From a virus (lineage: Duplodnaviria; Caudoviricetes): a DNA stretch of 64,000 bases. Below, in pieces: positions 1-64,000 of the stretch. Positions within the stretch are counted from its first letter, which is position 1. Each line of letters starts with the position of its first letter. The stretch lies in the IMG/VR virus record IMGVR_UViG_3300034101_006325, positions 128,001 to 192,000 of that record. The stretch is one strand, 5' to 3'. The notes under the pieces are model-generated. The model had not been told where the DNA came from. It was given only the letters and a program-made list of their open reading frames with translations, and did no database searches. The position numbers were made by a program, and so were the translations under genes.

Positions 1-1208
1 AATTTTGCTTTTTCAATATCATTTTTAGTTTGGTCAATTAGGACTGACCAATCTCTATCCGGGTAATTTTTTAATTGTGATTTTGAAGCACTTGCTTCTT
101 TATTGGCAATTTCATGCATTCTATCAAAAATGTCAAGATCTAAAAATTTAGAAAGAATTGCTCTCCTCTTGGCAGATCCTTGAGATATGAACTGATTAAT
201 TTCTCCTTGAGCAGAAAGAGAAGTCATTAGAAAATCTTCGTGACTTCCAATTAAATTTTTAATAATTTTTTCAGTATCGGTTCTCTGCTCTCCGTTTAAT
301 TCGTCTACTTCACCATCTTCTTTCATCCTGTAGACATTTAAAGAAGTGGTCGCGCTAATTCCTTTTTTAGACTCAGACTTTGTTGTTTGACGCTCAATAA
401 TGTAGTCTGTTCCACTATGATTAATGATCGCTCTTGCTGAACAATAAGGTTTTCTAATATTGCATATGTGAATATTCTTCATTGGACCACGATCAGTGGT
501 ATTAAACAAAGCATACATGATCGTTCCAACAATAGAAGATTTTCCGATTCTATTGGCTCCAAATATTCCAACAATTCCATTGATTGCATCAAAATTTATA
601 TAATTTTTTTCTCCATAAGAAAAAACATTGTTAAAATTAAGATGTCTTAAAGACCACTTAGAATTTCTAAGTACTTCTTCGTTAGAAGCAACAATAGATA
701 ATATCTTTTTAATTGAGTCAGAAGTTTTAGTCCATGTTTCTTCAGAAAAATTAGAATTTTTATGATGATCTTTGACCAATTTTAAAAGAACATCAGGAGA
801 CCTAAGGTCAGACTTGGCCAAAGATGCAGCCCCAGCTTTGACTACAGACCGATCGATTGTAACGTCTGACTTAAATGTTATTTCAGAAGCACCTTTTGAA
901 TATAGAACAGAATTAATTGATTGAATTTCTTTTTGAGTAACGTGAGAGTTAGATCTAATTCTGTATCTTGTTCCCTTTGGATAATTTTTAGATGCTTTTA
1001 AAAGTTCGTCTAACTCTCCTGTCCACGTCAGAGTTACAAAAGGTTTTGGATTTGGCAATTTTTTAAAATTAATTGACCAATCTTCTGATGACTCAATATC
1101 CCACAATAGATAACCATGATCTAGGTCTTCAGCATAATTTTGTTGCAAAGGAGTTCCTGGATATGCAATCCAGGGTTTCTTTACCTTTATTTTTATTTTT
1201 TTGCCCAT
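1..1208 (-). CDS. sbcC: SbcD C-terminal part fused to SbcC/Rad50-type ATPase (partial, runs off window start)
   Basis: Not in the ORF track. Hand translation from ATG at 1208 is open through 1208-541 and again at the window start, same frame: MGKKIKIKVKKPWIAYPGTPLQQNYAED (SbcD motif V), WSLRHLNFNNVFSYG, Walker A GANRIGKSS, Q-loop FLMTSLSAQG, KRRAILSKFLDLD. Confidence 0.88.
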   Translation of the reverse strand, partial: MGKKIKIKVKKPWIAYPGTPLQQNYAEDLDHGYLLWDIESSEDWSINFKKLPNPKPFVTLTWTGELDELLKASKNYPKGTRYRIRSNSHVTQKEIQSINSVLYSKGASEITFKSDVTIDRSVVKAGAASLAKSDLRSPDVLLKLVKDHHKNSNFSEETWTKTSDSIKKILSIVASNEEVLRNSKWSLRHLNFNNVFSYGEKNYINFDAINGIVGIFGANRIGKSSIVGTIMYALFNTTDRGPMKNIHICNIRKPYCSARAIINHSGTDYIIERQTTKSESKKGISATTSLNVYRMKEDGEVDELNGEQRTDTEKIIKNLIGSHEDFLMTSLSAQGEINQFISQGSAKRRAILSKFLDLDIFDRMHEIANKEASASKSQLKNYPDRDWSVLIDQTKNDIEKAK

Positions 1209-1248
1209 GTGAATTGATCTTTATTCAACAATTGTGCAGCCTGGATAT
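1156..1248. repeat. 9-bp direct repeat CCTGGATAT (1156-1164 and 1240-1248), 84 bp apart and in frame, flanking the SbcD stop/restart
   Basis: Read directly. Both copies encode Y-P-G on the minus strand (KYPGC and AYPGT). Confidence 0.8.
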
Positions 1249-1865
1249 TTTGACAATTCTTCTTCTTCTATTTCGATGGTTACTTCTCTAAAGTCCAAAA
1301 ATTGCATTTTGTGTATGTCTCCCAGAAGTACAAAATCAAAGTCTTTGAAAAATTCGACTGTTAAACCTTCTTCTATATTCCAGCCTGTTTCACTTACTGA
1401 TCCATTGACAGGCCCATGATAGCAAGCAATATTAACATCGCCTTTTATGGGTTTTACATTCTTCCAGCCTTCTTCGTCAAAAAGGCTGAAGACGCACAGG
1501 TTGTATCCTTTTTGAATTTCAAAGACTCCGCTTTTTTTGTAAAGAAAAATTCTAGGATTGTTAAGCGCAGAAACTATTGGTGAAACTGCATCTTGTCTAG
1601 ATAAATTAACTAGATTGCCGTCATGATTTCCTAGTGTTAAATGAACAGGTGCAATTTTGCTCATTGCATCTAACCACCAAGTTAGATGCTCAATATATTC
1701 AGGTGATATTCCTGTTGTTTTAGTATGAAAAATGTCACCACCCACAAAAATGTGATTCACACTATTTTTTTTGCAATCATTAATGAATGCTGTAAAAACT
1801 TCTCTATACTCGTCATGACGAGTCAAGCCTCGCCAGTGAACGTCTGCAGTATGTGCGATTCGCAT
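1221..1865 (-). CDS. sbcD: SbcD/Mre11 metallophosphoesterase nuclease, N-terminal part (motifs I-IV)
   Basis: ADVH, GGDIFH, GNHD, YHG and GDIH motifs. ATG at 1865 preferred to TTG at 1874. Ends at TAA 1221-1223, before motif V. Confidence 0.9.
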   Translation of the reverse strand: MRIAHTADVHWRGLTRHDEYREVFTAFINDCKKNSVNHIFVGGDIFHTKTTGISPEYIEHLTWWLDAMSKIAPVHLTLGNHDGNLVNLSRQDAVSPIVSALNNPRIFLYKKSGVFEIQKGYNLCVFSLFDEEGWKNVKPIKGDVNIACYHGPVNGSVSETGWNIEEGLTVEFFKDFDFVLLGDIHKMQFLDFREVTIEIEEEELSKYPGCTIVE

Positions 1866-1903
1866 TTTAATCAAAAATATACATCAAAAAGAAACTGTTC
1901 AAT

Positions 1904-2887
1904 TTAGATGCTAAATCTAATTTCAGTTGCTTTCTTCATTTTTCTTAAAAAATCATCTTCCCAATTTATTATTTTCGCATCAGATAGTGCGTTCTCGAAT
2001 TCCAACTTAGACATATTTCCGGGATCTTTCCACTGTCTAACGTCAACAACTAAAACATCAATGTTATATTCCATTAATTTTTTTGCAATTTTTGGAGTTT
2101 TCTTATCCCACATGTCACCATCGAGTGCCAACCAAATAGGCGTATTATTTAAAAGAATTTTATTAAATATTTCATGTCTTTCGTCCAGATCAGACCCCAG
2201 CAAAGCTGTGGAATTTTCAGGGCATTTAACCAAATCAAATGCACCTTCTACTAGAACAAGTCTCTTCTGCCAGTCCAAGTTAATTTCATTAAAAACTATA
2301 GGATTTTTATCAACATCAGGATTGTCGTACTTGGGTTTTTTATCTTTGTCAATTGCTCTTGCTACAAAATAGTTTAAATTTCCTAGTGAGTCAAAAGAAG
2401 GCATGATCAACCTTCTTTTCCAACGAGGTTCATCAGAAATTCCTAACTTAAAATACCATGCATCTTTGTCAGTTAATCCTCTCGAATAAAGATAACGCCA
2501 CGCTGCCTTGACATCAGGATCTAAATCGTTTGCAAGAGAAAGAAGTTTAAAATCTTTTGGAAGACAAATTTTTTGTTTTTCTTCTTTTTCTCCTGTGACT
2601 AGTCGAGAAGTCCCGGGAGATATTCCGAACATTTCCTTGAAAGTTTCAAGTTGAAGTTGTGTACCGTATTTCCTGATGAGTGGAATAATTGTTCTTGATT
2701 TCCATCCACATACCCAGCAATGGTTGGCCGACGTATCTGTTCTAATTGAAAGTTTCTTTTTAGATTGGTCAGAAGGCGCACATATGGGGCAGCGTACGTC
2801 AAAATTAATTCCATTGGAAGATACGTGACCTTTGCCAAAGATAGATTCAAAAAAAATAATGCTGTCAGAGACAGAACGGATTCCCAC
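1904..2887 (-). CDS. DNA primase (zinc finger + TOPRIM; DnaG/T4 gp61-like)
   Basis: CPIC...CWVC zinc finger, LVLVEGAFD, and DGD (DxD) TOPRIM motifs. Confidence 0.88.
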   Translation of the reverse strand: MGIRSVSDSIIFFESIFGKGHVSSNGINFDVRCPICAPSDQSKKKLSIRTDTSANHCWVCGWKSRTIIPLIRKYGTQLQLETFKEMFGISPGTSRLVTGEKEEKQKICLPKDFKLLSLANDLDPDVKAAWRYLYSRGLTDKDAWYFKLGISDEPRWKRRLIMPSFDSLGNLNYFVARAIDKDKKPKYDNPDVDKNPIVFNEINLDWQKRLVLVEGAFDLVKCPENSTALLGSDLDERHEIFNKILLNNTPIWLALDGDMWDKKTPKIAKKLMEYNIDVLVVDVRQWKDPGNMSKLEFENALSDAKIINWEDDFLRKMKKATEIRFSI

Positions 2888-2918
2888 ATAATTATCCTAA
2901 CAAATAATCATGAGATGT

Positions 2919-3473
2919 TCATAAGAGGCATGCAGCCCTGGCTATCACATATGCATCCGTAGCATCTCGACTCCAGTCTACTGGTTCTCCATTTTTCTTC
3001 TTTGGCCATACAACATGTTTTAAGTCATTCTCTGACATGTATCTAAAAACTTGTTCTTTGCCATTTATGCCCGCAATGGACGTCTTCTGCAATTTTATTC
3101 CGCATGATTTTCTTGCTGTTGATGAAGCTATGTACTGAGGATCTACACCAAATATTCCTCTTGAAATATACGAGACAATGCCATTGAATCTCATCAGCGT
3201 AGTTATCGTTGCTGCGGAAGACATTCCCGCCCTGAAACCCATCAGTGGTTCCTCAAGATAGACTTTGTAGTCTCCTGGAAATTTATTTTTCAAATCACCG
3301 AGGGATCTTGATGTAAAATCTGCCTTATCCCAAAGTGTATTGCACTTCTTGTATTCAATCCTATCGAGATAAATAATGTGCGATCCTGAGTCATCCCCTG
3401 CTTTGTTTGCATCGAGTATTGACACACCTGTCACAGATGTCGAAACATCCAAGCCTATGATATAGTTCTTCAC
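2919..3473 (-). CDS. RuvC-like Holliday junction resolvase
   Basis: IIGLDVSTSVTG, YLEEP and DATDA acidic motifs of the RuvC family. Confidence 0.8.
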   Translation of the reverse strand: MKNYIIGLDVSTSVTGVSILDANKAGDDSGSHIIYLDRIEYKKCNTLWDKADFTSRSLGDLKNKFPGDYKVYLEEPLMGFRAGMSSAATITTLMRFNGIVSYISRGIFGVDPQYIASSTARKSCGIKLQKTSIAGINGKEQVFRYMSENDLKHVVWPKKKNGEPVDWSRDATDAYVIARAACLL

Positions 3474-3513
3474 GTGTCATTATTTAAACACAGATTGGTC
3501 AGGTAAAATAGAA

Positions 3514-3924
3514 TTATAAAAGACCTAATTCTTTTAATTCTATTTCTGTCAATATTTTATAAATGGCGCCGTGTGTCACGCACCACTGCTCTGCAGCTGC
3601 AGTCTTCTTCTTGATTGCTGCCTGTTGTAATTTTCTGCGAGGCTTTACTTCTAAAACCTCAGAATGACCATCCAAATAAGAAACGAAAAAGTCTGGGTAG
3701 TATTTGCGAATCTTTTTTGTCCTAATGTTTGAGACATATTCAATGACAGTCTTTTCATAGCTCCAATGTGAAATATCAGGTTGATCATCAAGATATTTCA
3801 TGACAGCAAGTTCCCACCCGCTTCGATATTTGCAGATCTGACCAGTCTTGGAAGATGTATACTCACCTCGGTGGTAATGACCTTTTCTCTTAACTTTTCT
3901 ACGAATCTTTTTTTTTAAAGTCAT
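3514..3924 (-). CDS. T4 gp4-like head completion nuclease (TnsA N-terminal-like PD-(D/E)XK)
   Basis: YRSGWE, SWSYE, KYYPDF, EVKP motifs. ATG at 3924 lies 7 nt past the upstream stop and is preferred to 3942. Confidence 0.8.
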   Translation of the reverse strand: MTLKKKIRRKVKRKGHYHRGEYTSSKTGQICKYRSGWELAVMKYLDDQPDISHWSYEKTVIEYVSNIRTKKIRKYYPDFFVSYLDGHSEVLEVKPRRKLQQAAIKKKTAAAEQWCVTHGAIYKILTEIELKELGLL

Positions 3925-3931
3925 TAGAAGA

Positions 3932-6403
3932 TCACCAGTCAAATCCTACCTTAAAAAGAATTTTTTCGGGTTCTCTTTTTAACACTGGTTGTGCAAGATT
4001 GGCTTTTGCAACTACATTGAGGTTCTCATCGTGCATATTTATTTCTGTAATATAGACAAATAAATCAGTATCGAGCGGATCATTGGATGCACTTATAATT
4101 TCTTTGAGTGGTGCATAGGACCCATTGGAAGACGAATTTAATAGTCCTGAAGGCGCCAAAAGCGCATACTTGCTTGAATGAAGCTGATATTCTCCTCTAA
4201 AAGACATCTCATATTGATCTTTACCGAAAAAGTTTATGTGTGGACTTTTGAGAAATACGACGCCTTCATTGTAGAATATATTTCCAATAGACGATTTTTT
4301 GCTATGGGGTGTTAAAGAATCTGCTCTGTATAGATTGCCATTTCCGTCATCTTTTATTGTTATAGAAACAGCTCCTCCGGAGCCTGTCATATTGCTGTCT
4401 TTTAAGACAAATGATTTAGGCAAAATTCTACTGCCATAAAAAAGGTTGCTTATGTCGAAAAATGTAATCTGATTTGAAGATGGGTCTTTGGTTCTCTCGT
4501 AAATTGAAAGTGGAAATCCTTTGATGAAAGAAGGATCATATAGCTCTTCATTTATTTGTGAAATTTTATTTTTTATTGCTTCACCAGGAAGCAAACCTGG
4601 GTACTCTGGATTAAATCCTAGCAGTTCTTCATATACATCGGGAAGACTCTCATAATCGTTAAAATCGCCCAAAACTGAAGTGTCATTTAAAAGATAATCC
4701 AACCCAATTAAACTGGTGTTTAGTCTTCCGAATGAGTCTATTCCTTTATTTGTTACTTCATTTACTATAAGACCATAGTTTGGATTAAAGTTTCCATCAT
4801 CACAGGGCAGTATAGTTAAATTTCTTTTTCTAACAAAAGGATCATCATAAAGTATATCATTAGCTACTTGTGGCGAAGTAGTTGTTGTCTTTACTGACGC
4901 AGATAAATGATGTAGACGTGCATAGTTTTGATTGGCAAAATCTTTGACAAAGTTATCTAAGTTAATATAGTGTCCTCCCACGCCGAAAGACATTCCTACA
5001 TTAAATGGATCGTTGGTATAACCATCGACCTCATAGAAAGGTGTCAATAAGACGCCTCCATAAGATGTTGCTGGGCCTCCCAAAGGAGTAACAAATTTTC
5101 TGTATGGAGCTTTTTCAACAAAAAATGGAGGAAGATAAAAAGCAACATCAGTGGAAGTTGTTTCTTGAGATAAACCACGTCCTTTTAGATTGTTGATATC
5201 CAAATTGGTCTTATATGAACGATAAATTGCCAGATTATGAACCTCTGCTTTTAAAGGATGTCTCAAAAGATATGTGTCTGGCTCGTCTTGGGTCCCGCCG
5301 CTGTCTATTAGATTTGGCAATCCTTCTCTTTCTGATTCAATGTCGCTAAAAAAGTACGACATTCCGCTTGTTCCCTGATTGGTTCCTTCAAAATAATTTC
5401 CAACAAATAACACAGTTGGTTCATCACTGTTGTTAAAAATTTGTGGTGAAATTGTTCCAGAAGGCACAGTAAAGTAACCGCAATCTTTGCCATTTACATA
5501 AAATGAGCCAGTTCCATCATTTACTAAATTAGTTCCCCACCTGACTATTACATGATTCCAAGTGTTCCAGTCCAAAATATTGTCGTCAGAATGAAAAATT
5601 AAATCACTAGGATAGCTTCCTGGAATTGCTTCTGAAGGAGGAATGTCAGCGCTATGACTTAATTGTAACTGCAATTTAAAACTTGCAGGATAACCATTTT
5701 GATCTTTTGAAGAACCAGTGACAAGAGAAAGACAATAGCTTGATGATAAATGAAAAATTGTTCCTGCACGAAATTCGCCTGGGTCTAAATAATCCTCTTT
5801 ATACCTAGGATTAATATAACATTCAAATGTGAAAGGTCCTGATAATGAATAAGTTCCTCCCACAAAACCTGGGGGAGTTACCAAGTTATTATTTTCAATA
5901 TTTGCAAAAAGAAGTGCAGAAGTCGATGGAACATCGGGGGAAGTAAAAAAATTTAATGAATGATAATTTGTGTAGGCCCAGTTGGCTGTCTTGTAATTAA
6001 TTCGATAATGAGGAATTAGAATATCTTTTACATTCAACTTTCGCAATGTGTCCGCAGTAAGATCTGCCGTAGGAACAAATCTTCTTATGCCTATTGTCTT
6101 CTTTTTCTTTATGGACGTGTCTTGTGTGTTGACCTTTTCTAGATATTGTTCGACAATCTTTGAATAATCCTGAGCGTTATTCAGGACTGCTTGACTCATG
6201 TAATTTTCTAAATTTTCATCATTAAACACAGACTGCTGAAACATCGCAAGAGGACGTATCTCTTTCTCTATGTTAGAAGCACGAGGATATAGATTAATCG
6301 CTCCAGTTGTCTCTCCCAAAGAATTTGATTTAAAAAATCTTTCAGGATTAATAACAGTAGTAATTAATTCTACATCCTCAGCTCTTACGGGTATGATTGA
6401 CAT
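3932..6403 (-). CDS. Virion structural protein with LamG/concanavalin-like domain and tail-collar-like C-terminus
   Basis: FTFECYINP and WNHVIVRW...FYVNG (LamG-like). C-terminal YITEINMHDENLNVVAKANLAQPVLK. Confidence 0.6.
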   Translation of the reverse strand: MSIIPVRAEDVELITTVINPERFFKSNSLGETTGAINLYPRASNIEKEIRPLAMFQQSVFNDENLENYMSQAVLNNAQDYSKIVEQYLEKVNTQDTSIKKKKTIGIRRFVPTADLTADTLRKLNVKDILIPHYRINYKTANWAYTNYHSLNFFTSPDVPSTSALLFANIENNNLVTPPGFVGGTYSLSGPFTFECYINPRYKEDYLDPGEFRAGTIFHLSSSYCLSLVTGSSKDQNGYPASFKLQLQLSHSADIPPSEAIPGSYPSDLIFHSDDNILDWNTWNHVIVRWGTNLVNDGTGSFYVNGKDCGYFTVPSGTISPQIFNNSDEPTVLFVGNYFEGTNQGTSGMSYFFSDIESEREGLPNLIDSGGTQDEPDTYLLRHPLKAEVHNLAIYRSYKTNLDINNLKGRGLSQETTSTDVAFYLPPFFVEKAPYRKFVTPLGGPATSYGGVLLTPFYEVDGYTNDPFNVGMSFGVGGHYINLDNFVKDFANQNYARLHHLSASVKTTTTSPQVANDILYDDPFVRKRNLTILPCDDGNFNPNYGLIVNEVTNKGIDSFGRLNTSLIGLDYLLNDTSVLGDFNDYESLPDVYEELLGFNPEYPGLLPGEAIKNKISQINEELYDPSFIKGFPLSIYERTKDPSSNQITFFDISNLFYGSRILPKSFVLKDSNMTGSGGAVSITIKDDGNGNLYRADSLTPHSKKSSIGNIFYNEGVVFLKSPHINFFGKDQYEMSFRGEYQLHSSKYALLAPSGLLNSSSNGSYAPLKEIISASNDPLDTDLFVYITEINMHDENLNVVAKANLAQPVLKREPEKILFKVGFDW

Positions 6404-6417
6404 TTGAAATTAAATTA

Positions 6418-7659
6418 TTAGAAGTCAAGTCTAATTCTAAAAGTTACATCTCTTTCAGGGCTTTTTTCTACAGGTCTACTAAGTTTAGCAACTGCCAAAA
6501 GATTTTCAGTCGCATCGTAAAGACCTACGGAAGTGACATATGTAAAAGTTTCTTGCTTATCTTCTTCACCTGGATCAATTACGACTGTTCTACCTTGTGT
6601 GTCTACAAAGGTGGGGTTAGACGAATAGTTAAACTTATTAGCGGCAGCCCTACAAAAAACCAGTGTAGAATTAATGCTTGTTACATTTTGAAAAGTCACT
6701 GCTGTAAGAGAACCCGACTGAAATCTTGTAGCACAAAGGTGATCTACAATGTTGTCTATGCTTCCTGAAGTCATGAAGTCAGGAATAAATCTAGCCGTGC
6801 CAGTCAAGGCTGTATTGAATCCGCCTATGTCCATTTTTCCTAAAGCATTTACAGCGTCTATTGTTCCTGATACAAACTGAGTTCCTGAAAGTATTTGATT
6901 GAGATCAAATACTGCAACTCCTGCATCATAAAAAAGTAAGCCTACTTCTCTTGCAGTGTTTGAAGCATCTTTTATAATTCCATATTGACCACCAAAAGTT
7001 GTGAATTTAGCCTGTGATGATCCTAAGTCGGTAAAAATTGCAGATCCGGATATGGATGTTTCAATAAGGTTTGGTCTTTGAGAAATTGTTTCGTAGTCAC
7101 CAGCGGCTCCCATTGAAGCAGACTGGTAAAATCTCATGGCAAAAGTTTCTCTTTTTATTTGATCTCTTGCAAAAAGTCTCTTAAAGGCAATAAAAAGTGC
7201 GGCGTCGATCGTAGTTGTTGATCCTGCAGATTCTAGTGGAATTGTAAATAATTTTGTTTCACCCACCGAATCGTTTCCAAGCAGTATCTGAGAAAATTGT
7301 CTATAAATATCAGTTTTTTCTCTCATCATTAAACTACTGCTAGTGTAAAGATCTTTGCTTCCTGCTGTACCTGTTCTAACTGAATAAGCTATTGATGTAG
7401 TATTGGTCGAAAGAGGAGGCGACAGACCAACTGTCACATCAAAAATAGGATTGGCAGTCTGCAAAGTAAAATCTTGATCATAAACTGTCTGATAAAGAGA
7501 AGAAGTGACACCAGGACCTATGCCTCCAGTTACAAAATGCTGATATTTTCTTCTTGATGTAGATCCACTTATGTCTTCCTGAAGTACGTCTATTAACTGG
7601 TTAAGAAAGGATCTTGCAGATTTTATATCATTGTTGTTGTCTAAATCCTGATAAATCAT
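6418..7659 (-). CDS. Virion structural protein, tail-collar-like C-terminus
   Basis: C-terminal YVTSVGLYDATENLLAVAKLSRPVEK is paralogous to the end of 3932-6403. Sits in the structural operon. Confidence 0.6.
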   Translation of the reverse strand: MIYQDLDNNNDIKSARSFLNQLIDVLQEDISGSTSRRKYQHFVTGGIGPGVTSSLYQTVYDQDFTLQTANPIFDVTVGLSPPLSTNTTSIAYSVRTGTAGSKDLYTSSSLMMREKTDIYRQFSQILLGNDSVGETKLFTIPLESAGSTTTIDAALFIAFKRLFARDQIKRETFAMRFYQSASMGAAGDYETISQRPNLIETSISGSAIFTDLGSSQAKFTTFGGQYGIIKDASNTAREVGLLFYDAGVAVFDLNQILSGTQFVSGTIDAVNALGKMDIGGFNTALTGTARFIPDFMTSGSIDNIVDHLCATRFQSGSLTAVTFQNVTSINSTLVFCRAAANKFNYSSNPTFVDTQGRTVVIDPGEEDKQETFTYVTSVGLYDATENLLAVAKLSRPVEKSPERDVTFRIRLDF

Positions 7660-7672
7660 TTTTCCTCTTTGC

Positions 7673-8383
7673 TCAAGGTGTTGTTAATTTGTAAATGTCG
7701 ATGGGAAGGTCTAAAGATATTCCTGTTTGTCTTCCAGTAATTCTCACAGATGTATCAATAATTCTTTGACTGCCAGTGGTCGCACGACCATAGACATCAA
7801 ACATGGTGTCAGTAATTGTTTTTCTAGAAATTGTAAAATTTAGAGTAGGAATATTGTTGTTTATGACAGCAGTTGCTTGATACATTTTTATTCTACTAAT
7901 GTCTGCAGCTCCTGAAGCTGTAGGCCCACCAGACAAATTTAAAAATAAATCAGGGACAAATATTTCAAATTCTGTTTCTTGAGTTCCTACGGGTATAGGC
8001 TCTCCACCTTGACCAATTTGAGTAACCGTAATAAACTGAGAATTTCCTGGTGTTAAGGTGACTTGTGTAATGTTGCTAGTTAGCTTCGGCAAATAGATTA
8101 TAGGATTTTGTTCTGCACTAAAAAGTCTATATTTTTGAGATAAATTTTGATTTGTAAAGGCTTCGAATACAGGCGTGTTCTTTTCTATTTTTTCTCTTCC
8201 TATTGTTCTACCGTATTTCTTTATCAAATTATAGTTTACTTCATCGTCTCCGAGCGCAAAAGAAAAAATAGAAAAACCATTGGCACTATTACTTCCATTC
8301 GCAGCAGCTAATTTTTGTCTACCGTAGTCTGTCAATACCGCATCTAAAATTATATTATTGGTTGAATTATCTAACCATCCCAT
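7673..8383 (-). CDS. Virion structural protein, tail-collar-like N-terminus
   Basis: LDAVLTDYGRQKLA...FSFALGDDEV resembles the N-terminal half of the P2 gpH/DUF3751 collar domain. SD-like GAGG upstream. Confidence 0.55.
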   Translation of the reverse strand: MGWLDNSTNNIILDAVLTDYGRQKLAAANGSNSANGFSIFSFALGDDEVNYNLIKKYGRTIGREKIEKNTPVFEAFTNQNLSQKYRLFSAEQNPIIYLPKLTSNITQVTLTPGNSQFITVTQIGQGGEPIPVGTQETEFEIFVPDLFLNLSGGPTASGAADISRIKMYQATAVINNNIPTLNFTISRKTITDTMFDVYGRATTGSQRIIDTSVRITGRQTGISLDLPIDIYKLTTP

Positions 8384-8439
8384 TTTTTCCTCGCTATATA
8401 GTCTAATATAAACTTAAAAAGTAAAAACGCTATAAAATA

Positions 8440-10341
8440 TTACGATTCATTTAAAATTAACAAACTATTGTCATTAGCCAAATTTTTCTCATCTTCTATG
8501 TTAATCTTCAATGAAGCTGTTTTTTGGTTTTGGGTATTAATGAATTGAATTTTATAGTGAGATTTACTCTGATTTGTTCCGACTAAATTCATTATTTTTT
8601 TATTTCTATCTATTAATTTGTAATAATCAGGACTAAAATAAATTTTTAGTTGTTTTGATGCTTTACCTGGATTAATTGTGTCTTTATAAAGATCGACTGA
8701 TAACTTTAAATTGGGGTACGGTCTAGGGGCACCAGCTCTACTAATCAATTTTTTGGTTAATTTATTTTTAAAAAAATCAAAAGATACTTCAAATTGTGCA
8801 CTGTAGTTAGAAATTACTCCATGCGTATCAATTACAGCAATAGTATAAATGTATTTTGAAACAGTCAGTGTATCTATGTCAAGCTTAAAATCATCGTCAT
8901 AGGCGAATGTATGGGGATAGTCATCTAAAGAAACATAATTGGCATATTGATTTGAATTTGCCACATTGCCATCAATAACTTCTCCTGTAGGATATTTGAC
9001 AATTGACTTGTCAAAATGTCTTTGATAAATTAATTCAAAAGGTTCATAAATATTTCTTCGTCTGAATACCTGAAATTGCCCTACATCTCTTTGAGCGCTA
9101 ACAGGATAATTCCAAGTAATCTTCAGCCTTTTCTTTCTATAGTCCCAACTAAAATCAATTTGCGATGGAGGTTCTGGTGGCAAAGTATCTTTTTCTGAAA
9201 TTACTTTTACTGCTACGGGATTTGAGGCGATTAAATAACCAACGTACCGTAATTCATTAAAATCTTTTAAATATGCAGGTATCACAATTTGACAAATTGT
9301 TCTTATAACATAATGATAAATTGCGTTGTATTTAACGTTCACGTCGACAATTGAACCAATCTCGAAATTTTCTAGTGGAATTGTTTCAATTTTTATTAAA
9401 TCTTGTCCTATCTGCTCATATTTGTCAATCGTATATCCCACCAATTTTTTTGTTGAAATGAGATTGTTAGAATCAATAGGAATATCAAAAATCTGAAAAG
9501 GCTGAATAAATTCTTCTAACTCTGATAGAGGAATTTTATGATTGTTGTAATATTTTTTAAATGCCTCCAGCGTACTTTGAGGAAGTTTAGTTTTTGCAAA
9601 TAGATCTGGAAGGGCTATTGCATTTAATTGTGTGTATAAGCTTTCTGAGTTTGCAAGAAGCTGATCAAAACCTGTTGTATCTTTTAATATTTTTCCTGTT
9701 TGGTCTGCGAATCTATATCCAAAAGTTTTATTTGGACGATCTCCTAATTTTTCAAGCGTCTCAATGGCTTTAGAAATTTTACTCTTTATTTCTTCTTTTT
9801 TTGACTCTGTTCCACCTGCCAATTTGTAAAAATCTAAATATTTTTTTACATAATTGTCGATTATTCCTGTTTGACTCAAATTATTATTAGAATATAGATC
9901 TATATTACCGTCATTGTTGATATCAGCAGAAGCATCTTCTAAAGAATCAGTTGCAGAAAAAATGTAAGAAATATACTTTGATCCAATAAAATTTCCTTCA
10001 TTTACAATCTTTCTTAAATTTTCCTCAATTAATTTTGGAGAAATTCTAAGCTGACTAAACTGGTTATCAAATTCATTTAAATTAAAATCGGGAATTTCCC
10101 AATTGAGTTTTATAAATCTAGGTACTCTAAGCGTAAAAGAAATATTTTCAGAATCTAATTCATCGACTTTTTTATCTCTATAAAAAGAAGGAATGATCGG
10201 TTTGTCACTTACAGATTCGTCTTCAGTGTAATAATTGTATGCAAAATTTCCAGTAAAATTTTTTACCTGTGGAATTTTAATCGAAGATATTGGATCTGAA
10301 GGATCGGAAGAAATACTGTTGGCATTGAAGTTTATTGTCAT
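8440..10341 (-). CDS. Hypothetical structural protein with Fn3-like C-terminal domain
   Basis: 633 aa ORF. PPEPPSQIDFSW...ITWNYP...YTIAVIDTHGVISNYS is Fn3-like. Confidence 0.5.
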   Translation of the reverse strand: MTINFNANSISSDPSDPISSIKIPQVKNFTGNFAYNYYTEDESVSDKPIIPSFYRDKKVDELDSENISFTLRVPRFIKLNWEIPDFNLNEFDNQFSQLRISPKLIEENLRKIVNEGNFIGSKYISYIFSATDSLEDASADINNDGNIDLYSNNNLSQTGIIDNYVKKYLDFYKLAGGTESKKEEIKSKISKAIETLEKLGDRPNKTFGYRFADQTGKILKDTTGFDQLLANSESLYTQLNAIALPDLFAKTKLPQSTLEAFKKYYNNHKIPLSELEEFIQPFQIFDIPIDSNNLISTKKLVGYTIDKYEQIGQDLIKIETIPLENFEIGSIVDVNVKYNAIYHYVIRTICQIVIPAYLKDFNELRYVGYLIASNPVAVKVISEKDTLPPEPPSQIDFSWDYRKKRLKITWNYPVSAQRDVGQFQVFRRRNIYEPFELIYQRHFDKSIVKYPTGEVIDGNVANSNQYANYVSLDDYPHTFAYDDDFKLDIDTLTVSKYIYTIAVIDTHGVISNYSAQFEVSFDFFKNKLTKKLISRAGAPRPYPNLKLSVDLYKDTINPGKASKQLKIYFSPDYYKLIDRNKKIMNLVGTNQSKSHYKIQFINTQNQKTASLKINIEDEKNLANDNSLLILNES

Positions 10342-10347
10342 AAATTT

Positions 10348-13300
10348 TCAGTATCCTTCAATTGTTACAAAATATTGGTCATAAGTAACTGCTGATACAT
10401 TATTTTGCCTTCTTTTATAAACAACATTTCCATTTGTGTCTAACCTATCAACAAGCTGATTATTGATGGCAAATCTGAGTGTTTCTGAGTCTGTTTGAAT
10501 TTCATCAACAAAAAAATCATCTGGATCAAATAATATATGGAATACTCTATCAAACTTTCTTATCTTTAACGTATTGTTGACTAATTCGCTAGGATTAATA
10601 GTTAAAAATGTGCTATTTGCTATTAATTTTTTGGTAGAGACGTTATTTGTATTCGTTGTTGGCGGATTAAAGAGTTGAGTCAATGTGGGTGGAGTTTGTA
10701 CAAATGAAGGACTTGATGTTGCTGTAGGAATTGAAGAAAAATTATCATAGATATTTTCATTAAAATCTACATCTGACAAGTATTTCAGATATTCTTCTGC
10801 AATAAAACTATCAATGTGATTATTATTAATTTGATCAATAACGTCGCTCGATAAAAATGAATAATCTTGCAAAATATTTTGTTGATATTCAGGTTCTAAT
10901 GTTCCATTTTTGAAAAGCCTAAGACCAACTTTTCCGTTTGAATAATCGACTTGATAAAATGGGAAAGCTTGACGATTTAAATACGGAGGATTGTCTGACA
11001 TAAGCACATCTTTTATGTTATGTGGAATTGTATCGTAATTTTTAAGAATTTTTGTAGGGAATCTGTCCATATCAAAAACATAAGAAATAGGCTTGTGTAT
11101 TAATGTGCTTAGAAAGTTATCTATTCTAAACAAATTTATTCTTATTATTGACGATAATTTCTTTGAATTATTCGGATTATATTGTGAGACGTTTGCAGAT
11201 AGATACCTCACCAAATTTTGAGGAATTCCAACCGACATTATCTTTTTGTTAAAAGAAACCTGTTCTGACCATTGTAGACCAGAATTAAACCATCTTTTTA
11301 CAAATAACTTCCAAGATACTAAAGAAGTGTCTTCTACTGGTAGATACCCTTCGAAAGTATTAGATTCTTTAAAGGAAGAAAAATAAAAAGTATCTTTTAA
11401 AACTGATCTATCTGATCCTAAAGATGCATTTATGGCAGATTTAGAACGTTCATGCAGGTCTAAAAGCTTATTTTGTGTTAAAAGCAACTGCTCTTTTGTT
11501 ATAAGATTTCTTTGGACCTGTGGGCCGCCTTCGCTTATTTTTGTTTCAAGGACAGCACCCATTAGATGAAAAATACTATTTTGCGTATTTGAAAGTATTT
11601 GTTTGAATTCATCAATTTGCTTTTTTAAACCTGCAACGTAGATAGCAAATCTATTAATATATTTTCTGTATAAATTGGCATAATTGTAAATTTTATTTTC
11701 ACTGTTGACCATTACAGAATCAATTTTTAATCCACGAATTCCAGAAATTTGTTGATATTCTGATGGGGTAATAGTCTGAAGATCTTCGCTAGGAATAAAT
11801 CCAAATTTTAATAAATCTTTGAAATTTGATTCTGTATTGGTTAATTTTCCTAATGAATTAAACTTACCAATTGATGCATCATAAATTTTACTTACAACAA
11901 TATAACCGTCAAATGAAACGATATCATATATTGCTTCAACATCTTGACCCACAACGTTTTTATAATCTACTATGTCTTTGTCAATAAATGATTTAACGTA
12001 TGCTATTATTCTTTCTGGATTTGCTGCATGAACAATTAAACAACAAAGTTCAAATAAACCCGCCATAAAAGCTGTTCTTTGAATTCCTGAATATTGTGTA
12101 ATATAATCGTCTGAAGTTGTTTCTGGTTCATTTTTAAAAGGCGAATTGTACTTAGTAGTAATAATTCTTTCTGACTTCTTTTTAAATTTAGTAACTGAAA
12201 GTATACTCAGCATCATTCTTGCTATGTTGTCAAGTATTGGTAAATTCCCTCCGCTAGACTTTAAATAATCTCTAATATCTTTTAATGTATGAAGTTTATT
12301 TGTGTCTAAATCGTCGGATTTAAGATCTGCTCTTTTTGATAAATTTTTATCTACTTCTTCTTTTTTTAATTGTGCTATTGTAGTAGAAAGTCTACTATAA
12401 ATTTTCTCTGCAATTAATTCCTGAAATGTAAAAAAAGTCGTCTGATTGTTTAAGGTTATTGAATTAACAACAGACTCTGAAAATTTGGATCCGTTGATTC
12501 TTAAAGCAACATACAAAAAAAGCAGACTTCTAAGCTTTGGATCGCTCATTGATTTTGATATTAAAACTGCGCTGAAGTCTTTAAAGGCACCTACAGGCTG
12601 AGAAGTAATATAGCCTTCTTCATAATTTTCATTTCTTTTAAGAAGGTGAGACGGAGATAAAACTTCATTTTCAATTTTTCTTATCAAAACAATTGGTCTT
12701 GAAAAAGAATTAAAAGGATCATTATCATAACCAGAATTTTGTCCATTCTTAAATTTACTTAAATTTAAAACTTTTTCGCCAAGTGATCTATAGGGTCTTG
12801 GGTATTGATCAAATGACATTTTCCCTGCAATCATTGACAACATTTTATAATTATTTCCCAGCCTTGACTGTAGTTTGCTGATCCTAGATGTGTCAAAACT
12901 AAAATTCGAATATCTTAATGAACTTTCAATGTAATAATAAAAACCGGGTGAAAGTATTGCAAGTCTATCGGATGAACTGTTATCGCTAAAAATGTCGTCT
13001 CTTAAAAATTTATCTTCAAATGTTAGAACTTCAGTATTGTCATCCTCGACAACTTGGGACAAACTAATTAAAGAATTTTTATTACCGAGCGGGGTTGAAT
13101 CAATGTCTGTTATATCCTTTCCTGGCTGACCAATGAGATAATCCCATATATCTGAAAAATTTTCTTTATTACTTGGATAACCAAAATTATCAAGAATTCC
13201 TTGATCCATATTGTTTGAGAATGACAACTCTTGACAGAGTAAATTTGATAATTTTGCTATAGAAGTTTCAATATCTTCTTCGGATGAAAAAACGGGCTCA

Positions 13301-14217
13301 TTAAACATGGACCCATTCACAAAAAGATTGTTGGCTTGTGTCAAAAGCAAGTCCATATTATTTTCATCAATAACAAAATCATCACTAAAAATTGGTAGAA
13401 TTTGTTTTTGAACAGAATTGAAATTAAATCTTTTTGTATTGCTGAGAAGAGAAGGTGTAATCAAATAAGGATCTTTGTAGTTATTTAAAAAATCAGGATT
13501 GTTAGGTATAAAAACATCGGATGCTTCAGACTGAAAAGAATAAGGCAAACCACCTTTTAATACTTCTTTTAGTTCTAAGCACATCTGTATCCATGTTTTT
13601 GTAGGAGTCCAGTTCAAAATATTTTCTTCACTTGTAAAAAGAACTTCAGCGACTGACATAGGATAGCCAAAGCTATCAGGATTTCCTATTCTAAATTTTT
13701 CAATGACAGATCCGTCAAGTCGATATGTCGGATTAAATCTTCGTCTAATTTTTTCTAGTTGAGTTAAAAAATCTGTTATGTAATCAGAAAATTGTAGTGA
13801 ACCTGTCTTAATAAAGTTTAAATTAGTAGTAACAAATTGATTTGTGCCGCCTGTTTGTCCTAAAGAAGGAACATTAATAGCTTCTAAATATTTGCTAAAA
13901 TTTATGAGCAATGAGTCTTGCTTTGCTTCTAGAATTTCGTAAAATGGACCTTTTAAATTGTTGTTGTCAAATTCAAGAGGTACAAAATTTGCTAGAGAGA
14001 TTATTTCAGGTTTTTTATTTTGAATACCAGTATTGACATAAAAAGGATCTGTTGAATTTTTTACTTTTTCTTCAAAAAAATTCTGCGAGTAATTTTGATT
14101 ACTATCATCGACTGGAAAATTAAAGTCTTTATTTGTTAAAAATGATCCTAACCCTGATTTTGAATTGGCATTTTTATTGCCTGCATGAACATTTCCTATT
14201 TTAGTACTTTTACCCAT
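10348..14217 (-). CDS. Large hypothetical protein (1289 aa), probably structural
   Basis: Long open frame, tightly spaced within the structural operon. No recognisable motif. Confidence 0.55.
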   Translation of the reverse strand: MGKSTKIGNVHAGNKNANSKSGLGSFLTNKDFNFPVDDSNQNYSQNFFEEKVKNSTDPFYVNTGIQNKKPEIISLANFVPLEFDNNNLKGPFYEILEAKQDSLLINFSKYLEAINVPSLGQTGGTNQFVTTNLNFIKTGSLQFSDYITDFLTQLEKIRRRFNPTYRLDGSVIEKFRIGNPDSFGYPMSVAEVLFTSEENILNWTPTKTWIQMCLELKEVLKGGLPYSFQSEASDVFIPNNPDFLNNYKDPYLITPSLLSNTKRFNFNSVQKQILPIFSDDFVIDENNMDLLLTQANNLFVNGSMFNEPVFSSEEDIETSIAKLSNLLCQELSFSNNMDQGILDNFGYPSNKENFSDIWDYLIGQPGKDITDIDSTPLGNKNSLISLSQVVEDDNTEVLTFEDKFLRDDIFSDNSSSDRLAILSPGFYYYIESSLRYSNFSFDTSRISKLQSRLGNNYKMLSMIAGKMSFDQYPRPYRSLGEKVLNLSKFKNGQNSGYDNDPFNSFSRPIVLIRKIENEVLSPSHLLKRNENYEEGYITSQPVGAFKDFSAVLISKSMSDPKLRSLLFLYVALRINGSKFSESVVNSITLNNQTTFFTFQELIAEKIYSRLSTTIAQLKKEEVDKNLSKRADLKSDDLDTNKLHTLKDIRDYLKSSGGNLPILDNIARMMLSILSVTKFKKKSERIITTKYNSPFKNEPETTSDDYITQYSGIQRTAFMAGLFELCCLIVHAANPERIIAYVKSFIDKDIVDYKNVVGQDVEAIYDIVSFDGYIVVSKIYDASIGKFNSLGKLTNTESNFKDLLKFGFIPSEDLQTITPSEYQQISGIRGLKIDSVMVNSENKIYNYANLYRKYINRFAIYVAGLKKQIDEFKQILSNTQNSIFHLMGAVLETKISEGGPQVQRNLITKEQLLLTQNKLLDLHERSKSAINASLGSDRSVLKDTFYFSSFKESNTFEGYLPVEDTSLVSWKLFVKRWFNSGLQWSEQVSFNKKIMSVGIPQNLVRYLSANVSQYNPNNSKKLSSIIRINLFRIDNFLSTLIHKPISYVFDMDRFPTKILKNYDTIPHNIKDVLMSDNPPYLNRQAFPFYQVDYSNGKVGLRLFKNGTLEPEYQQNILQDYSFLSSDVIDQINNNHIDSFIAEEYLKYLSDVDFNENIYDNFSSIPTATSSPSFVQTPPTLTQLFNPPTTNTNNVSTKKLIANSTFLTINPSELVNNTLKIRKFDRVFHILFDPDDFFVDEIQTDSETLRFAINNQLVDRLDTNGNVVYKRRQNNVSAVTYDQYFVTIEGY

Positions 14218-14235
14218 AATTCACTTCCGTCCGTC

Positions 14236-16656
14236 TTAAACAAGGTAGGCATTAAATTCTTCAGGTGACAAAGTCAAAGCATTGGATCTTTTTGCCGGTA
14301 AAATATTAAAATCTTTAGTAATTCCTATCACATAGTATACCAAAGTTCCTCTATCTTCTTTTTCTAATTTTAGAATAACATCACGATTATGCAATGTTCC
14401 AACAAAAGATTTTTTCTTAGCTACTTCTTTTATTAAAATAAAATGATCGTAATCATCTAAAGTACCTGTTAATTGCCAAGAAATTTTTACATGCTCCATG
14501 TCTATTCTTCTAGCATCAACATTATTAATACCAAAAAAATTATTTAAACCTTGTAGAGTATATTCTTGTAGTATACCAATATTTTGGTCCGAAGATAGAC
14601 CGATAATAGTTCCATGAGTATCTTCTGCGTACATATGACCTGTTTGTAATACATAAGGTTGTCTCCAGATGTAAGGTCTATATGAATAAGTTCTAGGAAC
14701 TAAAGTGCTATTGTTGTTGCTATTGTTGTTTCCTAAATTAATTTCAACAGTTTTAATCCTGTCCTTAAATACCGTTTCAATGTCTTTTAAAATTCCATGA
14801 ACTTGATAGTTGTAGGAATTCGTAGGGTCAAGATCATCGATTCCTAATGCAGTCCTTGAAGAAAAATCATCTGAAAATTCAGCAGAATTGGTTGCACTGA
14901 TTTGATTAAATTCCTCAATTTTTCCATTTTTTAAATTTGTTCTAACTACTTTAAAAAATAAAAATTTTGATAATTCGTCTGTTGAATTTTTAATTTCTTC
15001 TGCAAATAAACTATACAATTGACTATTGGTTAGTTCTCCTAAAATTTTATCTAATTCATTGGTTTCAACGGTTGAATTAATTGTAAATCTAAAAAAATGC
15101 TTATTGTTTTCAATGCCTCTTAGCTGATTAGAAATATTAATTTTTATAATTTTGTTTTTAGAAAAATTAGCATGTCTATAAACAGTTGATTTTGACTGAA
15201 CGATTCCATGTGAGGTCAAATATTCAAGTGTATACTCGTAAACTTTATCTTCCTGAACTTCAGCATCAAAAATACTTTGTTGATCAGTATTAGGTTGAAT
15301 AAAATCAAAATCAATAAAATTTAATTCAACAGCAGTATTTTTTTGATTGCTGGTGTGAAGCATTCTTTTTTTAATTCTAAATTTAGATGCAAAAGTTGGA
15401 ATATTCCTTACAGTAACTAGGGCAGCATTTCCTATGCTTTTGACTATTAATGCTGATGTGTCTATTGTAAATGCATTGCAGTGTGCTATGCTTTTAAAAA
15501 AAGGACTATTGACATGATAAAGACTATTACCGACATAACATCGGTAAATGTCCACATAATTTTCAGGTTTATAGTCTATACCCGAGTAGACTGTTGCAGG
15601 TGAATAATTTATATTCTTTTCTAGAAGACCTTTAAATAAGGATGGATCTCCTCTTCCTGACACTGATTTTTTTTGGATAATAACATTGTTAATATCTTCA
15701 GAATTAAATGCAACCTTTAAATTTTTACCACCTATTTTTAAATTTGGAACTTGGCTGAGCTGTCTAGCATTAGTAATTAAAGTTGGTGCATCAAAAATCT
15801 TTCTAATTGAAAAAACAGGGGTAGGATTATCAATCTGATGAACATCAAATTGCACAGTCAAAGGTTTGTTGCAGTGAGATTTTGGAAGATCAACTGCATA
15901 TCTAATAAATTTTTTGTCTGCAAAAATCTTTTTTTTAACTTTTTTGTAATAAAAATTTTCTTTTGAAAGAGAATCCAAAGCATCGTTAAAATAATAGTCA
16001 CCTATTTGTTTAATAGAGTGAATTGCAGAATTTGCAACTATATTCTCACCATTATTTTTAGATGTGTAAATATTGATAATTTCTGCAGGATCAATTTGAT
16101 AATTTGTTAATAAATTTAGTGCATTATTCTTATAATTTTTTTCATTAATTGGTCTATCTACCAGTGGCCCTGTTTTTGTTAAAAAATTACTATCATTGGT
16201 GCTTGTTATCTCTTCAAGAGTCTCTACAGTGTCATACAATCCTTCAATATTTGTTAGAATTGCTCCGTTTTTAATTTGCTCTTTATTGAGAGAAAGATTA
16301 TAACTAAAAGGAAAATTTTTACTAAAAATTTTACTTATTGCCTTCTTTTTTGCTTCCTGAACTTGAAGTTTGCTCTTTTGAAGCAAGTCATTAGCTTTTT
16401 TCTTGCCTGAGTTAAAATAACCAGTTCTGGCATTGTATAAATTGGCGCCAGCATCTTCTTCTTCTATTCCTTCGTTAATATCAGTAAAAACTGATATCTT
16501 TACATGATTTAGATCATTTTTGATAATGTCACTCTGAAGGTAACTTACTAAAAAACTAAATCTGTAGAAGGTATTTGTTTGAGAAACAAAAGAAGAAAAA
16601 TATTTTTCAATTCTTAGGACGTCATTTTGAGAAAATTTATTGGTAAAAACTTTCAT
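14236..16656 (-). CDS. Hypothetical structural protein with Ig/Fn3-like beta modules
   Basis: 806 aa ORF with ATGA overlap. DAEVQEDKVYEYTLEY and VKISWQL...YYVIGI are Fn3-like. Confidence 0.5.
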   Translation of the reverse strand: MKVFTNKFSQNDVLRIEKYFSSFVSQTNTFYRFSFLVSYLQSDIIKNDLNHVKISVFTDINEGIEEEDAGANLYNARTGYFNSGKKKANDLLQKSKLQVQEAKKKAISKIFSKNFPFSYNLSLNKEQIKNGAILTNIEGLYDTVETLEEITSTNDSNFLTKTGPLVDRPINEKNYKNNALNLLTNYQIDPAEIINIYTSKNNGENIVANSAIHSIKQIGDYYFNDALDSLSKENFYYKKVKKKIFADKKFIRYAVDLPKSHCNKPLTVQFDVHQIDNPTPVFSIRKIFDAPTLITNARQLSQVPNLKIGGKNLKVAFNSEDINNVIIQKKSVSGRGDPSLFKGLLEKNINYSPATVYSGIDYKPENYVDIYRCYVGNSLYHVNSPFFKSIAHCNAFTIDTSALIVKSIGNAALVTVRNIPTFASKFRIKKRMLHTSNQKNTAVELNFIDFDFIQPNTDQQSIFDAEVQEDKVYEYTLEYLTSHGIVQSKSTVYRHANFSKNKIIKINISNQLRGIENNKHFFRFTINSTVETNELDKILGELTNSQLYSLFAEEIKNSTDELSKFLFFKVVRTNLKNGKIEEFNQISATNSAEFSDDFSSRTALGIDDLDPTNSYNYQVHGILKDIETVFKDRIKTVEINLGNNNSNNNSTLVPRTYSYRPYIWRQPYVLQTGHMYAEDTHGTIIGLSSDQNIGILQEYTLQGLNNFFGINNVDARRIDMEHVKISWQLTGTLDDYDHFILIKEVAKKKSFVGTLHNRDVILKLEKEDRGTLVYYVIGITKDFNILPAKRSNALTLSPEEFNAYLV

Positions 16657-17720
16657 TGTTCCTCTTCTTCATCATCATTTCCAAATACAAGAGTAAAAAT
16701 ATTGACAAAACAGTCAGTTCCTGTATCGTCAGTTATGACTTTTCCTACATAGTATACTTTTTTGTCTGAAACAACAACATTTCTCGAATCATTGGCATAA
16801 ATCTTTGCATCTATAACATCGAGTTTTTTTACTTCGCTGTTGTTAATTTCAAAAAATTGAGCAATTATTTCGTTGTCTTTTGAAGTAGGATCAAATATTA
16901 CTTTTTTATATGAGTAATTTTTTAATTTTTCCTGCAAAATGTCGTATGTAACTTTAGTTGTTGGCCCCCATGGAGGGTAGTTACCTAAATTGTAATTTTT
17001 ATTTCTTAATTCTAAAGAATTGGTTCTATCGATATTGGGGTCATTAATCTTTACAGTTGGTGGTAGATAGAGAAAATTTTCTACATTATTCAATTTATCA
17101 TCACTAAAAAGTGAGTCAATTGTATTGACATTTGTAGGATTTACTTTAGCAATTTCATCTTCTCTAAAATTTATTTCGAATTGTACTTCCTCAACATTTA
17201 ATGCAAAATCTTGATCCTCAAAAATAGGATCAGCAGTTCCAAGTATACAAAGACTCTTAAAATTATCGAGTGAAGAAGTTAAGATTCCTTCAAGCAATGA
17301 AGCAAATTTTTGCCCATAAATTAATTCTTCTGTAAAACTGCCTTCAATACCAACGTCAGAAGAAAAGATTTGAGATCTTGCTTTTAATTTGCCATTTACA
17401 AAAGAAGTCCATGCTAAGCTGCTTGTGATGCTTCCAGTAACAGTTGTTGTCTCTAGCGTCGCATGCTGTCTAAAAGGTGAAAGTCTACCAGAATCATCTG
17501 CTTCAAATGTTATCTGATCATATGGCGCGTTAAATGCTTCAAAATACAGCTTGTCTGTAGGATCTAGATGACCATTCGCATCATCTCTTCTATAGACAAG
17601 CATTCTATCGGAAAAAGTATAGTACTTTACCTCAAAAGTATTTTGAGACATTTGACGACGGCCTTCGTAGGTTAGAATGCCGTCGAGTACTCTAGATTTA
17701 TTATCTATAATTCCGCTCAT
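16653..17720 (-). CDS. Virion structural protein, paralog of 7673-8383 at the N-terminus
   Basis: MSGIIDNKSRVLDGILTYEGRRQMS...YYTFSD versus MGWLDNSTNNIILDAVLTDYGRQKLA. ATG at 17720. Confidence 0.55.
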   Translation of the reverse strand: MSGIIDNKSRVLDGILTYEGRRQMSQNTFEVKYYTFSDRMLVYRRDDANGHLDPTDKLYFEAFNAPYDQITFEADDSGRLSPFRQHATLETTTVTGSITSSLAWTSFVNGKLKARSQIFSSDVGIEGSFTEELIYGQKFASLLEGILTSSLDNFKSLCILGTADPIFEDQDFALNVEEVQFEINFREDEIAKVNPTNVNTIDSLFSDDKLNNVENFLYLPPTVKINDPNIDRTNSLELRNKNYNLGNYPPWGPTTKVTYDILQEKLKNYSYKKVIFDPTSKDNEIIAQFFEINNSEVKKLDVIDAKIYANDSRNVVVSDKKVYYVGKVITDDTGTDCFVNIFTLVFGNDDEEEEQ

Positions 17721-17767
17721 GATCGACCATAACAAATATTACTAATTACATAAAACTAACCCAGTAA

Positions 17768-19162
17768 TTATAGAATCTTTGAAGCAAGGGTCGCCAACTC
17801 ACTTCTCTCACCCTTGAGAAGACTCACATGGCCAGCTATGGGGTAGTCTTTAAATTTTTCAATTGCATATGTTAGGCCATTAGTAAACACATCAACGTGT
17901 ACGTTATCAATTTGTTCAATATCTCCAGTAAGAACTATTTTAGTACCATCACCAACTCGAGTGATGATTGTCTTTAGTTCGTGCATTGAAAGATTTTGAG
18001 CCTCATCAATGATGATATAAGCATTGGGAATTGAGCGGCCGCGGATGAATGTGATTGCCTCAATTTCGATGAGACCTTTTTCCTGGAGGAGTGAAAGGTA
18101 GTATTCATCGTTTGACTTTGGTTTTCCGTTGGGGTCAACACCACTTGGAACTTTGCGACGGTGACCTTTCTTGCCACTCATTAGAAAGTTCATATTGTCA
18201 CGGATTGGTGCAATCCATGGCTCCATCTTTTCCTCAAGTGTGCCTGGAAGGAATCCAATGTCTTTGCCTACAGGTTGAACTGGCCGGGTAACAATGAGTT
18301 TGTCGTACTTAGGCTGACCACCCAGTCCTTTTAACTGTTCTAGCGCTGCAGCAATAGCAAGCAATGTTTTTCCTGTACCAGAAGGCCCCGTCAAAGTTAA
18401 AAGTTTAATATTGTCATCAAACAACAAATCATAAGAAAATGATTGTTCCTTATTTCTCGGCTTAAGACCAAATGCAGACTCAATCTTGGTAATTGGAACA
18501 AGTGGTTTTTCAGGATGCAAACATTTTGCAAGTGCTGATTTTATTGTTTTGCCATCTATTCCCGTAGTTTTTATGACAATAATTTGATTTGGGTAAAGTT
18601 TTCTATCGCCAATAAATTCATCAGGTATCCAAACCTGCTCTTCATGATAGAAACTATCGACATATTCTTCGGGTACCTCTAAAACTTCAACACCTCGATA
18701 GAACTGCTCTTCATTGGCAGTTACTCTCATTTTTAAATAGTCTTCGCACTTAATTCCTAAAGAATCACATTTAATTCTAACATTAATATCTTTGGAGACG
18801 AGAATACAATTTTCTTTCTCATGTTGTAATTGAAACATGAGCGCAATGATCATATTATCTGTTTTTGATGTTTGAAGTTCTTGTGGAAGTTTATTGGCCC
18901 ATTCTGAATTAACTGAAACAATCCTTAGAGATCCTCCTTGAGGAAGACTTACACCATCAGTCAAACTTCCTTTGGAGCGCAAGTCGTCAAGAGACCTTGA
19001 TATTTGACGAGCGCCTTTTCCAACTTCATCCAATCGACTTTTATGACGGTCTAGTTCTTCTAAGACTGCCATAGGAATTATCAAATCATTGTCTTCAAAA
19101 GAAAAAATTGAATTTGAGTCGCTGAGTAAAACGTTTGTATCTAGGACGTATAATTTTTTCAT
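17768..19162 (-). CDS. phoH: PIN-PhoH (PhoH2-type) protein
   Basis: PIN motifs YVLDTNVLL, VLEELD, LVSKDINVR; Walker A GPSGTGKT; PhoH motifs IGFLPG, RGRSI, IIDEAQN, GDIEQID. Confidence 0.92.
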   Translation of the reverse strand: MKKLYVLDTNVLLSDSNSIFSFEDNDLIIPMAVLEELDRHKSRLDEVGKGARQISRSLDDLRSKGSLTDGVSLPQGGSLRIVSVNSEWANKLPQELQTSKTDNMIIALMFQLQHEKENCILVSKDINVRIKCDSLGIKCEDYLKMRVTANEEQFYRGVEVLEVPEEYVDSFYHEEQVWIPDEFIGDRKLYPNQIIVIKTTGIDGKTIKSALAKCLHPEKPLVPITKIESAFGLKPRNKEQSFSYDLLFDDNIKLLTLTGPSGTGKTLLAIAAALEQLKGLGGQPKYDKLIVTRPVQPVGKDIGFLPGTLEEKMEPWIAPIRDNMNFLMSGKKGHRRKVPSGVDPNGKPKSNDEYYLSLLQEKGLIEIEAITFIRGRSIPNAYIIIDEAQNLSMHELKTIITRVGDGTKIVLTGDIEQIDNVHVDVFTNGLTYAIEKFKDYPIAGHVSLLKGERSELATLASKIL

Positions 19163-19172
19163 GCCTGTAATC

Positions 19173-19203
19173 ATTATATTATGCTTAAACAACAAAGTGT
19201 CAA
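19173..19203 (-). promoter_or_regulatory. Putative sigma70-type promoter for phoH
   Basis: TTGACA (19198-19203) followed by TAATAT at a 16-nt spacer or TATAAT at a 19-nt spacer. Confidence 0.45.
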
Positions 19204-19230
19204 GTTTGTAATTTGAATTTAACTGATAAG

Positions 19231-19497
19231 ATGAAAAACAAGAAGCTAAAGATCATTCAAACAAACGAGACATGCTATAATCTTCATGAAAGACACAATG
19301 TGTCTTGTCACAAAAAGACTTGTAGTAGCTGGATTAACTATTCAGAATCTAAGAACTGTGCAATAATTGCTTCAAAGTCAGGTCCAAAGACCCTGCAAGA
19401 AATTGGCAAGATCTATGGCCTGACTCGAATGAGAATCTGTCAAATAGAAAAAAATATCTACGAAAAAATAAAAAATATAATTCAAAATAATTTATGA
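19231..19497 (+). CDS. Small protein with Cys/His cluster and sigma70 region-4-like HTH
   Basis: TLQEIGKIYGLTRMRICQIEKNIYEKIK matches the sigma4.2 pattern. N-terminal C..H...C...C..W.....C. Confidence 0.7.
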   Translation: MKNKKLKIIQTNETCYNLHERHNVSCHKKTCSSWINYSESKNCAIIASKSGPKTLQEIGKIYGLTRMRICQIEKNIYEKIKNIIQNNL

Positions 19498-19767
19498 TTA
19501 TTTTTTTGTCTTTTTCGTTGATGTCTTGGGTGTTTTTTTGTCATCCAGAGTAGGTGTGCTTTCATTTACCAAATTTTTTTCTTGATTTTCAGATGATTTT
19601 GCTTGAAAAGCAAAATTTAATTTTTCTTGAAAATTTTCATCTTTAACTTCAGATTTATTTGGATCATTTAAAGACAACTTACCTTTTTCGTTAAGAACAT
19701 AGTCTTTTGTTGGGTCTAAATCATTGGTAGCAATTTCTATCAATCTTGCTTTATTATGATGTCTCAT
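19498..19767 (-). CDS. Hypothetical protein with Lys-rich tail
   Basis: ATG at 19767 just downstream of the Hc1 stop, preferred to 19815. Confidence 0.5.
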   Translation of the reverse strand: MRHHNKARLIEIATNDLDPTKDYVLNEKGKLSLNDPNKSEVKDENFQEKLNFAFQAKSSENQEKNLVNESTPTLDDKKTPKTSTKKTKK

Positions 19768-19777
19768 AAAGATGCTC

Positions 19778-19981
19778 TCACTTATTTTCTTGCTTAGATG
19801 ATTTTTCAAGTTCAATTGTAAGCTTGACGAGCTCTTTTGATTTTGTCTGAAGAGCTCTCAAACCTTTTCTAGCTCTAACTCCAGCTGCTGAAACGCCTCT
19901 TGCATTTTTTGCAATATCAACTTCTAAAGCTTCAACTAAAGATTTAAGCTCATTCCACTTTAATAACACGTCATTTTCCAT
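19778..19981 (-). CDS. Hc1-like (chlamydial/Bacteroidota histone H1-like) protein, core domain only
   Basis: WNELKSLVEALEVDIAKNARGVSAAGVRARKGL resembles the Hc1 N-terminal domain (LLESIQ..L.KAEKGNKAAAQRVR). GGAG SD. Confidence 0.72.
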   Translation of the reverse strand: MENDVLLKWNELKSLVEALEVDIAKNARGVSAAGVRARKGLRALQTKSKELVKLTIELEKSSKQENK

Positions 19982-20009
19982 TTAAGTAACTCCTATAATT
20001 GTACATAGA

Positions 20010-21653
20010 TTATAAAACATCAAATTCTTTTGGAAACATTCTACTATTATTTTTATAGAATCTTTCCCAATCTGTGTCTAGTATATATGACACAGCATGG
20101 TCAGATTCATTCCTAATGGATCTACCAAGAGATTGTATGACAGACTTAGCAGTCATATATGGATACCAAAACTTATTTTTTTCCATTCTTTTCTTGACAA
20201 CTAAATCTCCTAAATAAGGAAAAGGTATCTTGCAGATAATCTGAAATCTACTAAAATCATCGTATAAGTCTACGCCTTCCATCATTGAAGGGCTCAATAG
20301 AACAGTAGGCTCAATACTTTGTAAGTGTTTTTTCAAAACTTCTTCTCTATTGAGAGAATCATGAATCATTAACCTTTCATTTAGAACATTCTCTTGAATG
20401 TATTTAGCAACTTTATAATTGGTACAATGAATTATGCCTTTTTCTTTTGAATGTTTTTCTAATAGCATTCTGATAACTTCTGCAATCTTAGGAAGAGAAG
20501 CATCAATGTTATTTTTAGACATTGATCCTACAGGCAAAAAGTGTATAGGCCTATTTTTAGCAGGAAAAGGCGACGGTATTGAAAGGTAAGCAACATCATC
20601 ACTTTTTAGACCGATTGATTGACAAAAAATATCTTTATCAACAATTGTTGCTGACATTAAGAGAACCCTACCCCCTAATTTAAAAAAATAGTCATTTGAA
20701 TATTGAGATATATCAATAGGCTTAAATTCGTATTTTTTCCCTGCTTTTTTATTTTCAAAAGCAGGTATAACAATATTCATAACCCAATTGTCTGGTTTAT
20801 ATGATTCTACAAATTGATCTAATTTACTCAGATGTTTTTCGAGCATTTCGTATTGCTTTGAGAAAACTCCGTATCCTTCTACATCTCCACTCAGTTTAAC
20901 CAATGATTTTTCAATATCATTGATGTATTTTTTTGCAGATTTTCTGTAAGAAGTTCTTATCCAATCAAAAATTGCTGATTGAGACTCGGACTTTGGCGGT
21001 CGACATTTGAGTACATCTTTTGAAAATTTTTCTGAAAATGTTACTTCAATAAATTTTCCTAATTCTGACTCTACATTGTGTGCCTCATCAACAACTAACA
21101 TGCCTCTAGGTTCAAGCTTGCCAGAATAAGTTGATTCAGCTAGCAAGTATGGAAAATTTGTTACTGCGAGTGGTGAATCAATAAATTCTTGTTTTTCTAT
21201 TGAGTATTTGCACTGTTGTTTACAATGCTTTTGAAATTCTGTTCCATTGAGTTGTTTACCTAGTTTTGTTAGGATTCTTTTTGACTCTGCACATGATTGA
21301 TCTGTATAAAAAGAACAAGTATAGTTGTTTGAAGATTTAATAGATTTAACTAGATTTTTATTAGTTTGTTCTCCAAAATCTCTCAAATATTGTTCTTGTA
21401 GAATTTTTTGTGTAGTTACAATATAAGCACCAGTCAGTGGATCTCCTGCTTCATTTTTTACAGTATTGCCATGCATTTCCATATAACGTGCAATGGTAAT
21501 ACCAGTGGCAGACTTGCCTACTCCTGTACCAAGTTCAAGAATTACAGTTCTTTTTCCTTTCTCAAAAGCATCTATTGCAAATTCAATTGCTTTTTTTTGT
21601 TCATTTCTTATTTTAGAAAAAGGAAAGTACTTTAAGTAATCATGAGTAGGCAT
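20010..21653 (-). CDS. DinG/Rad3-family SF2 helicase
   Basis: ELGTGVGKS, VVDEAH, LLMSAT, EGVDL, QSLGRSIRNESD. Cys cluster consistent with an Fe-S domain. Confidence 0.9.
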   Translation of the reverse strand: MPTHDYLKYFPFSKIRNEQKKAIEFAIDAFEKGKRTVILELGTGVGKSATGITIARYMEMHGNTVKNEAGDPLTGAYIVTTQKILQEQYLRDFGEQTNKNLVKSIKSSNNYTCSFYTDQSCAESKRILTKLGKQLNGTEFQKHCKQQCKYSIEKQEFIDSPLAVTNFPYLLAESTYSGKLEPRGMLVVDEAHNVESELGKFIEVTFSEKFSKDVLKCRPPKSESQSAIFDWIRTSYRKSAKKYINDIEKSLVKLSGDVEGYGVFSKQYEMLEKHLSKLDQFVESYKPDNWVMNIVIPAFENKKAGKKYEFKPIDISQYSNDYFFKLGGRVLLMSATIVDKDIFCQSIGLKSDDVAYLSIPSPFPAKNRPIHFLPVGSMSKNNIDASLPKIAEVIRMLLEKHSKEKGIIHCTNYKVAKYIQENVLNERLMIHDSLNREEVLKKHLQSIEPTVLLSPSMMEGVDLYDDFSRFQIICKIPFPYLGDLVVKKRMEKNKFWYPYMTAKSVIQSLGRSIRNESDHAVSYILDTDWERFYKNNSRMFPKEFDVL

Positions 21654-21702
21654 ACTAAACTGTTATACAACAGTCAACTGATATTTTGCATTTAGCAAAT
21701 TA

Positions 21703-22296
21703 TCAATTTTCACCAATGACTTTGTCAACAATTCCTAGCTTCACAGCTTGTTCCGGAGTCAAAAAACAGTCATGTCCTGCTTTCATCAGGTCGTCAATTT
21801 CTTCTTTTTTCATTGTTGTTTCTGAAAGAAGTGCTGATGTCATGAGTTCCTGAAGTCTTGTAAACTCTTTCATCTCATTCATTGCTTCAAAAACATTGCC
21901 AATTACTCCACCTGAAATTGGATGTATCATGATCCTTGCAGACTTACCAATCATTCGCTTGCCTTTAACACCAGAAGCTAAAAGAAGAACTCCGGCTGAC
22001 ATGACCTTGCCTAAGGCAATAGTGTGAACTGGGCATGGCAAGAATTTGATGGTATCATAGAGCGAAAACATCTCGTCGACTGATCCACCATACGTAGAAA
22101 TTACAAGATGAATTGGCTTGTGATTTTGATTAGCCAATTGAAGCATTTGAACTATTACATTGCAAATAGAAGCTTCATTGACTTCTCCGTGTAGAACGAC
22201 CAACCTGGCATCTGGACCTGATTGAGAAGACGTTGTATAAATAATTTCTTCTAAACTATTAGATTTACCACTTTTAATATTAGTAGGTCTTCCCAT
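21703..22296 (-). CDS. clpP: ClpP-family serine protease
   Basis: ISTYGGSV, MSAG (Ser), IMIHP (His), HDCFLTPEQAVKLGIVD (Asp). Confidence 0.92.
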   Translation of the reverse strand: MGRPTNIKSGKSNSLEEIIYTTSSQSGPDARLVVLHGEVNEASICNVIVQMLQLANQNHKPIHLVISTYGGSVDEMFSLYDTIKFLPCPVHTIALGKVMSAGVLLLASGVKGKRMIGKSARIMIHPISGGVIGNVFEAMNEMKEFTRLQELMTSALLSETTMKKEEIDDLMKAGHDCFLTPEQAVKLGIVDKVIGEN

Positions 22297-22529
22297 TACT
22301 TTGTTCCTTCATAGACGTGAGTCATATTGATATTAGGGTTCATTTCTTTTAAAATTGATGTTAATTCTTGCATCTTTTCGACATCTTCTAGTTCTAATGC
22401 AAGATAATACATAATAAGCCATCTTTGTCGTTCAGTTATTCCAAAATTATTTATTTCTAAAATAATTTTCCTTGCTTGATTATTTTCTTCAGCAAGTTTA
22501 TCTGACATAGTTTGTCCATATGAATTCAT
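22296..22529 (-). CDS. Hypothetical protein
   Basis: 77 aa ORF with coupled overlaps on both sides. Confidence 0.6.
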   Translation of the reverse strand: MNSYGQTMSDKLAEENNQARKIILEINNFGITERQRWLIMYYLALELEDVEKMQELTSILKEMNPNINMTHVYEGTK

Positions 22530-22999
22530 GAAATAACTCCTGAAGATCTTGTGAAATTCTCTACTTTACAAATTGATTCTCCTAGAATTCTAATATATTT
22601 TCCGTATATTTCATCATTTTCAGCGTCTGTAGATAGAACAACATAGTTACCCCATTGTTTATTTTCTACTATAAACTGAACTGATTCCCAAGTAGCTAAA
22701 TCAGCATTATTGGCTTCAAGTATCGATGAAAAATTTGAATGAAGAGAAGGTTTAATATCTTCTAATTTAATTAAAGAATTCATATTTTCTTTGCCTGTCT
22801 GAATCTCAGACTTGCATATGTCGACTATTTTATGAATAACTCCACAATTGTTGCATTGTGAATATTTTGTTTCAATAGTTTGATCTTCTTCATTCAAAAC
22901 AGAAAAAACTATGAAATGATGCGGTGGTGGATTTTGCCTCTGTTTAAATTGAGGTAAAATACAACGACATTTTATTAAATGTTTTTGACCAATTTTCAT
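22526..22999 (-). CDS. Hypothetical protein, possible zinc-binding
   Basis: CRC, CNNC...H and further Cys residues; ATGA overlaps. Confidence 0.6.
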   Translation of the reverse strand: MKIGQKHLIKCRCILPQFKQRQNPPPHHFIVFSVLNEEDQTIETKYSQCNNCGVIHKIVDICKSEIQTGKENMNSLIKLEDIKPSLHSNFSSILEANNADLATWESVQFIVENKQWGNYVVLSTDAENDEIYGKYIRILGESICKVENFTRSSGVIS

Positions 23000-23208
23000 C
23001 TTTTGGTAATGTACTCTATATTTTTCTGGAAGTTACTAATTCCTCTATGGTAACTTTGTTCTATTGAATTGTCTATGACTTCTAAGAGTTTATTTAATTG
23101 CTCTGAATTTAATCCCAAGTTCATTTCAATGACATTATTTTTTGTAACATCCTTGGAATAATTGACAAGATTTAGTACTTCTTTTGAAATTTTATCTAAA
23201 TGATTCAT
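22996..23208 (-). CDS. Hypothetical protein
   Basis: 70 aa ORF, ATGA overlap with the downstream gene. Confidence 0.55.
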   Translation of the reverse strand: MNHLDKISKEVLNLVNYSKDVTKNNVIEMNLGLNSEQLNKLLEVIDNSIEQSYHRGISNFQKNIEYITKR

Positions 23209-23248
23209 GTTGTAAAGATAAATTTAATTACTAAAAAATGTGTGTAAA

Positions 23249-24394
23249 CTAACAAATAATTCCTCCGATGTCTGAAAGTACATTGAGATATTTCTTTGAA
23301 TAAAAATTACCAGAATGAACGCTGGCTAGAGGATAAATTTCATTTTCAAATTCGGCAATACCATAGTTTAAAGCTGATTTAAAGCTTCTAATTGCATTAT
23401 CTAATTGATAATATTCTTTTGATTTTTCTTTTGAGTTTGGTATTTTAATTGAAATTTGATTTTGACCTAGTCTTTGAATTCTTTTTCTTATAGTCTCTTC
23501 GATTAAGTTATTTTCTGATTCTATAATTTTTTGCTGTAAATTTTTGATATGATTGTCAACAAAAATTGATCGATTATTTATCAATATTCCTTCTTTTGAT
23601 AGACTGATTTTTTCGATTCTTTTTAAGTTTTCTATTGATATGTTGCTTATTAAATTTCCTTTTTGGGTATTGATGACATCAGAATTGCAACAAACAGCTA
23701 TGTCATTAAGCAGATTAATTCCTTCTAAATCAAATTTAACTGCTATTGGAATAATTTTTAGAGTTTTTCTATCAAAATTAACTTTTAAAGTATGAATAAC
23801 TTCATCAGAAAAACCTCTGGCAAAAATTACATAGTATTCTTCTGTCTTTGCAGTCAATTCAAGAAAATGATGAATTTCAGAAACTGATTCTACAAAACCG
23901 TCTATCAAAGAAACTTTGACATCAAAAAATAAATTTTCTTTGATTAAAAATAACGAAGTTATTCCTTCGAAAAAGAAACCATTAGTAACTTCAATATAAG
24001 AAGTATTTGAATTAGAAGTATCTAAAGTTATCTTGGAATGTATTGAAGATAATTTAATTGATTCTAAAATCAAATTTTTAAGTTTGGCGTCGCCAATTTT
24101 AACGATATGATCAATATCATTTTTTTTAAAAAGTCTAGATCTATAATTTTGTGTATTGATATTTTTTATATTTTCAAAAAAAAATTTTGAAGAATAAGGA
24201 GAAGTTCTTTCAGAACAGATCAAATGCTCTGATAAAATATCAAAAATAACTTTTTGTGGAATTGTTAGAGAATTTCTAAGACTTTTTAAGTTTTGTAAAT
24301 TAATTCTATCATCTTTAAAAGAAGATTCTATTACTAGATTTTCAATAATCTTCTTTTCTTTATTGATAAATTCTTGTTTGTATAGATTTTCCAC
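23249..24394 (-). CDS. Degenerate GroEL/Cpn60-like protein lacking ATP-binding motifs
   Basis: Colinear by eye with the GroEL intermediate/apical domains (YVIFARGFSDEVIHTLKVN ~ LLIIAEDVEGEALATLVVN; LLNDIAV ~ MLQDIAT; KRIQRLG ~ ERVAKLA). No GDGTTT; only 381 aa. Confidence 0.75.
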   Translation of the reverse strand: MENLYKQEFINKEKKIIENLVIESSFKDDRINLQNLKSLRNSLTIPQKVIFDILSEHLICSERTSPYSSKFFFENIKNINTQNYRSRLFKKNDIDHIVKIGDAKLKNLILESIKLSSIHSKITLDTSNSNTSYIEVTNGFFFEGITSLFLIKENLFFDVKVSLIDGFVESVSEIHHFLELTAKTEEYYVIFARGFSDEVIHTLKVNFDRKTLKIIPIAVKFDLEGINLLNDIAVCCNSDVINTQKGNLISNISIENLKRIEKISLSKEGILINNRSIFVDNHIKNLQQKIIESENNLIEETIRKRIQRLGQNQISIKIPNSKEKSKEYYQLDNAIRSFKSALNYGIAEFENEIYPLASVHSGNFYSKKYLNVLSDIGGIIC

Positions 24395-24429
24395 AAATCT
24401 ATATTTTAACTATTGATATAATATGTACA

Positions 24430-24993
24430 CTATTTTAATATAACAAAAGTGTAAATAACTTTAAACATTACTGTAATTATTCCACCTCCAACTGCTGCTA
24501 AAAACCATTTAGCTAAACCTACAGTTGAAGTTTTAAACTTATCTAAGTTTTCTATAGAATTTTGTATATCATTAATCTTTAAATTAAATTTATCACCATT
24601 ATTTTCATTTTGTTCAAATAATTTTTCTTTTTGTTCTTTCCACGATGACAGTTCAACAACTTGCTTTTCAACTTCTGAAATTGAAGCATTTTGATCAACT
24701 TTATTTATAGTGATTCTGGCAAAAAGTCCATCGTCTGGGTCGTAGATTGCATCATGAATTTTATCAACTTTATTGGCAATAATATTTTGATTATTTTCAA
24801 TACTGTCAATTTTATACAACAATTTATCAAAGCCGCCATTTAAAGCTGCACTTCTTTCAAGTTTTTGTTGTATATTTTGAAGAAGACGTTGTGAGATGAT
24901 AGGATCTTCTTCACTGTCATCATGAATAAATTTTTGAGCCTGACGAACAGTTTTTTTGTTCATTTTCTTCTCTTTTAAATATAAGTTGAACAT
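24430..24993 (-). CDS. Coiled-coil protein with a C-terminal transmembrane segment (holin/XhlA-like topology)
   Basis: Heptad-rich body; hydrophobic end WFLAAVGGGIITVMFKVIYTFVIL. Start may be ATG 24963. Confidence 0.5.
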   Translation of the reverse strand: MFNLYLKEKKMNKKTVRQAQKFIHDDSEEDPIISQRLLQNIQQKLERSAALNGGFDKLLYKIDSIENNQNIIANKVDKIHDAIYDPDDGLFARITINKVDQNASISEVEKQVVELSSWKEQKEKLFEQNENNGDKFNLKINDIQNSIENLDKFKTSTVGLAKWFLAAVGGGIITVMFKVIYTFVILK

Positions 24994-25078
24994 TAAAATT
25001 TCTTAGATATTTTATAAATTTTTATTAAATAAAATTTACTAAATATACTAAATTTAAATAATAAGAGTAAGAGATAGT
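24994..25078. promoter_or_regulatory. Divergent, extremely AT-rich intergenic region with three TAAATA copies on the plus strand
   Basis: Strand switch point. TAAATA is the core of the T4 late promoter TATAAATA; weak because of AT richness. Confidence 0.4.
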
Positions 25079-26995
25079 ATGACTAATCTAAATTTTAAAG
25101 AAAATATTTTTGGTGTTAAGAGTAAGCTGGATCCAGAGGCTCATGTAATTGTTGTCGCAGATTTATTTGTAGAAGATTATGTGGGAGGAGCGGAATTAAC
25201 CACTGAAGCCTTAATCAATACTTCTACATTAAAAATTCAAAAAGTTAGAAGCAGAGATGTCAACATAGAAATGCTTCGTGAAGGAGTTTCCAAGTTTTGG
25301 GTATTTGGAAATTTTGCGGGTCTTAACCCTCAATTATTACCAACAATTATTGGTAATCTTAAATATACAGTTCTTGAATACGATTACAAGTATTGCAAAT
25401 ATCGATCCCCAGAAAAACATTTGTCAGTTACAAAATCTTCATGTGACTGTCATGAACAAATGAATGGCAAGTTGGTTTCAGCATTTTATTATGGTGCCAC
25501 TTGCTTATGGTGGATGTCGGAAGCTCAAAAAGAAAAGTATCACAGCATTTTTCCTTTCCTGGCGGAAAAATCAAACATAGTTTTGTCCAGCGTTTTTTCT
25601 AGAGAAACACTCGGAAGAATTAAGTTTCTTAGAGAAAAGTTTAAAAATGAAGAAAAGAAAGGGTGGATTGTCCTAGGATCTGATTCATGGATCAAAGGCG
25701 CAGATGCTGCAAAGAATTGGTGCGAAGAAAACAATAAAGATTATGAGGTTGTGTGGGGATTATCTTATGAAGAACTTTTGGCAAAATTGTCAGTATCAGA
25801 AGGATTTGTTTATCTACCCCTTGGAAAAGATACATGCCCCCGCATGGTTATAGAAGCAAAGTTGTTAGGATGCAATCTTCATCTTAATGAAAATGTCCAG
25901 CATAAAGACGAAGAGTGGTTTAATACTGACAATCTAGACGAGATAGAAGAATATCTTTATGCTGCGCCAGATTTATTTTGGAATGCAATAAGGACAATAA
26001 TAAGTTATAAGCCAAAGATAAGTGGTTACACGACAGTTTATAATGCAGAATCGCAAGGTTATCCTTTTGTTGAGACTGTTAAGTCTATGTTAGGATTTTG
26101 TGATGAAGTATGCGTTTTGGACGGAGGGTCAACAGACAACACGTACAGCATTCTTCAAGAATTAGCAAAAAATGACGACAGAATAAAATTGTCTGTACAT
26201 AGAATTAACTTTGAATCACCCGACTATGCTAGAGAATCAGACGGGATGCAAAAAGCAAGAGCAAGAGATCTTTGTACGGGAGAATTTTGTTGGCAAATGG
26301 ATTGTGATGAAGTAGTACACGAAGAAGATTATGAAAAAATCATAGACCTTTGCAAAAAATTTCCAAATGGTATAGATCTAGTCTGTCTTCCTGTGGTTGA
26401 ATATTGGGGAGGACCTAACAAAGTAAGAGCTGATATTATGCCATGGAAGTGGCGTTTAAGTAGAAATAAGAAGAACATTACACATGGTGTCCCAAGAGAT
26501 GCTTCTTTGTTAGGTGAAAATAATTTAATATCAAGCGATGGCTGTGACATTGTGGACAGAGAAACAAATGAAAGAATTCAAAGCATTAATTTTTACAATG
26601 CTCAGATTGACACGATACGAAGAATGGCTGTTTCAGGTAACGCCGAGGCATTGAGCAAATATGAGACTTGGTACAATGCAGTCTCAGAAAATATACCTAC
26701 AGTATATCATTACAGCTGGTATGACATGGAAAGAAAAATTAGACTTTATAAAAATTATTGGTCTAAATTTTGGATAAATCTCGTTGGTAAGCAATACGAA
26801 GACACCGCAGAAAACAATATGATGTTTGATGTTCCTTGGCATCAAGTAACAGACGAGATGATTAAGGAAAGAGCGAAGGAATTTTCTGACAAATTAGGCG
26901 GCTGGATTTGGCATAGAAAATGGGACGGAGCTACAATCACACATTCTGTGAATATAAAAAGATCTCAGCCAAAGATCATGTTGGAGAAAAAATGA
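25079..26995 (+). CDS. Bifunctional glycosyltransferase (GT-B/GT4-like N-domain + GT-A/GT2 C-domain)
   Basis: GGAELT and CPRMVIEAKLLG (GT-B); ISGYTTVYN, VLDGGSTD, WQMDCDEV (GT2). Confidence 0.82.
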   Translation: MTNLNFKENIFGVKSKLDPEAHVIVVADLFVEDYVGGAELTTEALINTSTLKIQKVRSRDVNIEMLREGVSKFWVFGNFAGLNPQLLPTIIGNLKYTVLEYDYKYCKYRSPEKHLSVTKSSCDCHEQMNGKLVSAFYYGATCLWWMSEAQKEKYHSIFPFLAEKSNIVLSSVFSRETLGRIKFLREKFKNEEKKGWIVLGSDSWIKGADAAKNWCEENNKDYEVVWGLSYEELLAKLSVSEGFVYLPLGKDTCPRMVIEAKLLGCNLHLNENVQHKDEEWFNTDNLDEIEEYLYAAPDLFWNAIRTIISYKPKISGYTTVYNAESQGYPFVETVKSMLGFCDEVCVLDGGSTDNTYSILQELAKNDDRIKLSVHRINFESPDYARESDGMQKARARDLCTGEFCWQMDCDEVVHEEDYEKIIDLCKKFPNGIDLVCLPVVEYWGGPNKVRADIMPWKWRLSRNKKNITHGVPRDASLLGENNLISSDGCDIVDRETNERIQSINFYNAQIDTIRRMAVSGNAEALSKYETWYNAVSENIPTVYHYSWYDMERKIRLYKNYWSKFWINLVGKQYEDTAENNMMFDVPWHQVTDEMIKERAKEFSDKLGGWIWHRKWDGATITHSVNIKRSQPKIMLEKK

Positions 26996-27348
26996 AAAAT
27001 ATCCATGAGTCAATCAGTAATCTTTTGACTGTTAAATTAAATTCATACAAAGAAAAATCCCTTAATAAAGAAATTTGCATAAAAATATATCAGGATATAT
27101 TTGATTGTTTTGTCAATTTATTTCAAGAATCAAATATCAAAATTTCAAATGAATCAATGAATTTATTATCACAAATGTATTATGACGCTGTCAAGATTAA
27201 TTCAACGCAGGATCTAGATCCAGGAATCTTTGATAAAAGAGCATCAATAAAAAATATTGAAACCAAAGAATTGGCTCTTTTAGCAACTATGTTAAATGGT
27301 ACTGTTTTTTCTGAACCTATAATTTATGAGATAAAGAGGCGATCTTGA
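26992..27348 (+). CDS. Hypothetical protein
   Basis: ATG at 26992 overlaps the upstream TGA (ATGA); 118 aa. Confidence 0.6.
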   Translation: MKNIHESISNLLTVKLNSYKEKSLNKEICIKIYQDIFDCFVNLFQESNIKISNESMNLLSQMYYDAVKINSTQDLDPGIFDKRASIKNIETKELALLATMLNGTVFSEPIIYEIKRRS

Positions 27349-28193
27349 TAATTGTCACAAATGACTACGGATGTGGCACATCTTCATCTATAATAGACTA
27401 CAATTTACAAAATTATTGCATAGTATCAGAAGAAAATTGGGAACATGTTTTTGATTTAGATGATGATGTTCTTTTGGTAGGTCATGATTTTCTTTTCTAC
27501 ATGTGGGATACACAAGAAAAAGTAGAAAGATGGAAGAAATTTCAACATGCTAAAATTTTATGGTGTTTTGAAAGAGTAGATGCCATATTTGCCGAATGGC
27601 TGGCAAAAAGTCATTTTAGCATAAAAATGGCATCACAATTTGTTGATTCCATCTATGCTTGCGATGAAGATGATTGCAACAAATATGGATTTAAATGGTT
27701 GCCTCAGTGGGCATCAAATAAATTTTATGAAAAAAGAGGCATTAATCCTACAAAAGGAAACACCATACTCTTTAGCGGCCAAGCAGGAAAAATTGAATAC
27801 AAACCAAGAACTGCTCTTCTGCAACAAATTTTTCATGACAAAGATATTAAAGATTTGTTTTATATTAGCAACATAACAAGAGAACTGACATGGGATCAAT
27901 ACATTGACAACTTTCTTAGTTATAAAATAATACTAAACCCCGTGGGAACTCTTAAGGCATTAAACACAAGAGCTTATGAAGCTCTTTATTCAGGAAGAAT
28001 TCTTCTTCAACACACGGCAGGCGAATATAAAAGACACGAAGAAATGTTGTCAGAAACTCCTCATGTATTATTTTTTAAAAATTACGACGAATTAAAACAA
28101 AAAATAAAACAAATAGATTTGTGTAAAATAAATGCCGATTTAGCATTTAAAGACAATAATCTTGTTGAACGTCTTCAAAGAATAAAAATTTAA
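27345..28193 (+). CDS. Glycosyltransferase, GT-B (CgeB/Glyco_trans_1_2-like C-domain)
   Basis: FSGQ...YKPR and YKIILNP...LNTRAYEALYSG. Confidence 0.72.
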   Translation: MIIVTNDYGCGTSSSIIDYNLQNYCIVSEENWEHVFDLDDDVLLVGHDFLFYMWDTQEKVERWKKFQHAKILWCFERVDAIFAEWLAKSHFSIKMASQFVDSIYACDEDDCNKYGFKWLPQWASNKFYEKRGINPTKGNTILFSGQAGKIEYKPRTALLQQIFHDKDIKDLFYISNITRELTWDQYIDNFLSYKIILNPVGTLKALNTRAYEALYSGRILLQHTAGEYKRHEEMLSETPHVLFFKNYDELKQKIKQIDLCKINADLAFKDNNLVERLQRIKI

Positions 28194-28207
28194 TTATATA
28201 AAAATTC

Positions 28208-28822
28208 ATGACAAATCAATGGCAAAATTATTTAAACAGTAATTGCAAAATTATTGCAACAATATCGACAAAAAATAATGCAAATTCAATTTATGAATGC
28301 ATAAAAAAAACACTGCCGCATTTTGAGGCAGTGTTTGTTATAGACAATGGATCTTCTGACGATACTCAAAAAGAAATTTACAAATTTATAAGAAGAGAAA
28401 GAAGTAAAAATTTATTTATTTTTGATTATTCTCATAATAAACATTGGCAAACACTACCAGAAAGTGAAATACTTGACTTGTCAAGAATGAAAGCAAATGA
28501 GTTTATTGCTACATCTATGATTAATGTACCTCACTTGTGGGCATCTTTAAGACCTAACATTATGCTTGGCCCAAATACAAGAGAATTAATTTTAGAAAAT
28601 TGTTTTAATTGGACAAAGCCCGAATTAAATCATAATTTTTATAGAACATCAAATGGCAATTGGTCAGTGTCAATTACTTTTAAACAAGGAAAGCTGATGG
28701 TGGGACCAGATTCTGCCAATCCGGCTGAACCTTGCTTTTATTTAAAAAATGAAGAAAATATATTGAAAACAAAATTTGATGAAAGTCAACATTCGTCTAT
28801 TATAATTGGAGAAGAAGTATGA
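28208..28822 (+). CDS. GT2-like protein (divergent)
   Basis: VFVIDNGSSDDT motif, but no clear DxD. Confidence 0.55.
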   Translation: MTNQWQNYLNSNCKIIATISTKNNANSIYECIKKTLPHFEAVFVIDNGSSDDTQKEIYKFIRRERSKNLFIFDYSHNKHWQTLPESEILDLSRMKANEFIATSMINVPHLWASLRPNIMLGPNTRELILENCFNWTKPELNHNFYRTSNGNWSVSITFKQGKLMVGPDSANPAEPCFYLKNEENILKTKFDESQHSSIIIGEEV

Positions 28823-29724
28823 GAATAATGGTAACTGGGGGCAGAGGTTTTATTGGCAGCCATTTTGTGGAATTAGCTCTTCAAAATAATCATACAATTA
28901 TTGATGTTGATTTAATGACATATTGTTCAAATAGTTCTCTTCCGTGGGATAATCATGAAAATTACAAACATCTTAAACAAGACATTGTTGATATTAAGCA
29001 TCTTCCCTTTTGTGATGTAGTTGTAAACTTTGCTGCAGAAACTCATGTTGATAATTCAATTACTTACTCTCTAGACTTTGCAAGAACTAATTTTAATGGA
29101 GTTCATAATCTTCTTAACCTCATTAGAGGAAAAGTTTATGAAAGGCCATATTTCGTCCAAATTAGCACGGATGAAGTTTATGGCGACATAAAAGAAGGAG
29201 AATTTAATGAGTCAAGTCCTTTAAAACCCTCCAATCCATATAGCGCAACCAAAGCAGCTGCGGAACATTTAGTGACCAGTTACTCAAGAACATATGGCAT
29301 CGATTATCTCATTACAAGAAGTTCAAACAATTACGGACCTCGCCAGTATGAAGAAAAGCTGATATCTAAAACAATTAGCTGTTTAAAAGAAAATAGAAAA
29401 ATTCCTCTTCATGGAGATGGGTCTTACCTTAGAGACTGGATTTATGTTAAGGATAATGCAAAAGCTATTCTTGAATTAGTTGAATCAAATATAAAAAATG
29501 AAACTTTTAATATTTCTGGCGATCTTCACCTGAGTAACAAAGAAGTCGTAATGCAAGTATGCAATTGGCTTGGTATTTCTAACTGGGAAGATCGTGTTGT
29601 TTACACTGAGAATAGGCTCGGGCAAGATTTAAGATATTCAATAACAAGTAATAAATTAAAAGAATTTGGAATTAGAATTCCTAAAAAAGAAAAATTGCAC
29701 AATTTTTTAGAGGATATTAAGTGA
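28819..29724 (+). CDS. rmlB: dTDP-glucose 4,6-dehydratase
   Basis: VTGGRGFIG, NFAAETHVDNS, STDEVYGD, YSATK, NNYGPRQ. Confidence 0.93.
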   Translation: MRIMVTGGRGFIGSHFVELALQNNHTIIDVDLMTYCSNSSLPWDNHENYKHLKQDIVDIKHLPFCDVVVNFAAETHVDNSITYSLDFARTNFNGVHNLLNLIRGKVYERPYFVQISTDEVYGDIKEGEFNESSPLKPSNPYSATKAAAEHLVTSYSRTYGIDYLITRSSNNYGPRQYEEKLISKTISCLKENRKIPLHGDGSYLRDWIYVKDNAKAILELVESNIKNETFNISGDLHLSNKEVVMQVCNWLGISNWEDRVVYTENRLGQDLRYSITSNKLKEFGIRIPKKEKLHNFLEDIK

Positions 29725-30620
29725 GAAATTATTGCACTTTAGGAGATCACAGATACCTTCCACAGTTAATATGTCTGATCGATTCAATTATTGAAAATTT
29801 TAATCATGAATATAAAATTCATGTATTGTGTCTTGATGATAAAGTTTTTAATTGCTTAGATAAGAAATACAAAAATATAAATCTGTATCCAATCAATAAG
29901 ATTGAAGAAGATTTTAGCATTAAGGCTTTGAGATATCTTCCCGCAGGCCAAGAAGCAATTTCAAATGCTATGTCTTCCAATAAAGACCCGCAATTTGTTC
30001 AATTTTGCTGGGCTTTAGCTCCATGCTTTACCGATTGGGTTATGCAACGAATAAAACAGTCTTGCACGTATGTCGATGCAGATCTTTTTTTCTTCAATGA
30101 CACAAGTCAATTTTTTAATGAATTAGGAAAAAAATCAATAGGATTGGTTAGACATAGAATCGATTACATCTATACTAGTGGAGAATTTAATGTAGGAATT
30201 GTGCATTTTGAGCATGATGGTCCCGGCAGATCTGCACTAAAATTTTGGTGTGATGCAATGAAAAATCCTAGAAATCAATACTCTCTAGGCTATGGAACTT
30301 GCGGTGATCAAAAATATCTCGAAGCAATTAATTCCATTTATAGAGATGATGTTTCTATTGTTGATAAAAATTTTGGTCATCTCGCACCTTGGAATATAAC
30401 ATTTCATAAGTACGAAAATGATAAAATTATATGGAACAACACGCAGCAGGACTTGGTGTACTTCCATTTTGCTCACTTTGTAGTTGAAGAAAATGGTTAC
30501 AGAGGATCATATAAAAATGAATGGATATGGGGTGATCCTGTTAATCATGATTCTTATGTTAAAAAACTTTATGATCTTTATTATAAAAAAATGATTGAAT
30601 CCATCAAGGAGACTTTATGA
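29721..30620 (+). CDS. Glycosyltransferase, GT-A fold (nucleotide-diphospho-sugar transferase-like)
   Basis: YVDADLFFF (DxD), FNVG, GDQKYLE, LAPWN. Confidence 0.75.
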   Translation: MRNYCTLGDHRYLPQLICLIDSIIENFNHEYKIHVLCLDDKVFNCLDKKYKNINLYPINKIEEDFSIKALRYLPAGQEAISNAMSSNKDPQFVQFCWALAPCFTDWVMQRIKQSCTYVDADLFFFNDTSQFFNELGKKSIGLVRHRIDYIYTSGEFNVGIVHFEHDGPGRSALKFWCDAMKNPRNQYSLGYGTCGDQKYLEAINSIYRDDVSIVDKNFGHLAPWNITFHKYENDKIIWNNTQQDLVYFHFAHFVVEENGYRGSYKNEWIWGDPVNHDSYVKKLYDLYYKKMIESIKETL

Positions 30621-31498
30621 AAATTTCTGCAGCAATGATTGTTTTAAACGGTGACCATGTGTTGCAACAATCTTTAGCAAGTATTTATAATTTTGTTGAT
30701 GAGATTGTAATTGCAGAAGGTCCTGTTAAATTTTGGCAGTCTAAAGGGATCACAAAATCTACAGACAACACATTGGAAATAATAAAAAGCTTTCATGACC
30801 CTTCCAGAAAAATCAAATTAATTTCTTCTCAATATGAAGAAAAGAACGAGCAATTCACGGCAGCATTAAATTTATTGTCAAGTAATCCAAATTATCTTCT
30901 ACAAGTCGATGCAGATGAGGTATGGACCGAAGAATCTTTAAAAAATCTTAAAAATTTATTACAAGATAGGCAACCAGTATCTGTAGGCATCCATTCAAAT
31001 ACTTTTGTTGGAGGATTTGACAGAGTCATCTCAGGCTTTGAAGAAAATACAGATAATTTTTTAAGAGTTTTTAAATGGGAAGATGAATGCAAATTTATAA
31101 CACATCGACCGCCAACTATTAGATACAAAGATGGCAATCAAACAAGAGGTAAAAATCACATAGATTCAGACGAAGCAAGAGATTATTACAATATCTCAAT
31201 GTGTCATTATTCTTATGTGTGGCCTTCTCAAGTCAAATCAAAAATAGAATATTACAAAGCTAAAGTCTCTATGCAAAATTGCATACCTGATTTTTATGAA
31301 AATTACTGGCTCCCGTGGACTAAATCAACAACAATTGAAGAAAAATGGGAAATTGAAAAAAGAATAATGGGAATGCATGAATTTAGACCTGAAGTTAGAG
31401 GACCAGCATTTACTAAAGAATTTAAAGGTACGCATCCAATACAAATTACCAACAATAAATTAAATTTATTAAATAGAATTAAGAAAGAAATAGAATAA
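30617..31498 (+). CDS. Glycosyltransferase family 2
   Basis: MKISAAMIVLN, VDEIVIAEG, LQVDADE (DxD). Confidence 0.8.
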   Translation: MKISAAMIVLNGDHVLQQSLASIYNFVDEIVIAEGPVKFWQSKGITKSTDNTLEIIKSFHDPSRKIKLISSQYEEKNEQFTAALNLLSSNPNYLLQVDADEVWTEESLKNLKNLLQDRQPVSVGIHSNTFVGGFDRVISGFEENTDNFLRVFKWEDECKFITHRPPTIRYKDGNQTRGKNHIDSDEARDYYNISMCHYSYVWPSQVKSKIEYYKAKVSMQNCIPDFYENYWLPWTKSTTIEEKWEIEKRIMGMHEFRPEVRGPAFTKEFKGTHPIQITNNKLNLLNRIKKEIE

Positions 31499-32239
31499 AT
31501 GGTTGCTTCATCTTATGCTATAGGAACAAATCCGTGGAATAGAGATGATATGATAAGTCATCTTAAAGAATTTTTAAATATTTATAAAAACAAACCAATA
31601 GATGACAACAGTGGGGGACAAAAAGCTGCTCAACTTTTTTATTCATGGTATGTTGTAAAAAAAATTAAACCAAAAATTATTATTGAAAGCGGAGTATTTA
31701 AGGGACAAGGAACATGGGCATTTGAACAAGCTTCACCCGAATCTGAACTAATATGTTTAGATCCGTATTTGGAAAAATGGGGCGGTTATAGATCAAAAAA
31801 ACCGCAATATCTTCAAAAAGATTTTAAAGAAATTAATTGGGACCACATTGAAGATAAATCTAATGTTTTGTGTTTTTTTGATGATCATCAAAATGCATTT
31901 AATAGAATAGTTCAAATGAAACTTTTTGGTTTTAAAGTTGCAATGTTTGAAGATAACTACCCAGAAGGGCATGGAGACTGTTTATCTTTAAAGAAAATAT
32001 TTGAAAATTCAGAGGCCTATCAAATATTGCCAGAATTAACATGCAAAGATTATCTTGAAAAAGTTGTAAAATGCTATCATGAACTTCCGCCTATTTGTTC
32101 TCTAGCAAAAACAAGATGGAATACTGAATGGAACGATTATCGTTCTAACAAACCCTTGCTTGAAGAATTAAATGATGAATTAGTTATTTTTCAAGATGAA
32201 ATGGATCAGTATACTTGGATAAATTATGTTGAGTTATAA
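31499..32239 (+). CDS. Class I SAM-dependent methyltransferase-like protein
   Basis: IIESGVFKGQGT, ICLDP, FFDDHQ. Confidence 0.62.
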   Translation: MVASSYAIGTNPWNRDDMISHLKEFLNIYKNKPIDDNSGGQKAAQLFYSWYVVKKIKPKIIIESGVFKGQGTWAFEQASPESELICLDPYLEKWGGYRSKKPQYLQKDFKEINWDHIEDKSNVLCFFDDHQNAFNRIVQMKLFGFKVAMFEDNYPEGHGDCLSLKKIFENSEAYQILPELTCKDYLEKVVKCYHELPPICSLAKTRWNTEWNDYRSNKPLLEELNDELVIFQDEMDQYTWINYVEL

Positions 32240-32256
32240 TGTAAAGAGTTATTGCT

Positions 32257-32859
32257 ATGAGTTGGCAAGAGTCTGATAAAATTGTAGATCAAATGATCAG
32301 AGGATCCAATGGATCTCTGTGGGGATTTAAATTAGAACAATCAAGTCATTTTCCTATTCTAGAAAAATTATTAAAAATCTCAGGACAAAAAGATCTACTT
32401 GTTGACATTGGATGTGGAGCAGGAGATGTTTCACGTTCTTGGAATGGAGATTATCTTGGAGTTGATTTAGACTGGGTTATAAAAAGAGTATCAAGAATTT
32501 GCAATCCTAGTAAAACTTTTTTAAGTCTAGACATTACGTCTAAAGATACTTTTTATGATATTCCTAAATCTAATTGTTTGCTAATGAATGCATTTCTTGA
32601 CGTTCAAGAAAATCCTTTAGAAGTTCTTGAAAAATTTTGTAGACAAGTTGATACAAACTGGATAATTGTTCATAGGCAAAGAATAAGGAATATTGAAAAA
32701 ACAAAAATTGAATATGTTCCTGGCTACGGCGGTTCTTTAATACCTTCTTCTGTTATTTCTTTTAAAGAAATAAATGATATTAAACAAAAATATTCTAAAG
32801 AATTTTTAATTGGATTGTGGGAAAATGATTGGTATTCATTTGCAATGAGAATCAAATAA
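32257..32859 (+). CDS. Class I SAM-dependent methyltransferase
   Basis: LVDIGCGAG, YLGVD. Confidence 0.78.
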   Translation: MSWQESDKIVDQMIRGSNGSLWGFKLEQSSHFPILEKLLKISGQKDLLVDIGCGAGDVSRSWNGDYLGVDLDWVIKRVSRICNPSKTFLSLDITSKDTFYDIPKSNCLLMNAFLDVQENPLEVLEKFCRQVDTNWIIVHRQRIRNIEKTKIEYVPGYGGSLIPSSVISFKEINDIKQKYSKEFLIGLWENDWYSFAMRIK

Positions 32860-33920
32860 TGAAATTTGTAGATCTACAATTTGAAAATAAAAATGCAAAA
32901 CTATCATCAAAAAATAGTTTTAAACTTATTGAAAAAACTGGAAAGTATCTTCTTGGAGAATATTTAGAAAATTTTGAAAATCAATTTGCTAAGGATCAAG
33001 ATAAAAAATATTGCATAGGCGTAAAAAATGCGACGGATGCGCTTGCAATATCATTTAAAGCTCTTGGATCAGAAAATAGAACCGTTATTATTCCTCAATT
33101 TGGTGCATATCCTACTGTGATGGCAGCGATTCAAGCTAATTCAAAAAATATAATAGCTGCTCCCGTAGATGAAACTTTATGTCTTAATCTCGAGGATGTT
33201 AAAATACCAGATAATAGCATAATCGTTCCTGTCAATCTATTTGGAAATGAATCAAATTTAACTTACTTAAGAAAAAGAGCAGATGAAACAAATAGTCATA
33301 TTGTAGAAGACTGTGCTCAATCAACAGGAATTCCTAATAATAATCTAAGTGATGTCTCTATTCATAGTTTTTATCCTACTAAACCGCTTGGTTGTCAAGG
33401 AGATGGCGGGGCAATTCTCACGAATGATGAAAGAATTGCTAAATTCTGTAAACAAGCAAGATTTTATGGTCTTAATGATGGAATAATTGATTCCTGGGGT
33501 TTTAATAGTAGAATGGACGAGTGGCAATCCTGCTTTTTAACATCAAAACTATCATACTATAGAAATTTAAATGACACTAGAAAAGAAAATGCAAATTTAT
33601 ACAATCAAATTCTAAATAAGAGCATTAGATACACAGAAAATTGCGTTTATCATCAGTATGTAAGTCTTTGGAAGGATAGAAAGTATATTCAAAAAAAATT
33701 ATCAGAAAAAGGCATTCCTACGATGATTCATTACCCTAAAATGTTAATTGATATGCCATACCTTCGGGACAAAGTTAAATTTGTCAATGAGTGTCCAAGA
33801 GTTTCTGATTATATTCTGTCAATTCCAGTGGGGCCACATCTTACAAATCAAAATATTAAAAAAATAAAAAAAGAAATCAATAGCTTAAAGAGTAATTTAA
33901 TTGATTTTAAAGAAATTTAA
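32859..33920 (+). CDS. DegT/DnrJ/EryC1/StrS PLP-dependent sugar aminotransferase
   Basis: VEDCAQS, SFYPTKPLG (PLP Lys), GFNSRMDE. ATG at 32859 (TAATG overlap). Confidence 0.92.
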   Translation: MKFVDLQFENKNAKLSSKNSFKLIEKTGKYLLGEYLENFENQFAKDQDKKYCIGVKNATDALAISFKALGSENRTVIIPQFGAYPTVMAAIQANSKNIIAAPVDETLCLNLEDVKIPDNSIIVPVNLFGNESNLTYLRKRADETNSHIVEDCAQSTGIPNNNLSDVSIHSFYPTKPLGCQGDGGAILTNDERIAKFCKQARFYGLNDGIIDSWGFNSRMDEWQSCFLTSKLSYYRNLNDTRKENANLYNQILNKSIRYTENCVYHQYVSLWKDRKYIQKKLSEKGIPTMIHYPKMLIDMPYLRDKVKFVNECPRVSDYILSIPVGPHLTNQNIKKIKKEINSLKSNLIDFKEI

Positions 33921-33959
33921 AATTTCTTTTTGACACTACGCTAAAAAGACTATCATAAA

Positions 33960-34925
33960 ATGAAAAAAGCATTTATCACAGGAATTACAGGACAAGACGG
34001 ATCATACTTGACAGAATTACTCCTTCAAAAAGGATATTCTGTAATTGGAATAAAAAGAAGAACTTCTGTATTAAATACTTCCAATATAGATCATCTATAT
34101 GAAAATCCTAATCTTAAACTTTTTTATGGAAACATGAATGATGTTGGATCAATGTACCGATTGCTTTCAGAACATCAGCCCGATGAAGTTTACAATTTAG
34201 CAGCTCAATCACATGTAAGAACATCGTTCGATGTGCCAGAAGAAACAGTTGATGCAGTTGCAATGGGAACAATGAGATTATTAGAAGCTTGTAGGAATAT
34301 TGTTCCAAAAGTCAAGTTTTATCAAGCTTCTTCTTCTGAAATGTTTGGAGATAATACTGAAGAATTAAAAAATGAAGACACGAGAATGTCTCCCGCATCA
34401 CCTTACGCTGCCGCAAAACTTTTTTCACATAATTTAGTTAGAAATTACAGATTAGGTTATGGAATGCACGCATCGTCAGGAATTCTTTTTAATCATGAAT
34501 CACCACGGAGAGGTGAAACTTTTGTTACAAGAAAAATTACGAGAGCTGTTGCTAGAATAAAGCTTGGAAAACAAAATATTTTAAAACTTGGAAACATGGA
34601 TTCATATAGAGACTGGGGATTCGCTGGAGATTATGTCGAAGCTATGTGGCTTATGTTACAACAAGATACTCCTGATGATTATGTTATTGCTACGGGTGAA
34701 ACACGTACAGTCAGAGAATTTGTTGAAAAAACATTTGAATTGGCAGGTTTAGATTATAAAAAATATATTCAGATTGATCCTAGACTTTATCGACCCCACG
34801 AAGTACCTCATCTTCTAGGCGATGCTTCAAAAGCTAAAAAAATATTAGGATGGAAACCAAAACATACTTTTGATGATTTGATAAAATTAATGTATGAGTC
34901 AGATCTAAAAAATGAACTTATTTAA
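33960..34925 (+). CDS. gmd: GDP-mannose 4,6-dehydratase
   Basis: FITGITGQDGSYL, NLAAQSHV, QASSSE, YAAAK, FNHESPRRGETFVTRKI. Confidence 0.96.
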   Translation: MKKAFITGITGQDGSYLTELLLQKGYSVIGIKRRTSVLNTSNIDHLYENPNLKLFYGNMNDVGSMYRLLSEHQPDEVYNLAAQSHVRTSFDVPEETVDAVAMGTMRLLEACRNIVPKVKFYQASSSEMFGDNTEELKNEDTRMSPASPYAAAKLFSHNLVRNYRLGYGMHASSGILFNHESPRRGETFVTRKITRAVARIKLGKQNILKLGNMDSYRDWGFAGDYVEAMWLMLQQDTPDDYVIATGETRTVREFVEKTFELAGLDYKKYIQIDPRLYRPHEVPHLLGDASKAKKILGWKPKHTFDDLIKLMYESDLKNELI

Positions 34926-34950
34926 TGAATAAATTTAAATACAGTAAACT

Positions 34951-35322
34951 ATGTTAAATTTTGATGATTATACACGTGCAATCGACGATAGAGGGAAATT
35001 ATTTGCATTTAATAAATTGCAACAGTTTGATATAAAAAGAGTCTATTTAATAGAACCAGAAAAAAATATCTGGCGCGGAAAACACTTTCATAAAGAATGC
35101 ACACAAATAGTTCTAGTATTCAATGGAGAATTATTTTGCAAAGTCATTAATGAAAATACAAAAGAAGTGAATGAATTTGTGATGCCCGCAGGGACATCTT
35201 TTTGTCAGACTCCTGGTCTAGCTTTTTGTTTTAAAGCAAACTTAGAAGATACCAAAATCTTAGTTCTCTCTAATAGAGAATTTGATAAAAATGATTACTA
35301 TGAGGTATCACTAGGTGTCTAG
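34951..35322 (+). CDS. WxcM/FdtA-type cupin (sugar 3,4-ketoisomerase-like)
   Basis: DDRGKL, FDIKRVY, RGKHFHK, ILVLSN.EFD..DY. Confidence 0.8.
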   Translation: MLNFDDYTRAIDDRGKLFAFNKLQQFDIKRVYLIEPEKNIWRGKHFHKECTQIVLVFNGELFCKVINENTKEVNEFVMPAGTSFCQTPGLAFCFKANLEDTKILVLSNREFDKNDYYEVSLGV

Positions 35323-35953
35323 CATCATAACAAACTCTTGGAATTCTTTTTCAGAAGAATATTCTAAAAATTATTTGAATGATGCTGATTCAGTACTTCC
35401 CAAGACTCTTTCAAATTTTATATTTAAAGAATTTAATACACCTAATTTAATCGATATAGGTTGCGGGAACGCTAGATTCTACAATTATTTGCTAAATGAA
35501 AAAAGAGATTTTAGCTATGAAGGTTTTGATATATCAGCCCCACTCATAAATGCAGCTAAAATTAAATATGAAAAAAATAAAAATTTTTATTGCAAACTAG
35601 TTGATTCTAGTCTGTCTGATCTAAGACAAATAAATAAAAAATTTGATATAGCTGTATGCACACATCTTGTAGAACTTTGTGAATCGCCAGAAAATCTTTT
35701 TTATACAATGACAAATTTGTCAGATACAGTCGCTGTAATATGGTATGAGTATCCAAGATTTGAATATACGCAGTTAGAAATTAGAAACTACGTAAGTCAT
35801 GACATGCAAGAAAAAAAGATAATTACTCCTTATCTTAGAAATAGATATTCAAAATATTATTTGAAATTTTTAATGGATCGTTTCAGCCTTAAATCAATTC
35901 ATAAAATTTCCATATCTGAAAAAGATGTTTTAGAAATTTATAAAAAAATATGA
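35315..35953 (+). CDS. Class I SAM-dependent methyltransferase
   Basis: LIDIGCGNA, YEGFDIS. Confidence 0.8.
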   Translation: MSSIITNSWNSFSEEYSKNYLNDADSVLPKTLSNFIFKEFNTPNLIDIGCGNARFYNYLLNEKRDFSYEGFDISAPLINAAKIKYEKNKNFYCKLVDSSLSDLRQINKKFDIAVCTHLVELCESPENLFYTMTNLSDTVAVIWYEYPRFEYTQLEIRNYVSHDMQEKKIITPYLRNRYSKYYLKFLMDRFSLKSIHKISISEKDVLEIYKKI

Positions 35954-36528
35954 GAAAAGAAACGTTACAGATTATAAAAAATCTGAATAAAAATTTTAAA
36001 GGTGAATATGTTTATGATATGGGTGGCGGCTACAATCCCGTAACTTCTGACATTGTTGGAAATAAAAAAATAAAAGTAGTCGACTATTTTTCAGGGCCAA
36101 AAGTAGACATTATTGACGATCTAACAAAATTAAATTCGATAGAATCGAACTCTGTTGATAATATTTTTTGCTCTGATGCACTAGAACATGTAATTGAACC
36201 CTGGAATGCAATCAAACAATTTCATAGAGTTTTAAAAAATGATGGCATATTGTTTGTTACTGTTCCTTTTATTTGGCATTTTCATGGTCATGAAATTCAA
36301 AAAGAAAATTGGAAAAGTAGGGTTGATTTTTGGCGATTTACACCACAAGCACTAGAGTCTTTGTGTTTTAAGTATTTTGAAAAAATTGATTGCAATTGGG
36401 ACTTGGAACCGCCTCTTGGTCCCCAAGAATTACCAATATGGCGTTGCGGCGTATATTACATGGGCAAAAAACTTTCAAGTATAAGAAAAGAAGATTATAC
36501 ACTAGAAATAACTAGAGACAATTGGTAA
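35950..36528 (+). CDS. Class I SAM-dependent methyltransferase (type 11-like)
   Basis: VYDMGGG, SDALEHV, RVLKNDGILFVTVP, DFWRFT. Confidence 0.8.
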   Translation: MRKETLQIIKNLNKNFKGEYVYDMGGGYNPVTSDIVGNKKIKVVDYFSGPKVDIIDDLTKLNSIESNSVDNIFCSDALEHVIEPWNAIKQFHRVLKNDGILFVTVPFIWHFHGHEIQKENWKSRVDFWRFTPQALESLCFKYFEKIDCNWDLEPPLGPQELPIWRCGVYYMGKKLSSIRKEDYTLEITRDNW

Positions 36529-36530
36529 AC

Positions 36531-37598
36531 ATGGCTTGTATTATTAAAATACCTGACGAAAACTCAAAAGGTGTCGTTACATTCACCACACAAGAAAGAG
36601 ACAAATTAATTTTTAATGATAAAGCAATTTTTGAAAAAATTGTTACTTTAAAAAAAGATTATATAGTTGGTCTTCATCACAATTGGCATGATTACAACTT
36701 TAGATATCATCCTTTGTTTGATTTTAGTATGGCTGGGGAGGGAGATCTTGGCAATTCGGAAGTTCCTCTTATAACTTTAGATGCATGCAATTTCATTCCA
36801 GAAGAATTTCATTCATCGACAGGAGAAAAATTTTGGGATGTAGTCTATGTTACACGTGCTGTCTATTTTAAAAGAGTCGATCTTTTCTTCAAGGCTATAA
36901 AGAAAATTTATGACACAGGTAAAAAAATAAAAGTATTACTTGTTTGTTGCATCCCTCCAGAAGATGCAACTCCTAAAAATGTTATTGAAGACTATCTTTC
37001 AACTTTTAACGAAGAAGAAAGAAAATATTTTACTTTTCTACCATTAACACATGATTATCCTTTTTGTCTAGATCCGGCATCAATAGGATTTTTTTATAGA
37101 TCCTCAAAGATATTTGCCCACTTTGCTAATGATGAAAGAAGATGCAGAGTAGTAGCAAATGCCGCTGCAACATGCATGCCAATAGTTTGTATGTCTGACC
37201 CTGCTTCAATTATTCCAGAACATTTAAAAAAGCCACCATACTGTTATATTGTTAAAAGTGATGATGATTTTTCAAATAAAATTATTCAATCACTTAATGA
37301 ATATGATGAAAATAAAAATTTATTTGAATTATCAAAACATTTTAGTGTAAAACATACAAAACAAGAACTTAAACAACAATTAGAAAAATTTTTAAAAATT
37401 TCAAAAGATAAAATGTTAGATTCTTCTTTTAATTTTTTTAATCTTGACATTAGACTTGGAAGACATCACAGCATCAGCTACGGACCAAATAAAGTCAATA
37501 TGTCTTTAGATGAATTTTCTAAAATATTGCTTGATAAACAAAATTTAAGTTTAATATGGGATTCTTCTTGTAAAGATTTTGAAAAGAAAATTTCATGA
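36531..37598 (+). CDS. Glycosyltransferase, GT-B fold
   Basis: YVTRAVYFKR, SSKIFAHFANDERRCRVVANAAATCMPIV. ATG at 36531. Confidence 0.65.
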   Translation: MACIIKIPDENSKGVVTFTTQERDKLIFNDKAIFEKIVTLKKDYIVGLHHNWHDYNFRYHPLFDFSMAGEGDLGNSEVPLITLDACNFIPEEFHSSTGEKFWDVVYVTRAVYFKRVDLFFKAIKKIYDTGKKIKVLLVCCIPPEDATPKNVIEDYLSTFNEEERKYFTFLPLTHDYPFCLDPASIGFFYRSSKIFAHFANDERRCRVVANAAATCMPIVCMSDPASIIPEHLKKPPYCYIVKSDDDFSNKIIQSLNEYDENKNLFELSKHFSVKHTKQELKQQLEKFLKISKDKMLDSSFNFFNLDIRLGRHHSISYGPNKVNMSLDEFSKILLDKQNLSLIWDSSCKDFEKKIS

Positions 37599-37666
37599 AT
37601 CAAAATCATTTTGATCCAAATTAAAATGGGACAATTGTTTGTTAATTCCTATAAGTAAGAAATTAT

Positions 37667-38362
37667 ATGCATAATATTCATTTAAATTCAATTAATGAAA
37701 AAGGTTATGCATTAATTCCTAATTTTTTAGGAAGCAATGAAGTCAAAAATTTAAAAAATAGCTTATTCAAAATATACAGCAACTATAGATTAGGTGATCA
37801 GATAGAAATACCCGGAATGTCTACGCCTAAGCAATATAGTACTGGAAAATCCATGAGAATTTATCCTCCTGCATATTGTAATTTTTCTGAAATTGAAAAT
37901 TTTAAGAAAGATTGGCTCACACAACTTACTGATGCTTTTTTTGAAGGAGCAAATAATAAAGGACTTCAAGTATTTTCTTCATATGAAACATTGTCTTACA
38001 GAGAAGTCAACGAATTACCTAGAAATTCTCACATGCACGTAGATCCATATCATTCTCTTAAATTTTTTAGTTATTTGACTGATACAACCAAAGAGAATGG
38101 CGCACTTCAATTAATTCCGGGTACAAGCTGGATTGGCAAAAAAATAAGAAAAGAAAACAGCATTAATGAACTATTGACCAGCGATTTATATACCTTTAAA
38201 AAAAGCAATTATTATAATTCTGATCTTGAAAAAGAAACTACTTTTATCGAAGGTAAAGCTGGCGATCTAATAATTCTAGATACAGATACTGTGCATTGTG
38301 GGGGTATTCTTGTAAAGCCAGGGCTAGAAAGACTTACAATAATCTATCACAATAGGAAATAG
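37667..38362 (+). CDS. PhyH-type 2OG-Fe(II) dioxygenase
   Basis: HVD, NGALQLIPGT, GKAGDLII...VHCGG...R (HxD...H...R). Confidence 0.82.
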   Translation: MHNIHLNSINEKGYALIPNFLGSNEVKNLKNSLFKIYSNYRLGDQIEIPGMSTPKQYSTGKSMRIYPPAYCNFSEIENFKKDWLTQLTDAFFEGANNKGLQVFSSYETLSYREVNELPRNSHMHVDPYHSLKFFSYLTDTTKENGALQLIPGTSWIGKKIRKENSINELLTSDLYTFKKSNYYNSDLEKETTFIEGKAGDLIILDTDTVHCGGILVKPGLERLTIIYHNRK

Positions 38363-38363
38363 T

Positions 38364-38963
38364 ATGAAAACTTGTGCCATTGTAGGAAATTCTTCTTGTT
38401 TATTGGATAAAAGTTATGGAAGTTTTATCGATAGTCATGATGAAGTTATAAGATTTAACATGGCACGAACAAGAGGATTTAAAAAATATGTTGGAACAAA
38501 AACGACAATAAGATTTTGTAATCAACACATTGTTATGTCCAATTTTTCAGACGATTATTTAAAAGAACAGCTTAAAGTCTTTCCAGAATGGGACAATAAA
38601 GAAATTCTAACGTGGGAAAAACAAAAATTATTTTTTAAATATAGCAAAGAGCTTAAAGGAACAGAGCTTGAATCTCAGTTGTTTTCTAAAAACAATGAGA
38701 TTTACTACATAAGTGATTTAGAAATAATAAAATTAAAAAGAAAATTAAATGTAGAACCTACAATGGGGTTAGTGGGATTAGATTATGCTTTGACATTTTT
38801 TAGTACAATAAATTGCTTTGGTTTTGATTTTTATAAAAATCAAAACAGATCTTTTCATTATTTTGAAAAAACAATACCTTATAAATCTTGCCATGATCAT
38901 AAAGAAGAAAAGAAATTCTTCAAAGATGCTGAAGAATCAGGAAAGATAAAAATTTATAGATGA
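38364..38963 (+). CDS. GT29 sialyltransferase-like protein
   Basis: Sialylmotif L CAIVGNS...G..IDSHDEVIRFN...VGTKTT; S-like PTMGLVGLDYAL..FSTINCFGFDF; VS-like HDHKEE. Confidence 0.85.
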   Translation: MKTCAIVGNSSCLLDKSYGSFIDSHDEVIRFNMARTRGFKKYVGTKTTIRFCNQHIVMSNFSDDYLKEQLKVFPEWDNKEILTWEKQKLFFKYSKELKGTELESQLFSKNNEIYYISDLEIIKLKRKLNVEPTMGLVGLDYALTFFSTINCFGFDFYKNQNRSFHYFEKTIPYKSCHDHKEEKKFFKDAEESGKIKIYR

Positions 38964-39586
38964 AAATATTGATTCCTGCACGAATGGGATCCAAAGGATT
39001 CCCTAAAAAAAATAGAATTTTATTTGATTATACTGCTAGAATTATTCCTAAAGATTTCATTAAAAATACAGTAGTTTCGACAGATGACCCTGAAATTGTC
39101 AAAATGGCTGAATCTTATAATTTCTTAGTTCATCATCGATCAGAAGAATTATCAAGAGATGAAACTTCTACAAAAGAAGTAGTTGAATCTTTTTTAAAAC
39201 AAGAAATTATTGATGATAATTCAAAGTTAACAGCGCTTTTATATTTGACTTATCCGCAAAGAAAATGGGATGATGTTGTCAGAGCAAAAGAATTGATTGA
39301 TAGCTCTAAATCAAAATCTTTGCTATGTGCATTTGACATCGAGGCACATCCATTTTTAATGGCATTTGAAATGCCAGGTCATAGAGGAAAACAATTATAT
39401 AAACACAATTTATATAGAAGACAGGATTATCCTAAATGTTTTGAAATATCACATTTTGTATGTATGTTTTATGACGATGAAGTAAAAAATTTAAATAATA
39501 ATCTCTATAATGAAGACACATATTTTATGAAATGTAATAAAAAGGTAGATGTTGATCTACTAGAACATTTTTTAAAAATACAATGA
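38960..39586 (+). CDS. neuA: CMP-nonulosonate (CMP-Neu5Ac/KDN) synthetase
   Basis: LIPARMGSKGFPKKN, VVSTDD, LYLTYPQR, RRQD, DVD. Confidence 0.88.
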   Translation: MKILIPARMGSKGFPKKNRILFDYTARIIPKDFIKNTVVSTDDPEIVKMAESYNFLVHHRSEELSRDETSTKEVVESFLKQEIIDDNSKLTALLYLTYPQRKWDDVVRAKELIDSSKSKSLLCAFDIEAHPFLMAFEMPGHRGKQLYKHNLYRRQDYPKCFEISHFVCMFYDDEVKNLNNNLYNEDTYFMKCNKKVDVDLLEHFLKIQ

Positions 39587-40401
39587 AAAAAATTAAAATT
39601 ATTGCAGAAATTGGAATAAATCACAACGGCAGTGTTGAGTTGGCAAAAAAGATCATTGCAGTGTCTGCAGCAGCAGGCTGTGATTATGTTAAATTTCAAA
39701 AAAGAAACCCAGATGTATGTGTACCAGAAGATCAAAAATTAAAAGTTAGGTCTACTCCGTGGGGAGAAATGACGTACATTGACTATAAGAAAAAAATTGA
39801 ATTTGAAAAAGAACAATATGATGAAATTGACAAATTTTGCAAACAATTAGGCATTAAATGGTTTGCGTCTGCGTGGGATTTATCTTCTCTTGATTTTTTA
39901 AAAAGATATTCAGATGTTGTAAAGATTCCATCAGCACTTATTACAAATGAAGAACTTTTATTGAATGCAAGAAAAAAATTTGATTTTCTTTTAATATCAA
40001 CTGGCATGAGTACTGAGTCTGAGGTAGAAAATGCAGTTAAAATTTCAAATCCCGATGTAATTTTTCATACTAACTCAAGTTATCCTAGCAAAGTTGAAGA
40101 TTTAAATTTAAACTACATAAAACATCTAAAAAATAAGTTTAATAGAACGGTGGGTTATAGTGGACATGAATTTGGACTTGTTACAACATTTGCAACTGTA
40201 CCTTTGGGTGTCGAATGGATAGAAAGACATGTCACTTTAGATAGAGAAATGTGGGGATCTGATCAAAAATCATCTGTAGAACCATCGGGTATTTACAAGC
40301 TTGTCAAAGGAATACGGGATATAGAAAAATCATTAGGAAGTATTGGGCCAAGAGTAATTTGTAAAGAAGAATTAGAAAAGAAAAAATCACTTAGAGGTTG
40401 A
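39583..40401 (+). CDS. neuB: Nonulosonate synthase (NeuB family), no C-terminal SAF domain
   Basis: IAEIGINHNG, VKFQKR, KIPS, STGM, GYSGHE, IERHVTLD..MWGSDQ; 272 aa. Confidence 0.93.
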   Translation: MKKIKIIAEIGINHNGSVELAKKIIAVSAAAGCDYVKFQKRNPDVCVPEDQKLKVRSTPWGEMTYIDYKKKIEFEKEQYDEIDKFCKQLGIKWFASAWDLSSLDFLKRYSDVVKIPSALITNEELLLNARKKFDFLLISTGMSTESEVENAVKISNPDVIFHTNSSYPSKVEDLNLNYIKHLKNKFNRTVGYSGHEFGLVTTFATVPLGVEWIERHVTLDREMWGSDQKSSVEPSGIYKLVKGIRDIEKSLGSIGPRVICKEELEKKKSLRG

Positions 40402-40709
40402 ATGTGTTAATTTACGTAGATATTGATGAAACAATCTGCAATACGCCTGACGATAGAAACTATTTAAAGTCTACACCCATAAAAAAAAATATAAAAATTA
40501 TAAATTCTCTTCATGAAAAAGGCCATCAAATTGTTTATTGGACTGCAAGAGGAACAGTCACAGGAATTGATTGGTCAAATGAAACTATTAGACAGTTAGA
40601 CGAATGGGGTGTCAAAAGAACAAAAGTTCTTTTTGGAAAGCCAGCATATGATTTATTCATATGCGACAAAGCGATTAATTCAAATGTTTTTTTTAATTTA
40701 ACTCAATAA
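40398..40709 (+). CDS. Small HAD phosphatase (EcbF/BcbF capsule-biosynthesis-like)
   Basis: YVDIDETI (DxD), WTARG, GKP, DLFICDKA. Start may be GTG 40404. Confidence 0.8.
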   Translation: MNVLIYVDIDETICNTPDDRNYLKSTPIKKNIKIINSLHEKGHQIVYWTARGTVTGIDWSNETIRQLDEWGVKRTKVLFGKPAYDLFICDKAINSNVFFNLTQ

Positions 40710-40722
40710 GGCATATTAATTT

Positions 40723-41229
40723 ATGATCAAACTTTTACCGATGATGCAATTGGAAGAGCTAAATCTTCTCGAAAAATATCTTGATAAAGAAAAAGTGATT
40801 TGCGAATACGGCTCAGGCGGTTCTACAAATTGGCTTTCAGAAAGAACCAAATTTGTATATTCAATAGAACACAACAAAGAGTGGTATGATAAAACAAAAA
40901 GTAGTTTGTCAAATAGAGAAAATGTAGAAATTTTTTATGTCCCAAGTTTTAATTGGGACCCAAGCACCGAAGGAAATATTGATAGTTTTGAAAACTACAT
41001 TAATATGCCAGGAACTTTAAATATAGATTTTTCTTTCTTTTTAGTGGATGGCAGAGCTAGAGTTGACTGTTGCAGGTTTATATCAAAAAAATTTCCAACA
41101 GCTATTATTGCTTTTCATGACTATACCAATAGAGCAAATGATGTTGAGCACAATTATTCAAGAGTCTTAGAACATTTAACTTTAATTGAAACCTGTAAAA
41201 CTCTTGCAATTTTTAAAAAGAAAGTCTAA
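40723..41229 (+). CDS. SAM-dependent methyltransferase-like protein
   Basis: CEYGSGGST, SIEHNKEW, LVDGRAR, AFHDY. Confidence 0.7.
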   Translation: MIKLLPMMQLEELNLLEKYLDKEKVICEYGSGGSTNWLSERTKFVYSIEHNKEWYDKTKSSLSNRENVEIFYVPSFNWDPSTEGNIDSFENYINMPGTLNIDFSFFLVDGRARVDCCRFISKKFPTAIIAFHDYTNRANDVEHNYSRVLEHLTLIETCKTLAIFKKKV

Positions 41230-41286
41230 ATAAAATAAAAATTATTCTAATGAACTAAGAGACACAACCATCTTATATTTGAGTCA

Positions 41287-42102
41287 ATGGAATCAAATCT
41301 GTCATTAGAAACTTTACCTACAGGAAAACCTCATGTTTCATTTTCTGAGGTAAAGTTATGGAAAGAATGTTCTTTTAGACATCATCTTGTTCATGTCAAA
41401 AAAATTGATTTATCTAAGCCCTCGCCCGTTTTAGATTTTGGCACAGCTGTTCATGCTTCTTGTGAAAAATATCTTTTGACAAGAGAGATGGACTACCAAG
41501 TAGCTTTTAAACATTTGGACGATGCCTGGAAAAAACATGAAGGAATTGTAGAATTCAATGCTTTGTCATTGGAAAAAGCAAAGCAAGAAGCTACACAAAT
41601 TCTTTTAGAAGTGCCTGCTTTTCTCGACAAAGAATTTCCAGGATGGGAAGTCGTTGATGCTGAACATCAGCTTTATGAAGCAGTTGAAGGCCATCCTCAC
41701 GCTTTCAAAGGATTCATCGACGGAGTTATAAAAGCCAAAGGGAAAAGAGGTGAGACAATCTATTGGATTCTGGATTGGAAGACAACGATTAGAGGCTGGC
41801 TTAGAGAAAAAAGATCTGATGAAATGGTTAAGTCACAATTGGCACTCTATAAAAACTACTGGTGTCAAAAAAATCCTGAAATTCAATTTAAAGATGTCAG
41901 ATGCGGTTTCGTCCTTTTAAAAAAATCTGCAAAACCAGGAGAACATTGTGAACTTTTTTCTGTTTCACTTGGAGAAGTTCCTATTAAAAGGTCTTTAAAG
42001 GTCGTTAGCAATATGCTTACTTCTGTAAAGAGAGGTATTGCTTTGAAAAATAGAGACTCTTGTACTTATTGTGAATACAAAAATACCAATCATTGCACAT
42101 AA
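41287..42102 (+). CDS. PD-(D/E)XK nuclease, AddB/Cas4-like with Fe-S-type Cys
   Basis: VSFSEV...CS, FGTAVH, GFIDG, LDWKT, QLALY, C-terminal CTYCEYK..NHC. Confidence 0.85.
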   Translation: MESNLSLETLPTGKPHVSFSEVKLWKECSFRHHLVHVKKIDLSKPSPVLDFGTAVHASCEKYLLTREMDYQVAFKHLDDAWKKHEGIVEFNALSLEKAKQEATQILLEVPAFLDKEFPGWEVVDAEHQLYEAVEGHPHAFKGFIDGVIKAKGKRGETIYWILDWKTTIRGWLREKRSDEMVKSQLALYKNYWCQKNPEIQFKDVRCGFVLLKKSAKPGEHCELFSVSLGEVPIKRSLKVVSNMLTSVKRGIALKNRDSCTYCEYKNTNHCT

Positions 42103-42162
42103 TTTATTTTTGATAGCATTAATTTTTATTACAACTTTTAAAAAGTTGGTAATATAACGTGG

Positions 42163-43410
42163 ATGAAGAAAAAAACGATTTTAATGCTATCAGATCATCC
42201 TTTGTCTACTTCAGGCGTAGGCACACAGGCAAGATGGTTAATAACAGGTTTAATCAACACTGGTAAATATAGTTTTAGATGTTTTGGTGGTGCTGTTAGA
42301 CACGATAACTACGATCTTAACGTAGTAAGTCCTGATTTTGTCATTAAACCGACAAATGGTTTTGGTGATAGAAATCTTTTAAGAAAAACTCTAGCACAAT
42401 TAAAACCCGACGCTCTTCTTCTCTTTACGGATCCAAGATTTTTTATTTGGACTTGGGAAATGGAGGATGAGATTCACCAAGTCTGTCCTATTGCTTATTG
42501 GCACTTATGGGATAATGGACCTTGGCCGGAATTTAATAGGGCACTATACGCGTCCAATGATTTGATCAATTGCATTAATTATCCGACCTATGAGATGGTC
42601 AAAGAACGTTTTCCAGATAGGACAAATTATATTCCACATGCTGTCCCAAAGGATCTTTACTATCCTTTACCTGACGAAGAGGTAAAAAACTTTAAAAGAA
42701 ATCTTTTAGGCAAAGATAAAGAAGATCATTTTGTTGTGGGATATGTTAGTAGAAATGCCCGTCGAAAAATGCCAAGTGACATTATTGTTTCTTGGAAAAT
42801 GTTTATTGATGAGCTAAAGAAAAAGCATGGGCACACAAAAGCCAGTCTTGTCATGCATACAGAGCCTTTAGATCCGGAAGGACCTAACTTACATCATGTA
42901 TTAGATTCATTGGACGCGAAAGATCATGTTGTTTTTTCTAATAAACGTGTAAATTTTCAAGAAATGAATGTGATATACAACATATTCGATACAATCGTTA
43001 ATAGAAGCTCTAATGAAGGTTTTGGACTTCCTACACTAGAAACAATGATGTGTGGCAAACCAATTATTGCAATAAAGACAGGCGGTTTAACGAGACAAGT
43101 CGAAGATCCTGATACGGGTTTTCAACACGGCATAGCGTTGGAACCTGAAATAAAGTCTTTGGTGGGAAACCAAATGGTTCCTTACATTTATGAAGATTTC
43201 ATAAGCCACAAAACTTTGGCAGATGCATTTATGAAAATGTACGAAATGGGTCCTGAAAAAAGAAAAGAACTTGGACAAAAAGCAATGCAGCATGCGCACA
43301 AAAATTACAATATTGACAATATGATAAAAGATTGGGATTCTTCTTTGACCAAATTAATTGACAATTGGCAAGAAGGCAAAAACAAGAGATGGACGCACGA
43401 GGAGATTTGA
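42163..43410 (+). CDS. Glycosyltransferase family 4
   Basis: SGVGTQ, YVSRNARRK, NEGFGLPTLETMMCGKP. Confidence 0.88.
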   Translation: MKKKTILMLSDHPLSTSGVGTQARWLITGLINTGKYSFRCFGGAVRHDNYDLNVVSPDFVIKPTNGFGDRNLLRKTLAQLKPDALLLFTDPRFFIWTWEMEDEIHQVCPIAYWHLWDNGPWPEFNRALYASNDLINCINYPTYEMVKERFPDRTNYIPHAVPKDLYYPLPDEEVKNFKRNLLGKDKEDHFVVGYVSRNARRKMPSDIIVSWKMFIDELKKKHGHTKASLVMHTEPLDPEGPNLHHVLDSLDAKDHVVFSNKRVNFQEMNVIYNIFDTIVNRSSNEGFGLPTLETMMCGKPIIAIKTGGLTRQVEDPDTGFQHGIALEPEIKSLVGNQMVPYIYEDFISHKTLADAFMKMYEMGPEKRKELGQKAMQHAHKNYNIDNMIKDWDSSLTKLIDNWQEGKNKRWTHEEI

Positions 43411-43411
43411 A

Positions 43412-44584
43412 ATGAAAAAAGCAATTCTTAGAGGACCTTCTCTCACACAATCCGGTTATGGCGTTCATTGTAGACAAGTTGCATCTTGGCTCTTGTCAAA
43501 AAAAGATTGGGATGTCAAATTCCAAGCTCTGCCATGGGGAGATACCCCGTGGTTATTAAATGAAAAATCAAATGATGGTTTGATTGATAGAATTATGAAG
43601 AATACTGTGGACCTATCTGACAGTAATTCTAATTATGACATCTCCTTTCAATTACAGCTTCCTAATGAATGGGATCACAAACTTGCAAAATACAATGTTG
43701 GAATGACTGCAGGAATTGAAACTGATATTTGCAATCCTGTGTGGATAGACTGCTGTAATAAAATGGATTTAGTCATAGTTCCTTCAAAGCACGCAGAAAA
43801 TTCATTAAAAAATTCAGGAAAAATTAACACACCAATTCAAATAGTACCAGAATCGTTTTGCAATGAAATTTTAGACGAAACAAGCACAGATCTTTTGAAA
43901 AATTTCCCTACATTTAGCACAAATACTAATTTTCTGGTATTTGGACAGATTACAGGGGACAATCCCATGAATGATAGAAAGAATATTTTCTTCACTATTA
44001 AATGGTTTTGTGAAGTCTTCAAAGATGATCCTGATGTAGGTCTTGTAATAAAGACAAATATCGGTAGAAATACTCAGATTGATAAAAAGAAAACGTTAGA
44101 ATTGATGTCAATCATTGTAAAAGAATGCAGAAAAAGTCAATTTCCTAAAATTCATATTATTCATGGTGACATGACAGACAAAGAAGTTGCTGCGTTATAC
44201 AAGCATCCTCAGATTAATGGATTTATTTCCCTAACAAGAGGAGAGGGATATGGCCTACCCCTGTTGGAAGCAGCAGCTAGCGGGCTACCAGTTATTGCCA
44301 CAGGTTGGTCGGGACATATGGACTTTTTATCCCGAGGAAAGTTTATTGAAATAGACCACGATGTGAAAAAAATACATGCATCAAGAGCAGACAATAAACT
44401 ATTCATGCCTGAAGCAAAATGGGCTGAAGCAAATGAAGATGACTTCAAGAAAAAAATCGTAAAATTTAAAAATTCTCAAGCAAAACCCAAAGAATGGGCA
44501 AAAGAATTAGAATTAATCATTAAAGAAAATTATAGTCAGGAATCAATTTTTAAATACTATGACAAAGTAGTTGAAAATATATGA
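43412..44584 (+). CDS. Glycosyltransferase family 4-like
   Basis: TQSGYG, DRKNI, TRGEGYGLPLLEAAASGLPVI. ATG at 43412 with GAGGAG SD. Confidence 0.88.
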   Translation: MKKAILRGPSLTQSGYGVHCRQVASWLLSKKDWDVKFQALPWGDTPWLLNEKSNDGLIDRIMKNTVDLSDSNSNYDISFQLQLPNEWDHKLAKYNVGMTAGIETDICNPVWIDCCNKMDLVIVPSKHAENSLKNSGKINTPIQIVPESFCNEILDETSTDLLKNFPTFSTNTNFLVFGQITGDNPMNDRKNIFFTIKWFCEVFKDDPDVGLVIKTNIGRNTQIDKKKTLELMSIIVKECRKSQFPKIHIIHGDMTDKEVAALYKHPQINGFISLTRGEGYGLPLLEAAASGLPVIATGWSGHMDFLSRGKFIEIDHDVKKIHASRADNKLFMPEAKWAEANEDDFKKKIVKFKNSQAKPKEWAKELELIIKENYSQESIFKYYDKVVENI

Positions 44585-44883
44585 TTTTAATTTTATTGAC
44601 TGCCTTACTAATTTCTGTGAGTTCTCTTCTTTTTATAAGTGTCAAAAAAAATCTGGAATACATGGAGTTAATTGATGGGCTAGAAGAAAATTTAAAAGAT
44701 TCAATAGAATTATTAAACGAATACTATGTCAAAATAGACAAAAAATCAAAATTAGAACTTTTTTTGGATGAGCCAGTCACAAGAGAGCTGGTTGAAGACA
44801 TTAGGGGTTCAAAAAAAGCCGTTAAAAATGCGGCTGAAAAACTTTCTATTTACTTAGAAGAAACAGATGAAAATGACCAATGA
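44581..44883 (+). CDS. Hypothetical protein with N-terminal TM helix and coiled coil
   Basis: MILILLTALLISVSSLLFI followed by an acidic heptad region. Confidence 0.6.
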   Translation: MILILLTALLISVSSLLFISVKKNLEYMELIDGLEENLKDSIELLNEYYVKIDKKSKLELFLDEPVTRELVEDIRGSKKAVKNAAEKLSIYLEETDENDQ

Positions 44884-45610
44884 AATTAAGGCAGCAATAA
44901 AAAAGAGATCTGAAAAAAAGCAAGATCCTCTAAAGATGTATTTTAACTCCGACACCCATAATGCAATTGTTAAATTTCAAGAAGAAAAAAGCAAATTAGA
45001 AAAAGATAAAATTTATGTGCAAGAAATTTTACCTTCATTTGAAAAACTTGTTGAAAACTTAATCAACATTCATAAATTTACAGGCCTCTATGATACATAC
45101 GAAGACTTAAAAAATGATTGTGTTAATTTTTTATTTGAGACAATAACTAAATTTGATGCGTCTAGAGGCACAAATGCTTTTTCATATTTTAATGTTGTTG
45201 CAAAAAATTGGCTGATCATAAAAACAAAACAAAAGAATCAAAAAACAAAAAAGAATGTAAGTCTTGATGATGAAAATTCTTTAAGCAATCATGAAAAAGA
45301 AATGATTGATGATTATTATTCTGTTCCTTCTCAAGACTATCTTCTGGAAACATTTGGATCTTCTGACGAAATTTTAAAAATTCTTTATGAGATAAGAGGA
45401 ATTATAAAAACAGAGAATGAGTTATTGTGCATTAATTCGATCATAACAATTTTTGAAAATATCGATGACATTGACTTGCTCAATAAAAATGCTATACTCC
45501 TCTACATGAGAGAACTTTCAGGTTTTAGTCCAAAACAATTAACAACTGCAATGCAGTCTGTCAAAAAATATTATAAAAGAATAAAACATGAAAACTTAGA
45601 AAGAGACTAA
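44867..45610 (+). CDS. Phage sigma factor, T4 gp55-like (late transcription)
   Basis: Region-2-like DLKNDCVNFLFETITKFDASRGTNAFSYFNVVAKN. Lies upstream of the baseplate genes. Confidence 0.75.
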   Translation: MKMTNEIKAAIKKRSEKKQDPLKMYFNSDTHNAIVKFQEEKSKLEKDKIYVQEILPSFEKLVENLINIHKFTGLYDTYEDLKNDCVNFLFETITKFDASRGTNAFSYFNVVAKNWLIIKTKQKNQKTKKNVSLDDENSLSNHEKEMIDDYYSVPSQDYLLETFGSSDEILKILYEIRGIIKTENELLCINSIITIFENIDDIDLLNKNAILLYMRELSGFSPKQLTTAMQSVKKYYKRIKHENLERD

Positions 45611-45611
45611 G

Positions 45612-45977
45612 ATGAAACTTGAAGAAGGAATGATAGGGATTACAGAGATTAATCTCGAAGAAAAAGTCAGAGACTTTTCAAGTCTTCTGGATCAGATAGA
45701 CGGTCTTTCCGATAAAAAGAAAAAATTGTGGAAAGAAATATATGAAAATGCTGTGTACGATCGTCAAAATGCATACACGCTTTTCGTTAAATTAGTAAAA
45801 ATTGTTGAAGAAAAAAGCACAGAACATGCTATACACGGAAAATCTTTGTCATCTTACATTGAAAAGATGAGCAAAGCTAATGATCAGCTGATTAGACTAT
45901 CTGAATTAATAACAAAAGCTGATAAGTCTAATGATGAAATAGATGCAGAAGACATGTTTAAAAAAATTAATGGATGA
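45612..45977 (+). CDS. Hypothetical helical protein
   Basis: 121 aa ORF, 1 nt after the upstream stop. Confidence 0.6.
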   Translation: MKLEEGMIGITEINLEEKVRDFSSLLDQIDGLSDKKKKLWKEIYENAVYDRQNAYTLFVKLVKIVEEKSTEHAIHGKSLSSYIEKMSKANDQLIRLSELITKADKSNDEIDAEDMFKKING

Positions 45978-45983
45978 AATTAT

Positions 45984-47477
45984 ATGCCAACAATGTCAAA
46001 AGATACATTTTCACCATTACTTCCTGTAAATATTTCTCACGATCAATACGGAGATCTTGACTTAAAGCTAACAAACCATATTTCAGTACCACAACCAACA
46101 TTTTTTAAAGTTGTAGTATTAGAAGTAATTTCTGATCCTATTGTTTGTCAAGATGTTAAAAGATTAGACACATGGAAAAATATTCTTGGAGTTTCTAATT
46201 CTGTTTACGAAAAAATACTTCCAAGAAATACAATTATTGGTCAAAAAATTTTATCAGGAAAATCTCCGCTTGAGAGACCCATGTACATTTTTCCATTTTT
46301 TTCATCGCACTTGTCATTGCCATGTAAGCCTGGTGAAGTAGTTTGGGCCATGTATGAAGATCCCAATGCAAAAATTAAAGATATTGCTTATTGGCTTAGT
46401 AGAGTAGCAGAACCTCATCATGTAGATGATGTTAATCATACACATAGTCCTAGGCAATTGGACTCTTCATATTTTACTGGATTTAGAGAGAAAGTTGCAG
46501 GAACTGATACGATAGCCTACGAACTACAAAATTATCAAATGGCACAAACAATACAAGGCTCAAGAGCGCCATACGACGAAAAAACAAAATTTATTTCAGT
46601 GCCAGGAATTGATAGAGATGATATAATTTTTGAATCTTTAATAACAAAAATGGATGCATCACAGAGCTGCATTTTTGAATCAGTTCCAAGATTTAAAAAA
46701 AGACCAGGAGATGTAGCACTCGAAGGAAGCAATAACACTTTGGTCGTTCTTGGGACCAATAGAACAGATGTTGCTGCACTTTACCCACCTGGCCAACCTT
46801 CTCAGCAGTTTGATAAAGACAAATTTTCTGGTTGTATTGATATTGTTGCGGGCCGAGGAATGACGACTTCAACAGGTGGCACTCCTGTATCAACTACTAA
46901 TATACTAAGAGGAGACCCGATAAAGCAAGAAATTAATAAGTCTCTTAGAGAAGAAGAATTTACTCCAATGGAGGGAGATCCTGATTATGATTTAGACAGA
47001 AGTAGAATCCTCATTTCACAAAAAAATGTTGTCGATGCTGTCTTTTCAACTGATCCACATCTTTCTCTTCCTTCAGTTAATATGTCAGAAGGTAGTTCAA
47101 GAGCTTCTATTGCAATTAAATCTGATAAAATTAGATTAATAGCAAGGTCAGATATTTCTATTATCGTTACTGACTATGAAGAAGTAACAGAAAGTGATAA
47201 TTCTTCTGGTTATCTTAAGAGCAAATTTTCTTACGAAGAATGGGCTTCAATTACAATAAAAAGGGACGGAAATATAATTTTTTCTCCCGGTAAAAAAGGA
47301 TATATCAAACTAGGCGGAGATGATGCAAACAAGGCCCTTCTTTGCACAGATTTGCCTGCTACAGCGGATAATGGCAATGTAAGTTATTCTGAAGGAATTA
47401 TATCAACAGGAGCGGATAAAATAGGGACTGGTGCGCCAACTAATGGTACTTTTGCAACTAAGATTTTGGTCAAATAA
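45984..47477 (+). CDS. Baseplate spike/hub protein, gp5-like (OB-fold + beta-repeat C-terminus)
   Basis: LPCKPGEVVW...YW, GDVALEGSNN, IAIKSDKIRLIAR. Position before gp25 and gp6. Confidence 0.62.
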   Translation: MPTMSKDTFSPLLPVNISHDQYGDLDLKLTNHISVPQPTFFKVVVLEVISDPIVCQDVKRLDTWKNILGVSNSVYEKILPRNTIIGQKILSGKSPLERPMYIFPFFSSHLSLPCKPGEVVWAMYEDPNAKIKDIAYWLSRVAEPHHVDDVNHTHSPRQLDSSYFTGFREKVAGTDTIAYELQNYQMAQTIQGSRAPYDEKTKFISVPGIDRDDIIFESLITKMDASQSCIFESVPRFKKRPGDVALEGSNNTLVVLGTNRTDVAALYPPGQPSQQFDKDKFSGCIDIVAGRGMTTSTGGTPVSTTNILRGDPIKQEINKSLREEEFTPMEGDPDYDLDRSRILISQKNVVDAVFSTDPHLSLPSVNMSEGSSRASIAIKSDKIRLIARSDISIIVTDYEEVTESDNSSGYLKSKFSYEEWASITIKRDGNIIFSPGKKGYIKLGGDDANKALLCTDLPATADNGNVSYSEGIISTGADKIGTGAPTNGTFATKILVK

Positions 47478-47482
47478 AAATT

Positions 47483-49036
47483 ATGACAAAAACTATGCAA
47501 GACTACGGAATCTTGGATGCCAATGAAGAGTTGGTAGAAAGAGCCACACAAATTTTTTTTGATCATAGAAGACACATTCTTTTGACAGGCAAATCCAAGC
47601 ACAAATTTTTAAATTTTGCAGGAGTCAAAGATGAAGAAATGGCCAAAATTGAGATTGAAGATAAGGACAAATACCAGACTTATCATGCTAATTGGATTGA
47701 AGGAATCTTAAAAATATCATTAAGACATTTGAACCTTGATTCCAATTTTTCAAGAAAAACTTACGATCCTGCTGCTTTAGCACCTGACGTAGGAAAACCT
47801 GTTCCGCCTTTAGACTATGATTCGTCTGTAAAATTTTTTATAATTCCTGAAAGCATGTCTGCAAAAGCTGTTCTTTTGTGTTTAGGATTTGACATATCAC
47901 AAGTTCAGCAAAAACAACCAGAAATTGAAGCAAAAATAAAGCCGCATCCAGAACCCGCGTATCCACAGCCAGATCCACCCAGCCCTGAAAATCCAGATTT
48001 TCAGTATACAGACGAAGTAACAGGTCTAAAAGGAAGACAAAAACAAATTCTAGATGGAATAAAAAAATCTTTTAATGACTTTGTACAAAAAATTTCAGAT
48101 GACAAAGAATTAGCAAAATTATCAACATTAGGACCGGTTTATTTTTATCAATCAGCAGGACAGCTACTAATTGATAATTTGCCACCACCCGGTGATCCTA
48201 ATCTTGCTTCTACTGCTTACGCAAATTACGGTGCGCTAATTTCAACAATCGTTAAACCTTTTGTTGCTTCGGCGCTTGGCGTAATCGGTGGATCTTCGGA
48301 GTCAGGTGTAGTTGGTGGATTAGGAGCAAAAGAACCTGATCAAGTAAAAACCCCTGTCACACAAAATTTTTCGAAAGATTCAATAGTCATTGCTATAGGA
48401 ATGGAAGAGAATACATCTCCACCTTTTAGAAGAAAACTATTTAACATTTGTAAAGAATTAAAGATCAATGCTGACGCCTTGGCCGTCATAATAGCAAATG
48501 AATCTGCTGCTTCATTTTCTCCTAGTGTAAGAAGCGGTGAAAACATAAAACCCAAGCCAGGCGGAGGAAAATATACTTGGGGAGAAACTAACAGTCTTTA
48601 CAAAGACAATGAAGGACCAGCTGTAGGTTTAATTCAATTTACAAGCATAGCAATAAAAGAATTAAATCAAAAATTTCCAACTTCATTTGATCCTCCACTG
48701 ACAAAAGAAGTTCTTGGGAAAATGACAGCTGTCGAACAATTAGACGTTGTCAAACTTTATATTAAAAATTGTATCGGTACATTTAAGGATCCCCTTACTG
48801 ATCCTGCTGACGTTTATATTGCAATATTTTTACCACAAACATTAAAAAATAAAAATAAGCCTGTGCTTGCAACAAAAGGTGATGAAACAAAAGCATGGGA
48901 GAACAATAAGGGATTTAGAACAGGCGACGAAATTCTTAGACAAACTTTTGTAGATTTTATGGAGAAAAAACTATCATCCGCAAGACTTCGTGGAAGAATT
49001 TATTGTGATGTACAAAAAACTTTTAAAAGTAGGTAA
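47483..49036 (+). CDS. Tail-associated protein with C-terminal lysozyme-like (SLT-type) domain
   Basis: IIANESAASF (catalytic ES), AVGLIQF, MTAVEQLD, VYIAIFLP. Pro-rich linker in the N-terminal half. Confidence 0.7.
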   Translation: MTKTMQDYGILDANEELVERATQIFFDHRRHILLTGKSKHKFLNFAGVKDEEMAKIEIEDKDKYQTYHANWIEGILKISLRHLNLDSNFSRKTYDPAALAPDVGKPVPPLDYDSSVKFFIIPESMSAKAVLLCLGFDISQVQQKQPEIEAKIKPHPEPAYPQPDPPSPENPDFQYTDEVTGLKGRQKQILDGIKKSFNDFVQKISDDKELAKLSTLGPVYFYQSAGQLLIDNLPPPGDPNLASTAYANYGALISTIVKPFVASALGVIGGSSESGVVGGLGAKEPDQVKTPVTQNFSKDSIVIAIGMEENTSPPFRRKLFNICKELKINADALAVIIANESAASFSPSVRSGENIKPKPGGGKYTWGETNSLYKDNEGPAVGLIQFTSIAIKELNQKFPTSFDPPLTKEVLGKMTAVEQLDVVKLYIKNCIGTFKDPLTDPADVYIAIFLPQTLKNKNKPVLATKGDETKAWENNKGFRTGDEILRQTFVDFMEKKLSSARLRGRIYCDVQKTFKSR

Positions 49037-49063
49037 TAAATTACATCAAAACTTTAATTAGAA

Positions 49064-49540
49064 TTGAAGATGTCAAATTATAAATTCAAAAGCGTTGGAA
49101 CGACCGCACAAAAAAGGTTCGAAGAAACAGTAGATGTTTCAGTGGTTCCGATTGGAATTAGAACACCGCTTCAGCTGGATGATTCAGGTGAAGGGCTTCT
49201 TTCAATGAATTATAATAATGCCGAACAAATTGCAGATAATTTAAGAAATTTATTAATGACAAACTGGGGTGAAAGACTGGGCCTTTATGATTTTGGCGCC
49301 AATCTCAGACCTCTCACGACAGAATACTCAAGTCAAGATGCATTTGATGAAGAAGCAATTGCTAGAATAAGAAATGCAGTTTCAAAATGGATGCCTTATA
49401 TAGAATTAAATAATTTTGAATCAAGCTTTGAAAGATATGAAAATAGGAGCACAGCAATAATTTATATAAAAGTTACTTACAATATTCCGAGCTTAAATGC
49501 TTATGATCAGAAAATTCAAGTCAATTTATATGTAATATGA
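49064..49540 (+). CDS. Baseplate wedge protein, T4 gp25/GPW-like
   Basis: NLRNLLMTNWGERLGLYDFGANL, WMPYIEL. Start probably ATG 49070. Confidence 0.85.
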   Translation: MKMSNYKFKSVGTTAQKRFEETVDVSVVPIGIRTPLQLDDSGEGLLSMNYNNAEQIADNLRNLLMTNWGERLGLYDFGANLRPLTTEYSSQDAFDEEAIARIRNAVSKWMPYIELNNFESSFERYENRSTAIIYIKVTYNIPSLNAYDQKIQVNLYVI

Positions 49541-49549
49541 AGTAAAGCC

Positions 49550-51406
49550 ATGGCCGTAGACAATAAAAAAAATACAACAGATGTTAGACAAAGAAGATAC
49601 CTCGGAAGAGACTTCGATTCCTTTCGATCTACTCTACTCGATTATGCACGTCAATATTATCCAAATAAAATTCAAGATTTTTCAGAGTCATCTGTTGGCG
49701 GTCTTTTTTTGGACATGGCATCATATGTGGGCGACAATTTATCATTTTATTTAGACCATCTATACGGAGAACTAAATTACGAAACTGCTGTAGAGACGTC
49801 AAGCATAGAAAATGCTCTTAATTTAGCAAATATACCAATCAATGGAACAGCAGCTGCCACTGTCAATGTCTCGGTTTATATAGAAATACCAGTTTTAAAT
49901 GATGGAGATGTAAGTCCAAATGTGAATCTTCTTCCAATTATTAAAGCAGGAACTAAATTCCTATCAAATGCAGGAATTGAATTTACACTTATAGAAGATA
50001 TAGAATTTGCTTATGACGAATTAAAAAATGGAAATTATATTCTTCATCCCAAAGCAGTAAAAATTGTTAGTAAGACTAACAACCTAGGACAACCCACATC
50101 TTATATCCTAGTTCATAAAGGAATTTGCACATCTGCATCTGAGCGTACAGACACATTTAAAATTGGCAACTTTATTCCTTTTAGAAGGCTCACATTGACA
50201 CAATCAAATGTAACTGAAATTGTAAAAATTTATGATGATTTTGGAAATGATTATTATGAAGTAAGTGCATTGACTAACGATGTCGTCTACAAAAATGTTT
50301 TAAATAAATCATATGATTCATCTTTAGTAAAAGATGGTTTAAAAGTGATACCTGCACCATATAGATTTATAAAAAGAACACGTCTTGAAGATAGAAAAAC
50401 CATTCTAACATTTGGAGGAGGAAATGCCAATACTCTCGAAGATGATATCATCCCAGACCCTTCGGAATTTGCTATTTCATTTCCATATTCCAAAACTTTT
50501 TCAAGAGTGTCAGTCAATCCTGAGAAATTATTAACAACAAATACATTAGGAGTTGCTGCTGCAGATACCACCGTTACAGTAATTTATAGACACGGAGGCG
50601 GTCTATTCCATAATGTGGGCCCTGGTTCAATAACAAGCGTTTCTAATTTGATTATAGAATTCCCAAAAAATCCTGTTAATTATGATGTCAATAGAATTAG
50701 AAATACAATCGAAGTATTAAATGATGAATTCGCATCTGGCGGTGAAGATGCTTTAACAATTGACGAACTGGCTGCATTAATTCCTACTGTAAAAGGCTCG
50801 CAAGAAAGAATTGTAACTAAAGAGGATCTCTTGGCGAGAGTTTATACAATGCCGTCAAATTTAGGCAGGGTATTTCGTGCAGCAATTGTGAACAGTCCTA
50901 CAAATCCATTAGCAACTCAGCTTTACATTGCTTCAAGAGATTCTAACGGATTTTTAATTCCATCGACCGATACATTAAAATCAAATATTAAAAAATATCT
51001 CAATTCTTATAGAATGATATCGGATTCAATAGAAATTCTTGATTCTCAAGTTGTCAATCTTCAATTAAAATTTTCTGTTGTAGTAGATCCTTCTCTCAAT
51101 AAATCAACAGTCCTAACAGAAGTCTTAAGAAAGTTACAAAATAAATTTTCCTTAAGTAAAATGTATATTGACCAGCCAATCATAATATCAGAAGTTGTAA
51201 ATTTAATATTTACAGTTCAAGGAATTATCGCTGTAGACGACGTTATGTTTACTAATATTAGTAATATAACAAATAATAGAGTGTATAGCGACGTAATTCA
51301 TGATGTAAAAGCTTATACAAAAAGACAATTTGTTTTTCCACCAACGGGCGGAATTTTTGAAATAAGATACCCAGATGTTGATATTATTGCAAAGGTTGTG
51401 ACATAA
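49550..51406 (+). CDS. Baseplate wedge protein, T4 gp6-like
   Basis: RDFDSFRSTLLDY, DFSESSVGGLFLDMASYVGDNLSFYLD, ASGGEDA, RIVTKED. Confidence 0.85.
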   Translation: MAVDNKKNTTDVRQRRYLGRDFDSFRSTLLDYARQYYPNKIQDFSESSVGGLFLDMASYVGDNLSFYLDHLYGELNYETAVETSSIENALNLANIPINGTAAATVNVSVYIEIPVLNDGDVSPNVNLLPIIKAGTKFLSNAGIEFTLIEDIEFAYDELKNGNYILHPKAVKIVSKTNNLGQPTSYILVHKGICTSASERTDTFKIGNFIPFRRLTLTQSNVTEIVKIYDDFGNDYYEVSALTNDVVYKNVLNKSYDSSLVKDGLKVIPAPYRFIKRTRLEDRKTILTFGGGNANTLEDDIIPDPSEFAISFPYSKTFSRVSVNPEKLLTTNTLGVAAADTTVTVIYRHGGGLFHNVGPGSITSVSNLIIEFPKNPVNYDVNRIRNTIEVLNDEFASGGEDALTIDELAALIPTVKGSQERIVTKEDLLARVYTMPSNLGRVFRAAIVNSPTNPLATQLYIASRDSNGFLIPSTDTLKSNIKKYLNSYRMISDSIEILDSQVVNLQLKFSVVVDPSLNKSTVLTEVLRKLQNKFSLSKMYIDQPIIISEVVNLIFTVQGIIAVDDVMFTNISNITNNRVYSDVIHDVKAYTKRQFVFPPTGGIFEIRYPDVDIIAKVVT

Positions 51407-52914
51407 TGTATAAATCAATTAAGTCAGACAAAGACACTTACATTACAAATAAATATGTCGCTGGCGTTCAATCAGTAAGCGGCAACGTTGGCATTGCCGG
51501 TTCGTTGGATCTATTTAAACTTTATGGCATAACAAACATTACTAGCGGTTCAACAAAACTTCCTCAGACAGAATTAAGTCGTTTATTAATTCATTTTGAT
51601 ATTGATCAAATTAAAGATTTAATTTCTTCGGGTAAAATAGACATAACAGACTCAAGTTTTAAATGTTATCTTTCACTAAAAGATGTTTACGGAGGTCAAC
51701 CTACTCCTAGTAATTTTACATTAGAAGTTTATCCTTTGTCTGCGTCTTTTATAGAAGGTTTTGGCAAAGATTCATCATATTACTCTGACAAAGATTCATC
51801 AAATTTTTTATCTTCATCCTACGGAGTGCCATGGAACGGAGAAGGATGTTCTGTTCCATGTTTTTCAACAGGATCCGGAGATTATATAACTTCTTCACTT
51901 ACAATTGCTACTTCATCAGCAAGTCAATATTTCAAAACGGGTGAAGAAGATCTGTTGGTAGATGTAACAAAAATAATATCTGCAACAGTAATAAATGATT
52001 TGCCCGATCAAGGTTTTAGAATATCATTTAGTCAACAGCAGGAGAATGATACTAATACATACTTTGTCAAAAGATTTGGAAGTCGTCAATGTTATGATGA
52101 AACCAAACAACCAGAATTAATAGTAAAATTTGATGATTCAATAGAAGATGATTCATCAAATTTTTTCATTGAAAAACAGGCAAATATATTTTTATACAGC
52201 TACAATGATTATCTGCCAGACAATTTGTTGTCTGGCAGTACCTCTTTAACAGGTAGCAATTGTTTAAAATTAGAACTTCAAACAGAAGTTTCAGGCATCG
52301 GAAAATATTCCCTAGAATTTTCAGAATCGCAATACTTGAGAGGTCAAAATTATCTAACGGGTGTTTATCAATCTTACGTGTCTGCCTCGCTTTTTGATGT
52401 AAATTTAAAACAAGTCTTTGACTTAACTGGCTCAATAATTTTTACTCCCATATGGAAATCACTTGATGGAACAATTGCATTTGCGACAGGCAGTAAAATT
52501 ACAGCCAATTCTCCGCAAAGAACTTCAACTAGATTTTCAAAAAAGAACTTTAACGTATCAACAATTTTATTAAATGATGAATTTAAATTAAATCAGCTGA
52601 TAAATGTAAGAGTCAACATATTCGAAGGAGACGATCCATCTGTAATTGCAAAAAGATTGCCTATAACAAATCTTAGTAAAATTGTTAAAAATGCATATTA
52701 TGCTGTAAGAGACATTGCTAGCAATGTTTACGTAATTCCTTTTGACAATGTAGATAATTCAACTAAAATTTCAAGTGATTATGAAGGCATGTATTTTAAC
52801 TTCGATACATCGCCCCTAGTCAAAGGAAAAAACTATGTATTTGACATCATGTTAATGTTAGATAATGTTGAGAAAAAATATTTAGATTCATCAAATCATT
52901 TTAGAATAACATAA
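51406..52914 (+). CDS. Virion/baseplate-associated structural protein
   Basis: KDTYIT, SRLLIHFD, PELIVKFDD. Ser/Thr-rich; TAATG overlap. Confidence 0.55.
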   Translation: MYKSIKSDKDTYITNKYVAGVQSVSGNVGIAGSLDLFKLYGITNITSGSTKLPQTELSRLLIHFDIDQIKDLISSGKIDITDSSFKCYLSLKDVYGGQPTPSNFTLEVYPLSASFIEGFGKDSSYYSDKDSSNFLSSSYGVPWNGEGCSVPCFSTGSGDYITSSLTIATSSASQYFKTGEEDLLVDVTKIISATVINDLPDQGFRISFSQQQENDTNTYFVKRFGSRQCYDETKQPELIVKFDDSIEDDSSNFFIEKQANIFLYSYNDYLPDNLLSGSTSLTGSNCLKLELQTEVSGIGKYSLEFSESQYLRGQNYLTGVYQSYVSASLFDVNLKQVFDLTGSIIFTPIWKSLDGTIAFATGSKITANSPQRTSTRFSKKNFNVSTILLNDEFKLNQLINVRVNIFEGDDPSVIAKRLPITNLSKIVKNAYYAVRDIASNVYVIPFDNVDNSTKISSDYEGMYFNFDTSPLVKGKNYVFDIMLMLDNVEKKYLDSSNHFRIT

Positions 52915-52924
52915 AGTTAAAGTC

Positions 52925-55900
52925 ATGACAGTCAATTACAACTCCCCTTACATTCCTTCATTTTTAAAGTCTGCTTTGCAGGACTCAAAGCCGGTATTTT
53001 TGACTTTTAGTGACATTATAGACACAAATGTTACAAGTACTTCTTCTTTCAAATATGAGCCAATAAATTTTCCATTAAAAAATACACAACAACTCAATAT
53101 AGACTGGGAAAATTTTGAAAATCACACATTTTTCTCTTCAGCAGAAGTAAAAGTTAACGTTGCTTTTGATCAGATAATTAATGGTTTTCCTTTTGACGGA
53201 ACAAAAGCAGAAGTAGAAAGATTTTTTGAAAAAATAACGGGATTTGAAAATTGGCTATTTAATCAATTTCCTAAATTCAGTGGCTATTTACATTTTTCTG
53301 GTACCCAGGTCAACGAGGATCCTTCAAATGGATTCGATCCGCTTTTAGGCACGTGGATAAAAACTGCTGATTCATCTGGGTGGCTTTATCCCGACTTGTC
53401 TACAAAGAAAACTGCAAATTCGCATTTAAACATAGATGTAAAAAAATCATTCACCATAGAAGCACAAGTCTTCATACCTGATCAGATCAATGATCGTCAA
53501 GTTATTCTTCAAAAATCTTCCAGCGATAAAACACAATCGTATACTTTTCACTTGGAACCTTCTACTTCTAACGTTGTAGACGCATTTTTTACAATAAACT
53601 CCGGGAGTACAAATAACTTTGTCAGTGCATCTCTAAAAAAAGGCAAATTTAATCATGTGTGCATGACACTTAATAAAGAAACTGGAAAAAATCTCATGCA
53701 ATTTTTTGTTGATGAAGAACTAATAACTACATCGAACAAAGATAAATTTTTTGGGACAATGGATGACAAATCTGAACTTTACATAGGGTCAGGATCATCA
53801 TTCTACAAAGAGTCAACATTATTCTATCCTCAGCAAACATTTAGCGGTTCAATTGATGAATTAAGAATTTTTCAGTCAACAAGAACAATTGCACAGCAGA
53901 AAATTTATGCAACAAAAGGCCTTTATGCCTCTAATGAACTAAAACTATATTATAGATTTAACGAACCAAACTCGCTATTTTCTAACACGCTTGCTGATGA
54001 AATAAACTCTATAGTTTTAGACAGCTCAGGAAATGCATTACATGCAAATATTTCAAATTACGATCTAAGTCTTAGAAAATCAACGGACGAAGATCCGCTT
54101 AATCCTGTAAAAAACGAGAGAAAAGAATTTAAAATAACACTTTTCCCGGGCAATCAAGATGTCATAGATTTAAATACAAGATTGTTGCAATCTGCAAGTC
54201 TTTATGATCAGGAAAATCCAAATCTTATAACTAAACTAATTCCTAGACATTATTTGAGAGCAGGTGCGCTTTCAGAAGGCTACCCAGAAAGAAAAATTAT
54301 AGGTTTTACAGGAGATCCTTACCAAGGAGAAGGATTGCCGGGGACATCAAAGCTAGGATCAACACAAATAATGTTAACATTTTTGTATATATGGTCAAAA
54401 TTTTTTGACGAAATCAAATTATTTGTTGATTCATTTAAAACACTTAGAACAGTTGATTATGATAAGATCGATACAGTCCCAGATAATTTTTTAAATGATT
54501 TTATCAGATCATACGGCGTTTACCTTCCTCCATTTTTCAATGGTTCAAATATAAAGCAATACGTCGATGCAGAAGATATTACTGAGGTAGGCATCAGCAA
54601 TTATTCATTAAAAGAAGTTCAAACTCAAATTCTTAGAAGAATTTTGGTAAATATTCCCGATATCTTGAGATCAAAAGGCACTCAGCACAGCATAAGAGCT
54701 TTTCTTCGTTCTGTCGGGATAGATCCTGACAATAGTGTTAGGATCAGAGAATTTGGTGGGCCAAGCGTAAGAAATATTTCTTCAAATAGAGAAACAAGAA
54801 CAGATGTAATTGCATCAGCTAACTGTGTGACTTCTTCGCTTGTACTCTCAAATTATTTAACTGCATCAAGGATAGAACCTGGTTATCCTGAAATATCTGG
54901 TATTTTTGTTGATGGTGTATCCAACAATCCTAACGATGGACTTCTTACATCTGGCTCATGGACATTTGAGGGCCTCTACAAATTTGGACCAAATAATTTA
55001 AAGAAAATAGACAAAGATCAATCTTTATTTAGACTTGAAACAACAGGATCTGCTGCAACTTCAAAAAATGGTGTAATTGTTAACGTAGTTGCTCCCATTA
55101 ATTCTGGCTCAGTCTATGCATACATTAGGCCCGGCATGTCTACAAATTCGCCTATGTTGACCTTGTCGGTGCCTGCAAATATTTTTAATGGTGATTCTTG
55201 GAATATTTCTGTCGGTTGTGACAGAAATGATTCAATTGACAGCTTTGTTTCTTCTTCATACTTTTTAAGAGCAGCAAATCAAAATGCAGGAGAAATAAAT
55301 GACATTTACACAACATCTTCGTTTTTTTATGAAAAATATAGTTCAGAAAACAATGCTCTACAATCGCTAGATAGTTCTTATAATGCATCTGGCTCTTTCA
55401 TAAAGATCGGCGGAAATCAATCACCACCAGCAAGTTCAATGGGCTACGTATTTTTAAATGATACTCTTACAGCTCCAATTGTTGCAAGATCATATCAATA
55501 TGTTGGTCAAGTTAGCAATTTGAAGTTTTGGTCAAAAGGTATAAAAGAAAATGAATGGAGAGAACACGTAAGAAATCACAAGTCTGTAGGAGTAGAAAAT
55601 GCTCTCCTGAATTACAATTACGTGTCAAATTTGAGCGGATCCTTCGAAAAATTAAGAATTCATACAATTTTAAAACAAGAAAATTTATATGCAGACAATT
55701 CCGGAGAAATTGTATTCTTAGATTATAGCCAGAACAACTTTCATCTAACAGGGTCAGGATTTGATTCAGAGCAGCGTGTATTAATTGGAGACATAATTCC
55801 TTATAGCTACTTAAGCCCTTATTTTGATGAATATTCTACGTCGGAAAAAGTAAGAATTAGAAGCTTTACAAATGAAGAAAATTTAATAGATGCTCCTTGG

Positions 55901-56383
55901 GCAACCATAGCACCGCTTTACGAATTGTCGCCTGAAGATGTCTCAAATGACGATCCTCGTCTTTCAATAGAATTTTCTTTAATAGACTCTCTCAACAAAG
56001 ACATTATTACAATGTTTTCAGATTTAGATCAAATAGGAAACATTATCGGCAGCCCAGAGCTTATGTTCTCACCTGATTATCCAGGTCTTGAAAAATTAAG
56101 AGACGTATATTTTAACAGAATATCAGATAAGCTAAATTTTAGAGGATTTTTTGAATTTTACAAATGGTTTGACTTGTCAATTAGCACCTTTATTGAGCAA
56201 CTTGTTCCAAGAAAAACTCATTTTAGAGGAACAAATTTTGTCGTAGAATCTCACATGCTCGAAAGAAGCAAAAAAGAATATCATCACGTCGATGGTTACT
56301 TAGGCGATTCAATCAGAGGATATATTGCTGACAAAGACCTAATACAATTACAATTAATTTCTGGCGAAATTAATAAGTACTGA
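52925..56383 (+). CDS. Large LamG-containing baseplate/tail structural protein
   Basis: FTIEAQV, FNHVCMT, FSGSIDELRIF, LYYRFNE; a second LamG-like segment (WNISV, GQVSNLKFWS). Confidence 0.65.
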   Translation: MTVNYNSPYIPSFLKSALQDSKPVFLTFSDIIDTNVTSTSSFKYEPINFPLKNTQQLNIDWENFENHTFFSSAEVKVNVAFDQIINGFPFDGTKAEVERFFEKITGFENWLFNQFPKFSGYLHFSGTQVNEDPSNGFDPLLGTWIKTADSSGWLYPDLSTKKTANSHLNIDVKKSFTIEAQVFIPDQINDRQVILQKSSSDKTQSYTFHLEPSTSNVVDAFFTINSGSTNNFVSASLKKGKFNHVCMTLNKETGKNLMQFFVDEELITTSNKDKFFGTMDDKSELYIGSGSSFYKESTLFYPQQTFSGSIDELRIFQSTRTIAQQKIYATKGLYASNELKLYYRFNEPNSLFSNTLADEINSIVLDSSGNALHANISNYDLSLRKSTDEDPLNPVKNERKEFKITLFPGNQDVIDLNTRLLQSASLYDQENPNLITKLIPRHYLRAGALSEGYPERKIIGFTGDPYQGEGLPGTSKLGSTQIMLTFLYIWSKFFDEIKLFVDSFKTLRTVDYDKIDTVPDNFLNDFIRSYGVYLPPFFNGSNIKQYVDAEDITEVGISNYSLKEVQTQILRRILVNIPDILRSKGTQHSIRAFLRSVGIDPDNSVRIREFGGPSVRNISSNRETRTDVIASANCVTSSLVLSNYLTASRIEPGYPEISGIFVDGVSNNPNDGLLTSGSWTFEGLYKFGPNNLKKIDKDQSLFRLETTGSAATSKNGVIVNVVAPINSGSVYAYIRPGMSTNSPMLTLSVPANIFNGDSWNISVGCDRNDSIDSFVSSSYFLRAANQNAGEINDIYTTSSFFYEKYSSENNALQSLDSSYNASGSFIKIGGNQSPPASSMGYVFLNDTLTAPIVARSYQYVGQVSNLKFWSKGIKENEWREHVRNHKSVGVENALLNYNYVSNLSGSFEKLRIHTILKQENLYADNSGEIVFLDYSQNNFHLTGSGFDSEQRVLIGDIIPYSYLSPYFDEYSTSEKVRIRSFTNEENLIDAPWATIAPLYELSPEDVSNDDPRLSIEFSLIDSLNKDIITMFSDLDQIGNIIGSPELMFSPDYPGLEKLRDVYFNRISDKLNFRGFFEFYKWFDLSISTFIEQLVPRKTHFRGTNFVVESHMLERSKKEYHHVDGYLGDSIRGYIADKDLIQLQLISGEINKY

Positions 56384-56392
56384 AACAAACTT

Positions 56393-57313
56393 ATGGCCAA
56401 TTTTCAGAGAAATTATTATTCAACTGATCAGCAAATCGACGCCTTAAAACTAAAATGGTTCGATGAAGGGCCAGTAGTCAGACTTTTAGAACAAACACCT
56501 GTTAATTCTCAAGGAATTAATACAAAAAAATTCGATCCTTTTAGACAAGGAACAGAGATTAGACAAGAAAAACACAGTTTTGGAAGTGCTGCAAAAATTA
56601 CACCAGGTACACCTGGTCATTTAATAAGTCCTGTATGTTTTGGTGTCAATAATTTAGATATTATTTCAGAAGATGAATACTACGATGTAGATAATTTTAA
56701 TCCTGTAGACTTTATAAGAGCACAAGAGAAAGAGACAGATCTTTCAAAAATTTTTACATTTCCTATTGTCACTGCTGATTCTAATCAGCTTGAAAATTAT
56801 CTTTTAAACGGAATAATAGAACCTTTTTCAATTAGACCTGTTGCATCATTTTATTCAATAGAACACCCATTCGAATCAAGAACAATTCGTGGAAATTTAT
56901 TGGATGGTAATATCGATCGTTGGTATAGATCAAGCGATCAAATTGTTACAATTGATGATTATCTTGATCTTGTCAATGACGAGTGGTATTATGACTCTTT
57001 TAAATTTTACGAAGAAATATATGCAAATAATAAAATTCCTATCGCATATAAATTAAATCTTGATGACAATGATTACGTAAACAGTAATTTCAATAAATTT
57101 TCTGCTTTTAATGATTCAAAAATTTATCTACAATCAGCAGGAATAACTGTAGAAACTCATGGACAAGATATGATAAATGTGTTTTCAATAATGACTGGTT
57201 CTGCGTACAACTATGTTCCGCCTGGAAAAAAATGTTTTTCGACAGGATTTGATTTTGACAACGAAGGTATAAGCGGTCTAGATTCTCTAGCATTTGGAGG
57301 TTTAACCTATTAA
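56393..57313 (+). CDS. Hypothetical structural protein
   Basis: 306 aa ORF in the structural operon. Confidence 0.55.
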   Translation: MANFQRNYYSTDQQIDALKLKWFDEGPVVRLLEQTPVNSQGINTKKFDPFRQGTEIRQEKHSFGSAAKITPGTPGHLISPVCFGVNNLDIISEDEYYDVDNFNPVDFIRAQEKETDLSKIFTFPIVTADSNQLENYLLNGIIEPFSIRPVASFYSIEHPFESRTIRGNLLDGNIDRWYRSSDQIVTIDDYLDLVNDEWYYDSFKFYEEIYANNKIPIAYKLNLDDNDYVNSNFNKFSAFNDSKIYLQSAGITVETHGQDMINVFSIMTGSAYNYVPPGKKCFSTGFDFDNEGISGLDSLAFGGLTY

Positions 57314-57314
57314 T

Positions 57315-60293
57315 ATGTCATCTCCAAAATTATTAAGACAGCAGCCAGAAAAACTTCTAAAAAATTATGTAGTTTCTATTGAAAAGTTACACGAAGAGCC
57401 AAAAACTTTTTCAGATAATTCTTTTATTGAAAATGATTTTGTAATTCCAGGTGATTCAACTTTAATGAATAGATATGCAGATTCTTTGCCTATTGGATTT
57501 AACATAAAAATTAATGGAATTACTTACAATAAATTCTCAATTGCAGGATCTGGCTGGCTGCTCTTAAAGGATCCTGCAGGTGGAACAACGGGAGCTAATT
57601 TTTGGCATGACGTTCTCAATTCTGGTGGTTTTAGAAGTATTTCTTCTAACAACGAAATAAAAAATTTATTTTCTTATAACCACATACTAATAGCACCTTG
57701 GTTTGATCAGCAAAGGCAAATTGTAAAAGATATTTCAACTTTACAGTCATCGATATTCTCAGGAATAATTACACCGACTATTGCTGAAAGAATTGCACAA
57801 GGAAAAGATGAATATTCTTGGCCATTTGACTCTCTTGATAGAGGCGTTCGTTATAAAAACTTTTATGATAATATCAAGGGAAAATGCTTGGTAGTTAGAT
57901 GGACAAATGCTGATCAAGCATACGATCATAGACTTAAATTTGAAGTTAAATTATATGAGAATGGCAGAATAGAATTCCTTTACTGGCCCTTAAAAAAATA
58001 TGTAGAAACGCCAGTTACCGCCACAGGTTTGACATCCACAGCAGGAATATTTTGGTCTGGCCCTACTGGGCCTTGGTCTAGCGGAGCGAATAGTTTTAGA
58101 GATATTTCACCTTTATTCTCATATAATTCTTTATCAAGAAATCTATCTGAATTAGGTGGAGCACCTTACGATTCAACTTATACAGAGTCAGGAAAAAATT
58201 ATTCGTGGAAGATGAGCATAGATAATTGGCCAAAAAATGGTGCAATTGTGACATTTACGCCCCCTGTAAATTTAAGAAAATTCTTGCCCAGAAAAATTTT
58301 AGCGTCTAGCGCAAAATCCTTTTTAAGAGAACCGGGCTTATTTGATGATAGAAAAGCAATAGATTTTTATCATGAAACAGTTAAAAATGTACATTATCCC
58401 TCCAATTTACCCGCAAGACTTGCAGGAGATACTGGCACTACAAATATTTTAATTAACCAACAGTTTTTTACGAGTGGAAGTTTAAAAGCAGTCGGTTCTA
58501 TAAGTTCAACAAATATAAATGATCTTTATGATCAGATTGAAAGGGATCCTCTACAGCAAATTACGAACAGACCATTTAACGAATCAGAAAAAATCTATGA
58601 TGATTCAACGGAATTTTATACAACGGGATCATCATTTGAGCTGTTTGGGCCTGATTTTACAAGTCCTCTAAAATCTAAAAGGCAATTTAACATTAAACTA
58701 CCTGTAACAAAGCAAGTAACAATGCCCCCGTTAGAATCATCAATTTATTATTATGATTCTAACGAAAAAGCATGGAGGCAACCTGCACCAGACGACATAA
58801 GACAACCAGAAAGTACATCAGTTTTACACGAAAGACTAACTGATCCAACTTACTTTGGTCCCGATAGTCGTTATTATTATTACAAGATTACAGAAACTGC
58901 TAGAGGATTTGATGCGGTTGGAAGAAAAGTTGTGTCAGGTTCAAAGTTATTAGATCTAGACCCATCTTTGCCTGCAGATTACGGATTAACACCCGACCAA
59001 AAAACTTTTCAAACTGACCCACTAATAGGACTGCTTGTTAATGATCTTGAAAATTCTTTAAACGATGTCAATATATTATTTAACAGCGCCTTAGAAAAAA
59101 AGTATTCGAAGAGTCTTACAGACAATCCGGACTATTATCCAAAAGAAGGGCAAGGAATTAATTTTACAACAGACATACCCTTTTTAATTGAAAAAATAGT
59201 TGTAGAGTTTCCATTCTATGCTGAAAATGAATGGTTTAAAGATGTAACTACTTGCAACAAAGCTTTTGGCGATTCAGCTCCTATAAATGGAATTCCATCG
59301 GGCGCAATAGACTTTGGTGGGCCTGGCTTAACTTTTAGTTTGCTGTGTTCAAGAAGAGCCCCAGGTGTGTCATATACTGATATTATTGCGTCAGGAACTG
59401 TGACTCATACGCTAGATGATCAAGCCAGTGTTCGAGTTTATAAAGAACCTGGCATGAACTATTGCAGCATACGTCCTGTTGGATTTAGATCCTTTTCTAA
59501 TCCTTCTACAGTAATTAGCGGAACTTTTGATGGTTCTACATTTAAATTTGACGGAAAAGTTAAACTTGAATTGACTCCCTCCGCTGCAGGAGGACTTACA
59601 TTTGCCAGAGAAGATAGACACCTCCAGAATAGCTCTCCATCGCACATAACAAGTAATCGTGCTAAAGTAAAAAGTCTTTTGACACAAAAAAAATTACAAG
59701 TCAAAGGTGAGGGTCCAATAGTTCCGTGGAATGAATCTATTTTATATTCACCAGCACCGCTTGTAGGTTATGCATATAGAAAACCTTACGTGTTTATACA
59801 ACAAATAAGTCCTTTATCAAGAGGAACAACAGGACTAGAATTTAATGGAAATAGTCCTATTGGCGGAACAATAGCATATGTGAATACTGAAGAAACAATT
59901 GATAATCCCTTGTATATAACCGATAATTCAAATGATCTCCCTGCAGATGTAACAACACTAATAAATTCAAATGAAAAATTTGATGCAGTGTGTGTATATT
60001 CTACAGTTGATTCTCGCCCTGCACCATATTTGATTATGCCAGGTGATAAAATAACATTGGCGATATCAAAAACAAGACCAGTCATATATAAATCATTGAA
60101 AACAGCTGCATCTGTTGGATCTTCTGTAGTTGTACCACCTGGCATCACTGTTTACCCTGAATACGATGTTGCAAATCATTATCAGACTTATTTGCTGTCA
60201 GGTAGTCATGACACTGTCATGCTAAATTCAGGAACAATAGATATTACTTTCTTTGGCAGTTACCTTCAAGAAGGCAGAGAATATCACACATGA
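57315..60293 (+). CDS. Large hypothetical structural protein (992 aa)
   Basis: LPIGFNIKING...SGWLLL, IAPWFD, VVRW, FEVKLYENGRIEFLY resemble a nidogen/AMOP-like beta-sandwich. Operon context. Confidence 0.5.
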   Translation: MSSPKLLRQQPEKLLKNYVVSIEKLHEEPKTFSDNSFIENDFVIPGDSTLMNRYADSLPIGFNIKINGITYNKFSIAGSGWLLLKDPAGGTTGANFWHDVLNSGGFRSISSNNEIKNLFSYNHILIAPWFDQQRQIVKDISTLQSSIFSGIITPTIAERIAQGKDEYSWPFDSLDRGVRYKNFYDNIKGKCLVVRWTNADQAYDHRLKFEVKLYENGRIEFLYWPLKKYVETPVTATGLTSTAGIFWSGPTGPWSSGANSFRDISPLFSYNSLSRNLSELGGAPYDSTYTESGKNYSWKMSIDNWPKNGAIVTFTPPVNLRKFLPRKILASSAKSFLREPGLFDDRKAIDFYHETVKNVHYPSNLPARLAGDTGTTNILINQQFFTSGSLKAVGSISSTNINDLYDQIERDPLQQITNRPFNESEKIYDDSTEFYTTGSSFELFGPDFTSPLKSKRQFNIKLPVTKQVTMPPLESSIYYYDSNEKAWRQPAPDDIRQPESTSVLHERLTDPTYFGPDSRYYYYKITETARGFDAVGRKVVSGSKLLDLDPSLPADYGLTPDQKTFQTDPLIGLLVNDLENSLNDVNILFNSALEKKYSKSLTDNPDYYPKEGQGINFTTDIPFLIEKIVVEFPFYAENEWFKDVTTCNKAFGDSAPINGIPSGAIDFGGPGLTFSLLCSRRAPGVSYTDIIASGTVTHTLDDQASVRVYKEPGMNYCSIRPVGFRSFSNPSTVISGTFDGSTFKFDGKVKLELTPSAAGGLTFAREDRHLQNSSPSHITSNRAKVKSLLTQKKLQVKGEGPIVPWNESILYSPAPLVGYAYRKPYVFIQQISPLSRGTTGLEFNGNSPIGGTIAYVNTEETIDNPLYITDNSNDLPADVTTLINSNEKFDAVCVYSTVDSRPAPYLIMPGDKITLAISKTRPVIYKSLKTAASVGSSVVVPPGITVYPEYDVANHYQTYLLSGSHDTVMLNSGTIDITFFGSYLQEGREYHT

Positions 60294-61597
60294 CGCACAA
60301 ATATAATTCTGAAAATGTATTTGAAGTAATTGGAGATTACCCCGTTGTCGATCAATTTGATGTTCTTTATTCAAATTTGCTTTCGGGATCTATCTTTGAC
60401 TCATATGTCACGGGTGCCTTATTTTATAAAACAAATATTTTTGAAGGACTAACACCTACAATATTTGGAGAAAGAGGTGAGGCATTTAGTAGGCTTGGAG
60501 TCTCTAGTGACAAACTTCCTTTCCCGTCAGGATCTTCTAGCACAAGTTATTCATTGCAACCGTGGAGAGAAAGAGCAGGAATTATTAGAAACATTAGAAT
60601 CTTTTCTAATGACGAAAGATTCTATGATTCAATGCAGCCACTTTTTTCAGAGCTGTATGGGAAAATTGACGGAGACATATCAGAATATTCAAATCAAACT
60701 GCTCTAATTGCGCTAGGCAATCCTTATTCGCCTACTTTTAATTACACAAATTCAACATTTAGAGGAAGCTTTCCATTTGAACCTAAATACTCAGGAATAG
60801 AAAGAACAAAAAGGCAAATTTCATACAACGCCAATATTGATAGTTCGGGTAATCCACTGGATGATGAGACGATCTGTAAAAAAGTCGTAGTTTATGAACA
60901 AAATGTAAGAGAATTTTTATGGACCAATGGATTTAGCGGACAAGTATTAAATGAAATTGACGCATCCAAAATTTTATTTGGTTTTGGTGATAGAATTGAA
61001 AGGTACAAAGAAATAGTCAACGTGCCACCAGCGCCGCCTTACGTCGCGCATTATGGAGAAAAATATCTTCCTGATTTTAGAGCATATCACGACCCAGGAA
61101 TTTTGAGTTACTGTGTATCTCCTATAATTAGAGGCTGGAAGTATGGTCTTATTGATGGTAACCCACACTACACATCTGCAGTTTATAGAAGAGACAGATA
61201 CGGTCAAGTTAGAGACATGCTTGAGCAAAGGCAAATAGCATTTACAGTAAAAGATCCTGGTAATTCCATATATTTTTATCCTGACAACTTTACGTCAGAT
61301 GAACCACCAGCTGTCCAAAAAGGAACAAGCGAAGGATCATTAGAAGATCTTACTGGCGATCATGCCGTTTTTATCAAGTTTATTAAACAAAAAGTAATTA
61401 ATAATAAACTAGTTAACATTGCGGTAAGTCCAGATCTGACGTGGTCTTCAAATTTAAGCACATATGCAACATCTTCTTTACCTTATTATGACGCAGTTCC
61501 AAAGAATAGACCACTTGGTACAGTCATTACAAATATACAAAATGTAACTTTGACATTACAACCTGACGCTTTCGGCAACATAACAATTACGAGCTAA
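60290..61597 (+). CDS. Hypothetical structural protein
   Basis: 435 aa, ATGA overlap; PIIRGWKYGL, RRDRYGQVRDMLEQR. Confidence 0.55.
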   Translation: MTHKYNSENVFEVIGDYPVVDQFDVLYSNLLSGSIFDSYVTGALFYKTNIFEGLTPTIFGERGEAFSRLGVSSDKLPFPSGSSSTSYSLQPWRERAGIIRNIRIFSNDERFYDSMQPLFSELYGKIDGDISEYSNQTALIALGNPYSPTFNYTNSTFRGSFPFEPKYSGIERTKRQISYNANIDSSGNPLDDETICKKVVVYEQNVREFLWTNGFSGQVLNEIDASKILFGFGDRIERYKEIVNVPPAPPYVAHYGEKYLPDFRAYHDPGILSYCVSPIIRGWKYGLIDGNPHYTSAVYRRDRYGQVRDMLEQRQIAFTVKDPGNSIYFYPDNFTSDEPPAVQKGTSEGSLEDLTGDHAVFIKFIKQKVINNKLVNIAVSPDLTWSSNLSTYATSSLPYYDAVPKNRPLGTVITNIQNVTLTLQPDAFGNITITS

Positions 61598-62076
61598 TTG
61601 ATGTATTGATTGTTAAAGAGCGTATCTCTTAAAAAATCTTCGTCAGAATAGTCGTCTCTTTCAGCGAAAAGTTCATCAAGATCAAACTTGTGTTTTGATT
61701 TTTCGTTCAAAAGAGTTGTCCTATAATCTTTAAGAGTTCTTGTTTTAAATTCAATATCACCACTTAAAATCCAGCCGTCTTGAATCCCTACTACAAATTT
61801 ATTCTTTTCAATTGATGACATATTTTTGCAAAGTCTAACGAAGTTGGTTTTGAAAAGCAAATCATTATTTTCATAAATAAGTTCATATCCTCTCCACTCA
61901 ACTTCCATAAATTCACCTTTTTTTAAATGAATTGTATTTCCAAGAGATGCATCTAAGCTTTTTTGTTCTCTTAACGACGAGTCGAACAACCAAACATATA
62001 TCGACTCTGTTGAATTAAAAATATTAAAAGACTTGCCAGAAGAACCTTTGGGTATGCTAATTCTAACTTTTTTCAT
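61594..62076 (-). CDS. Hypothetical protein
   Basis: 160 aa ORF converging on the structural operon with a 4-bp overlap. Confidence 0.6.
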   Translation of the reverse strand: MKKVRISIPKGSSGKSFNIFNSTESIYVWLFDSSLREQKSLDASLGNTIHLKKGEFMEVEWRGYELIYENNDLLFKTNFVRLCKNMSSIEKNKFVVGIQDGWILSGDIEFKTRTLKDYRTTLLNEKSKHKFDLDELFAERDDYSDEDFLRDTLFNNQYIN

Positions 62077-62080
62077 TTTA

Positions 62081-62464
62081 TCACAGCAATCTTAAATTTT
62101 TAGTAACCTGGTTAATAACTTCAGAATTGTCTGGTCCAAGCGCAATACAAGTCAAAGCTCCCAAAATGTCATCATTGTTATTTAGATTTCTAACTGGATA
62201 TACTCCAATTCCTTCGAACTCGGCTTTTAGAATTAGTTCTTTTAAATCTTCTTCAGAGTCAACGCCCATAATAGACTTTTCAAAAGTGCCATTCAACCAG
62301 AGAGCCTCTTCGTTGGATAGTTTGACATTAATAACGTCATTTCTTTCAGATTCATTATTGTCCAGTAAAAATCCCATTGAAGCTGTAGCAACCTGAGCAG
62401 CAAGTTCACTTTTACGAAGCTTCAAGTCTTTTCTAACCACTATAACCTGTTTAACTTCTTTCAT
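62081..62464 (-). CDS. Pth2-fold protein, catalytic residues substituted
   Basis: KQVIVVRKDL, AAQV, W...EK....VDSEEDL, TCIALGPD match Pth2. The GK, H and DAGxT motifs are absent. Confidence 0.8.
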   Translation of the reverse strand: MKEVKQVIVVRKDLKLRKSELAAQVATASMGFLLDNNESERNDVINVKLSNEEALWLNGTFEKSIMGVDSEEDLKELILKAEFEGIGVYPVRNLNNNDDILGALTCIALGPDNSEVINQVTKNLRLL

Positions 62465-62498
62465 GGGACACCTTCCTATTAATTTACATGAATTAAAT

Positions 62499-62945
62499 TC
62501 ATATAATTTCTTCTAACTTTATTCTTTTTCTTTCTTCCATGAGAATTTTACCAAGCCAATTTTCACCAACTCCTTTGCAGACACCCCAGAAATGATCGTT
62601 CCACTTATTATTAAGTATTAATTCGTCGTCATTCGTTGACAGAAGCATGGGTCGTAAAAAAGGATTTTCAAACTTTTCTCTTATTAAGATCTTCATCACA
62701 TCAATCTTAATTTGTTCCCAATTTTCTCGAACAAGAATTGTCTGTCCCAATTTTTTTGCTTCACCCGGTGTTTTTGCATTTCTAATTACTTTTCTAATTT
62801 TTTCATCAGTAGTTTTTGAAGCTTGGTATGCATGTTCAACTGTCGAATACAAAAATCCCTCGAACCTTATGGTCGAGGGATAAAAATTAGAAAGAAAATC
62901 GTAACCTGACTCTTTTGTGAATCTATCAATTATCTTTTTTTCCAC
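62499..62945 (-). CDS. NADAR family (YbiA-like) N-glycosidase
   Basis: FLSNFY, TVEHAYQASK, AKKLG, KFENP.LR..LLST, NDHFWG, GENWLGKILMEER. Confidence 0.92.
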   Translation of the reverse strand: MEKKIIDRFTKESGYDFLSNFYPSTIRFEGFLYSTVEHAYQASKTTDEKIRKVIRNAKTPGEAKKLGQTILVRENWEQIKIDVMKILIREKFENPFLRPMLLSTNDDELILNNKWNDHFWGVCKGVGENWLGKILMEERKRIKLEEII

Positions 62946-63513
62946 AATTTATTTTAGGCAAAATTTTGTATTTACCTTCGTAATATAGTGATTTTAACAG
63001 ATTTGTATAACTCTCCACGTTAGAGTCGTAATAGTTGCAATTTTTAAGGCTAATAGCAGCTATTGCAGGATGCCCTGCGTCAAATGCATTAAGTGCGCTA
63101 CTGCATTTGTTAATAATTCTCCAATAAGATGATCCACTCTCTTCAAGAGACTTAAAAGATCGATAAGGCCAGCCTCTCCTGAGATGATAGTAATATTCTT
63201 GATTCATCTTAAATGGCCCCTGATTTCCCAAGTTATTATTCCAGACTTTTTTACCTCGACTATTTTCTAATGAAATTTGCGCCCAAGACATTGAAAGCCT
63301 GTTGGCATTAGGAATTTTTTTATATTCTGCTATATGTGAATTACACAAAGTTTCCATAATTTTTTCTTGAGTAACAGGAGTTAAAACTTTGTCAACTCTA
63401 TAGATCTGATCAAGACCGTATGGATCAAATCTTTCTGTTGTAACAAAAGAAGAAAAATTATCAAACAGTATAAATGAAAATGCTGTATAAAATAACTTTA
63501 CTGTAGAAATCAT
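62926..63513 (-). CDS. GH73/glucosaminidase-like peptidoglycan hydrolase
   Basis: WAQISLEN (catalytic Glu), NNNLGN, YRSFKSLEES, NYYDS. Hydrophobic N-terminus. Confidence 0.65.
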   Translation of the reverse strand: MISTVKLFYTAFSFILFDNFSSFVTTERFDPYGLDQIYRVDKVLTPVTQEKIMETLCNSHIAEYKKIPNANRLSMSWAQISLENSRGKKVWNNNLGNQGPFKMNQEYYYHLRRGWPYRSFKSLEESGSSYWRIINKCSSALNAFDAGHPAIAAISLKNCNYYDSNVESYTNLLKSLYYEGKYKILPKINCGKKDN

Positions 63514-63530
63514 AATTGAGTCTTAAAAAT

Positions 63531-63564
63531 AAAAAAATCGGCCGGTGCAGAGGCACCGGCCGAT
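63531..63564 (-). terminator. Rho-independent terminator downstream of the lipoprotein gene
   Basis: Perfect 12-bp stem ATCGGCCGGTGC (63537-63548) / GCACCGGCCGAT (63553-63564), 4-nt loop, followed on the minus strand by a U-tract. Confidence 0.92.
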
Positions 63565-63575
63565 GAAAAGAAAAA

Positions 63576-63806
63576 TCACTTAGCTGATGAAGCAGGAACA
63601 GCAGATGAAACAGGTGCAGCAGGAGCTTCAACTGATGCCGTCGCCGATGCTGTTACCACTGCTGTTGGTGCTGCCGATGCTGAAGGTGCTGCCTCAACAT
63701 CTGCAACAACTGCCGTTGCAGATTCTGCAGCGCCGGCGCCCTTGTCAGAATTTACGCAACCAATCATCGACAAAACTAACATTGTAACAAACAATACATT
63801 CTTCAT
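63576..63806 (-). CDS. Small Ala/Ser/Pro-rich lipoprotein
   Basis: MK + hydrophobic core + MIG-C17 lipobox, then a low-complexity tail. GGAG SD 10 nt upstream. Confidence 0.78.
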   Translation of the reverse strand: MKNVLFVTMLVLSMIGCVNSDKGAGAAESATAVVADVEAAPSASAAPTAVVTASATASVEAPAAPVSSAVPASSAK

Positions 63807-63852
63807 AACAAATTATCTCCGTAATATTCCTGTAAAGCAGGTGTCGATAATT

Positions 63853-63881
63853 ATAATACAAAGTATCTAAGTGTATTACAA
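63853..63881 (-). promoter_or_regulatory. Putative sigma70-type promoter for the lipoprotein gene
   Basis: TTGTAA-N17-TATTAT on the minus strand. Confidence 0.5.
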
Positions 63882-63973
63882 AAATTCTATTTACTAAAAG
63901 TAGAAAATAGAGTTAATTTGATTATATTTAGTCAAAGTAATGTTCTAGTAAAAATAGAACTAACTTTATACAC

Positions 63974-64000
63974 ATGGCAACAATAGACAAAAAAATTCTT
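63974..64000 (+). CDS. Possible start of a gene running off the window (MATIDKKIL...)
   Basis: ATG after an AT-rich divergent spacer; only 9 codons visible. Confidence 0.3.

Follow-up and report, generated by a model that had tools for sequence, protein, structure and literature searches.

A lake-phage SbcD-SbcC fusion split inside its nuclease fold, with complementary charged tails probably brought by a homing-endonuclease cassette

Layout of the split gene

We analyzed a window of 64,000 nucleotides, the whole stretch from position 128,001 to 192,000 of IMG/VR virus record IMGVR_UViG_3300034101_006325. At its left end, an SbcD-SbcC (Mre11-Rad50) gene is found as two adjacent open reading frames (ORFs). 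Both ORFs keep the order, strand, and locus of the original gene, which in unsplit relatives encodes a single chain of about 1,045 to 1,066 aa with an N-terminal Mre11 and a C-terminal Rad50. The features of the locus are listed below.

1224..1874, minus strand: piece 1, SbcD/Mre11 phosphoesterase domain, 217 aa from TTG 1874
1224..1865, minus strand: piece 1 from the alternative start ATG 1865, 214 aa, the start used by relatives
1224..1289, minus strand: acidic C-terminal tail of piece 1 (R196-E217), predicted strand, short helix, YPG turn, and strand
1221..1223, minus strand: stop codon TAA of piece 1
1209..1220, minus strand: spacer between the two genes, 12 nt, in frame
1176..1208, minus strand: start ATG (1206-1208) and basic N-terminal head of piece 2 (M1-K11), predicted alternating Lys/hydrophobic strand
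834..1175, minus strand: piece 2 residues 12 to ~125, last nuclease beta-sandwich strands (PWIAYPG, GYLLWDI) and capping domain
1..641, minus strand: fused SbcC/Rad50 ATPase part of piece 2, Walker A GANRIGKSS, Pfam AAA_23 at 2.8e-11

The ORF list and the translation bear out the first-pass annotation of this DNA, which had reported a stop at the TAA and a restart 12 nt further on in the same frame. Its residue counts were also right, with 7 Glu in the last 23 residues of piece 1 and 6 Lys in the first 11 residues of piece 2. Piece 1 matched Pfam Metallophos (5.8e-15, model positions 1-190/191 covered) and the SbcD-like phrog_100, and its nearest protein cluster, P0003, is 214 aa long. Piece 2, which matched the SbcC-like phrog_77 at 5e-55, continues past the left end of the window; the total of 861 aa (full ORF at 4623..7208 of L003) comes from the parent record, an IMG/VR virus contig of 200,303 bp. 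The window encodes two chains, and Mre11 and Rad50 are not in one polypeptide, with piece 2 still joining the capping domain to Rad50. No ribosome binding site was evident before the start of piece 2 in the window. In a promoter and terminator scan of positions 1-3600, the counts were not above those of shuffled sequences, and no site was found on the minus strand between both genes. A blastn search of window positions 1-3500 against phage records gave no match, and tblastn matches were limited to four distant phage records.

All five metal-binding motifs of Mre11/SbcD (DxH, GDxxH/D, GNHD, H, and GHxH) are present in piece 1. Their residues (D11-x-H13, G46-D47..H50, G82-N83-H84-D85, H153, and G185-D186-I187-H188) do not vary among 26 split relatives. 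We take GDIH to be the last metal motif in the usual five-motif numbering of Mre11, which is motif V (GHxH); its first His is replaced by Asp, as in the whole SbcD family of the window. GDIH had been mislabeled as motif IV on first pass, and the break had accordingly been placed between motifs IV and V. Since GDIH is motif V, all metal motifs are in piece 1 and the break comes after all metal ligands. The related claim, that the break falls inside the nuclease fold, is correct: motif V and the YPG(S/T)P strand are connected by a beta-hairpin, and the break lies there. In profile alignments, these two elements are about 10 to 12 residues apart in S. aureus and E. coli SbcD. At the cut, the insert amounts to about 33 codons, which encode a 22-residue tail on piece 1 and an 11-residue head on piece 2.

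We then modeled the two pieces as one read-through chain with AF2, reading the TAA as Gln for folding only, and obtained a mean pLDDT of 89.4. A Foldseek search with this model retrieved Mre11 (3qg5_D, E 2e-13) and E. coli SbcD (4m0v_A, TMt 0.68). In the AF2 model, the nuclease and capping-domain fold is complete only with both pieces.

Recurrence of the split, its tails, and an endonuclease in the gap

The split is real and widely conserved. Contigs from three independent runs (X2, X3, and X5, from three other studies; lake water, viral metagenomes) bridge the junction unchanged across 1208-1223, which settles the doubt about an assembly error that had been raised on first pass. The nearest relative, which is 94% identical and comes from other samples, has an identical 12-nt gap. 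The identical contigs of other runs, together with the same junction in relatives, exclude a sequencing error or a private mutation.

The split occurs at the same point in 31 of 80 related viral loci, and the other 49 are unsplit. Similarly, 467 clusters of the protein collection match piece 1 at E <= 1e-10, and 117 of the best 120, the ones inspected, are stand-alone proteins of 213 to 233 aa that end in the same tail. The stop-restart with conserved charged tails, which the first-pass annotation had looked for in relatives, is thus found in these 31 loci and 117 clusters. Its view that the TAA is not a simple nonsense mutation holds as well, since the split and both charged tails recur in many relatives.

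The details of the junction vary from relative to relative. Piece 1 ends in TAA, TAG, or TGA, the spacers range from -14 to 924 nt, and piece 2 is often in another frame; the junction of an 80%-identical relative consists of TAG plus 6 nt, and stop and start overlap by 4 nt (NTGA) in 16 split loci. The start codon at the head is always conserved. We read the 16 NTGA overlaps as translational coupling and count them in favor of the conserved two-gene form, within an overall explanation in which we have good confidence.

The tails are strictly linked to the split. They are present in 32 of 32 split loci and in the 117 clusters, and the insert occurs as a sense read-through in none of 50 unsplit loci and in none of 98 unsplit clusters among the best 120 matches of piece 2. 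Relatives with such a read-through insert had been named on first pass as the observation that would speak against its reading. In unsplit copies, the linker at the break is always 25 or 30 aa long.

The net charge of the tail has a median of -5 and is negative in 115 of the 117 clusters, and that of the head has a median of +6 (22 clusters). The tail consensus reads R, D/E, V, E, L/I, x, I, D, E, x, D, L, x, K, Y, P, G, A, E, V/I, I/L/V, E, and several of these positions are kept in 86 to 96% of the 117 clusters. The tail is a defined motif and not mere low complexity. It is less conserved than the core (mean pairwise identity of 57% versus 73%), a point against a need for the tails. In the head, residue I7 is invariant. 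GC-rich relatives have Arg instead of Lys, so that basic residues persist, and the AT-rich window retains the final residues of its tail, although they lack a Shine-Dalgarno spelling there. Both observations indicate that the constraint acts on the protein. We also considered whether the YPG of the tail duplicates the YPG of the body as a target-site duplication and rejected this, because only 8 nt are common to both in the window, which is too little.

The point at which the window has its 12-nt spacer is the site of a putative homing endonuclease gene in relatives. In L006/L008, the gap is 924 nt long and contains a 300-aa ORF, the 3' end of which overlaps the start of piece 2. Its product has zinc-finger-like repeats and, at the C terminus, a nuclease domain. 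This ORF matched phrog_3339 ("homing endonuclease") at 4e-17 and phrog_559 at 1.8e-16, and its Pfam matches to Vsr (3.7e-4) and DUF559 (1.8e-3) were both weak and under the curated cutoffs. A more distant locus, L086, encodes an SbcD 39% identical to that of the window, split at the same point and with recognizably similar tails, and its gap holds an endonuclease copy 39% identical to the L006/L008 ORF. Across the gap ORFs of relatives, PHROG "homing endonuclease" families were matched at 4e-17 and 2e-11. A search with piece 1 of L086 matched only L086 itself, and a PDB sequence search with its endonuclease gave no meaningful match. Other relatives retain remnants of the gene, namely, its last 40 codons in L004/5 and its last 19 in L007. 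We infer both the endonuclease activity and its target. The tail extensions reported on first pass are real; what was missed is their origin, as the tails probably belong to a homing-endonuclease cassette, which is present or decaying in relatives.

Among L004, L006, and L007, tail DNA is 93 to 97% and head DNA 96 to 100% identical, versus 57 to 77% for the backbones. Moreover, L007 is 82 to 95% identical to the unsplit L043 over its length, but between -23 and +254 around the cassette its likeness is to L004/L006 (91 to 100%). These mosaic tracts fit homing with co-conversion and provide clear evidence, at the level of sequence, for tails and endonuclease traveling as one unit. On a tree calculated with the insert left out, at least 7 changes are required to explain the split state, and a topology with all split alleles in one clade is rejected by the AU test (delta lnL 569, p 1.7e-5). 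The endonuclease is absent from a separate clade of 20 split loci, in which the genes mostly overlap.

For the window, cassette identity is 72 to 82% versus 57 to 73% for the backbone, with no sign of recent transfer, and the endonuclease origin therefore rests on the homology of its tails with those of cassette-bearing relatives. Judged by sequence, the window is, together with L166 and L167, an endonuclease-free lineage. Because the endonuclease gene or its remnants lie exactly in the gap of relatives and the cassette moves between backbones, we interpret the window as the probable endonuclease-free end stage.

Predicted pairing of the two halves

We predicted the complex of piece 1 and piece 2 and obtained an ipSAE of 0.90, versus 0.00 for the best of 3 controls; the ipSAE mark applied is reached by 58 of 80 solved complexes and by 2 of 110 mismatched pairs. 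Three runs had at least 93% of their contacts in common, with a partner pLDDT of at least 73. The predicted interface comprises residues 180-205, 207, 210, and 212-217 of chain 1 and residues 2-21 of chain 2. Contacts were predicted between residues 5-9 of chain 1 and 33-36 of chain 2, as well as between residues 181-184 of chain 1 and 13-16 of chain 2. Piece 2 is predicted to supply core strands beside beta-1 and beside the strand before motif V, and even with the tails set aside, the native interface is predicted to be large. Since the two chains are halves of a well-solved fold and our own alignments were supplied, the passing score may partly reflect likeness to a fold with many solved structures.

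At the tails, the contact pairs 195/11-13, 193/14-15, and 191/15-16 correspond to an antiparallel register of i + j ~207. If this register is extended along the strands from the listed contacts, the acidic residues 197, 199, 201, and 203 would lie opposite the basic residues 10, 8, 6, and 4, and by the same extension V198, I200, and I202 would lie opposite V9, I7, and I5. The tail and head consensus of the family fits the extended register.

The AF2 read-through model has a strand at 191-203, a helix at 204-209, and strands at 214-221 and 224-238, with a pLDDT of 90 to 96. A second AF2 model, of a 65%-identical relative with a less acidic tail, shows the same strand-helix-strand-strand pattern. 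Its confidence is low just after the head, because its alignment put the YPG of unsplit rows on the YPG of the tail, and it was used solely for the secondary structure of the insert. The basic strand appears to lie between two strands of the tail; the two-residue turn before it implies that it adjoins the terminal strand of piece 1. The complex model and AF2 both put the basic strand antiparallel to the acidic one. Conservation and the predictions support the suggestion made on first pass that the tails are charge-complementary strands that may pair the halves in trans; the tails may also be needed for assembly here.

Precedents, proposed account, and rival readings

A gene split in this way has been described before. 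According to the available text of Dassa, London, Stoddard, and Pietrokovski (2009, PMC2677866), an "SbcD-like" locus from the Lake Gatun GOS data, a fresh-water source, has two same-strand ORFs with a free-standing Vsr-like endonuclease ORF between them and no intein. At the break, the first piece has 25 extra residues at its C terminus and the second has 9 at its N terminus, which unsplit homologues lack; in that text, no role is assigned to the inserts, and one SbcD-like locus is described. Fractured-gene loci that have lost the endonuclease are also listed there (PMC2677866). Compared by description, as far as this text extends, the Lake Gatun layout is exactly that of relatives L006/L008 and L086, and the window differs from it in having no endonuclease and only the 12-nt spacer. 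From the fractured genes of the same text, the window differs, as does the Lake Gatun SbcD-like locus, in having no flanking split-intein halves.

The second precedent is nrdA of Aeromonas phage Aeh1, in which an essential enzyme is cut into NrdA-a and NrdA-b, between adjacent beta-strands of the active-site fold, by mobE, a free-standing gene for an HNH endonuclease, which overlaps the downstream piece (Crona et al., 2010, PMC3045599). With the mobE insertion, the two pieces acquired unique tails of opposite charge, one C-terminal and one N-terminal. These tails are essential by experiment, for dimerizing heterodimers and not for joining the fragments, and similar tails were predicted to turn up elsewhere (PMC3045599). 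As in Aeh1 NrdA, the tails of the window family are absent from unsplit homologues and opposite in net charge. The host gene and the endonuclease family are different, and so is the charge polarity, Aeh1 NrdA having a basic C-tail and an acidic N-tail and the window an acidic C-tail and a basic N-head. Unlike in Aeh1, the window family offers many natural variants with and without endonuclease, and the role of the tails is a predicted one.

Mre11/Rad50 fusions as such are abundant in aquatic viral metagenomes (Yoshida, Claverie, and Ogata, 2011, PMC3175470). In Microcystis phage Mel-JY01, for instance, a primase-like gene and a small ORF are followed by a 1,066-aa fusion with a short link at the position of the break. 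In contrast to these fusions, the gene of the window is cut again, within the nuclease domain of Mre11 and away from the former junction of Mre11 and Rad50. As in split inteins, which in fractured genes flank the same Vsr-like endonuclease family, the halves are predicted to meet via long antiparallel strands of opposite charge. However, the tails of the window have neither a Hint fold nor splicing residues, and the association would stay non-covalent. A likeness to split-intein halves without splicing residues had been drawn on first pass as well. The pairing module suggested there is not of a new kind, given the SbcD-like split gene of 2009 and the Aeh1 NrdA tails: the principle is already published, and the window is a further, endonuclease-free member of the described kind.

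We propose the following account, which we consider probable as a whole. A family of large lake phages encodes a single-chain SbcD-SbcC (Mre11-Rad50) fusion, which in the window is present as two adjacent, separately translated genes. The cut lies at the turn of the beta-hairpin after the last metal motif, and the ~33-codon insert would lengthen both hairpin strands. The extension of piece 1 would run from an acidic strand through a short helix and a YPG turn to a final strand, and that of piece 2 would be a basic strand. The halves would reassemble after translation with no covalent join, piece 2 giving the last core strands of the nuclease fold. The basic strand would pair antiparallel with the acidic strand, beside the final strand of piece 1, and the tail would act as a clasp, the geometry of which we derive from the models. 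The insert would have arrived with a free-standing Vsr-like homing endonuclease gene, the product of which would spread tail, endonuclease, and head into unsplit alleles by homing with co-conversion, the gene then decaying. In the window, the endonuclease would have been lost and the 12-nt spacer left, with the split and the tails kept by selection.

Alternatively, the tails might be passenger sequence from the endonuclease insertion, with the halves assembling via the interface of the native fold; the tails would then be dispensable or would serve higher-order assembly, solubility, or expression of the downstream gene. The size of the native interface predicted outside the tails would suit this reading, as would the association of the Aeh1 NrdA fragments without tails. 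Expression is suggested by several GC-rich relatives, in which the last tail codons are a Shine-Dalgarno-like GAGGTGAT before the overlapping start, and an A-rich start could help initiation. However, the motif and the charges are kept across 117 clusters, including lineages in which the endonuclease has long been lost, and the AT-rich window keeps the same residues without a Shine-Dalgarno sequence, just as Arg keeps the basic charge in GC-rich genomes. Both models, in addition, put the tails in one ordered sheet with high confidence. We regard a mere passenger role as clearly unlikely.

The 12-nt, in-frame spacer of the window would be compatible with recoding, in which the TAA is read through or bypassed to give one polypeptide, and the layout recalls the "fractured genes," in which split inteins flank a Vsr-like endonuclease gene, so that the tails could be remnants of a degenerate split intein still ligating the halves by trans-splicing. 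Recoding is very improbable: piece 2 of most relatives is in another frame or overlaps by 4 nt, the identity of the stop varies under a constant start at the head, and matching take-off and landing codons are absent, against a bypass of the gene-60 type. Trans-splicing is just as hard to credit. A Cys does directly follow YPG in window-type tails, but this position is Ala in 101 of 117 clusters, and the head has no terminal His-Asn plus nucleophile. With 22 and 11 residues, the tails are far under intein size, Pfam shows no Hint or intein domain, and the SbcD-like locus of Dassa et al. is, in the available text, likewise without a split intein (PMC2677866). Finally, a nonsense mutation, decaying pseudogene, or assembly error private to the contig of the window would be suggested by the bare presence of an in-frame stop and nothing more; with three independent runs identical at the junction, a 94%-identical relative sharing it, and hundreds of related split genes with intact frames, its probability is negligible.

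Within the account of two genes held by clasp tails, one extension is rather doubtful, namely, that tail and head form a self-sufficient, portable pairing module that the endonuclease cassette carries as its own antidote. If true, the cassette would need neither an intron nor an intein to insert itself in the middle of an essential protein fold, and the tail/head pair should also hold together other proteins cut at a hairpin.

To the published cases, the present analysis adds the wide spread of the family, the finding that tails occur only where the gene is split, a specific register for the strands, a decay series, and mosaic evidence for the joint transfer of tails and endonuclease. Instead of single published cases, hundreds of natural variants are available, and all stages are present, from the uncut gene through the gene cut with an endonuclease and the decaying endonuclease to the compact two-gene form of the window. 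The short strand pair, which evolution has already tested, could serve as a pairing tag for protein fragments. The family would represent a third route, besides introns and inteins, by which a selfish endonuclease can occupy an essential gene and leave it functional: two short complementary ends are encoded by the inserted DNA, and these probably hold the protein together again with no covalent bond.

Motif V and the genes around the split nuclease

The last metal motif of the nuclease lies in the first piece of the split SbcD/Mre11 gene:

Window 1311-1322, minus strand: motif V (GDIH) of SbcD/Mre11 piece 1

GDIH is common to the whole family, including Microcystis phage Mel-JY01. Compared to the GHxH of Mre11/SbcD, it harbors an aspartate in place of the first histidine.

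We also recorded the following genes upstream of the nuclease gene:

Window 1904-2887, minus strand: primase-like gene, immediately preceding the nuclease gene
L001:2800-3783: primase-like gene, again immediately before the nuclease gene
Window 3514-3942, minus strand: gene for a 142-aa protein that matches the N-terminal domain of TnsA-like endonucleases (Pfam, 3.3e-14)

The order of primase-like gene and nuclease gene is kept in Mel-JY01 and in metagenomic relatives. In the window, the TnsA-like gene is located three genes upstream of the split gene, and its product adjoins an 823-aa protein without a Pfam family. Outside the window, at G000:C1:113686-113868, a 495-aa ORF of the same phage record showed a weak match (E 8.6e-6, 36% identity) to the gap endonuclease nuclease domain; the gap endonuclease is the Vsr-like ORF found between the halves in some relatives. 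This phage may carry another nuclease of that type.

Inserts and overlaps at the junction

In two relatives, the gap endonuclease ORF extends into the beginning of piece 2:

L006:3866-3881: overlap of 16 nt
L086:3360-3367: overlap of 8 nt

This resembles Aeh1, in which mobE overlaps nrdA-b (PMC3045599). Between the halves in the split locus L073 (4149-4458), we found a different small ORF, about 105 aa long and containing CxxC pairs, which is unrelated to the Vsr-like endonuclease of other gaps. More than one type of insert thus seems able to land at this junction.

In several GC-rich relatives (L048, L064, L065, L069, and L083), the final codons of the acidic tail of piece 1 (Glu-Val-Ile) form the strong Shine-Dalgarno-like sequence GAGGTGAT, which lies about 7 nt upstream of the overlapping piece 2 start. 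In these loci, the tail end also serves as the ribosome-binding site.

Link length of unsplit alleles

Unsplit alleles (unsplit loci within L013-L079; metagenomic protein clusters P0126-P0242) harbor a link of either 25 aa (RDGKPW type) or 30 aa (RDxLDGKKKPW type), and the 30-aa form is the one present in clades where the window-type cassette of tail, endonuclease, and basic head of piece 2 spreads. The 30-aa link could represent the homing target or a scar left by cassette loss.

What the first reader, a model, noticed from the sequence alone, without database searches (positions are those of the whole stretch)
25079..44584. A 19.5-kb, entirely soluble glycan-building island in a phage, next to the late sigma and baseplate genes
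Seen: 9 GT genes (10 domains), 5 methyltransferase-like genes, 7 nucleotide-sugar enzymes and a dioxygenase. None has an obvious TM segment, and there is no Wzx/Wzy/ABC exporter or initiating phospho-GT. Established: cytoplasmic virion glycosylation is known in chloroviruses, mimiviruses and some mycobacteriophages; serotype-converting phage loci use membrane enzymes. Inference: a giant-virus-scale pathway making a complex methylated, sialylated glycan on the virion. Alternatives are DNA hypermodification or remodelling of host glycan precursors.
Basis: partly seen in the sequence, partly recalled or inferred. Interest (0 to 1): 0.8.

Follow-up and report, generated by a model that had tools for sequence, protein, structure and literature searches.

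The report
Exporter-free glycan-building island in jumbo phage
An uncultured freshwater jumbo phage carries a conserved 19.5-kb block of soluble enzymes that make three rare activated sugars, one of them sialic-acid-like, and join them into a methylated glycan, but whether that glycan coats the virus particle, the host surface or something else is still open.

Summary
Window 25079-44584 is one co-directional array of 24 ORFs. It holds nine glycosyltransferase genes (GT2, GT4/GT1, GT8-like, GT29), seven sugar-nucleotide enzymes, three to five SAM methyltransferase-like genes and a PhyH-type 2OG dioxygenase. No island ORF has a TM segment.

The island is not an assembly chimera. Relatives at about 60% amino-acid identity keep the same gene order, including the junction to the late-sigma and baseplate genes. 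Versions of it occur in at least 123 IMG/VR viral loci. Across 1.46 Mb of related loci, one cellular-looking ABC-transporter locus held a clear membrane-exporter gene. Two viral loci each held one short, unannotated ORF with four hydrophobic segments.

The biosynthetic reading is solid. Placing the glycan on the virion is untested. Soluble transferases are also normal for lipid-linked pathways that use host export, and a mini-GT29 sits in a Wzm/Wzt locus elsewhere. My odds are virion proteins 0.42, host envelope glycan 0.33 and DNA 0.06.

Large glycosyltransferase clusters beside tail-fibre genes are already published for aquatic myophages. The compact cytoplasmic GT29, dioxygenase and nonulosonate module appears undescribed. 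This scan has noted similar islands on other DNA.

The parts
25079..26995 (+). 638-aa transferase. C-terminal GT2 domain (aa 319-449). The N-terminal 318 aa are unassigned and show only a GT-B-like motif.
   Evidence: Pfam PF00535, E 2.1e-11. PDB chondroitin synthase, E 2.6e-4. Ortholog in L007 at 48% identity. N-terminus not significant by hhalign.
26920..27348 (+). 142-aa ORF of unknown function. It overlaps the previous gene by 76 nt, so the start is uncertain.
   Evidence: No Pfam or PHROG hit and no homolog in the related loci.
27345..28193 (+). 282-aa putative GT-B transferase.
   Evidence: Weak Pfam Glyco_trans_1_2, E 2.7e-4. Conserved in L003 (53%) and L007 (47%).
28208..28822 (+). 204-aa putative GT2-like transferase.
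   Evidence: Weak Pfam GT2, E 2.3e-3. Weakly conserved, 25-29% identity.
28819..29724 (+). NDP-hexose 4,6-dehydratase, RmlB-like.
   Evidence: Pfam Epimerase/GDP_Man_Dehyd, E 1e-55. TIGR01181 scores 293.7 bits, below the cut-off of 365. 77% identity in L003.
29721..30620 (+). GT8-like retaining GT-A transferase. It is the most conserved core gene of the island family.
   Evidence: AF2 pLDDT 92.4. Foldseek PDB top matches are glycogenin, XXYLT1, LARGE1, LgtC and GlyE. D119-x-D121 and GHLAPW are invariant. 2862 homologs. 123 IMG/VR loci.
30617..31498 (+). GT2 transferase, usually paired with the GT8-like gene.
   Evidence: Pfam PF00535, E 9e-8. Next to the GT8-like gene in 66 of 80 viral loci.
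31499..32239 (+). 246-aa probable SAM methyltransferase (a lead only).
   Evidence: Atlas feature neighbours carry O-methyltransferase, Methyltransf_24 or CmcI families. No Pfam hit. Present in 29 of 80 loci.
32257..32859 (+). 200-aa SAM methyltransferase (weak evidence).
   Evidence: Pfam Methyltransf_23, E 8e-4. DIGCGAGD motif visible.
32829..33920 (+). PLP sugar aminotransferase, nearest to 3-aminotransferases.
   Evidence: Pfam DegT, E 8.6e-56. Among its PDB matches, those I recognise as 3-aminotransferases from my own knowledge are 5u1z, WbpE, 2oga and QdtB.
33960..34925 (+). GDP-mannose 4,6-dehydratase. An accessory gene, variable among relatives.
   Evidence: TIGR01472 scores 453 bits, above the cut-off of 415. 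Absent in L003, where a UDP-glucose dehydrogenase sits; only a remnant in L005.
34951..35322 (+). Cupin 3,4-ketoisomerase, FdtA/QdtA-like.
   Evidence: Pfam FdtA, E 3.6e-13. PDB FdtA (2pa7) and QdtA.
35315..36528 (+). Two adjacent class I SAM methyltransferases (212 aa and 192 aa).
   Evidence: Pfam Methyltransf_11/23/25, E 1e-10 and 8e-9.
36522..37598 (+). GT1/GT4-type transferase (358 aa).
   Evidence: Pfam PF00534, E 4.6e-7. 70% identity in L003.
37667..38362 (+). Fe(II)/2-oxoglutarate dioxygenase of the PhyH family. It recurs beside the nonulosonate module.
   Evidence: Pfam PhyH, E 1.5e-9. H124-x-D126, H210 and R222 conserved. AF2 pLDDT 94.2. Foldseek matches AsqJ, SptF, SnoN, HygX and AviO1. 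Also with GT29 and CMP-transferase in L014.
38364..38963 (+). Compact (199 aa) anchorless GT29 sialyltransferase-like enzyme.
   Evidence: Pfam PF00777, E 3.5e-27. PDB ST6Gal1, E 1.5e-10. Motifs L, S, III (HYFE) and VS (Hx4E) conserved in 8 homologs.
38960..39586 (+). CMP-nonulosonate synthetase-like cytidylyltransferase.
   Evidence: Pfam CTP_transf_3, E 8.6e-11. TIGR03584 PseF scores 53 bits, below its cut-off.
39583..40401 (+). NeuB-family nonulosonate synthase without the SAF domain.
   Evidence: Pfam NeuB, E 2.7e-65. TIGR03569 scores 215 bits, below its cut-off. PDB PseI (8h2c) and a 290-aa NeuB (6ncs).
40398..40709 (+). 103-aa HAD phosphatase of the nonulosonate module.
   Evidence: TIGR01689 scores 23.8 bits (weak). 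PDB 9iqw 'capsule biosynthesis protein', E 5e-9. Conserved in L003 and L005.
40723..41229 (+). 168-aa ORF with a SAM-binding-like motif (EYGSGGST).
   Evidence: No Pfam or PHROG hit. Motif seen by eye. Homologs in 16 of 80 viral loci.
41287..42102 (+). PD-(D/E)XK nuclease. It stays next to the GT4 pair in distant relatives.
   Evidence: Pfam PDDEXK_1, E 6e-17. Adjacent to GT4a-GT4b in L008 and L009 and present in 10 of 80 loci.
42163..44584 (+). Two GT4 transferases (415 aa and 408 aa).
   Evidence: Pfam PF00534, E 1.3e-12 and 2.5e-8. Weak GT4-conflict hit. hhalign between them gives 98% probability. 39% and 30% identity in marine L008 and L009.
44581..44883 (+). 100-aa protein with one N-terminal TM helix. 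It overlaps both GT4b and the sigma gene.
   Evidence: KD19 of 2.75 at residue 1. 76% identity in L005 and 34% in L003.
44867..45610 (+). gp55-like late sigma factor (modest support).
   Evidence: PHROG 234, E 2.2e-5. 88% identity in L005. Homologs near the island in 7 of 80 loci.
47483..51406 (+). Baseplate hub, gp25 and a wedge subunit. They follow the GT4 pair with no gap above 27 bp.
   Evidence: PHROG 196 and 219. Pfam GPW_gp25, E 2e-7.

Best explanation
This is a conserved, phage-borne glycan factory that works in the cytoplasm.

Shown from families and folds:
- RmlB-like dehydratase, FdtA/QdtA-like 3,4-ketoisomerase and a DegT 3-aminotransferase form the standard route from an NDP-glucose to an NDP-3-amino-3,6-dideoxyhexose.
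- Gmd supplies GDP-4-keto-6-deoxymannose.
- NeuB, a HAD phosphatase and a cytidylyltransferase make a CMP-activated nonulosonic acid.
- A catalytically intact PhyH dioxygenase is fixed beside that module.
- Nine soluble transferases (GT2, GT4/GT1, GT8-like, compact GT29) and three to five SAM methyltransferases are present.

Inferred:
- Host pools supply the NDP-glucose, the GDP-mannose and the hexose or hexose phosphate. No nucleotidyltransferase and no NeuC is encoded in the 200 kb.
- The methyltransferases next to the aminosugar genes N- or O-methylate the sugars.
- The dioxygenase tailors the nonulosonate.
- GT29 caps the chain.
- The conserved GT8-GT2 pair builds the inner part of the glycan, and lineage-specific genes build the outer part.

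Inferred, least secure: the acceptor is the phage's own virion protein, most plausibly baseplate, tail-fibre or capsid proteins. These would be glycosylated in the cytoplasm before lysis, as in chloroviruses, mimiviruses and some mycobacteriophages.
For: Family and fold assignments.

All island ORFs lack TM segments.

The 200-kb record has no Bac_transf, ABC ATPase, sugar-1-P nucleotidyltransferase, NeuC or polytopic exporter-like ORF.

Across 87 related loci (1.46 Mb), only 3 of 1972 ORFs of 100 aa or more have four or more hydrophobic segments. One of them is the Wzm of the cellular-looking locus L015, which shows that the method detects exporters.

The island is inherited like a core module. 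19 genes are syntenic in L003 at a mean of 60% identity, against 57% for four genes just downstream of the island. In L005 the figures are 70% against 77%. A relative with 52% GC (L007) keeps the gene order. A GT8-GT2-DegT-RmlB core recurs in 45-66 of 80 viral loci, with variable outer genes. This fits an acceptor that travels with the phage better than a host-specific serotype cassette.

From GT4a (42163) to 61597 no gap exceeds 27 bp. The last transferases, the sigma gene and the baseplate genes therefore form one tight array.

The disulfide Cys of motif S in animal GT29 aligns with Phe in this protein, and the motif L Cys is not invariant among homologs. This fits an enzyme working in the reducing cytoplasm.

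Precedent for phage virion glycosylation is cited in PMC12619734.
Against: No acceptor, initiating protein glycosyltransferase or glycosylated virion protein was identified.

Soluble transferases are equally typical of lipid-linked pathways that use a host primer and exporter (established knowledge). A compact GT29 lies in a Wzm/Wzt locus (L015).

The HAD phosphatase's best matches are capsule-biosynthesis proteins.

In related loci the recurrent non-glycan neighbours are PhoH, a clamp loader, the nuclease and the sigma, not recognisable virion genes.

A late sigma factor must be made before late genes, so sharing an array with it does not show late expression.

Published readings of similar clusters favour host O-chain modification (PMC7029224; PMC7824862), although those readings are also untested.

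39% of the genome is missing.
Confidence: 0.42

Rival explanations
1. Host envelope remodelling. The soluble phage transferases extend a host lipid-linked primer at the inner face of the membrane. The primer could be undecaprenyl-PP-sugar made by a host initiating enzyme, or a capsule lipid primer. Host Wzx, Wzm/Wzt or Kps machinery then exports the new methylated, ulosonate-capped glycan. This changes the cell surface, which could block superinfection or stop progeny from sticking to debris.
For: The enzyme set matches the serotype-specific parts of ABC-transporter-dependent O-antigen and group-2 capsule loci. Their transferases lack TM segments, and their chains end in methyl or ulosonic-acid caps (established knowledge).

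A compact GT29 sits with ABC2_membrane, ABC_tran, GT4, GT2 and a deacetylase in L015.

The HAD phosphatase matches capsule-biosynthesis proteins.

This is the published reading for pelagimyophage and jumbo cyanophage clusters.

A small membrane-anchored protein overlaps GT4b.
Against: The core of the island is conserved across freshwater and marine phages of very different GC (32-52%), presumably with different hosts. It would therefore have to fit many host primers and exporters.

Close relatives keep nearly the same gene set instead of swapping it, unlike loci under serotype diversification.

No exporter was seen in about 80 viral islands.

Confidence: 0.33
2. DNA hypermodification. Some or all of the transferases glycosylate a modified base in phage DNA. 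The conserved PD-(D/E)XK nuclease next to the GT4 pair would act on unmodified DNA.
For: Phages do add mono- to trisaccharides to 5hmC using LPS-like or teichoic-acid-like transferases (Pyle et al.).

The nuclease-GT4a-GT4b trio stays together through rearrangements.

There is a weak GT4-conflict hit.
Against: The 200 kb holds no credible ThyA-type hydroxymethylase (12.6 bits), no C5 DNA methylase and no TET/JBP hit. The TET/JBP control search rang nowhere, so that blank is weak.

The island methyltransferases are generic class I enzymes, not DNA methylases.

The dioxygenase fold matches small-molecule and sugar-tailoring oxygenases.

Nine transferases and a nonulosonate far exceed any known DNA glycan.
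Confidence: 0.06
3. Another soluble acceptor. The product could be a free or lipid-free glycoconjugate, such as a glycosylated small molecule, or glycosylated host cytoplasmic proteins used to take over the cell.
For: The aminosugar genes, methyltransferases and PhyH-type oxygenase resemble deoxyaminosugar tailoring in natural-product pathways. Examples are the DesV, SnoN, HygX and AviO1 matches. Relatives add C-methyltransferase and FkbM-type genes.
Against: No aglycone-forming genes (PKS, NRPS or terpene) were seen in the island or in related loci. Nine transferases imply an oligo- or polysaccharide.
Confidence: 0.12
4. Artefact. The island is a bacterial polysaccharide locus joined to phage DNA by misassembly.
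For: The 200-kb record has strongly uneven GC: 38-51% in its first 120 kb against 30-35% in the window. No single independent contig bridges both genes at the 25-kb junction.
Against: The island's GC (31.5%) equals that of both flanks (32.1% and 33.5%).

The junction from the GT4 pair through the sigma gene to the hub recurs in L003 and L005.

The island lies in contigs of 50-257 kb with phage genes.

There are 123 IMG/VR viral loci with the island.

Four independent lake runs hold both sides of the junction at similar depth.

The GC change near 120 kb is gradual and varies gene by gene.
Confidence: 0.02

Closest known systems
'Host recognition cluster' of pelagimyophages and cyanomyophages (Zaragoza-Solas et al. 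2020, PMC7029224) and the glycan clusters of jumbo cyanophages (Iyer et al. 2021, PMC7824862)
   Same: These are large blocks of glycosyltransferases and sugar-nucleotide enzymes in aquatic myophages, placed beside tail-fibre or baseplate genes. GT8 is the commonest family there, and the GT8-like gene is the core here. The T4-type neighbours PhoH, clamp loader and gp55-like sigma are shared.
   Different: This phage has DnaE and no PolB in the held 200 kb, and its estimated size is about 330 kb. The island is syntenically conserved among close relatives rather than hypervariable. The GT29, nonulosonate and dioxygenase module is not described in those papers. Their reading of host O-chain modification is untested.
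Virion glycosylation machineries of chloroviruses and mimiviruses, and of cluster F/O mycobacteriophages (giant viruses from my own knowledge; Freeman et al. 2023 as cited in PMC12619734)
   Same: Virus-encoded soluble transferases, methyltransferases and aminosugar or deoxysugar pathways act in the cytoplasm without an oligosaccharyltransferase or exporter. A conserved core with variable outer decoration is the pattern of chlorovirus glycans (own knowledge).
   Different: No glycosylated virion protein is known here. Mycobacteriophage cassettes hold only a few genes (two glycosyltransferases are reported for cluster F1 phage Maravista). In giant viruses the genes are partly dispersed. The host here is a bacterium.
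Animal and poxviral GT29 sialyltransferases (Pfam PF00777; ST6Gal1, ST3Gal1, ST8Sia3)
   Same: Sialylmotifs L, S, III and VS are all present, including the HYFE and H-x4-E signatures. HMMER matches ST6Gal1 at E 1.5e-10.
   Different: The protein is only 199 aa, with no membrane anchor or stem. The motif S disulfide Cys aligns with Phe. It is encoded next to its own CMP-sugar pathway and a 2OG dioxygenase. It belongs to a large set of compact forms of about 200 aa, mostly from tailed phages. The donor sugar is unknown.
ABC-transporter-dependent O-antigen and group-2 capsule 'region 2' loci of Gram-negative bacteria
   Same: TM-free transferases, multi-domain transferases, methyl or ulosonic-acid chain caps, and NeuB/NeuA modules (established knowledge). 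One compact GT29 lies in such a locus (L015).
   Different: No Wzm/Wzt, Kps or initiating enzyme is present here, nor in about 80 related viral islands.
Moraphages (Perez-Hernandez et al. 2025, PMC12619734)
   Same: They are uncultured freshwater jumbo phages in which four glycosyltransferase orthogroups are core genes, and they have an Hc1 histone-like gene. This genome also has Hc1.
   Different: Moraphages were placed by PolB. This record has DnaE and no PolB. Membership is therefore not supported.

Membership tests
GT29 sialyltransferase family (PF00777) | Sequence match above the Pfam gathering score | tested here: met
   95.9 bits against a cut-off of 23, E 3.5e-27.
GT29 sialyltransferase family (PF00777) | Sialylmotifs L, S, III (H-Y-F/W-E) and VS (H-x4-E) | tested here: met
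   The 8-sequence alignment A1 shows invariant G8-N9-S10, D23-x-H25-D26, R30-x-N32, P132-T-M-G135, H165-Y-F-E168 and H177...E182. Aligned to ST6Gal1.
GT29 sialyltransferase family (PF00777) | Type II membrane anchor and the L-S disulfide of Golgi enzymes | tested here: not met
   The protein starts at motif L and has no TM segment (KD19 maximum 1.28). The motif S Cys aligns with Phe. These features belong to the animal enzymes rather than to the catalytic family.
GT29 sialyltransferase family (PF00777) | Transfer from a CMP-nonulosonate donor | not testable with these tools
   This is only inferred from the overlapping cytidylyltransferase and NeuB genes.
Nonulosonic acid (NeuB/NeuA-type) biosynthesis module | NeuB-family synthase plus CMP-activating cytidylyltransferase | tested here: met
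   PF03102, E 2.7e-65. PF02348, E 8.6e-11. Both fall below every NCBIfam equivalog cut-off, so the sugar's identity is open.
Nonulosonic acid (NeuB/NeuA-type) biosynthesis module | Source of the hexosamine or hexose substrate (NeuC, PseB-type or similar) | tested here: not met
   No Epimerase_2 in the 200 kb. The substrate must come from the host or from the missing 39% of the genome.
NDP-3-amino-3,6-dideoxyhexose pathway (RmlB, FdtA/QdtA, FdtB/QdtB type) | 4,6-dehydratase, 3,4-ketoisomerase and 3-aminotransferase present together | tested here: met
   In marine relatives the isomerase and dehydratase are fused.
NDP-3-amino-3,6-dideoxyhexose pathway (RmlB, FdtA/QdtA, FdtB/QdtB type) | Glucose-1-P nucleotidyltransferase (RmlA) and an N-acyltransferase | tested here: not met
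   No NTP_transferase in the 200 kb. No acyltransferase family was found among the island ORFs. Methyltransferases sit beside the pathway genes instead.
Virus-encoded virion glycosylation system | Glycan demonstrated on a virion protein | not testable with these tools
   There is no isolate and no proteomic data. No RNA run was available.
Virus-encoded virion glycosylation system | Consistent genomic linkage of the transferases to virion genes | tested here: inconclusive
   Linked to baseplate genes in this clade. In 80 wider loci the detectable non-glycan neighbours are PhoH, a clamp loader, the nuclease and the sigma.
Wzx/Wzy- or ABC-transporter-dependent polysaccharide locus | Initiating phosphoglycosyltransferase plus flippase and polymerase, or an ABC exporter | tested here: not met
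   No Bac_transf, ABC_tran or polytopic ORF. The same absence holds in related viral loci, and the method detected the Wzm of L015. The genome is 61% complete.
Phage DNA glycosyl-hypermodification cluster (MT plus 5mYOX plus GT, or hm-pyrimidine plus GT) | Enzyme that makes the hydroxymethyl or hydroxy base handle | tested here: not met
   ThyA family scores 12.6 bits only. No DNA_methylase. No Tet_JBP, although the control for that search was blank. The PhyH fold is not of TET/AlkB type.
Moraphage lineage | Family B DNA polymerase used as a marker | tested here: not met
   No PF00136 hit. DnaE is present at E 1.5e-53.

The most novel reading that the evidence does not exclude
A tailed phage builds, entirely in the host cytoplasm and with its own enzymes, a complex methylated heteroglycan on its own virion proteins. 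The glycan would be capped by a dioxygenase-tailored nonulosonic acid, transferred by a minimal disulfide-free GT29. That would be giant-virus-style autonomous glycosylation in Caudoviricetes. Because the same core island occurs in more than 100 viral contigs, glycan-coated virions would be common among large aquatic phages.
Probability: 0.38. Interest if true: 0.8.

Novelty: new variant of a known kind. Interest (0 to 1): 0.55.

Why it matters
If the glycan is on the virion, large aquatic phages would carry a sugar coat of their own making. That would affect adsorption, stickiness to particles, grazing, decay and recognition by host defences. It would also extend autonomous viral glycosylation from giant eukaryotic viruses to tailed phages.

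If the glycan goes to the host surface, the island is a portable, exporter-free serotype cassette that rewires the envelope of abundant freshwater bacteria during infection.

Either way, the compact cytoplasmic GT29 with its partner dioxygenase is a small, soluble, disulfide-free sialyltransferase-like enzyme. It is a candidate tool for glycoengineering.

The finding also shows that the usual label of 'LPS genes' for such phage clusters rests on no test.

Tried and rejected
- Sigma-70 promoter and terminator scans gave counts no higher than shuffles. The T4 late motif TATAAATA occurred 5 times against 8.8 expected. No timing inference was possible.
- No RNA holder was listed for the island.
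- Read laying: no single contig bridges both genes at 25.0 kb. Only overlapping short contigs from different runs cover it.
- The search for related loci with GT29, as a single sequence and as an alignment, found nothing in viral contigs. The GT8-like alignment worked.
- Context look-ups for fused GT29 forms were uninformative. One was a 1.3-kb contig and the other a eukaryotic chromosome. L013 and L016 were too short.
- PDB sequence searches gave nothing useful for 29721, 31499 or the N-terminal half of 25079.
- hhalign of that N-terminal half, of 27345 and of 40723 against the island's GT4 and methyltransferase profiles was not significant. The GT4a/GT4b control gave 98% probability.
- Megablast of the island against GenBank phages found no match.
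- PHROG and Pfam scans of the large flanking ORFs found only a Laminin_G_3 lectin-like domain, so no acceptor candidate emerged.
- Moraphage membership was considered and rejected.
- Freeman et al. 2023 could not be read.

Full report
**Where the window lies.** The window is bases 128001-192000 of a 200,303-bp linear IMG/VR virus record that CheckV rates 61% complete. That implies a genome of roughly 330 kb. The left part of the window is a minus-strand block. It holds SbcC-like, primase, PhoH, helicase, ClpP-like and GroEL-like genes plus several large unknown ORFs. An Hc1 histone-like gene also lies there. From 25079 onward everything runs on the plus strand: first the island, then a gp55-like sigma, a baseplate hub, gp25, a wedge subunit and large unknown proteins, one of which has a lectin-like domain. 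The helicase's best relatives are jumbo and mega phages at about 31-34% identity. The record has DnaE and no PolB. Sequences nearly identical to the island occur in lake and freshwater metagenomes from more than ten studies.

**The observation.** It is confirmed. Twenty-four co-directional ORFs fill 25079-44584, mostly with overlapping stop and start codons.
- Pfam and NCBIfam identify GT2 (25079 C-terminal half, 30617, weakly 28208), GT1/GT4 (36522, 42163, 43358, weakly 27345) and GT29 (38364).
- They also identify an RmlB-like dehydratase, a DegT aminotransferase, Gmd (above the equivalog cut-off), an FdtA-like cupin, two firm and one weak SAM methyltransferase, a PhyH dioxygenase, a CMP-sugar synthetase-like enzyme, NeuB without a SAF domain, a small HAD phosphatase and a PD-(D/E)XK nuclease.
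- I added a ninth transferase. ORF 29721-30620 has no Pfam hit but folds at pLDDT 92.4 into a GT8-type GT-A fold, with top PDB matches to glycogenin, XXYLT1, LARGE1, LgtC and GlyE. It has an invariant DxD and a GHLAPW motif.
- The claimed tenth transferase domain, the N-terminal 318 aa of the first gene, could not be confirmed.
- Two of the five 'methyltransferase-like' genes rest only on leads.
- No island ORF reaches a Kyte-Doolittle 19-residue mean above 1.28, so none has a TM helix. The next ORF (44581-44883) has one.

**Not a chimera and not a one-off.** Island GC (31.5%) equals that of both flanks.
- Contigs L002-L004 (50-66 kb) carry 19 orthologs in the same order at 29-77% identity (mean 60%). 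L005 and L006 carry the distal half at 50-87% identity.
- Both sets continue into the same TM protein, sigma, 121-aa and 497-aa genes, and L005 also reaches the hub gene. Mean identity of island genes matches that of these downstream genes.
- A 257-kb contig with 52% GC (L007) keeps the proximal order.
- Marine contigs L008 and L009 hold the order nuclease, GT4a, a GT4b-GT2 fusion, GT8-like, GT2, DegT and an FdtA-RmlB fusion, followed by further GT and methyltransferase genes. In L008 a PhyH gene begins at the locus end.
- A scan of IMG/VR with the GT8-like profile gave 123 viral loci. In the 80 that were kept, GT2 accompanies the GT8-like gene in 66, RmlB in 48, DegT in 45, GT4b in 29, NeuB in 17, GT29 in 14 and PhyH in 11. 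One locus (L029) has 16 of the 21 island families.
- Other recurrent neighbours are further glycan genes (GT2, GT1, GT10, GT-D, FkbM- and C-methyltransferases, nucleotidyltransferases, a DHDPS-family enzyme) and a clamp loader.
- The pattern is a conserved core with lineage-specific outer genes.
- Four independent lake runs hold both sides of the 25-kb junction at similar depth, but no single contig bridges it.

**What it makes.** DegT's PDB matches include sugar 3-aminotransferases (5u1z, WbpE, DesV, QdtB). The cupin matches FdtA and QdtA. With the RmlB-like dehydratase this is the textbook route to an NDP-3-amino-3,6-dideoxyhexose.
- No N-acyltransferase is present. Two methyltransferases follow directly, so N- or O-methylation is the likely tailoring step (inference).
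- Gmd gives GDP-4-keto-6-deoxymannose. It is accessory: a UDP-glucose dehydrogenase replaces it in L003, and it is degraded in L005.
- NeuB, the HAD phosphatase and the cytidylyltransferase form a nonulosonate module. All three score below every equivalog cut-off, and no NeuC or sugar-1-P nucleotidyltransferase exists in the 200 kb. The sugar's identity is therefore open, and 'sialylated' overstates what is known.
- The phosphatase suggests a route through a phosphorylated hexose (inference).
- The PhyH protein keeps the HxD...H triad and the 2OG-binding Arg. Its model (pLDDT 94.2) resembles small-molecule and sugar-tailoring oxygenases such as SnoN, HygX and AviO1. It is also found with a cytidylyltransferase and a GT29 in an unrelated marine contig (L014). 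It probably tailors the nonulosonate (inference).

**The GT29.** It has all four sialylmotifs and aligns to ST6Gal1. It is only 199 aa, with no anchor. The motif S disulfide Cys aligns with Phe, which fits a cytoplasmic enzyme. Compact GT29 proteins of about 200 aa are numerous: 1611 cluster representatives score E of 1e-10 or better, and the nearest atlas clusters are mostly from tailed phages. In GenBank phages only one uncultured 484-kb phage has any, with five copies. I found no paper describing a phage GT29.

**Where the glycan goes.** This is unresolved.
- For the virion: the enzymes are soluble and no exporter accompanies them. The 200 kb has none. Across 1.46 Mb of related loci, only 3 of 1972 ORFs have four or more hydrophobic segments, and one of those is the Wzm of a cellular-looking locus.
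- Also for the virion: the island is inherited like a core module across phages of very different GC and habitat, and in this clade it forms a tight array with the sigma and baseplate genes.
- Against giving this much weight: transferases that act on lipid-linked acceptors are normally TM-free too. One compact GT29 sits in a Wzm/Wzt locus. The phosphatase resembles capsule enzymes. The wider family's detectable neighbours are replication or regulatory genes, not virion genes. A late sigma factor must itself be expressed before late genes.
- Published work on pelagimyophages describes a 44.6-kb 'host recognition cluster' beside tail fibres, rich in transferases with GT8 the commonest. It reads this, without a test, as host O-chain modification. 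Iyer et al. read jumbo cyanophage clusters the same way. Moraphages have four core transferase orthogroups.
- The DNA alternative is weak. No hydroxymethylase, C5 methylase or TET-like enzyme was found, and the oxygenase has the wrong fold type. The conserved nuclease-GT4 trio remains unexplained.
- My odds are virion proteins 0.42, host envelope 0.33, another soluble acceptor 0.12, DNA 0.06 and artefact 0.02.

**Novelty.** Large transferase clusters in aquatic myophages are known, so this is a new variant of a known kind. The new elements are three:
- the demonstration that one syntenic, exporter-free island family spans more than 100 viral contigs;
- its conserved GT8-GT2-aminosugar core;
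- the compact GT29, dioxygenase and nonulosonate module.

Earlier notes of this scan describe similar GT29 and nonulosonate islands on other DNA. Those notes are leads and not evidence, and I did not test them.

Noticed in passing
whole record G000:C1 (window = 128001-192000): GC is strongly uneven. It is 38-51% over the first 120 kb, with single genes up to 56%, against 30-35% from 124 to 192 kb. The change near 118-127 kb is gradual and varies gene by gene within one minus-strand gene run. This could be mosaic acquisition or a misjoin. It does not affect the island, whose flanks share its GC.
   Followed up: partly
window 19799-19957 (-): An Hc1 histone H1-like gene (PF07432, E 2.4e-10) lies between the PhoH and helicase genes. 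The same family sits near PhoH in marine relatives L008 and L009 and is reported in moraphages.
   Followed up: partly
window 41287-44584; L008:5063-10004; L009:5751-9771: The PD-(D/E)XK nuclease stays directly upstream of GT4a-GT4b in relatives at 30-40% identity, although the rest of the island is rearranged. In the marine forms GT4b is fused to a GT2 domain. The reason for the nuclease-transferase linkage is unexplained.
   Followed up: partly
L015:727-9129: A compact GT29 (215 aa) lies in a cellular-looking locus with ABC2_membrane (Wzm), ABC_tran (Wzt), GT4, a polysaccharide deacetylase, GT2 and GT1. Compact GT29 enzymes are therefore not restricted to phages and can serve exported glycans.
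   Followed up: no
LR756508.1, around 325506-326006 and four other places: This uncultured 484-kb phage is the only GenBank phage record with GT29-like sequences, and it has five of them.
   Followed up: no
L031:7489-8349 and 11 other loci: A GT10 (fucosyltransferase-like) gene recurs in the related viral islands. It is a second family better known from eukaryotes.
   Followed up: no
window 44581-44883 (+): A 100-aa protein with one N-terminal TM helix and an acidic C-terminal part overlaps both the last GT4 gene and the sigma gene. It is conserved in close relatives. It could tether something to the membrane.
   Followed up: no
window 24000-25100: The strand switch at the island's start coincides with the minimum of cumulative GC skew and an 85-bp AT-rich divergent intergenic region.
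   Followed up: no
G000:C1:77763-83186 (-), outside the window: An 1807-aa ORF with about nine hydrophobic segments is the only strongly membrane-like protein in the record.
   Followed up: no

What the first reader, a model, noticed from the sequence alone, without database searches (positions are those of the whole stretch)
38364..40709. Self-contained phage sialylation module with a eukaryote-type GT29 sialyltransferase
Seen: four overlapping genes, GT29-neuA-neuB-HAD. The GT29 has sialylmotifs L, S-like and VS-like but is only 199 aa, has no N-terminal membrane anchor, and has Phe where motif S normally has the Cys that bonds to motif L. Established: GT29 is the animal Golgi sialyltransferase family; typical bacterial sialyltransferases are GT38/42/52/80, and GT29 is only sporadic in prokaryotes. 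Inference: a phage that synthesises, activates and transfers its own sialic-acid-like sugar using a minimal, soluble, disulfide-free GT29, giving an anionic virion coat (shielding, anti-adsorption or mimicry). Also of biotechnological interest.
Basis: partly seen in the sequence, partly recalled or inferred. Interest (0 to 1): 0.85.

Follow-up and report, generated by a model that had tools for sequence, protein, structure and literature searches.

The report
Phage sialic-acid-type sugar transfer module
A large lake-water tailed phage carries a compact gene set to make, activate and attach a sialic-acid-type sugar, using a stripped-down soluble relative of animal sialyltransferases; many uncultured phages share the set, and I found no paper describing it.

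Summary
ORF 38364-38963 is a true GT29 (Pfam PF00777, 95.9 bits). Its model has pLDDT 96.6, and its 30 best PDB matches are all animal sialyltransferases. Sialylmotifs L, III (HYFE) and VS (H-x4-E) are intact, and motif S has Phe146 in place of the Cys. There is no membrane anchor.

It is followed by:
- a NeuA-type CMP-sugar synthetase;
- a 272-aa NeuB without the SAF domain;
- a ~101-aa HAD phosphatase.

A PhyH-type Fe/2OG dioxygenase lies directly upstream.

The record is a T4-like phage from lake water, 200 kb and about 61% complete. Near-identical DNA occurs in several independent studies, including a viral-fraction metagenome.

The same gene set recurs with shuffled order in every related phage contig inspected, and in the 484-kb phage LR756508.1. 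The short NeuB always comes with the HAD. Relatives replace this pair with a NeuB fused to a mannose/lyxose isomerase, or with NeuC plus NeuB-SAF. This points to a 9-phosphate route, most likely to Kdn.

"Eukaryote-type" is not supported. The lack of an anchor and of the disulfide is already described for bacterial GT29 (Petit 2018), and I found GT29 in 111 bacterial species.

The virion-coat idea is untested. This scan has flagged the same module in at least 12 other genomes.

The parts
37667..38362 (+). PhyH-type Fe(II)/2-oxoglutarate dioxygenase, a conserved partner of the GT29
   Evidence: Pfam PF05721, 38.9 bits. The H124-x-D126...H210 triad and R222 are invariant in 7 homologues. The model has pLDDT 89 and matches small-molecule dioxygenases such as AsqJ, PrhA, AviO1 and SnoN. 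It lies directly upstream of the GT29 in the window, L002-5, L006, L007 and L122, and in the same island in L017, L018 and L138.
38364..38963 (+). Minimal soluble GT29 sialyltransferase-like glycosyltransferase, 199 aa
   Evidence: PF00777, 95.9 bits. phmmer to ST6Gal-I and ST3Gal-I gives E about 1e-10. AlphaFold pLDDT is 96.6. The top 30 Foldseek PDB matches are animal GT29, followed by GT42 CstII. Motifs III and VS are invariant in the clade.
38960..39586 (+). CMP-nonulosonate synthetase (NeuA-type cytidylyltransferase), 208 aa
   Evidence: PF02348, 42.5 bits. The PseF HMM gives 53 bits, below its cut-off. The best solved relatives are CMP-Neu5Ac synthetases (6ifd at E 9e-14, then 1eyr and 1qwj), with no KdsB among them.
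39583..40401 (+). NeuB-family nonulosonate synthase without the SAF/antifreeze-like domain, 272 aa; inferred 9-phosphate synthase
   Evidence: PF03102, 220.7 bits. NeuB_NnaB scores 215 bits and PseI 162 bits, both below their cut-offs. PDB matches are 8h2c, and 6ncs which is also a short NeuB. Orthologues at 65-66% identity lie in L002 and L007.
40398..40709 (+). Small HAD phosphatase of the EcbF/BcbF type; probable true start GTG 40404
   Evidence: The DxDxT, T49, K81 and D90 motifs can be read in the sequence. TIGR01689 gives 23.8 bits, which is weak. PDB 9iqw 'capsule biosynthesis protein' matches at E 5e-9. It is present wherever the short NeuB is present: L002-5, L007, L017 and LR756508.
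40723..41229 (+). 168-aa protein with a SAM-binding-like GSGG motif; a possible methyltransferase whose membership in the module is uncertain
   Evidence: There is no Pfam hit, only weak Erm-type NCBIfam hits at about 17 bits.
25079..44584 (+). The surrounding glycan-building island, entirely soluble. It holds GT2/GT4 transferases, methyltransferases, RmlB/Gmd dehydratases, FdtA and DegT, and is interrupted by a PD-(D/E)XK nuclease
   Evidence: Pfam scans. No 19-residue window reaches KD 1.3 or more in any of the 24 ORFs. Baseplate hub and wedge genes follow at 47483-51406.

Best explanation
This is a phage-encoded, cytoplasmic 'make, activate, transfer' module for a sialic-acid-type nonulosonic acid.

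Proposed steps:
1. The short NeuB condenses PEP with a phosphorylated hexose taken from host metabolism, most likely mannose-6-phosphate, giving Kdn-9-phosphate.
2. The small HAD removes the phosphate.
3. The NeuA-type enzyme makes the CMP-sugar.
4. The soluble 199-aa GT29 transfers the sugar, with inversion, using His177 of motif VS as the base. The acceptor is a glycan built by the neighbouring soluble glycosyltransferases.
5. The adjacent PhyH dioxygenase tailors either the sugar or the acceptor.

Because nothing in the island is membrane-bound and it lies beside the tail genes, the most likely final target is a phage structural protein.

Shown: gene identities, intact catalytic motifs, the fold, and conserved linkage.
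Inferred: the identity of the sugar, the role of the dioxygenase, and the target.

Linkage:
- GT29, NeuB and a CMP-synthetase sit within a few kb, in different gene orders, in every phage context inspected: L002-5, L006, L007, L017, L018, L138, L139, a 73-kb Logan contig, and LR756508.1.

9-phosphate route:
- The window-type short NeuB is accompanied by the HAD in 5 of 5 independent lineages. Neither of the 2 alternative cassettes has it.

Sialic-acid class:
- In L006 the alternative NeuB is fused to a D-lyxose/D-mannose isomerase domain (PDB 7nzo, E 3.9e-10).
- In L018, which is syntenic with L017, the cassette is NeuC plus NeuB-SAF.
- Both are routes to Kdn or Neu5Ac.

Supply and precedent:
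- No NeuC is found in the held 200 kb. A Gmd gene (441 bits) implies that host mannose metabolism is used.
- The phosphorylate/dephosphorylate Kdn route is documented for B. thetaiotaomicron and Prymnesium (PMC6200933).

Location and reality of the phage:
- All 24 island proteins are soluble.
- The genome is a real, recurrent phage. It has a Gp23-type capsid gene. Contigs at 99-100% identity occur in four other studies, including a viral-fraction metagenome.
Against: - No enzyme activity, sugar or glycoprotein has been observed.
- NeuB and NeuA score below every NCBIfam equivalog cut-off, so their specificity is open.
- The HAD is not of the KdsC/YrbI type that holds the known Kdn-9-P phosphatase. 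Its nearest solved relative is an uncharacterised 'capsule biosynthesis protein'.
- The L017/L018 swap could equally mean Neu5Ac made from ManNAc-6-P.
- The record is only about 61% complete, so absent genes are weak evidence.
- Nothing links the glycan to a virion protein.
Confidence: 0.6

Rival explanations
1. The module is the same, but the sugar is Neu5Ac made from ManNAc-6-phosphate (the animal-type route), or another nonulosonate such as a legionaminic or pseudaminic-like acid, rather than Kdn.
For: L018, which is syntenic with L017, uses NeuC plus NeuB-SAF. This is the classical Neu5Ac or Leg route, and it sits at the same place as the short NeuB plus HAD. The best NCBIfam and PDB hits of NeuB and NeuA are Neu5Ac and Pse enzymes. 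The island also holds a DegT aminotransferase and 4,6-dehydratases.
Against: No NeuC, NanE-type epimerase or N-acetyltransferase was recognised in the island or the held record. ManNAc-6-P is not a general metabolite, whereas Man-6-P is. DegT and the dehydratase sit with FdtA, which is the signature of a dTDP-3-amino-3,6-dideoxyhexose route instead. The Leg and Pse routes need no phosphatase.
Confidence: 0.3
2. The glycan is put on a host structure (LPS, capsule or S-layer precursor) to change the infected cell's surface, for example to block superinfection, and not on the virion.
For: Bacterial GT29 genes sit beside CMP-sugar synthetases in 19 of 111 genomic loci. Petit et al. propose that they act on cell-envelope glycans.
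Against: No flippase, polymerase, ligase, initiating phosphoglycosyltransferase or any membrane protein is found among the 24 island ORFs. The phage has a T4-like, presumably lytic, architecture.
Confidence: 0.2
3. The GT29 uses a different CMP-ulosonic acid, such as CMP-Kdo, as proposed for plant GT29 enzymes that act on rhamnogalacturonan II. In this case it would be only coincidentally linked to NeuB.
For: Plant GT29 members are proposed to be CMP-Kdo transferases (PMC11288761, listed). No donor has been tested for any prokaryotic or viral GT29.
Against: GT29, NeuB and a NeuA-type synthetase co-occur in all inspected phage loci. No KdsA or KdsB-type relative appears among the hits.
Confidence: 0.07
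4. The island hypermodifies phage DNA with a glycan that ends in an acidic sugar.
For: Phage glycosyltransferases are known to decorate hydroxymethylated bases. This is discussed in PMC12619734, which cites Pyle et al. 2024.
Against: No thymidylate-synthase-type hydroxymethylase is found in the held 200 kb. Nine transferases and several methyltransferases far exceed known DNA glycans. The record is incomplete, so this absence is weak evidence.
Confidence: 0.03

Closest known systems
Bacterial GT29-like sialyltransferases (Petit et al. 2018, Sci Rep 8:2946, PMC5811610)
   Same: It carries the four sialylmotifs. It has no transmembrane anchor and no conserved L/S cysteine pair. Its activity is likewise uncharacterised.
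   Different: That paper does not mention phages or viruses (0 occurrences). In my FastTree, 35 of 55 bacterial rows form their own clade (support 99), away from the window's group. The PhyH partner appears only with the phage-type genes.
Animal Golgi GT29 enzymes: pig ST3Gal-I (2WNB), human ST6GalNAc-II (6APL), ST8Sia-III (5BO8), ST6Gal-I (4JS1)
   Same: It has the GT-A variant fold (TM 0.65-0.71 on the query), motif L at about 50% identity locally, the motif III HY(F/W)E, and the motif VS His...Glu.
   Different: It is 199 aa against about 270-290 aa for the animal catalytic domain. It has no stem or anchor, no disulfide (Phe146), and is cytoplasmic.
Kdn pathway of Bacteroides thetaiotaomicron and Prymnesium parvum: Kdn-9-P synthase, Kdn-9-P phosphatase, CMP-Kdn synthetase (PMC6200933)
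   Same: The logic is the same three steps: synthase, phosphatase, cytidylyltransferase, with no epimerase needed.
   Different: The phage HAD is of the small EcbF/BcbF type, not the KdsC/YrbI type. The substrate of the phage NeuB is untested. The phage set also adds the transferase.
Virus-encoded glycan machineries: mycobacteriophage virion glycosylation (Freeman et al. 2023, cited in PMC12619734) and chlorovirus/mimivirus sugar pathways (from general knowledge)
   Same: Soluble virus-encoded transferases and nucleotide-sugar enzymes sit next to structural genes.
   Different: None of these is reported to use a GT29 or a sialic-acid-type donor. The target here is unknown.

Membership tests
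CAZy GT29 / Pfam Glyco_transf_29 | Profile match above the curated threshold | tested here: met
   95.9 bits against a cut-off of 23. A six-frame search of the genome gives 94.1 bits.
CAZy GT29 / Pfam Glyco_transf_29 | Sialylmotifs L, S, III and VS with the catalytic His | tested here: met
   Motifs L, III (H165-Y-F-E168) and VS (H177-x4-E182) are present and conserved in 80 sequences. Motif S is present but has Phe146 in place of Cys.
CAZy GT29 / Pfam Glyco_transf_29 | GT-A variant 2 fold shared with solved sialyltransferases | tested here: met
   The model has pLDDT 96.6. Foldseek PDB ranks 1-30 are all GT29, with E down to 9e-11.
Eukaryotic (Golgi) GT29 subtype | Type II membrane anchor and stem, and the L-S disulfide | tested here: not met
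   The protein starts at motif L. Max KD19 is 1.28, and Phe146 replaces the motif S Cys.
CAZy GT29 / Pfam Glyco_transf_29 | Transfer from a CMP-activated sialic or ulosonic acid | not testable with these tools
   The only evidence is genetic linkage to NeuB and NeuA.
NeuB family (nonulosonate synthases) | NeuB TIM-barrel domain with conserved metal-binding histidines | tested here: met
   PF03102, 220.7 bits. The GHE and ERH motifs align to those of 8h2c and 6ncs.
NeuB family (nonulosonate synthases) | C-terminal SAF/antifreeze-like domain of the classical NeuB, PseI and LegI enzymes | tested here: not met
   The protein is 272 aa and ends after the barrel. NCBIfam equivalog scores are below their cut-offs. 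6ncs sets a precedent for a short NeuB.
CMP-sialic acid synthetase (NeuA) branch of CTP_transf_3 | Profile match, with nearest solved relatives being NeuA rather than KdsB | tested here: met
   PF02348, 42.5 bits. The solved relatives are 6ifd, 1eyr, 9ftb and 1qwj, all CMP-Neu5Ac synthetases.
HAD phosphatase superfamily | Motifs I-IV (DxDxT, S/T, K, acidic) and a family profile match | tested here: inconclusive
   The motifs can be read in the sequence, and 9iqw matches at E 5e-9. All Pfam and NCBIfam scores are below their cut-offs.
Kdn-9-P / Kdo-8-P phosphatase (KdsC/YrbI) subfamily | Match to the KdsC/YrbI-type profile | tested here: not met
   No such family appears among the hits. The best hit is TIGR01689 EcbF-BcbF.

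The most novel reading that the evidence does not exclude
A large, virus-specific branch of GT29 works as a fixed pair with a 2-oxoglutarate dioxygenase and lets tailed phages of lakes and seas decorate their own particles with Kdn or sialic acid made from host mannose-6-phosphate. That would make sialylation a common virion trait of uncultured aquatic phages, and it would make viruses a reservoir in the early history of the sialyltransferase family.
Probability: 0.3. Interest if true: 0.8.

Novelty: new variant of a known kind. Interest (0 to 1): 0.62.

Why it matters
Sialic acids and GT29 enzymes are usually treated as animal biology, with bacterial mimicry carried out by other enzyme families. 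Here a minimal, soluble GT29 without a disulfide, together with its own donor pathway, is a recurrent feature of uncultured aquatic phages.

- Over a hundred 50%-identity clusters surround the window's protein.
- The co-travelling short NeuB has thousands of metagenomic relatives.

If the sugar ends up on virions, it would be a new kind of phage surface chemistry, with consequences for adsorption, grazing, aggregation and immune recognition.

The enzyme is also an attractive candidate for E. coli expression as a sialyltransferase scaffold. In addition, the viral clade bears on the debated bacterial origin of eukaryotic GT29.

Tried and rejected
- The search for related loci with the close-clade alignment A1 found no relative in viral contigs or genome contigs. 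Alignments A2 and A3 were too diverse for that tool. The degenerate motif-L DNA pattern worked instead.
- Sigma-70 promoter and terminator scans of the island gave no more than chance: 111 against 99.7, and 10 against 7.3.
- The T4 late-promoter word TATAAATA is not enriched and is absent upstream of the module. Expression timing is therefore unknown.
- No RNA holder is listed among the public runs.
- One apparent 'joint' in run X2 has only 21 letters on one side, so I ignored it.
- No paper was found for PDB 9IQW.
- The PhyH fold search returned only generic small-molecule dioxygenases and does not fix a substrate.
- No eukaryotic GT29 sequences could be obtained. The tree is therefore unrooted with respect to eukaryotes, and its metagenome rows are biased toward the query.
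- The 'moraphage' paper (PMC12619734) was read as a possible description of this lineage. It mentions neither sialic acid nor NeuB, and I did not test membership.
Full report
**Observation.** The four ORFs exist as described on the + strand:
- GT29 at 38364-38963 (199 aa);
- a cytidylyltransferase at 38960-39586 (208 aa);
- NeuB at 39583-40401 (272 aa);
- a small HAD at 40398-40709.

The first three junctions are a 1-nt gap and two ATGA overlaps. The HAD probably starts at the in-frame GTG at 40404, which follows an AGAGG. That start gives an N-terminus matching its homologues. A PhyH-type dioxygenase (37667-38362) ends one base before the GT29 start.

**The genome.** The window is bases 128001-192000 of a 200,303-bp IMG/VR virus record estimated to be 61% complete.
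- It has baseplate hub and wedge genes just downstream of the island.
- It has a T4-type Gp23 capsid gene (214.9 bits). The nearest relatives of that gene are the 484-kb uncultured phage LR756508.1 (48%) and Flavobacterium phage vB_FspM_immuto (45%). A Bacteroidota host is therefore a reasonable but unproven guess.
- Public runs that hold the stretch are lake, river and other freshwater metagenomes.
- Contigs with 0-5 differences per kb lie on it in four other studies, one of them labelled a viral metagenome.

This is a real and recurrent freshwater phage.

**The transferase.**
- Pfam Glyco_transf_29 matches at 95.9 bits against a cut-off of 23.
- phmmer finds human ST6Gal-I and pig ST3Gal-I at E about 1e-10, with motif L about half identical.
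- An AlphaFold model built from 80 homologues has pLDDT 96.6.
- Its 30 best PDB matches are all animal GT29 structures (TM 0.65-0.71 on the query), followed by the GT42 enzymes CstII and Cst-I.
- H165-Y-F-E168 (motif III) and H177...E182 (motif VS) are invariant or nearly so across 24-80 sequences.
- In the alignment to ST3Gal-I, Phe146 takes the place of the motif S cysteine. The motif L cysteine (C4) is not conserved in the clade.
- The protein begins at motif L and has no hydrophobic segment.

**'Eukaryote-type' is not the right label.** Petit et al. (PMC5811610) reported bacterial GT29 in 2018 and noted that these proteins lack the transmembrane domain and the L/S cysteines. I went further with a degenerate motif-L DNA pattern, which hit 119 loci in one-genome-per-species GTDB contigs.
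- 111 of these loci encode a GT29 profile match.
- They include cultured Idiomarina, Halomonas, Pseudovibrio, Rhizobium, Paracoccus, Sphingomonas and Helicobacter ganmani, and many MAGs of Gastranaerophilales, Pontimonas and others.

In a FastTree of 216 domain sequences:
- 35 of 55 bacterial rows form one clade (support 99) with no phage or metagenome row in it.
- The window lies in a 119-row group made of phage-context and metagenome rows, plus one MAG contig (L122) that carries the phage-type PhyH-GT29 pair.

Two caveats apply. The metagenome rows are the best 150 hits of a profile built from the window's clade, and no eukaryotic sequence could be added.

**The donor genes.**
- NeuB matches PF03102 at 220.7 bits but ends after the barrel, with no SAF domain. 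It scores below both the NeuB/LegI and the PseI equivalog cut-offs. A short NeuB has been solved (6ncs).
- The nearest solved relatives of the cytidylyltransferase are CMP-Neu5Ac synthetases, not KdsB.
- The HAD has the four HAD motifs and matches a 134-aa 'capsule biosynthesis protein' (9iqw, E 5e-9). It is not of the KdsC/YrbI type.
- No NeuC-type epimerase is found in the held 200 kb.

**Comparative evidence.** This is the strongest part of the case. Every related context I opened carries GT29, NeuB and a CTP_transf_3 gene within a few kb, in varying order, among phage genes such as RecA/UvsX, DnaB, primase, tubulin, MazG, dCMP deaminase, endolysin and clamp loader. The contexts are:
- L002-5 (GT29 50% identical);
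- L006 (a 188-kb contig);
- L007, L017 and L018;
- L138 and L139, which were reached from NeuB;
- a 73-kb Logan contig;
- LR756508.1, which has about five GT29 genes around one NeuB.

The cassettes differ in an informative way:
- The window-type NeuB (330-402 bits) comes with the small HAD in all five independent lineages that have it.
- In L006 a different NeuB (28% identical) is fused to a D-lyxose/D-mannose isomerase domain (7nzo, E 3.9e-10), and no HAD is present.
- In L018, which is syntenic with L017, the cassette is NeuC plus NeuB-SAF, again without the HAD.

This gives three interchangeable supply cassettes feeding the same kind of GT29: phospho-sugar plus phosphatase, mannose isomerase fusion, and NeuC epimerase. 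That is what one expects for sialic acids proper, meaning Kdn or Neu5Ac.

For the window, the 9-phosphate route is well supported. Man-6-P (giving Kdn) is the more economical substrate, for three reasons:
- It needs no further enzyme.
- The phage already draws on host mannose metabolism through its Gmd gene (441 bits).
- The synthase-phosphatase-cytidylyltransferase Kdn route is documented (PMC6200933).

I put Kdn at about 45-50%, Neu5Ac at about 25%, and another nonulosonate at the remainder.

**The dioxygenase.** PhyH lies directly upstream of the GT29 in the window, L002-5, L006, L007 and L122. It lies in the same island in L017, L018, L138 and the Logan contig. It was found next to none of the other 110 bacterial GT29 loci. 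Its iron triad and 2OG arginine are invariant. Its model resembles small-molecule dioxygenases, including two that act on sugar moieties (AviO1 and SnoN). A tailoring role on the sugar or on the acceptor is my inference; its substrate is unknown.

**Target.** None of the 24 proteins from 25079 to 44584 has a membrane segment. No export or lipid-carrier enzyme was recognised, so the glycan is assembled in the cytoplasm. With baseplate genes immediately downstream, a structural protein is the most likely acceptor (about 40-45%). This is an inference only. Host envelope precursors (about 20%), DNA (about 3%; no hydroxymethylase found) and other targets remain open.

**Novelty.**
- Full-text searches combining GT29 or sialyltransferase with phage terms returned nothing that describes such a gene.
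- Among 50,697 deposited phage records, only the unannotated LR756508.1 has a GT29 match.
- Only LR756508.1 and one unannotated marine single-cell viral contig carry the short NeuB.
- In metagenomes the family is large. The profile search gave 45 representatives below 1e-30, most of them 190-260 aa, and the short NeuB has thousands of relatives.
- Earlier notes of this same scan describe the module in at least 12 other phage genomes. Those are unchecked AI notes that agree with, but do not add evidence to, what I tested here.

I class it as a new variant of known kinds: bacterial-type GT29, viral glycan islands and the Kdn-type pathway. Its function and target are still to be shown at the bench.

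Noticed in passing
L006:1553-3028: In a 188-kb phage contig that also encodes tubulin, RecA and DnaB, the NeuB is a 491-aa fusion with a D-lyxose/D-mannose isomerase-type cupin (7nzo, E 3.9e-10). This looks like a one-protein fructose-to-mannose-to-Kdn route.
   Followed up: partly
L018:517-2693 versus L017:2634-3759: Two syntenic phage contigs differ only in the supply cassette. L018 has NeuB-SAF plus NeuC (plus a formyltransferase and a deacetylase). L017 has the small HAD plus the short NeuB.
   Followed up: partly
LR756508.1 309194-326809 (L008-L016): This deposited but unannotated 484-kb uncultured phage has about five GT29 genes, four of them in tandem around one short NeuB and a HAD. 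One copy has an in-frame TAG.
   Followed up: partly
L019-L137 (genome contigs): GT29-profile proteins occur in 111 GTDB species across many phyla, with lengths ranging from about 200 aa to over 800 aa. Nineteen of the loci have a CMP-synthetase nearby, and only 4 have a NeuB within 8 kb.
   Followed up: partly
window 41287-42102: A PD-(D/E)XK nuclease gene sits inside the glycan island. It is conserved at the same place in L002-L004 and near the island in L006 and L139.
   Followed up: no
G000:C1:114635-116527 (L140:1471-3363, - strand): The Gp23-type major capsid gene is 630 aa, and the Pfam Gp23 match is split in two pieces. Whether the extra segment is a decoration or a glycosylation site is unknown.
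   Followed up: no
window 44581-44883: This 100-aa protein has the only predicted membrane segment in the region (KD19 2.75 at the N-terminus). It lies between the last glycosyltransferase and a sigma-like gene.
   Followed up: no
73-kb Logan contig of SRR8302209 (no DNA served): A GT29 and CMP-synthetase lie next to a 626-aa NeuB-SAF-AP_endonuc_2 fusion, a TylF methyltransferase and two exostosin (GT47) genes. This could be a phage or a giant virus.
   Followed up: no
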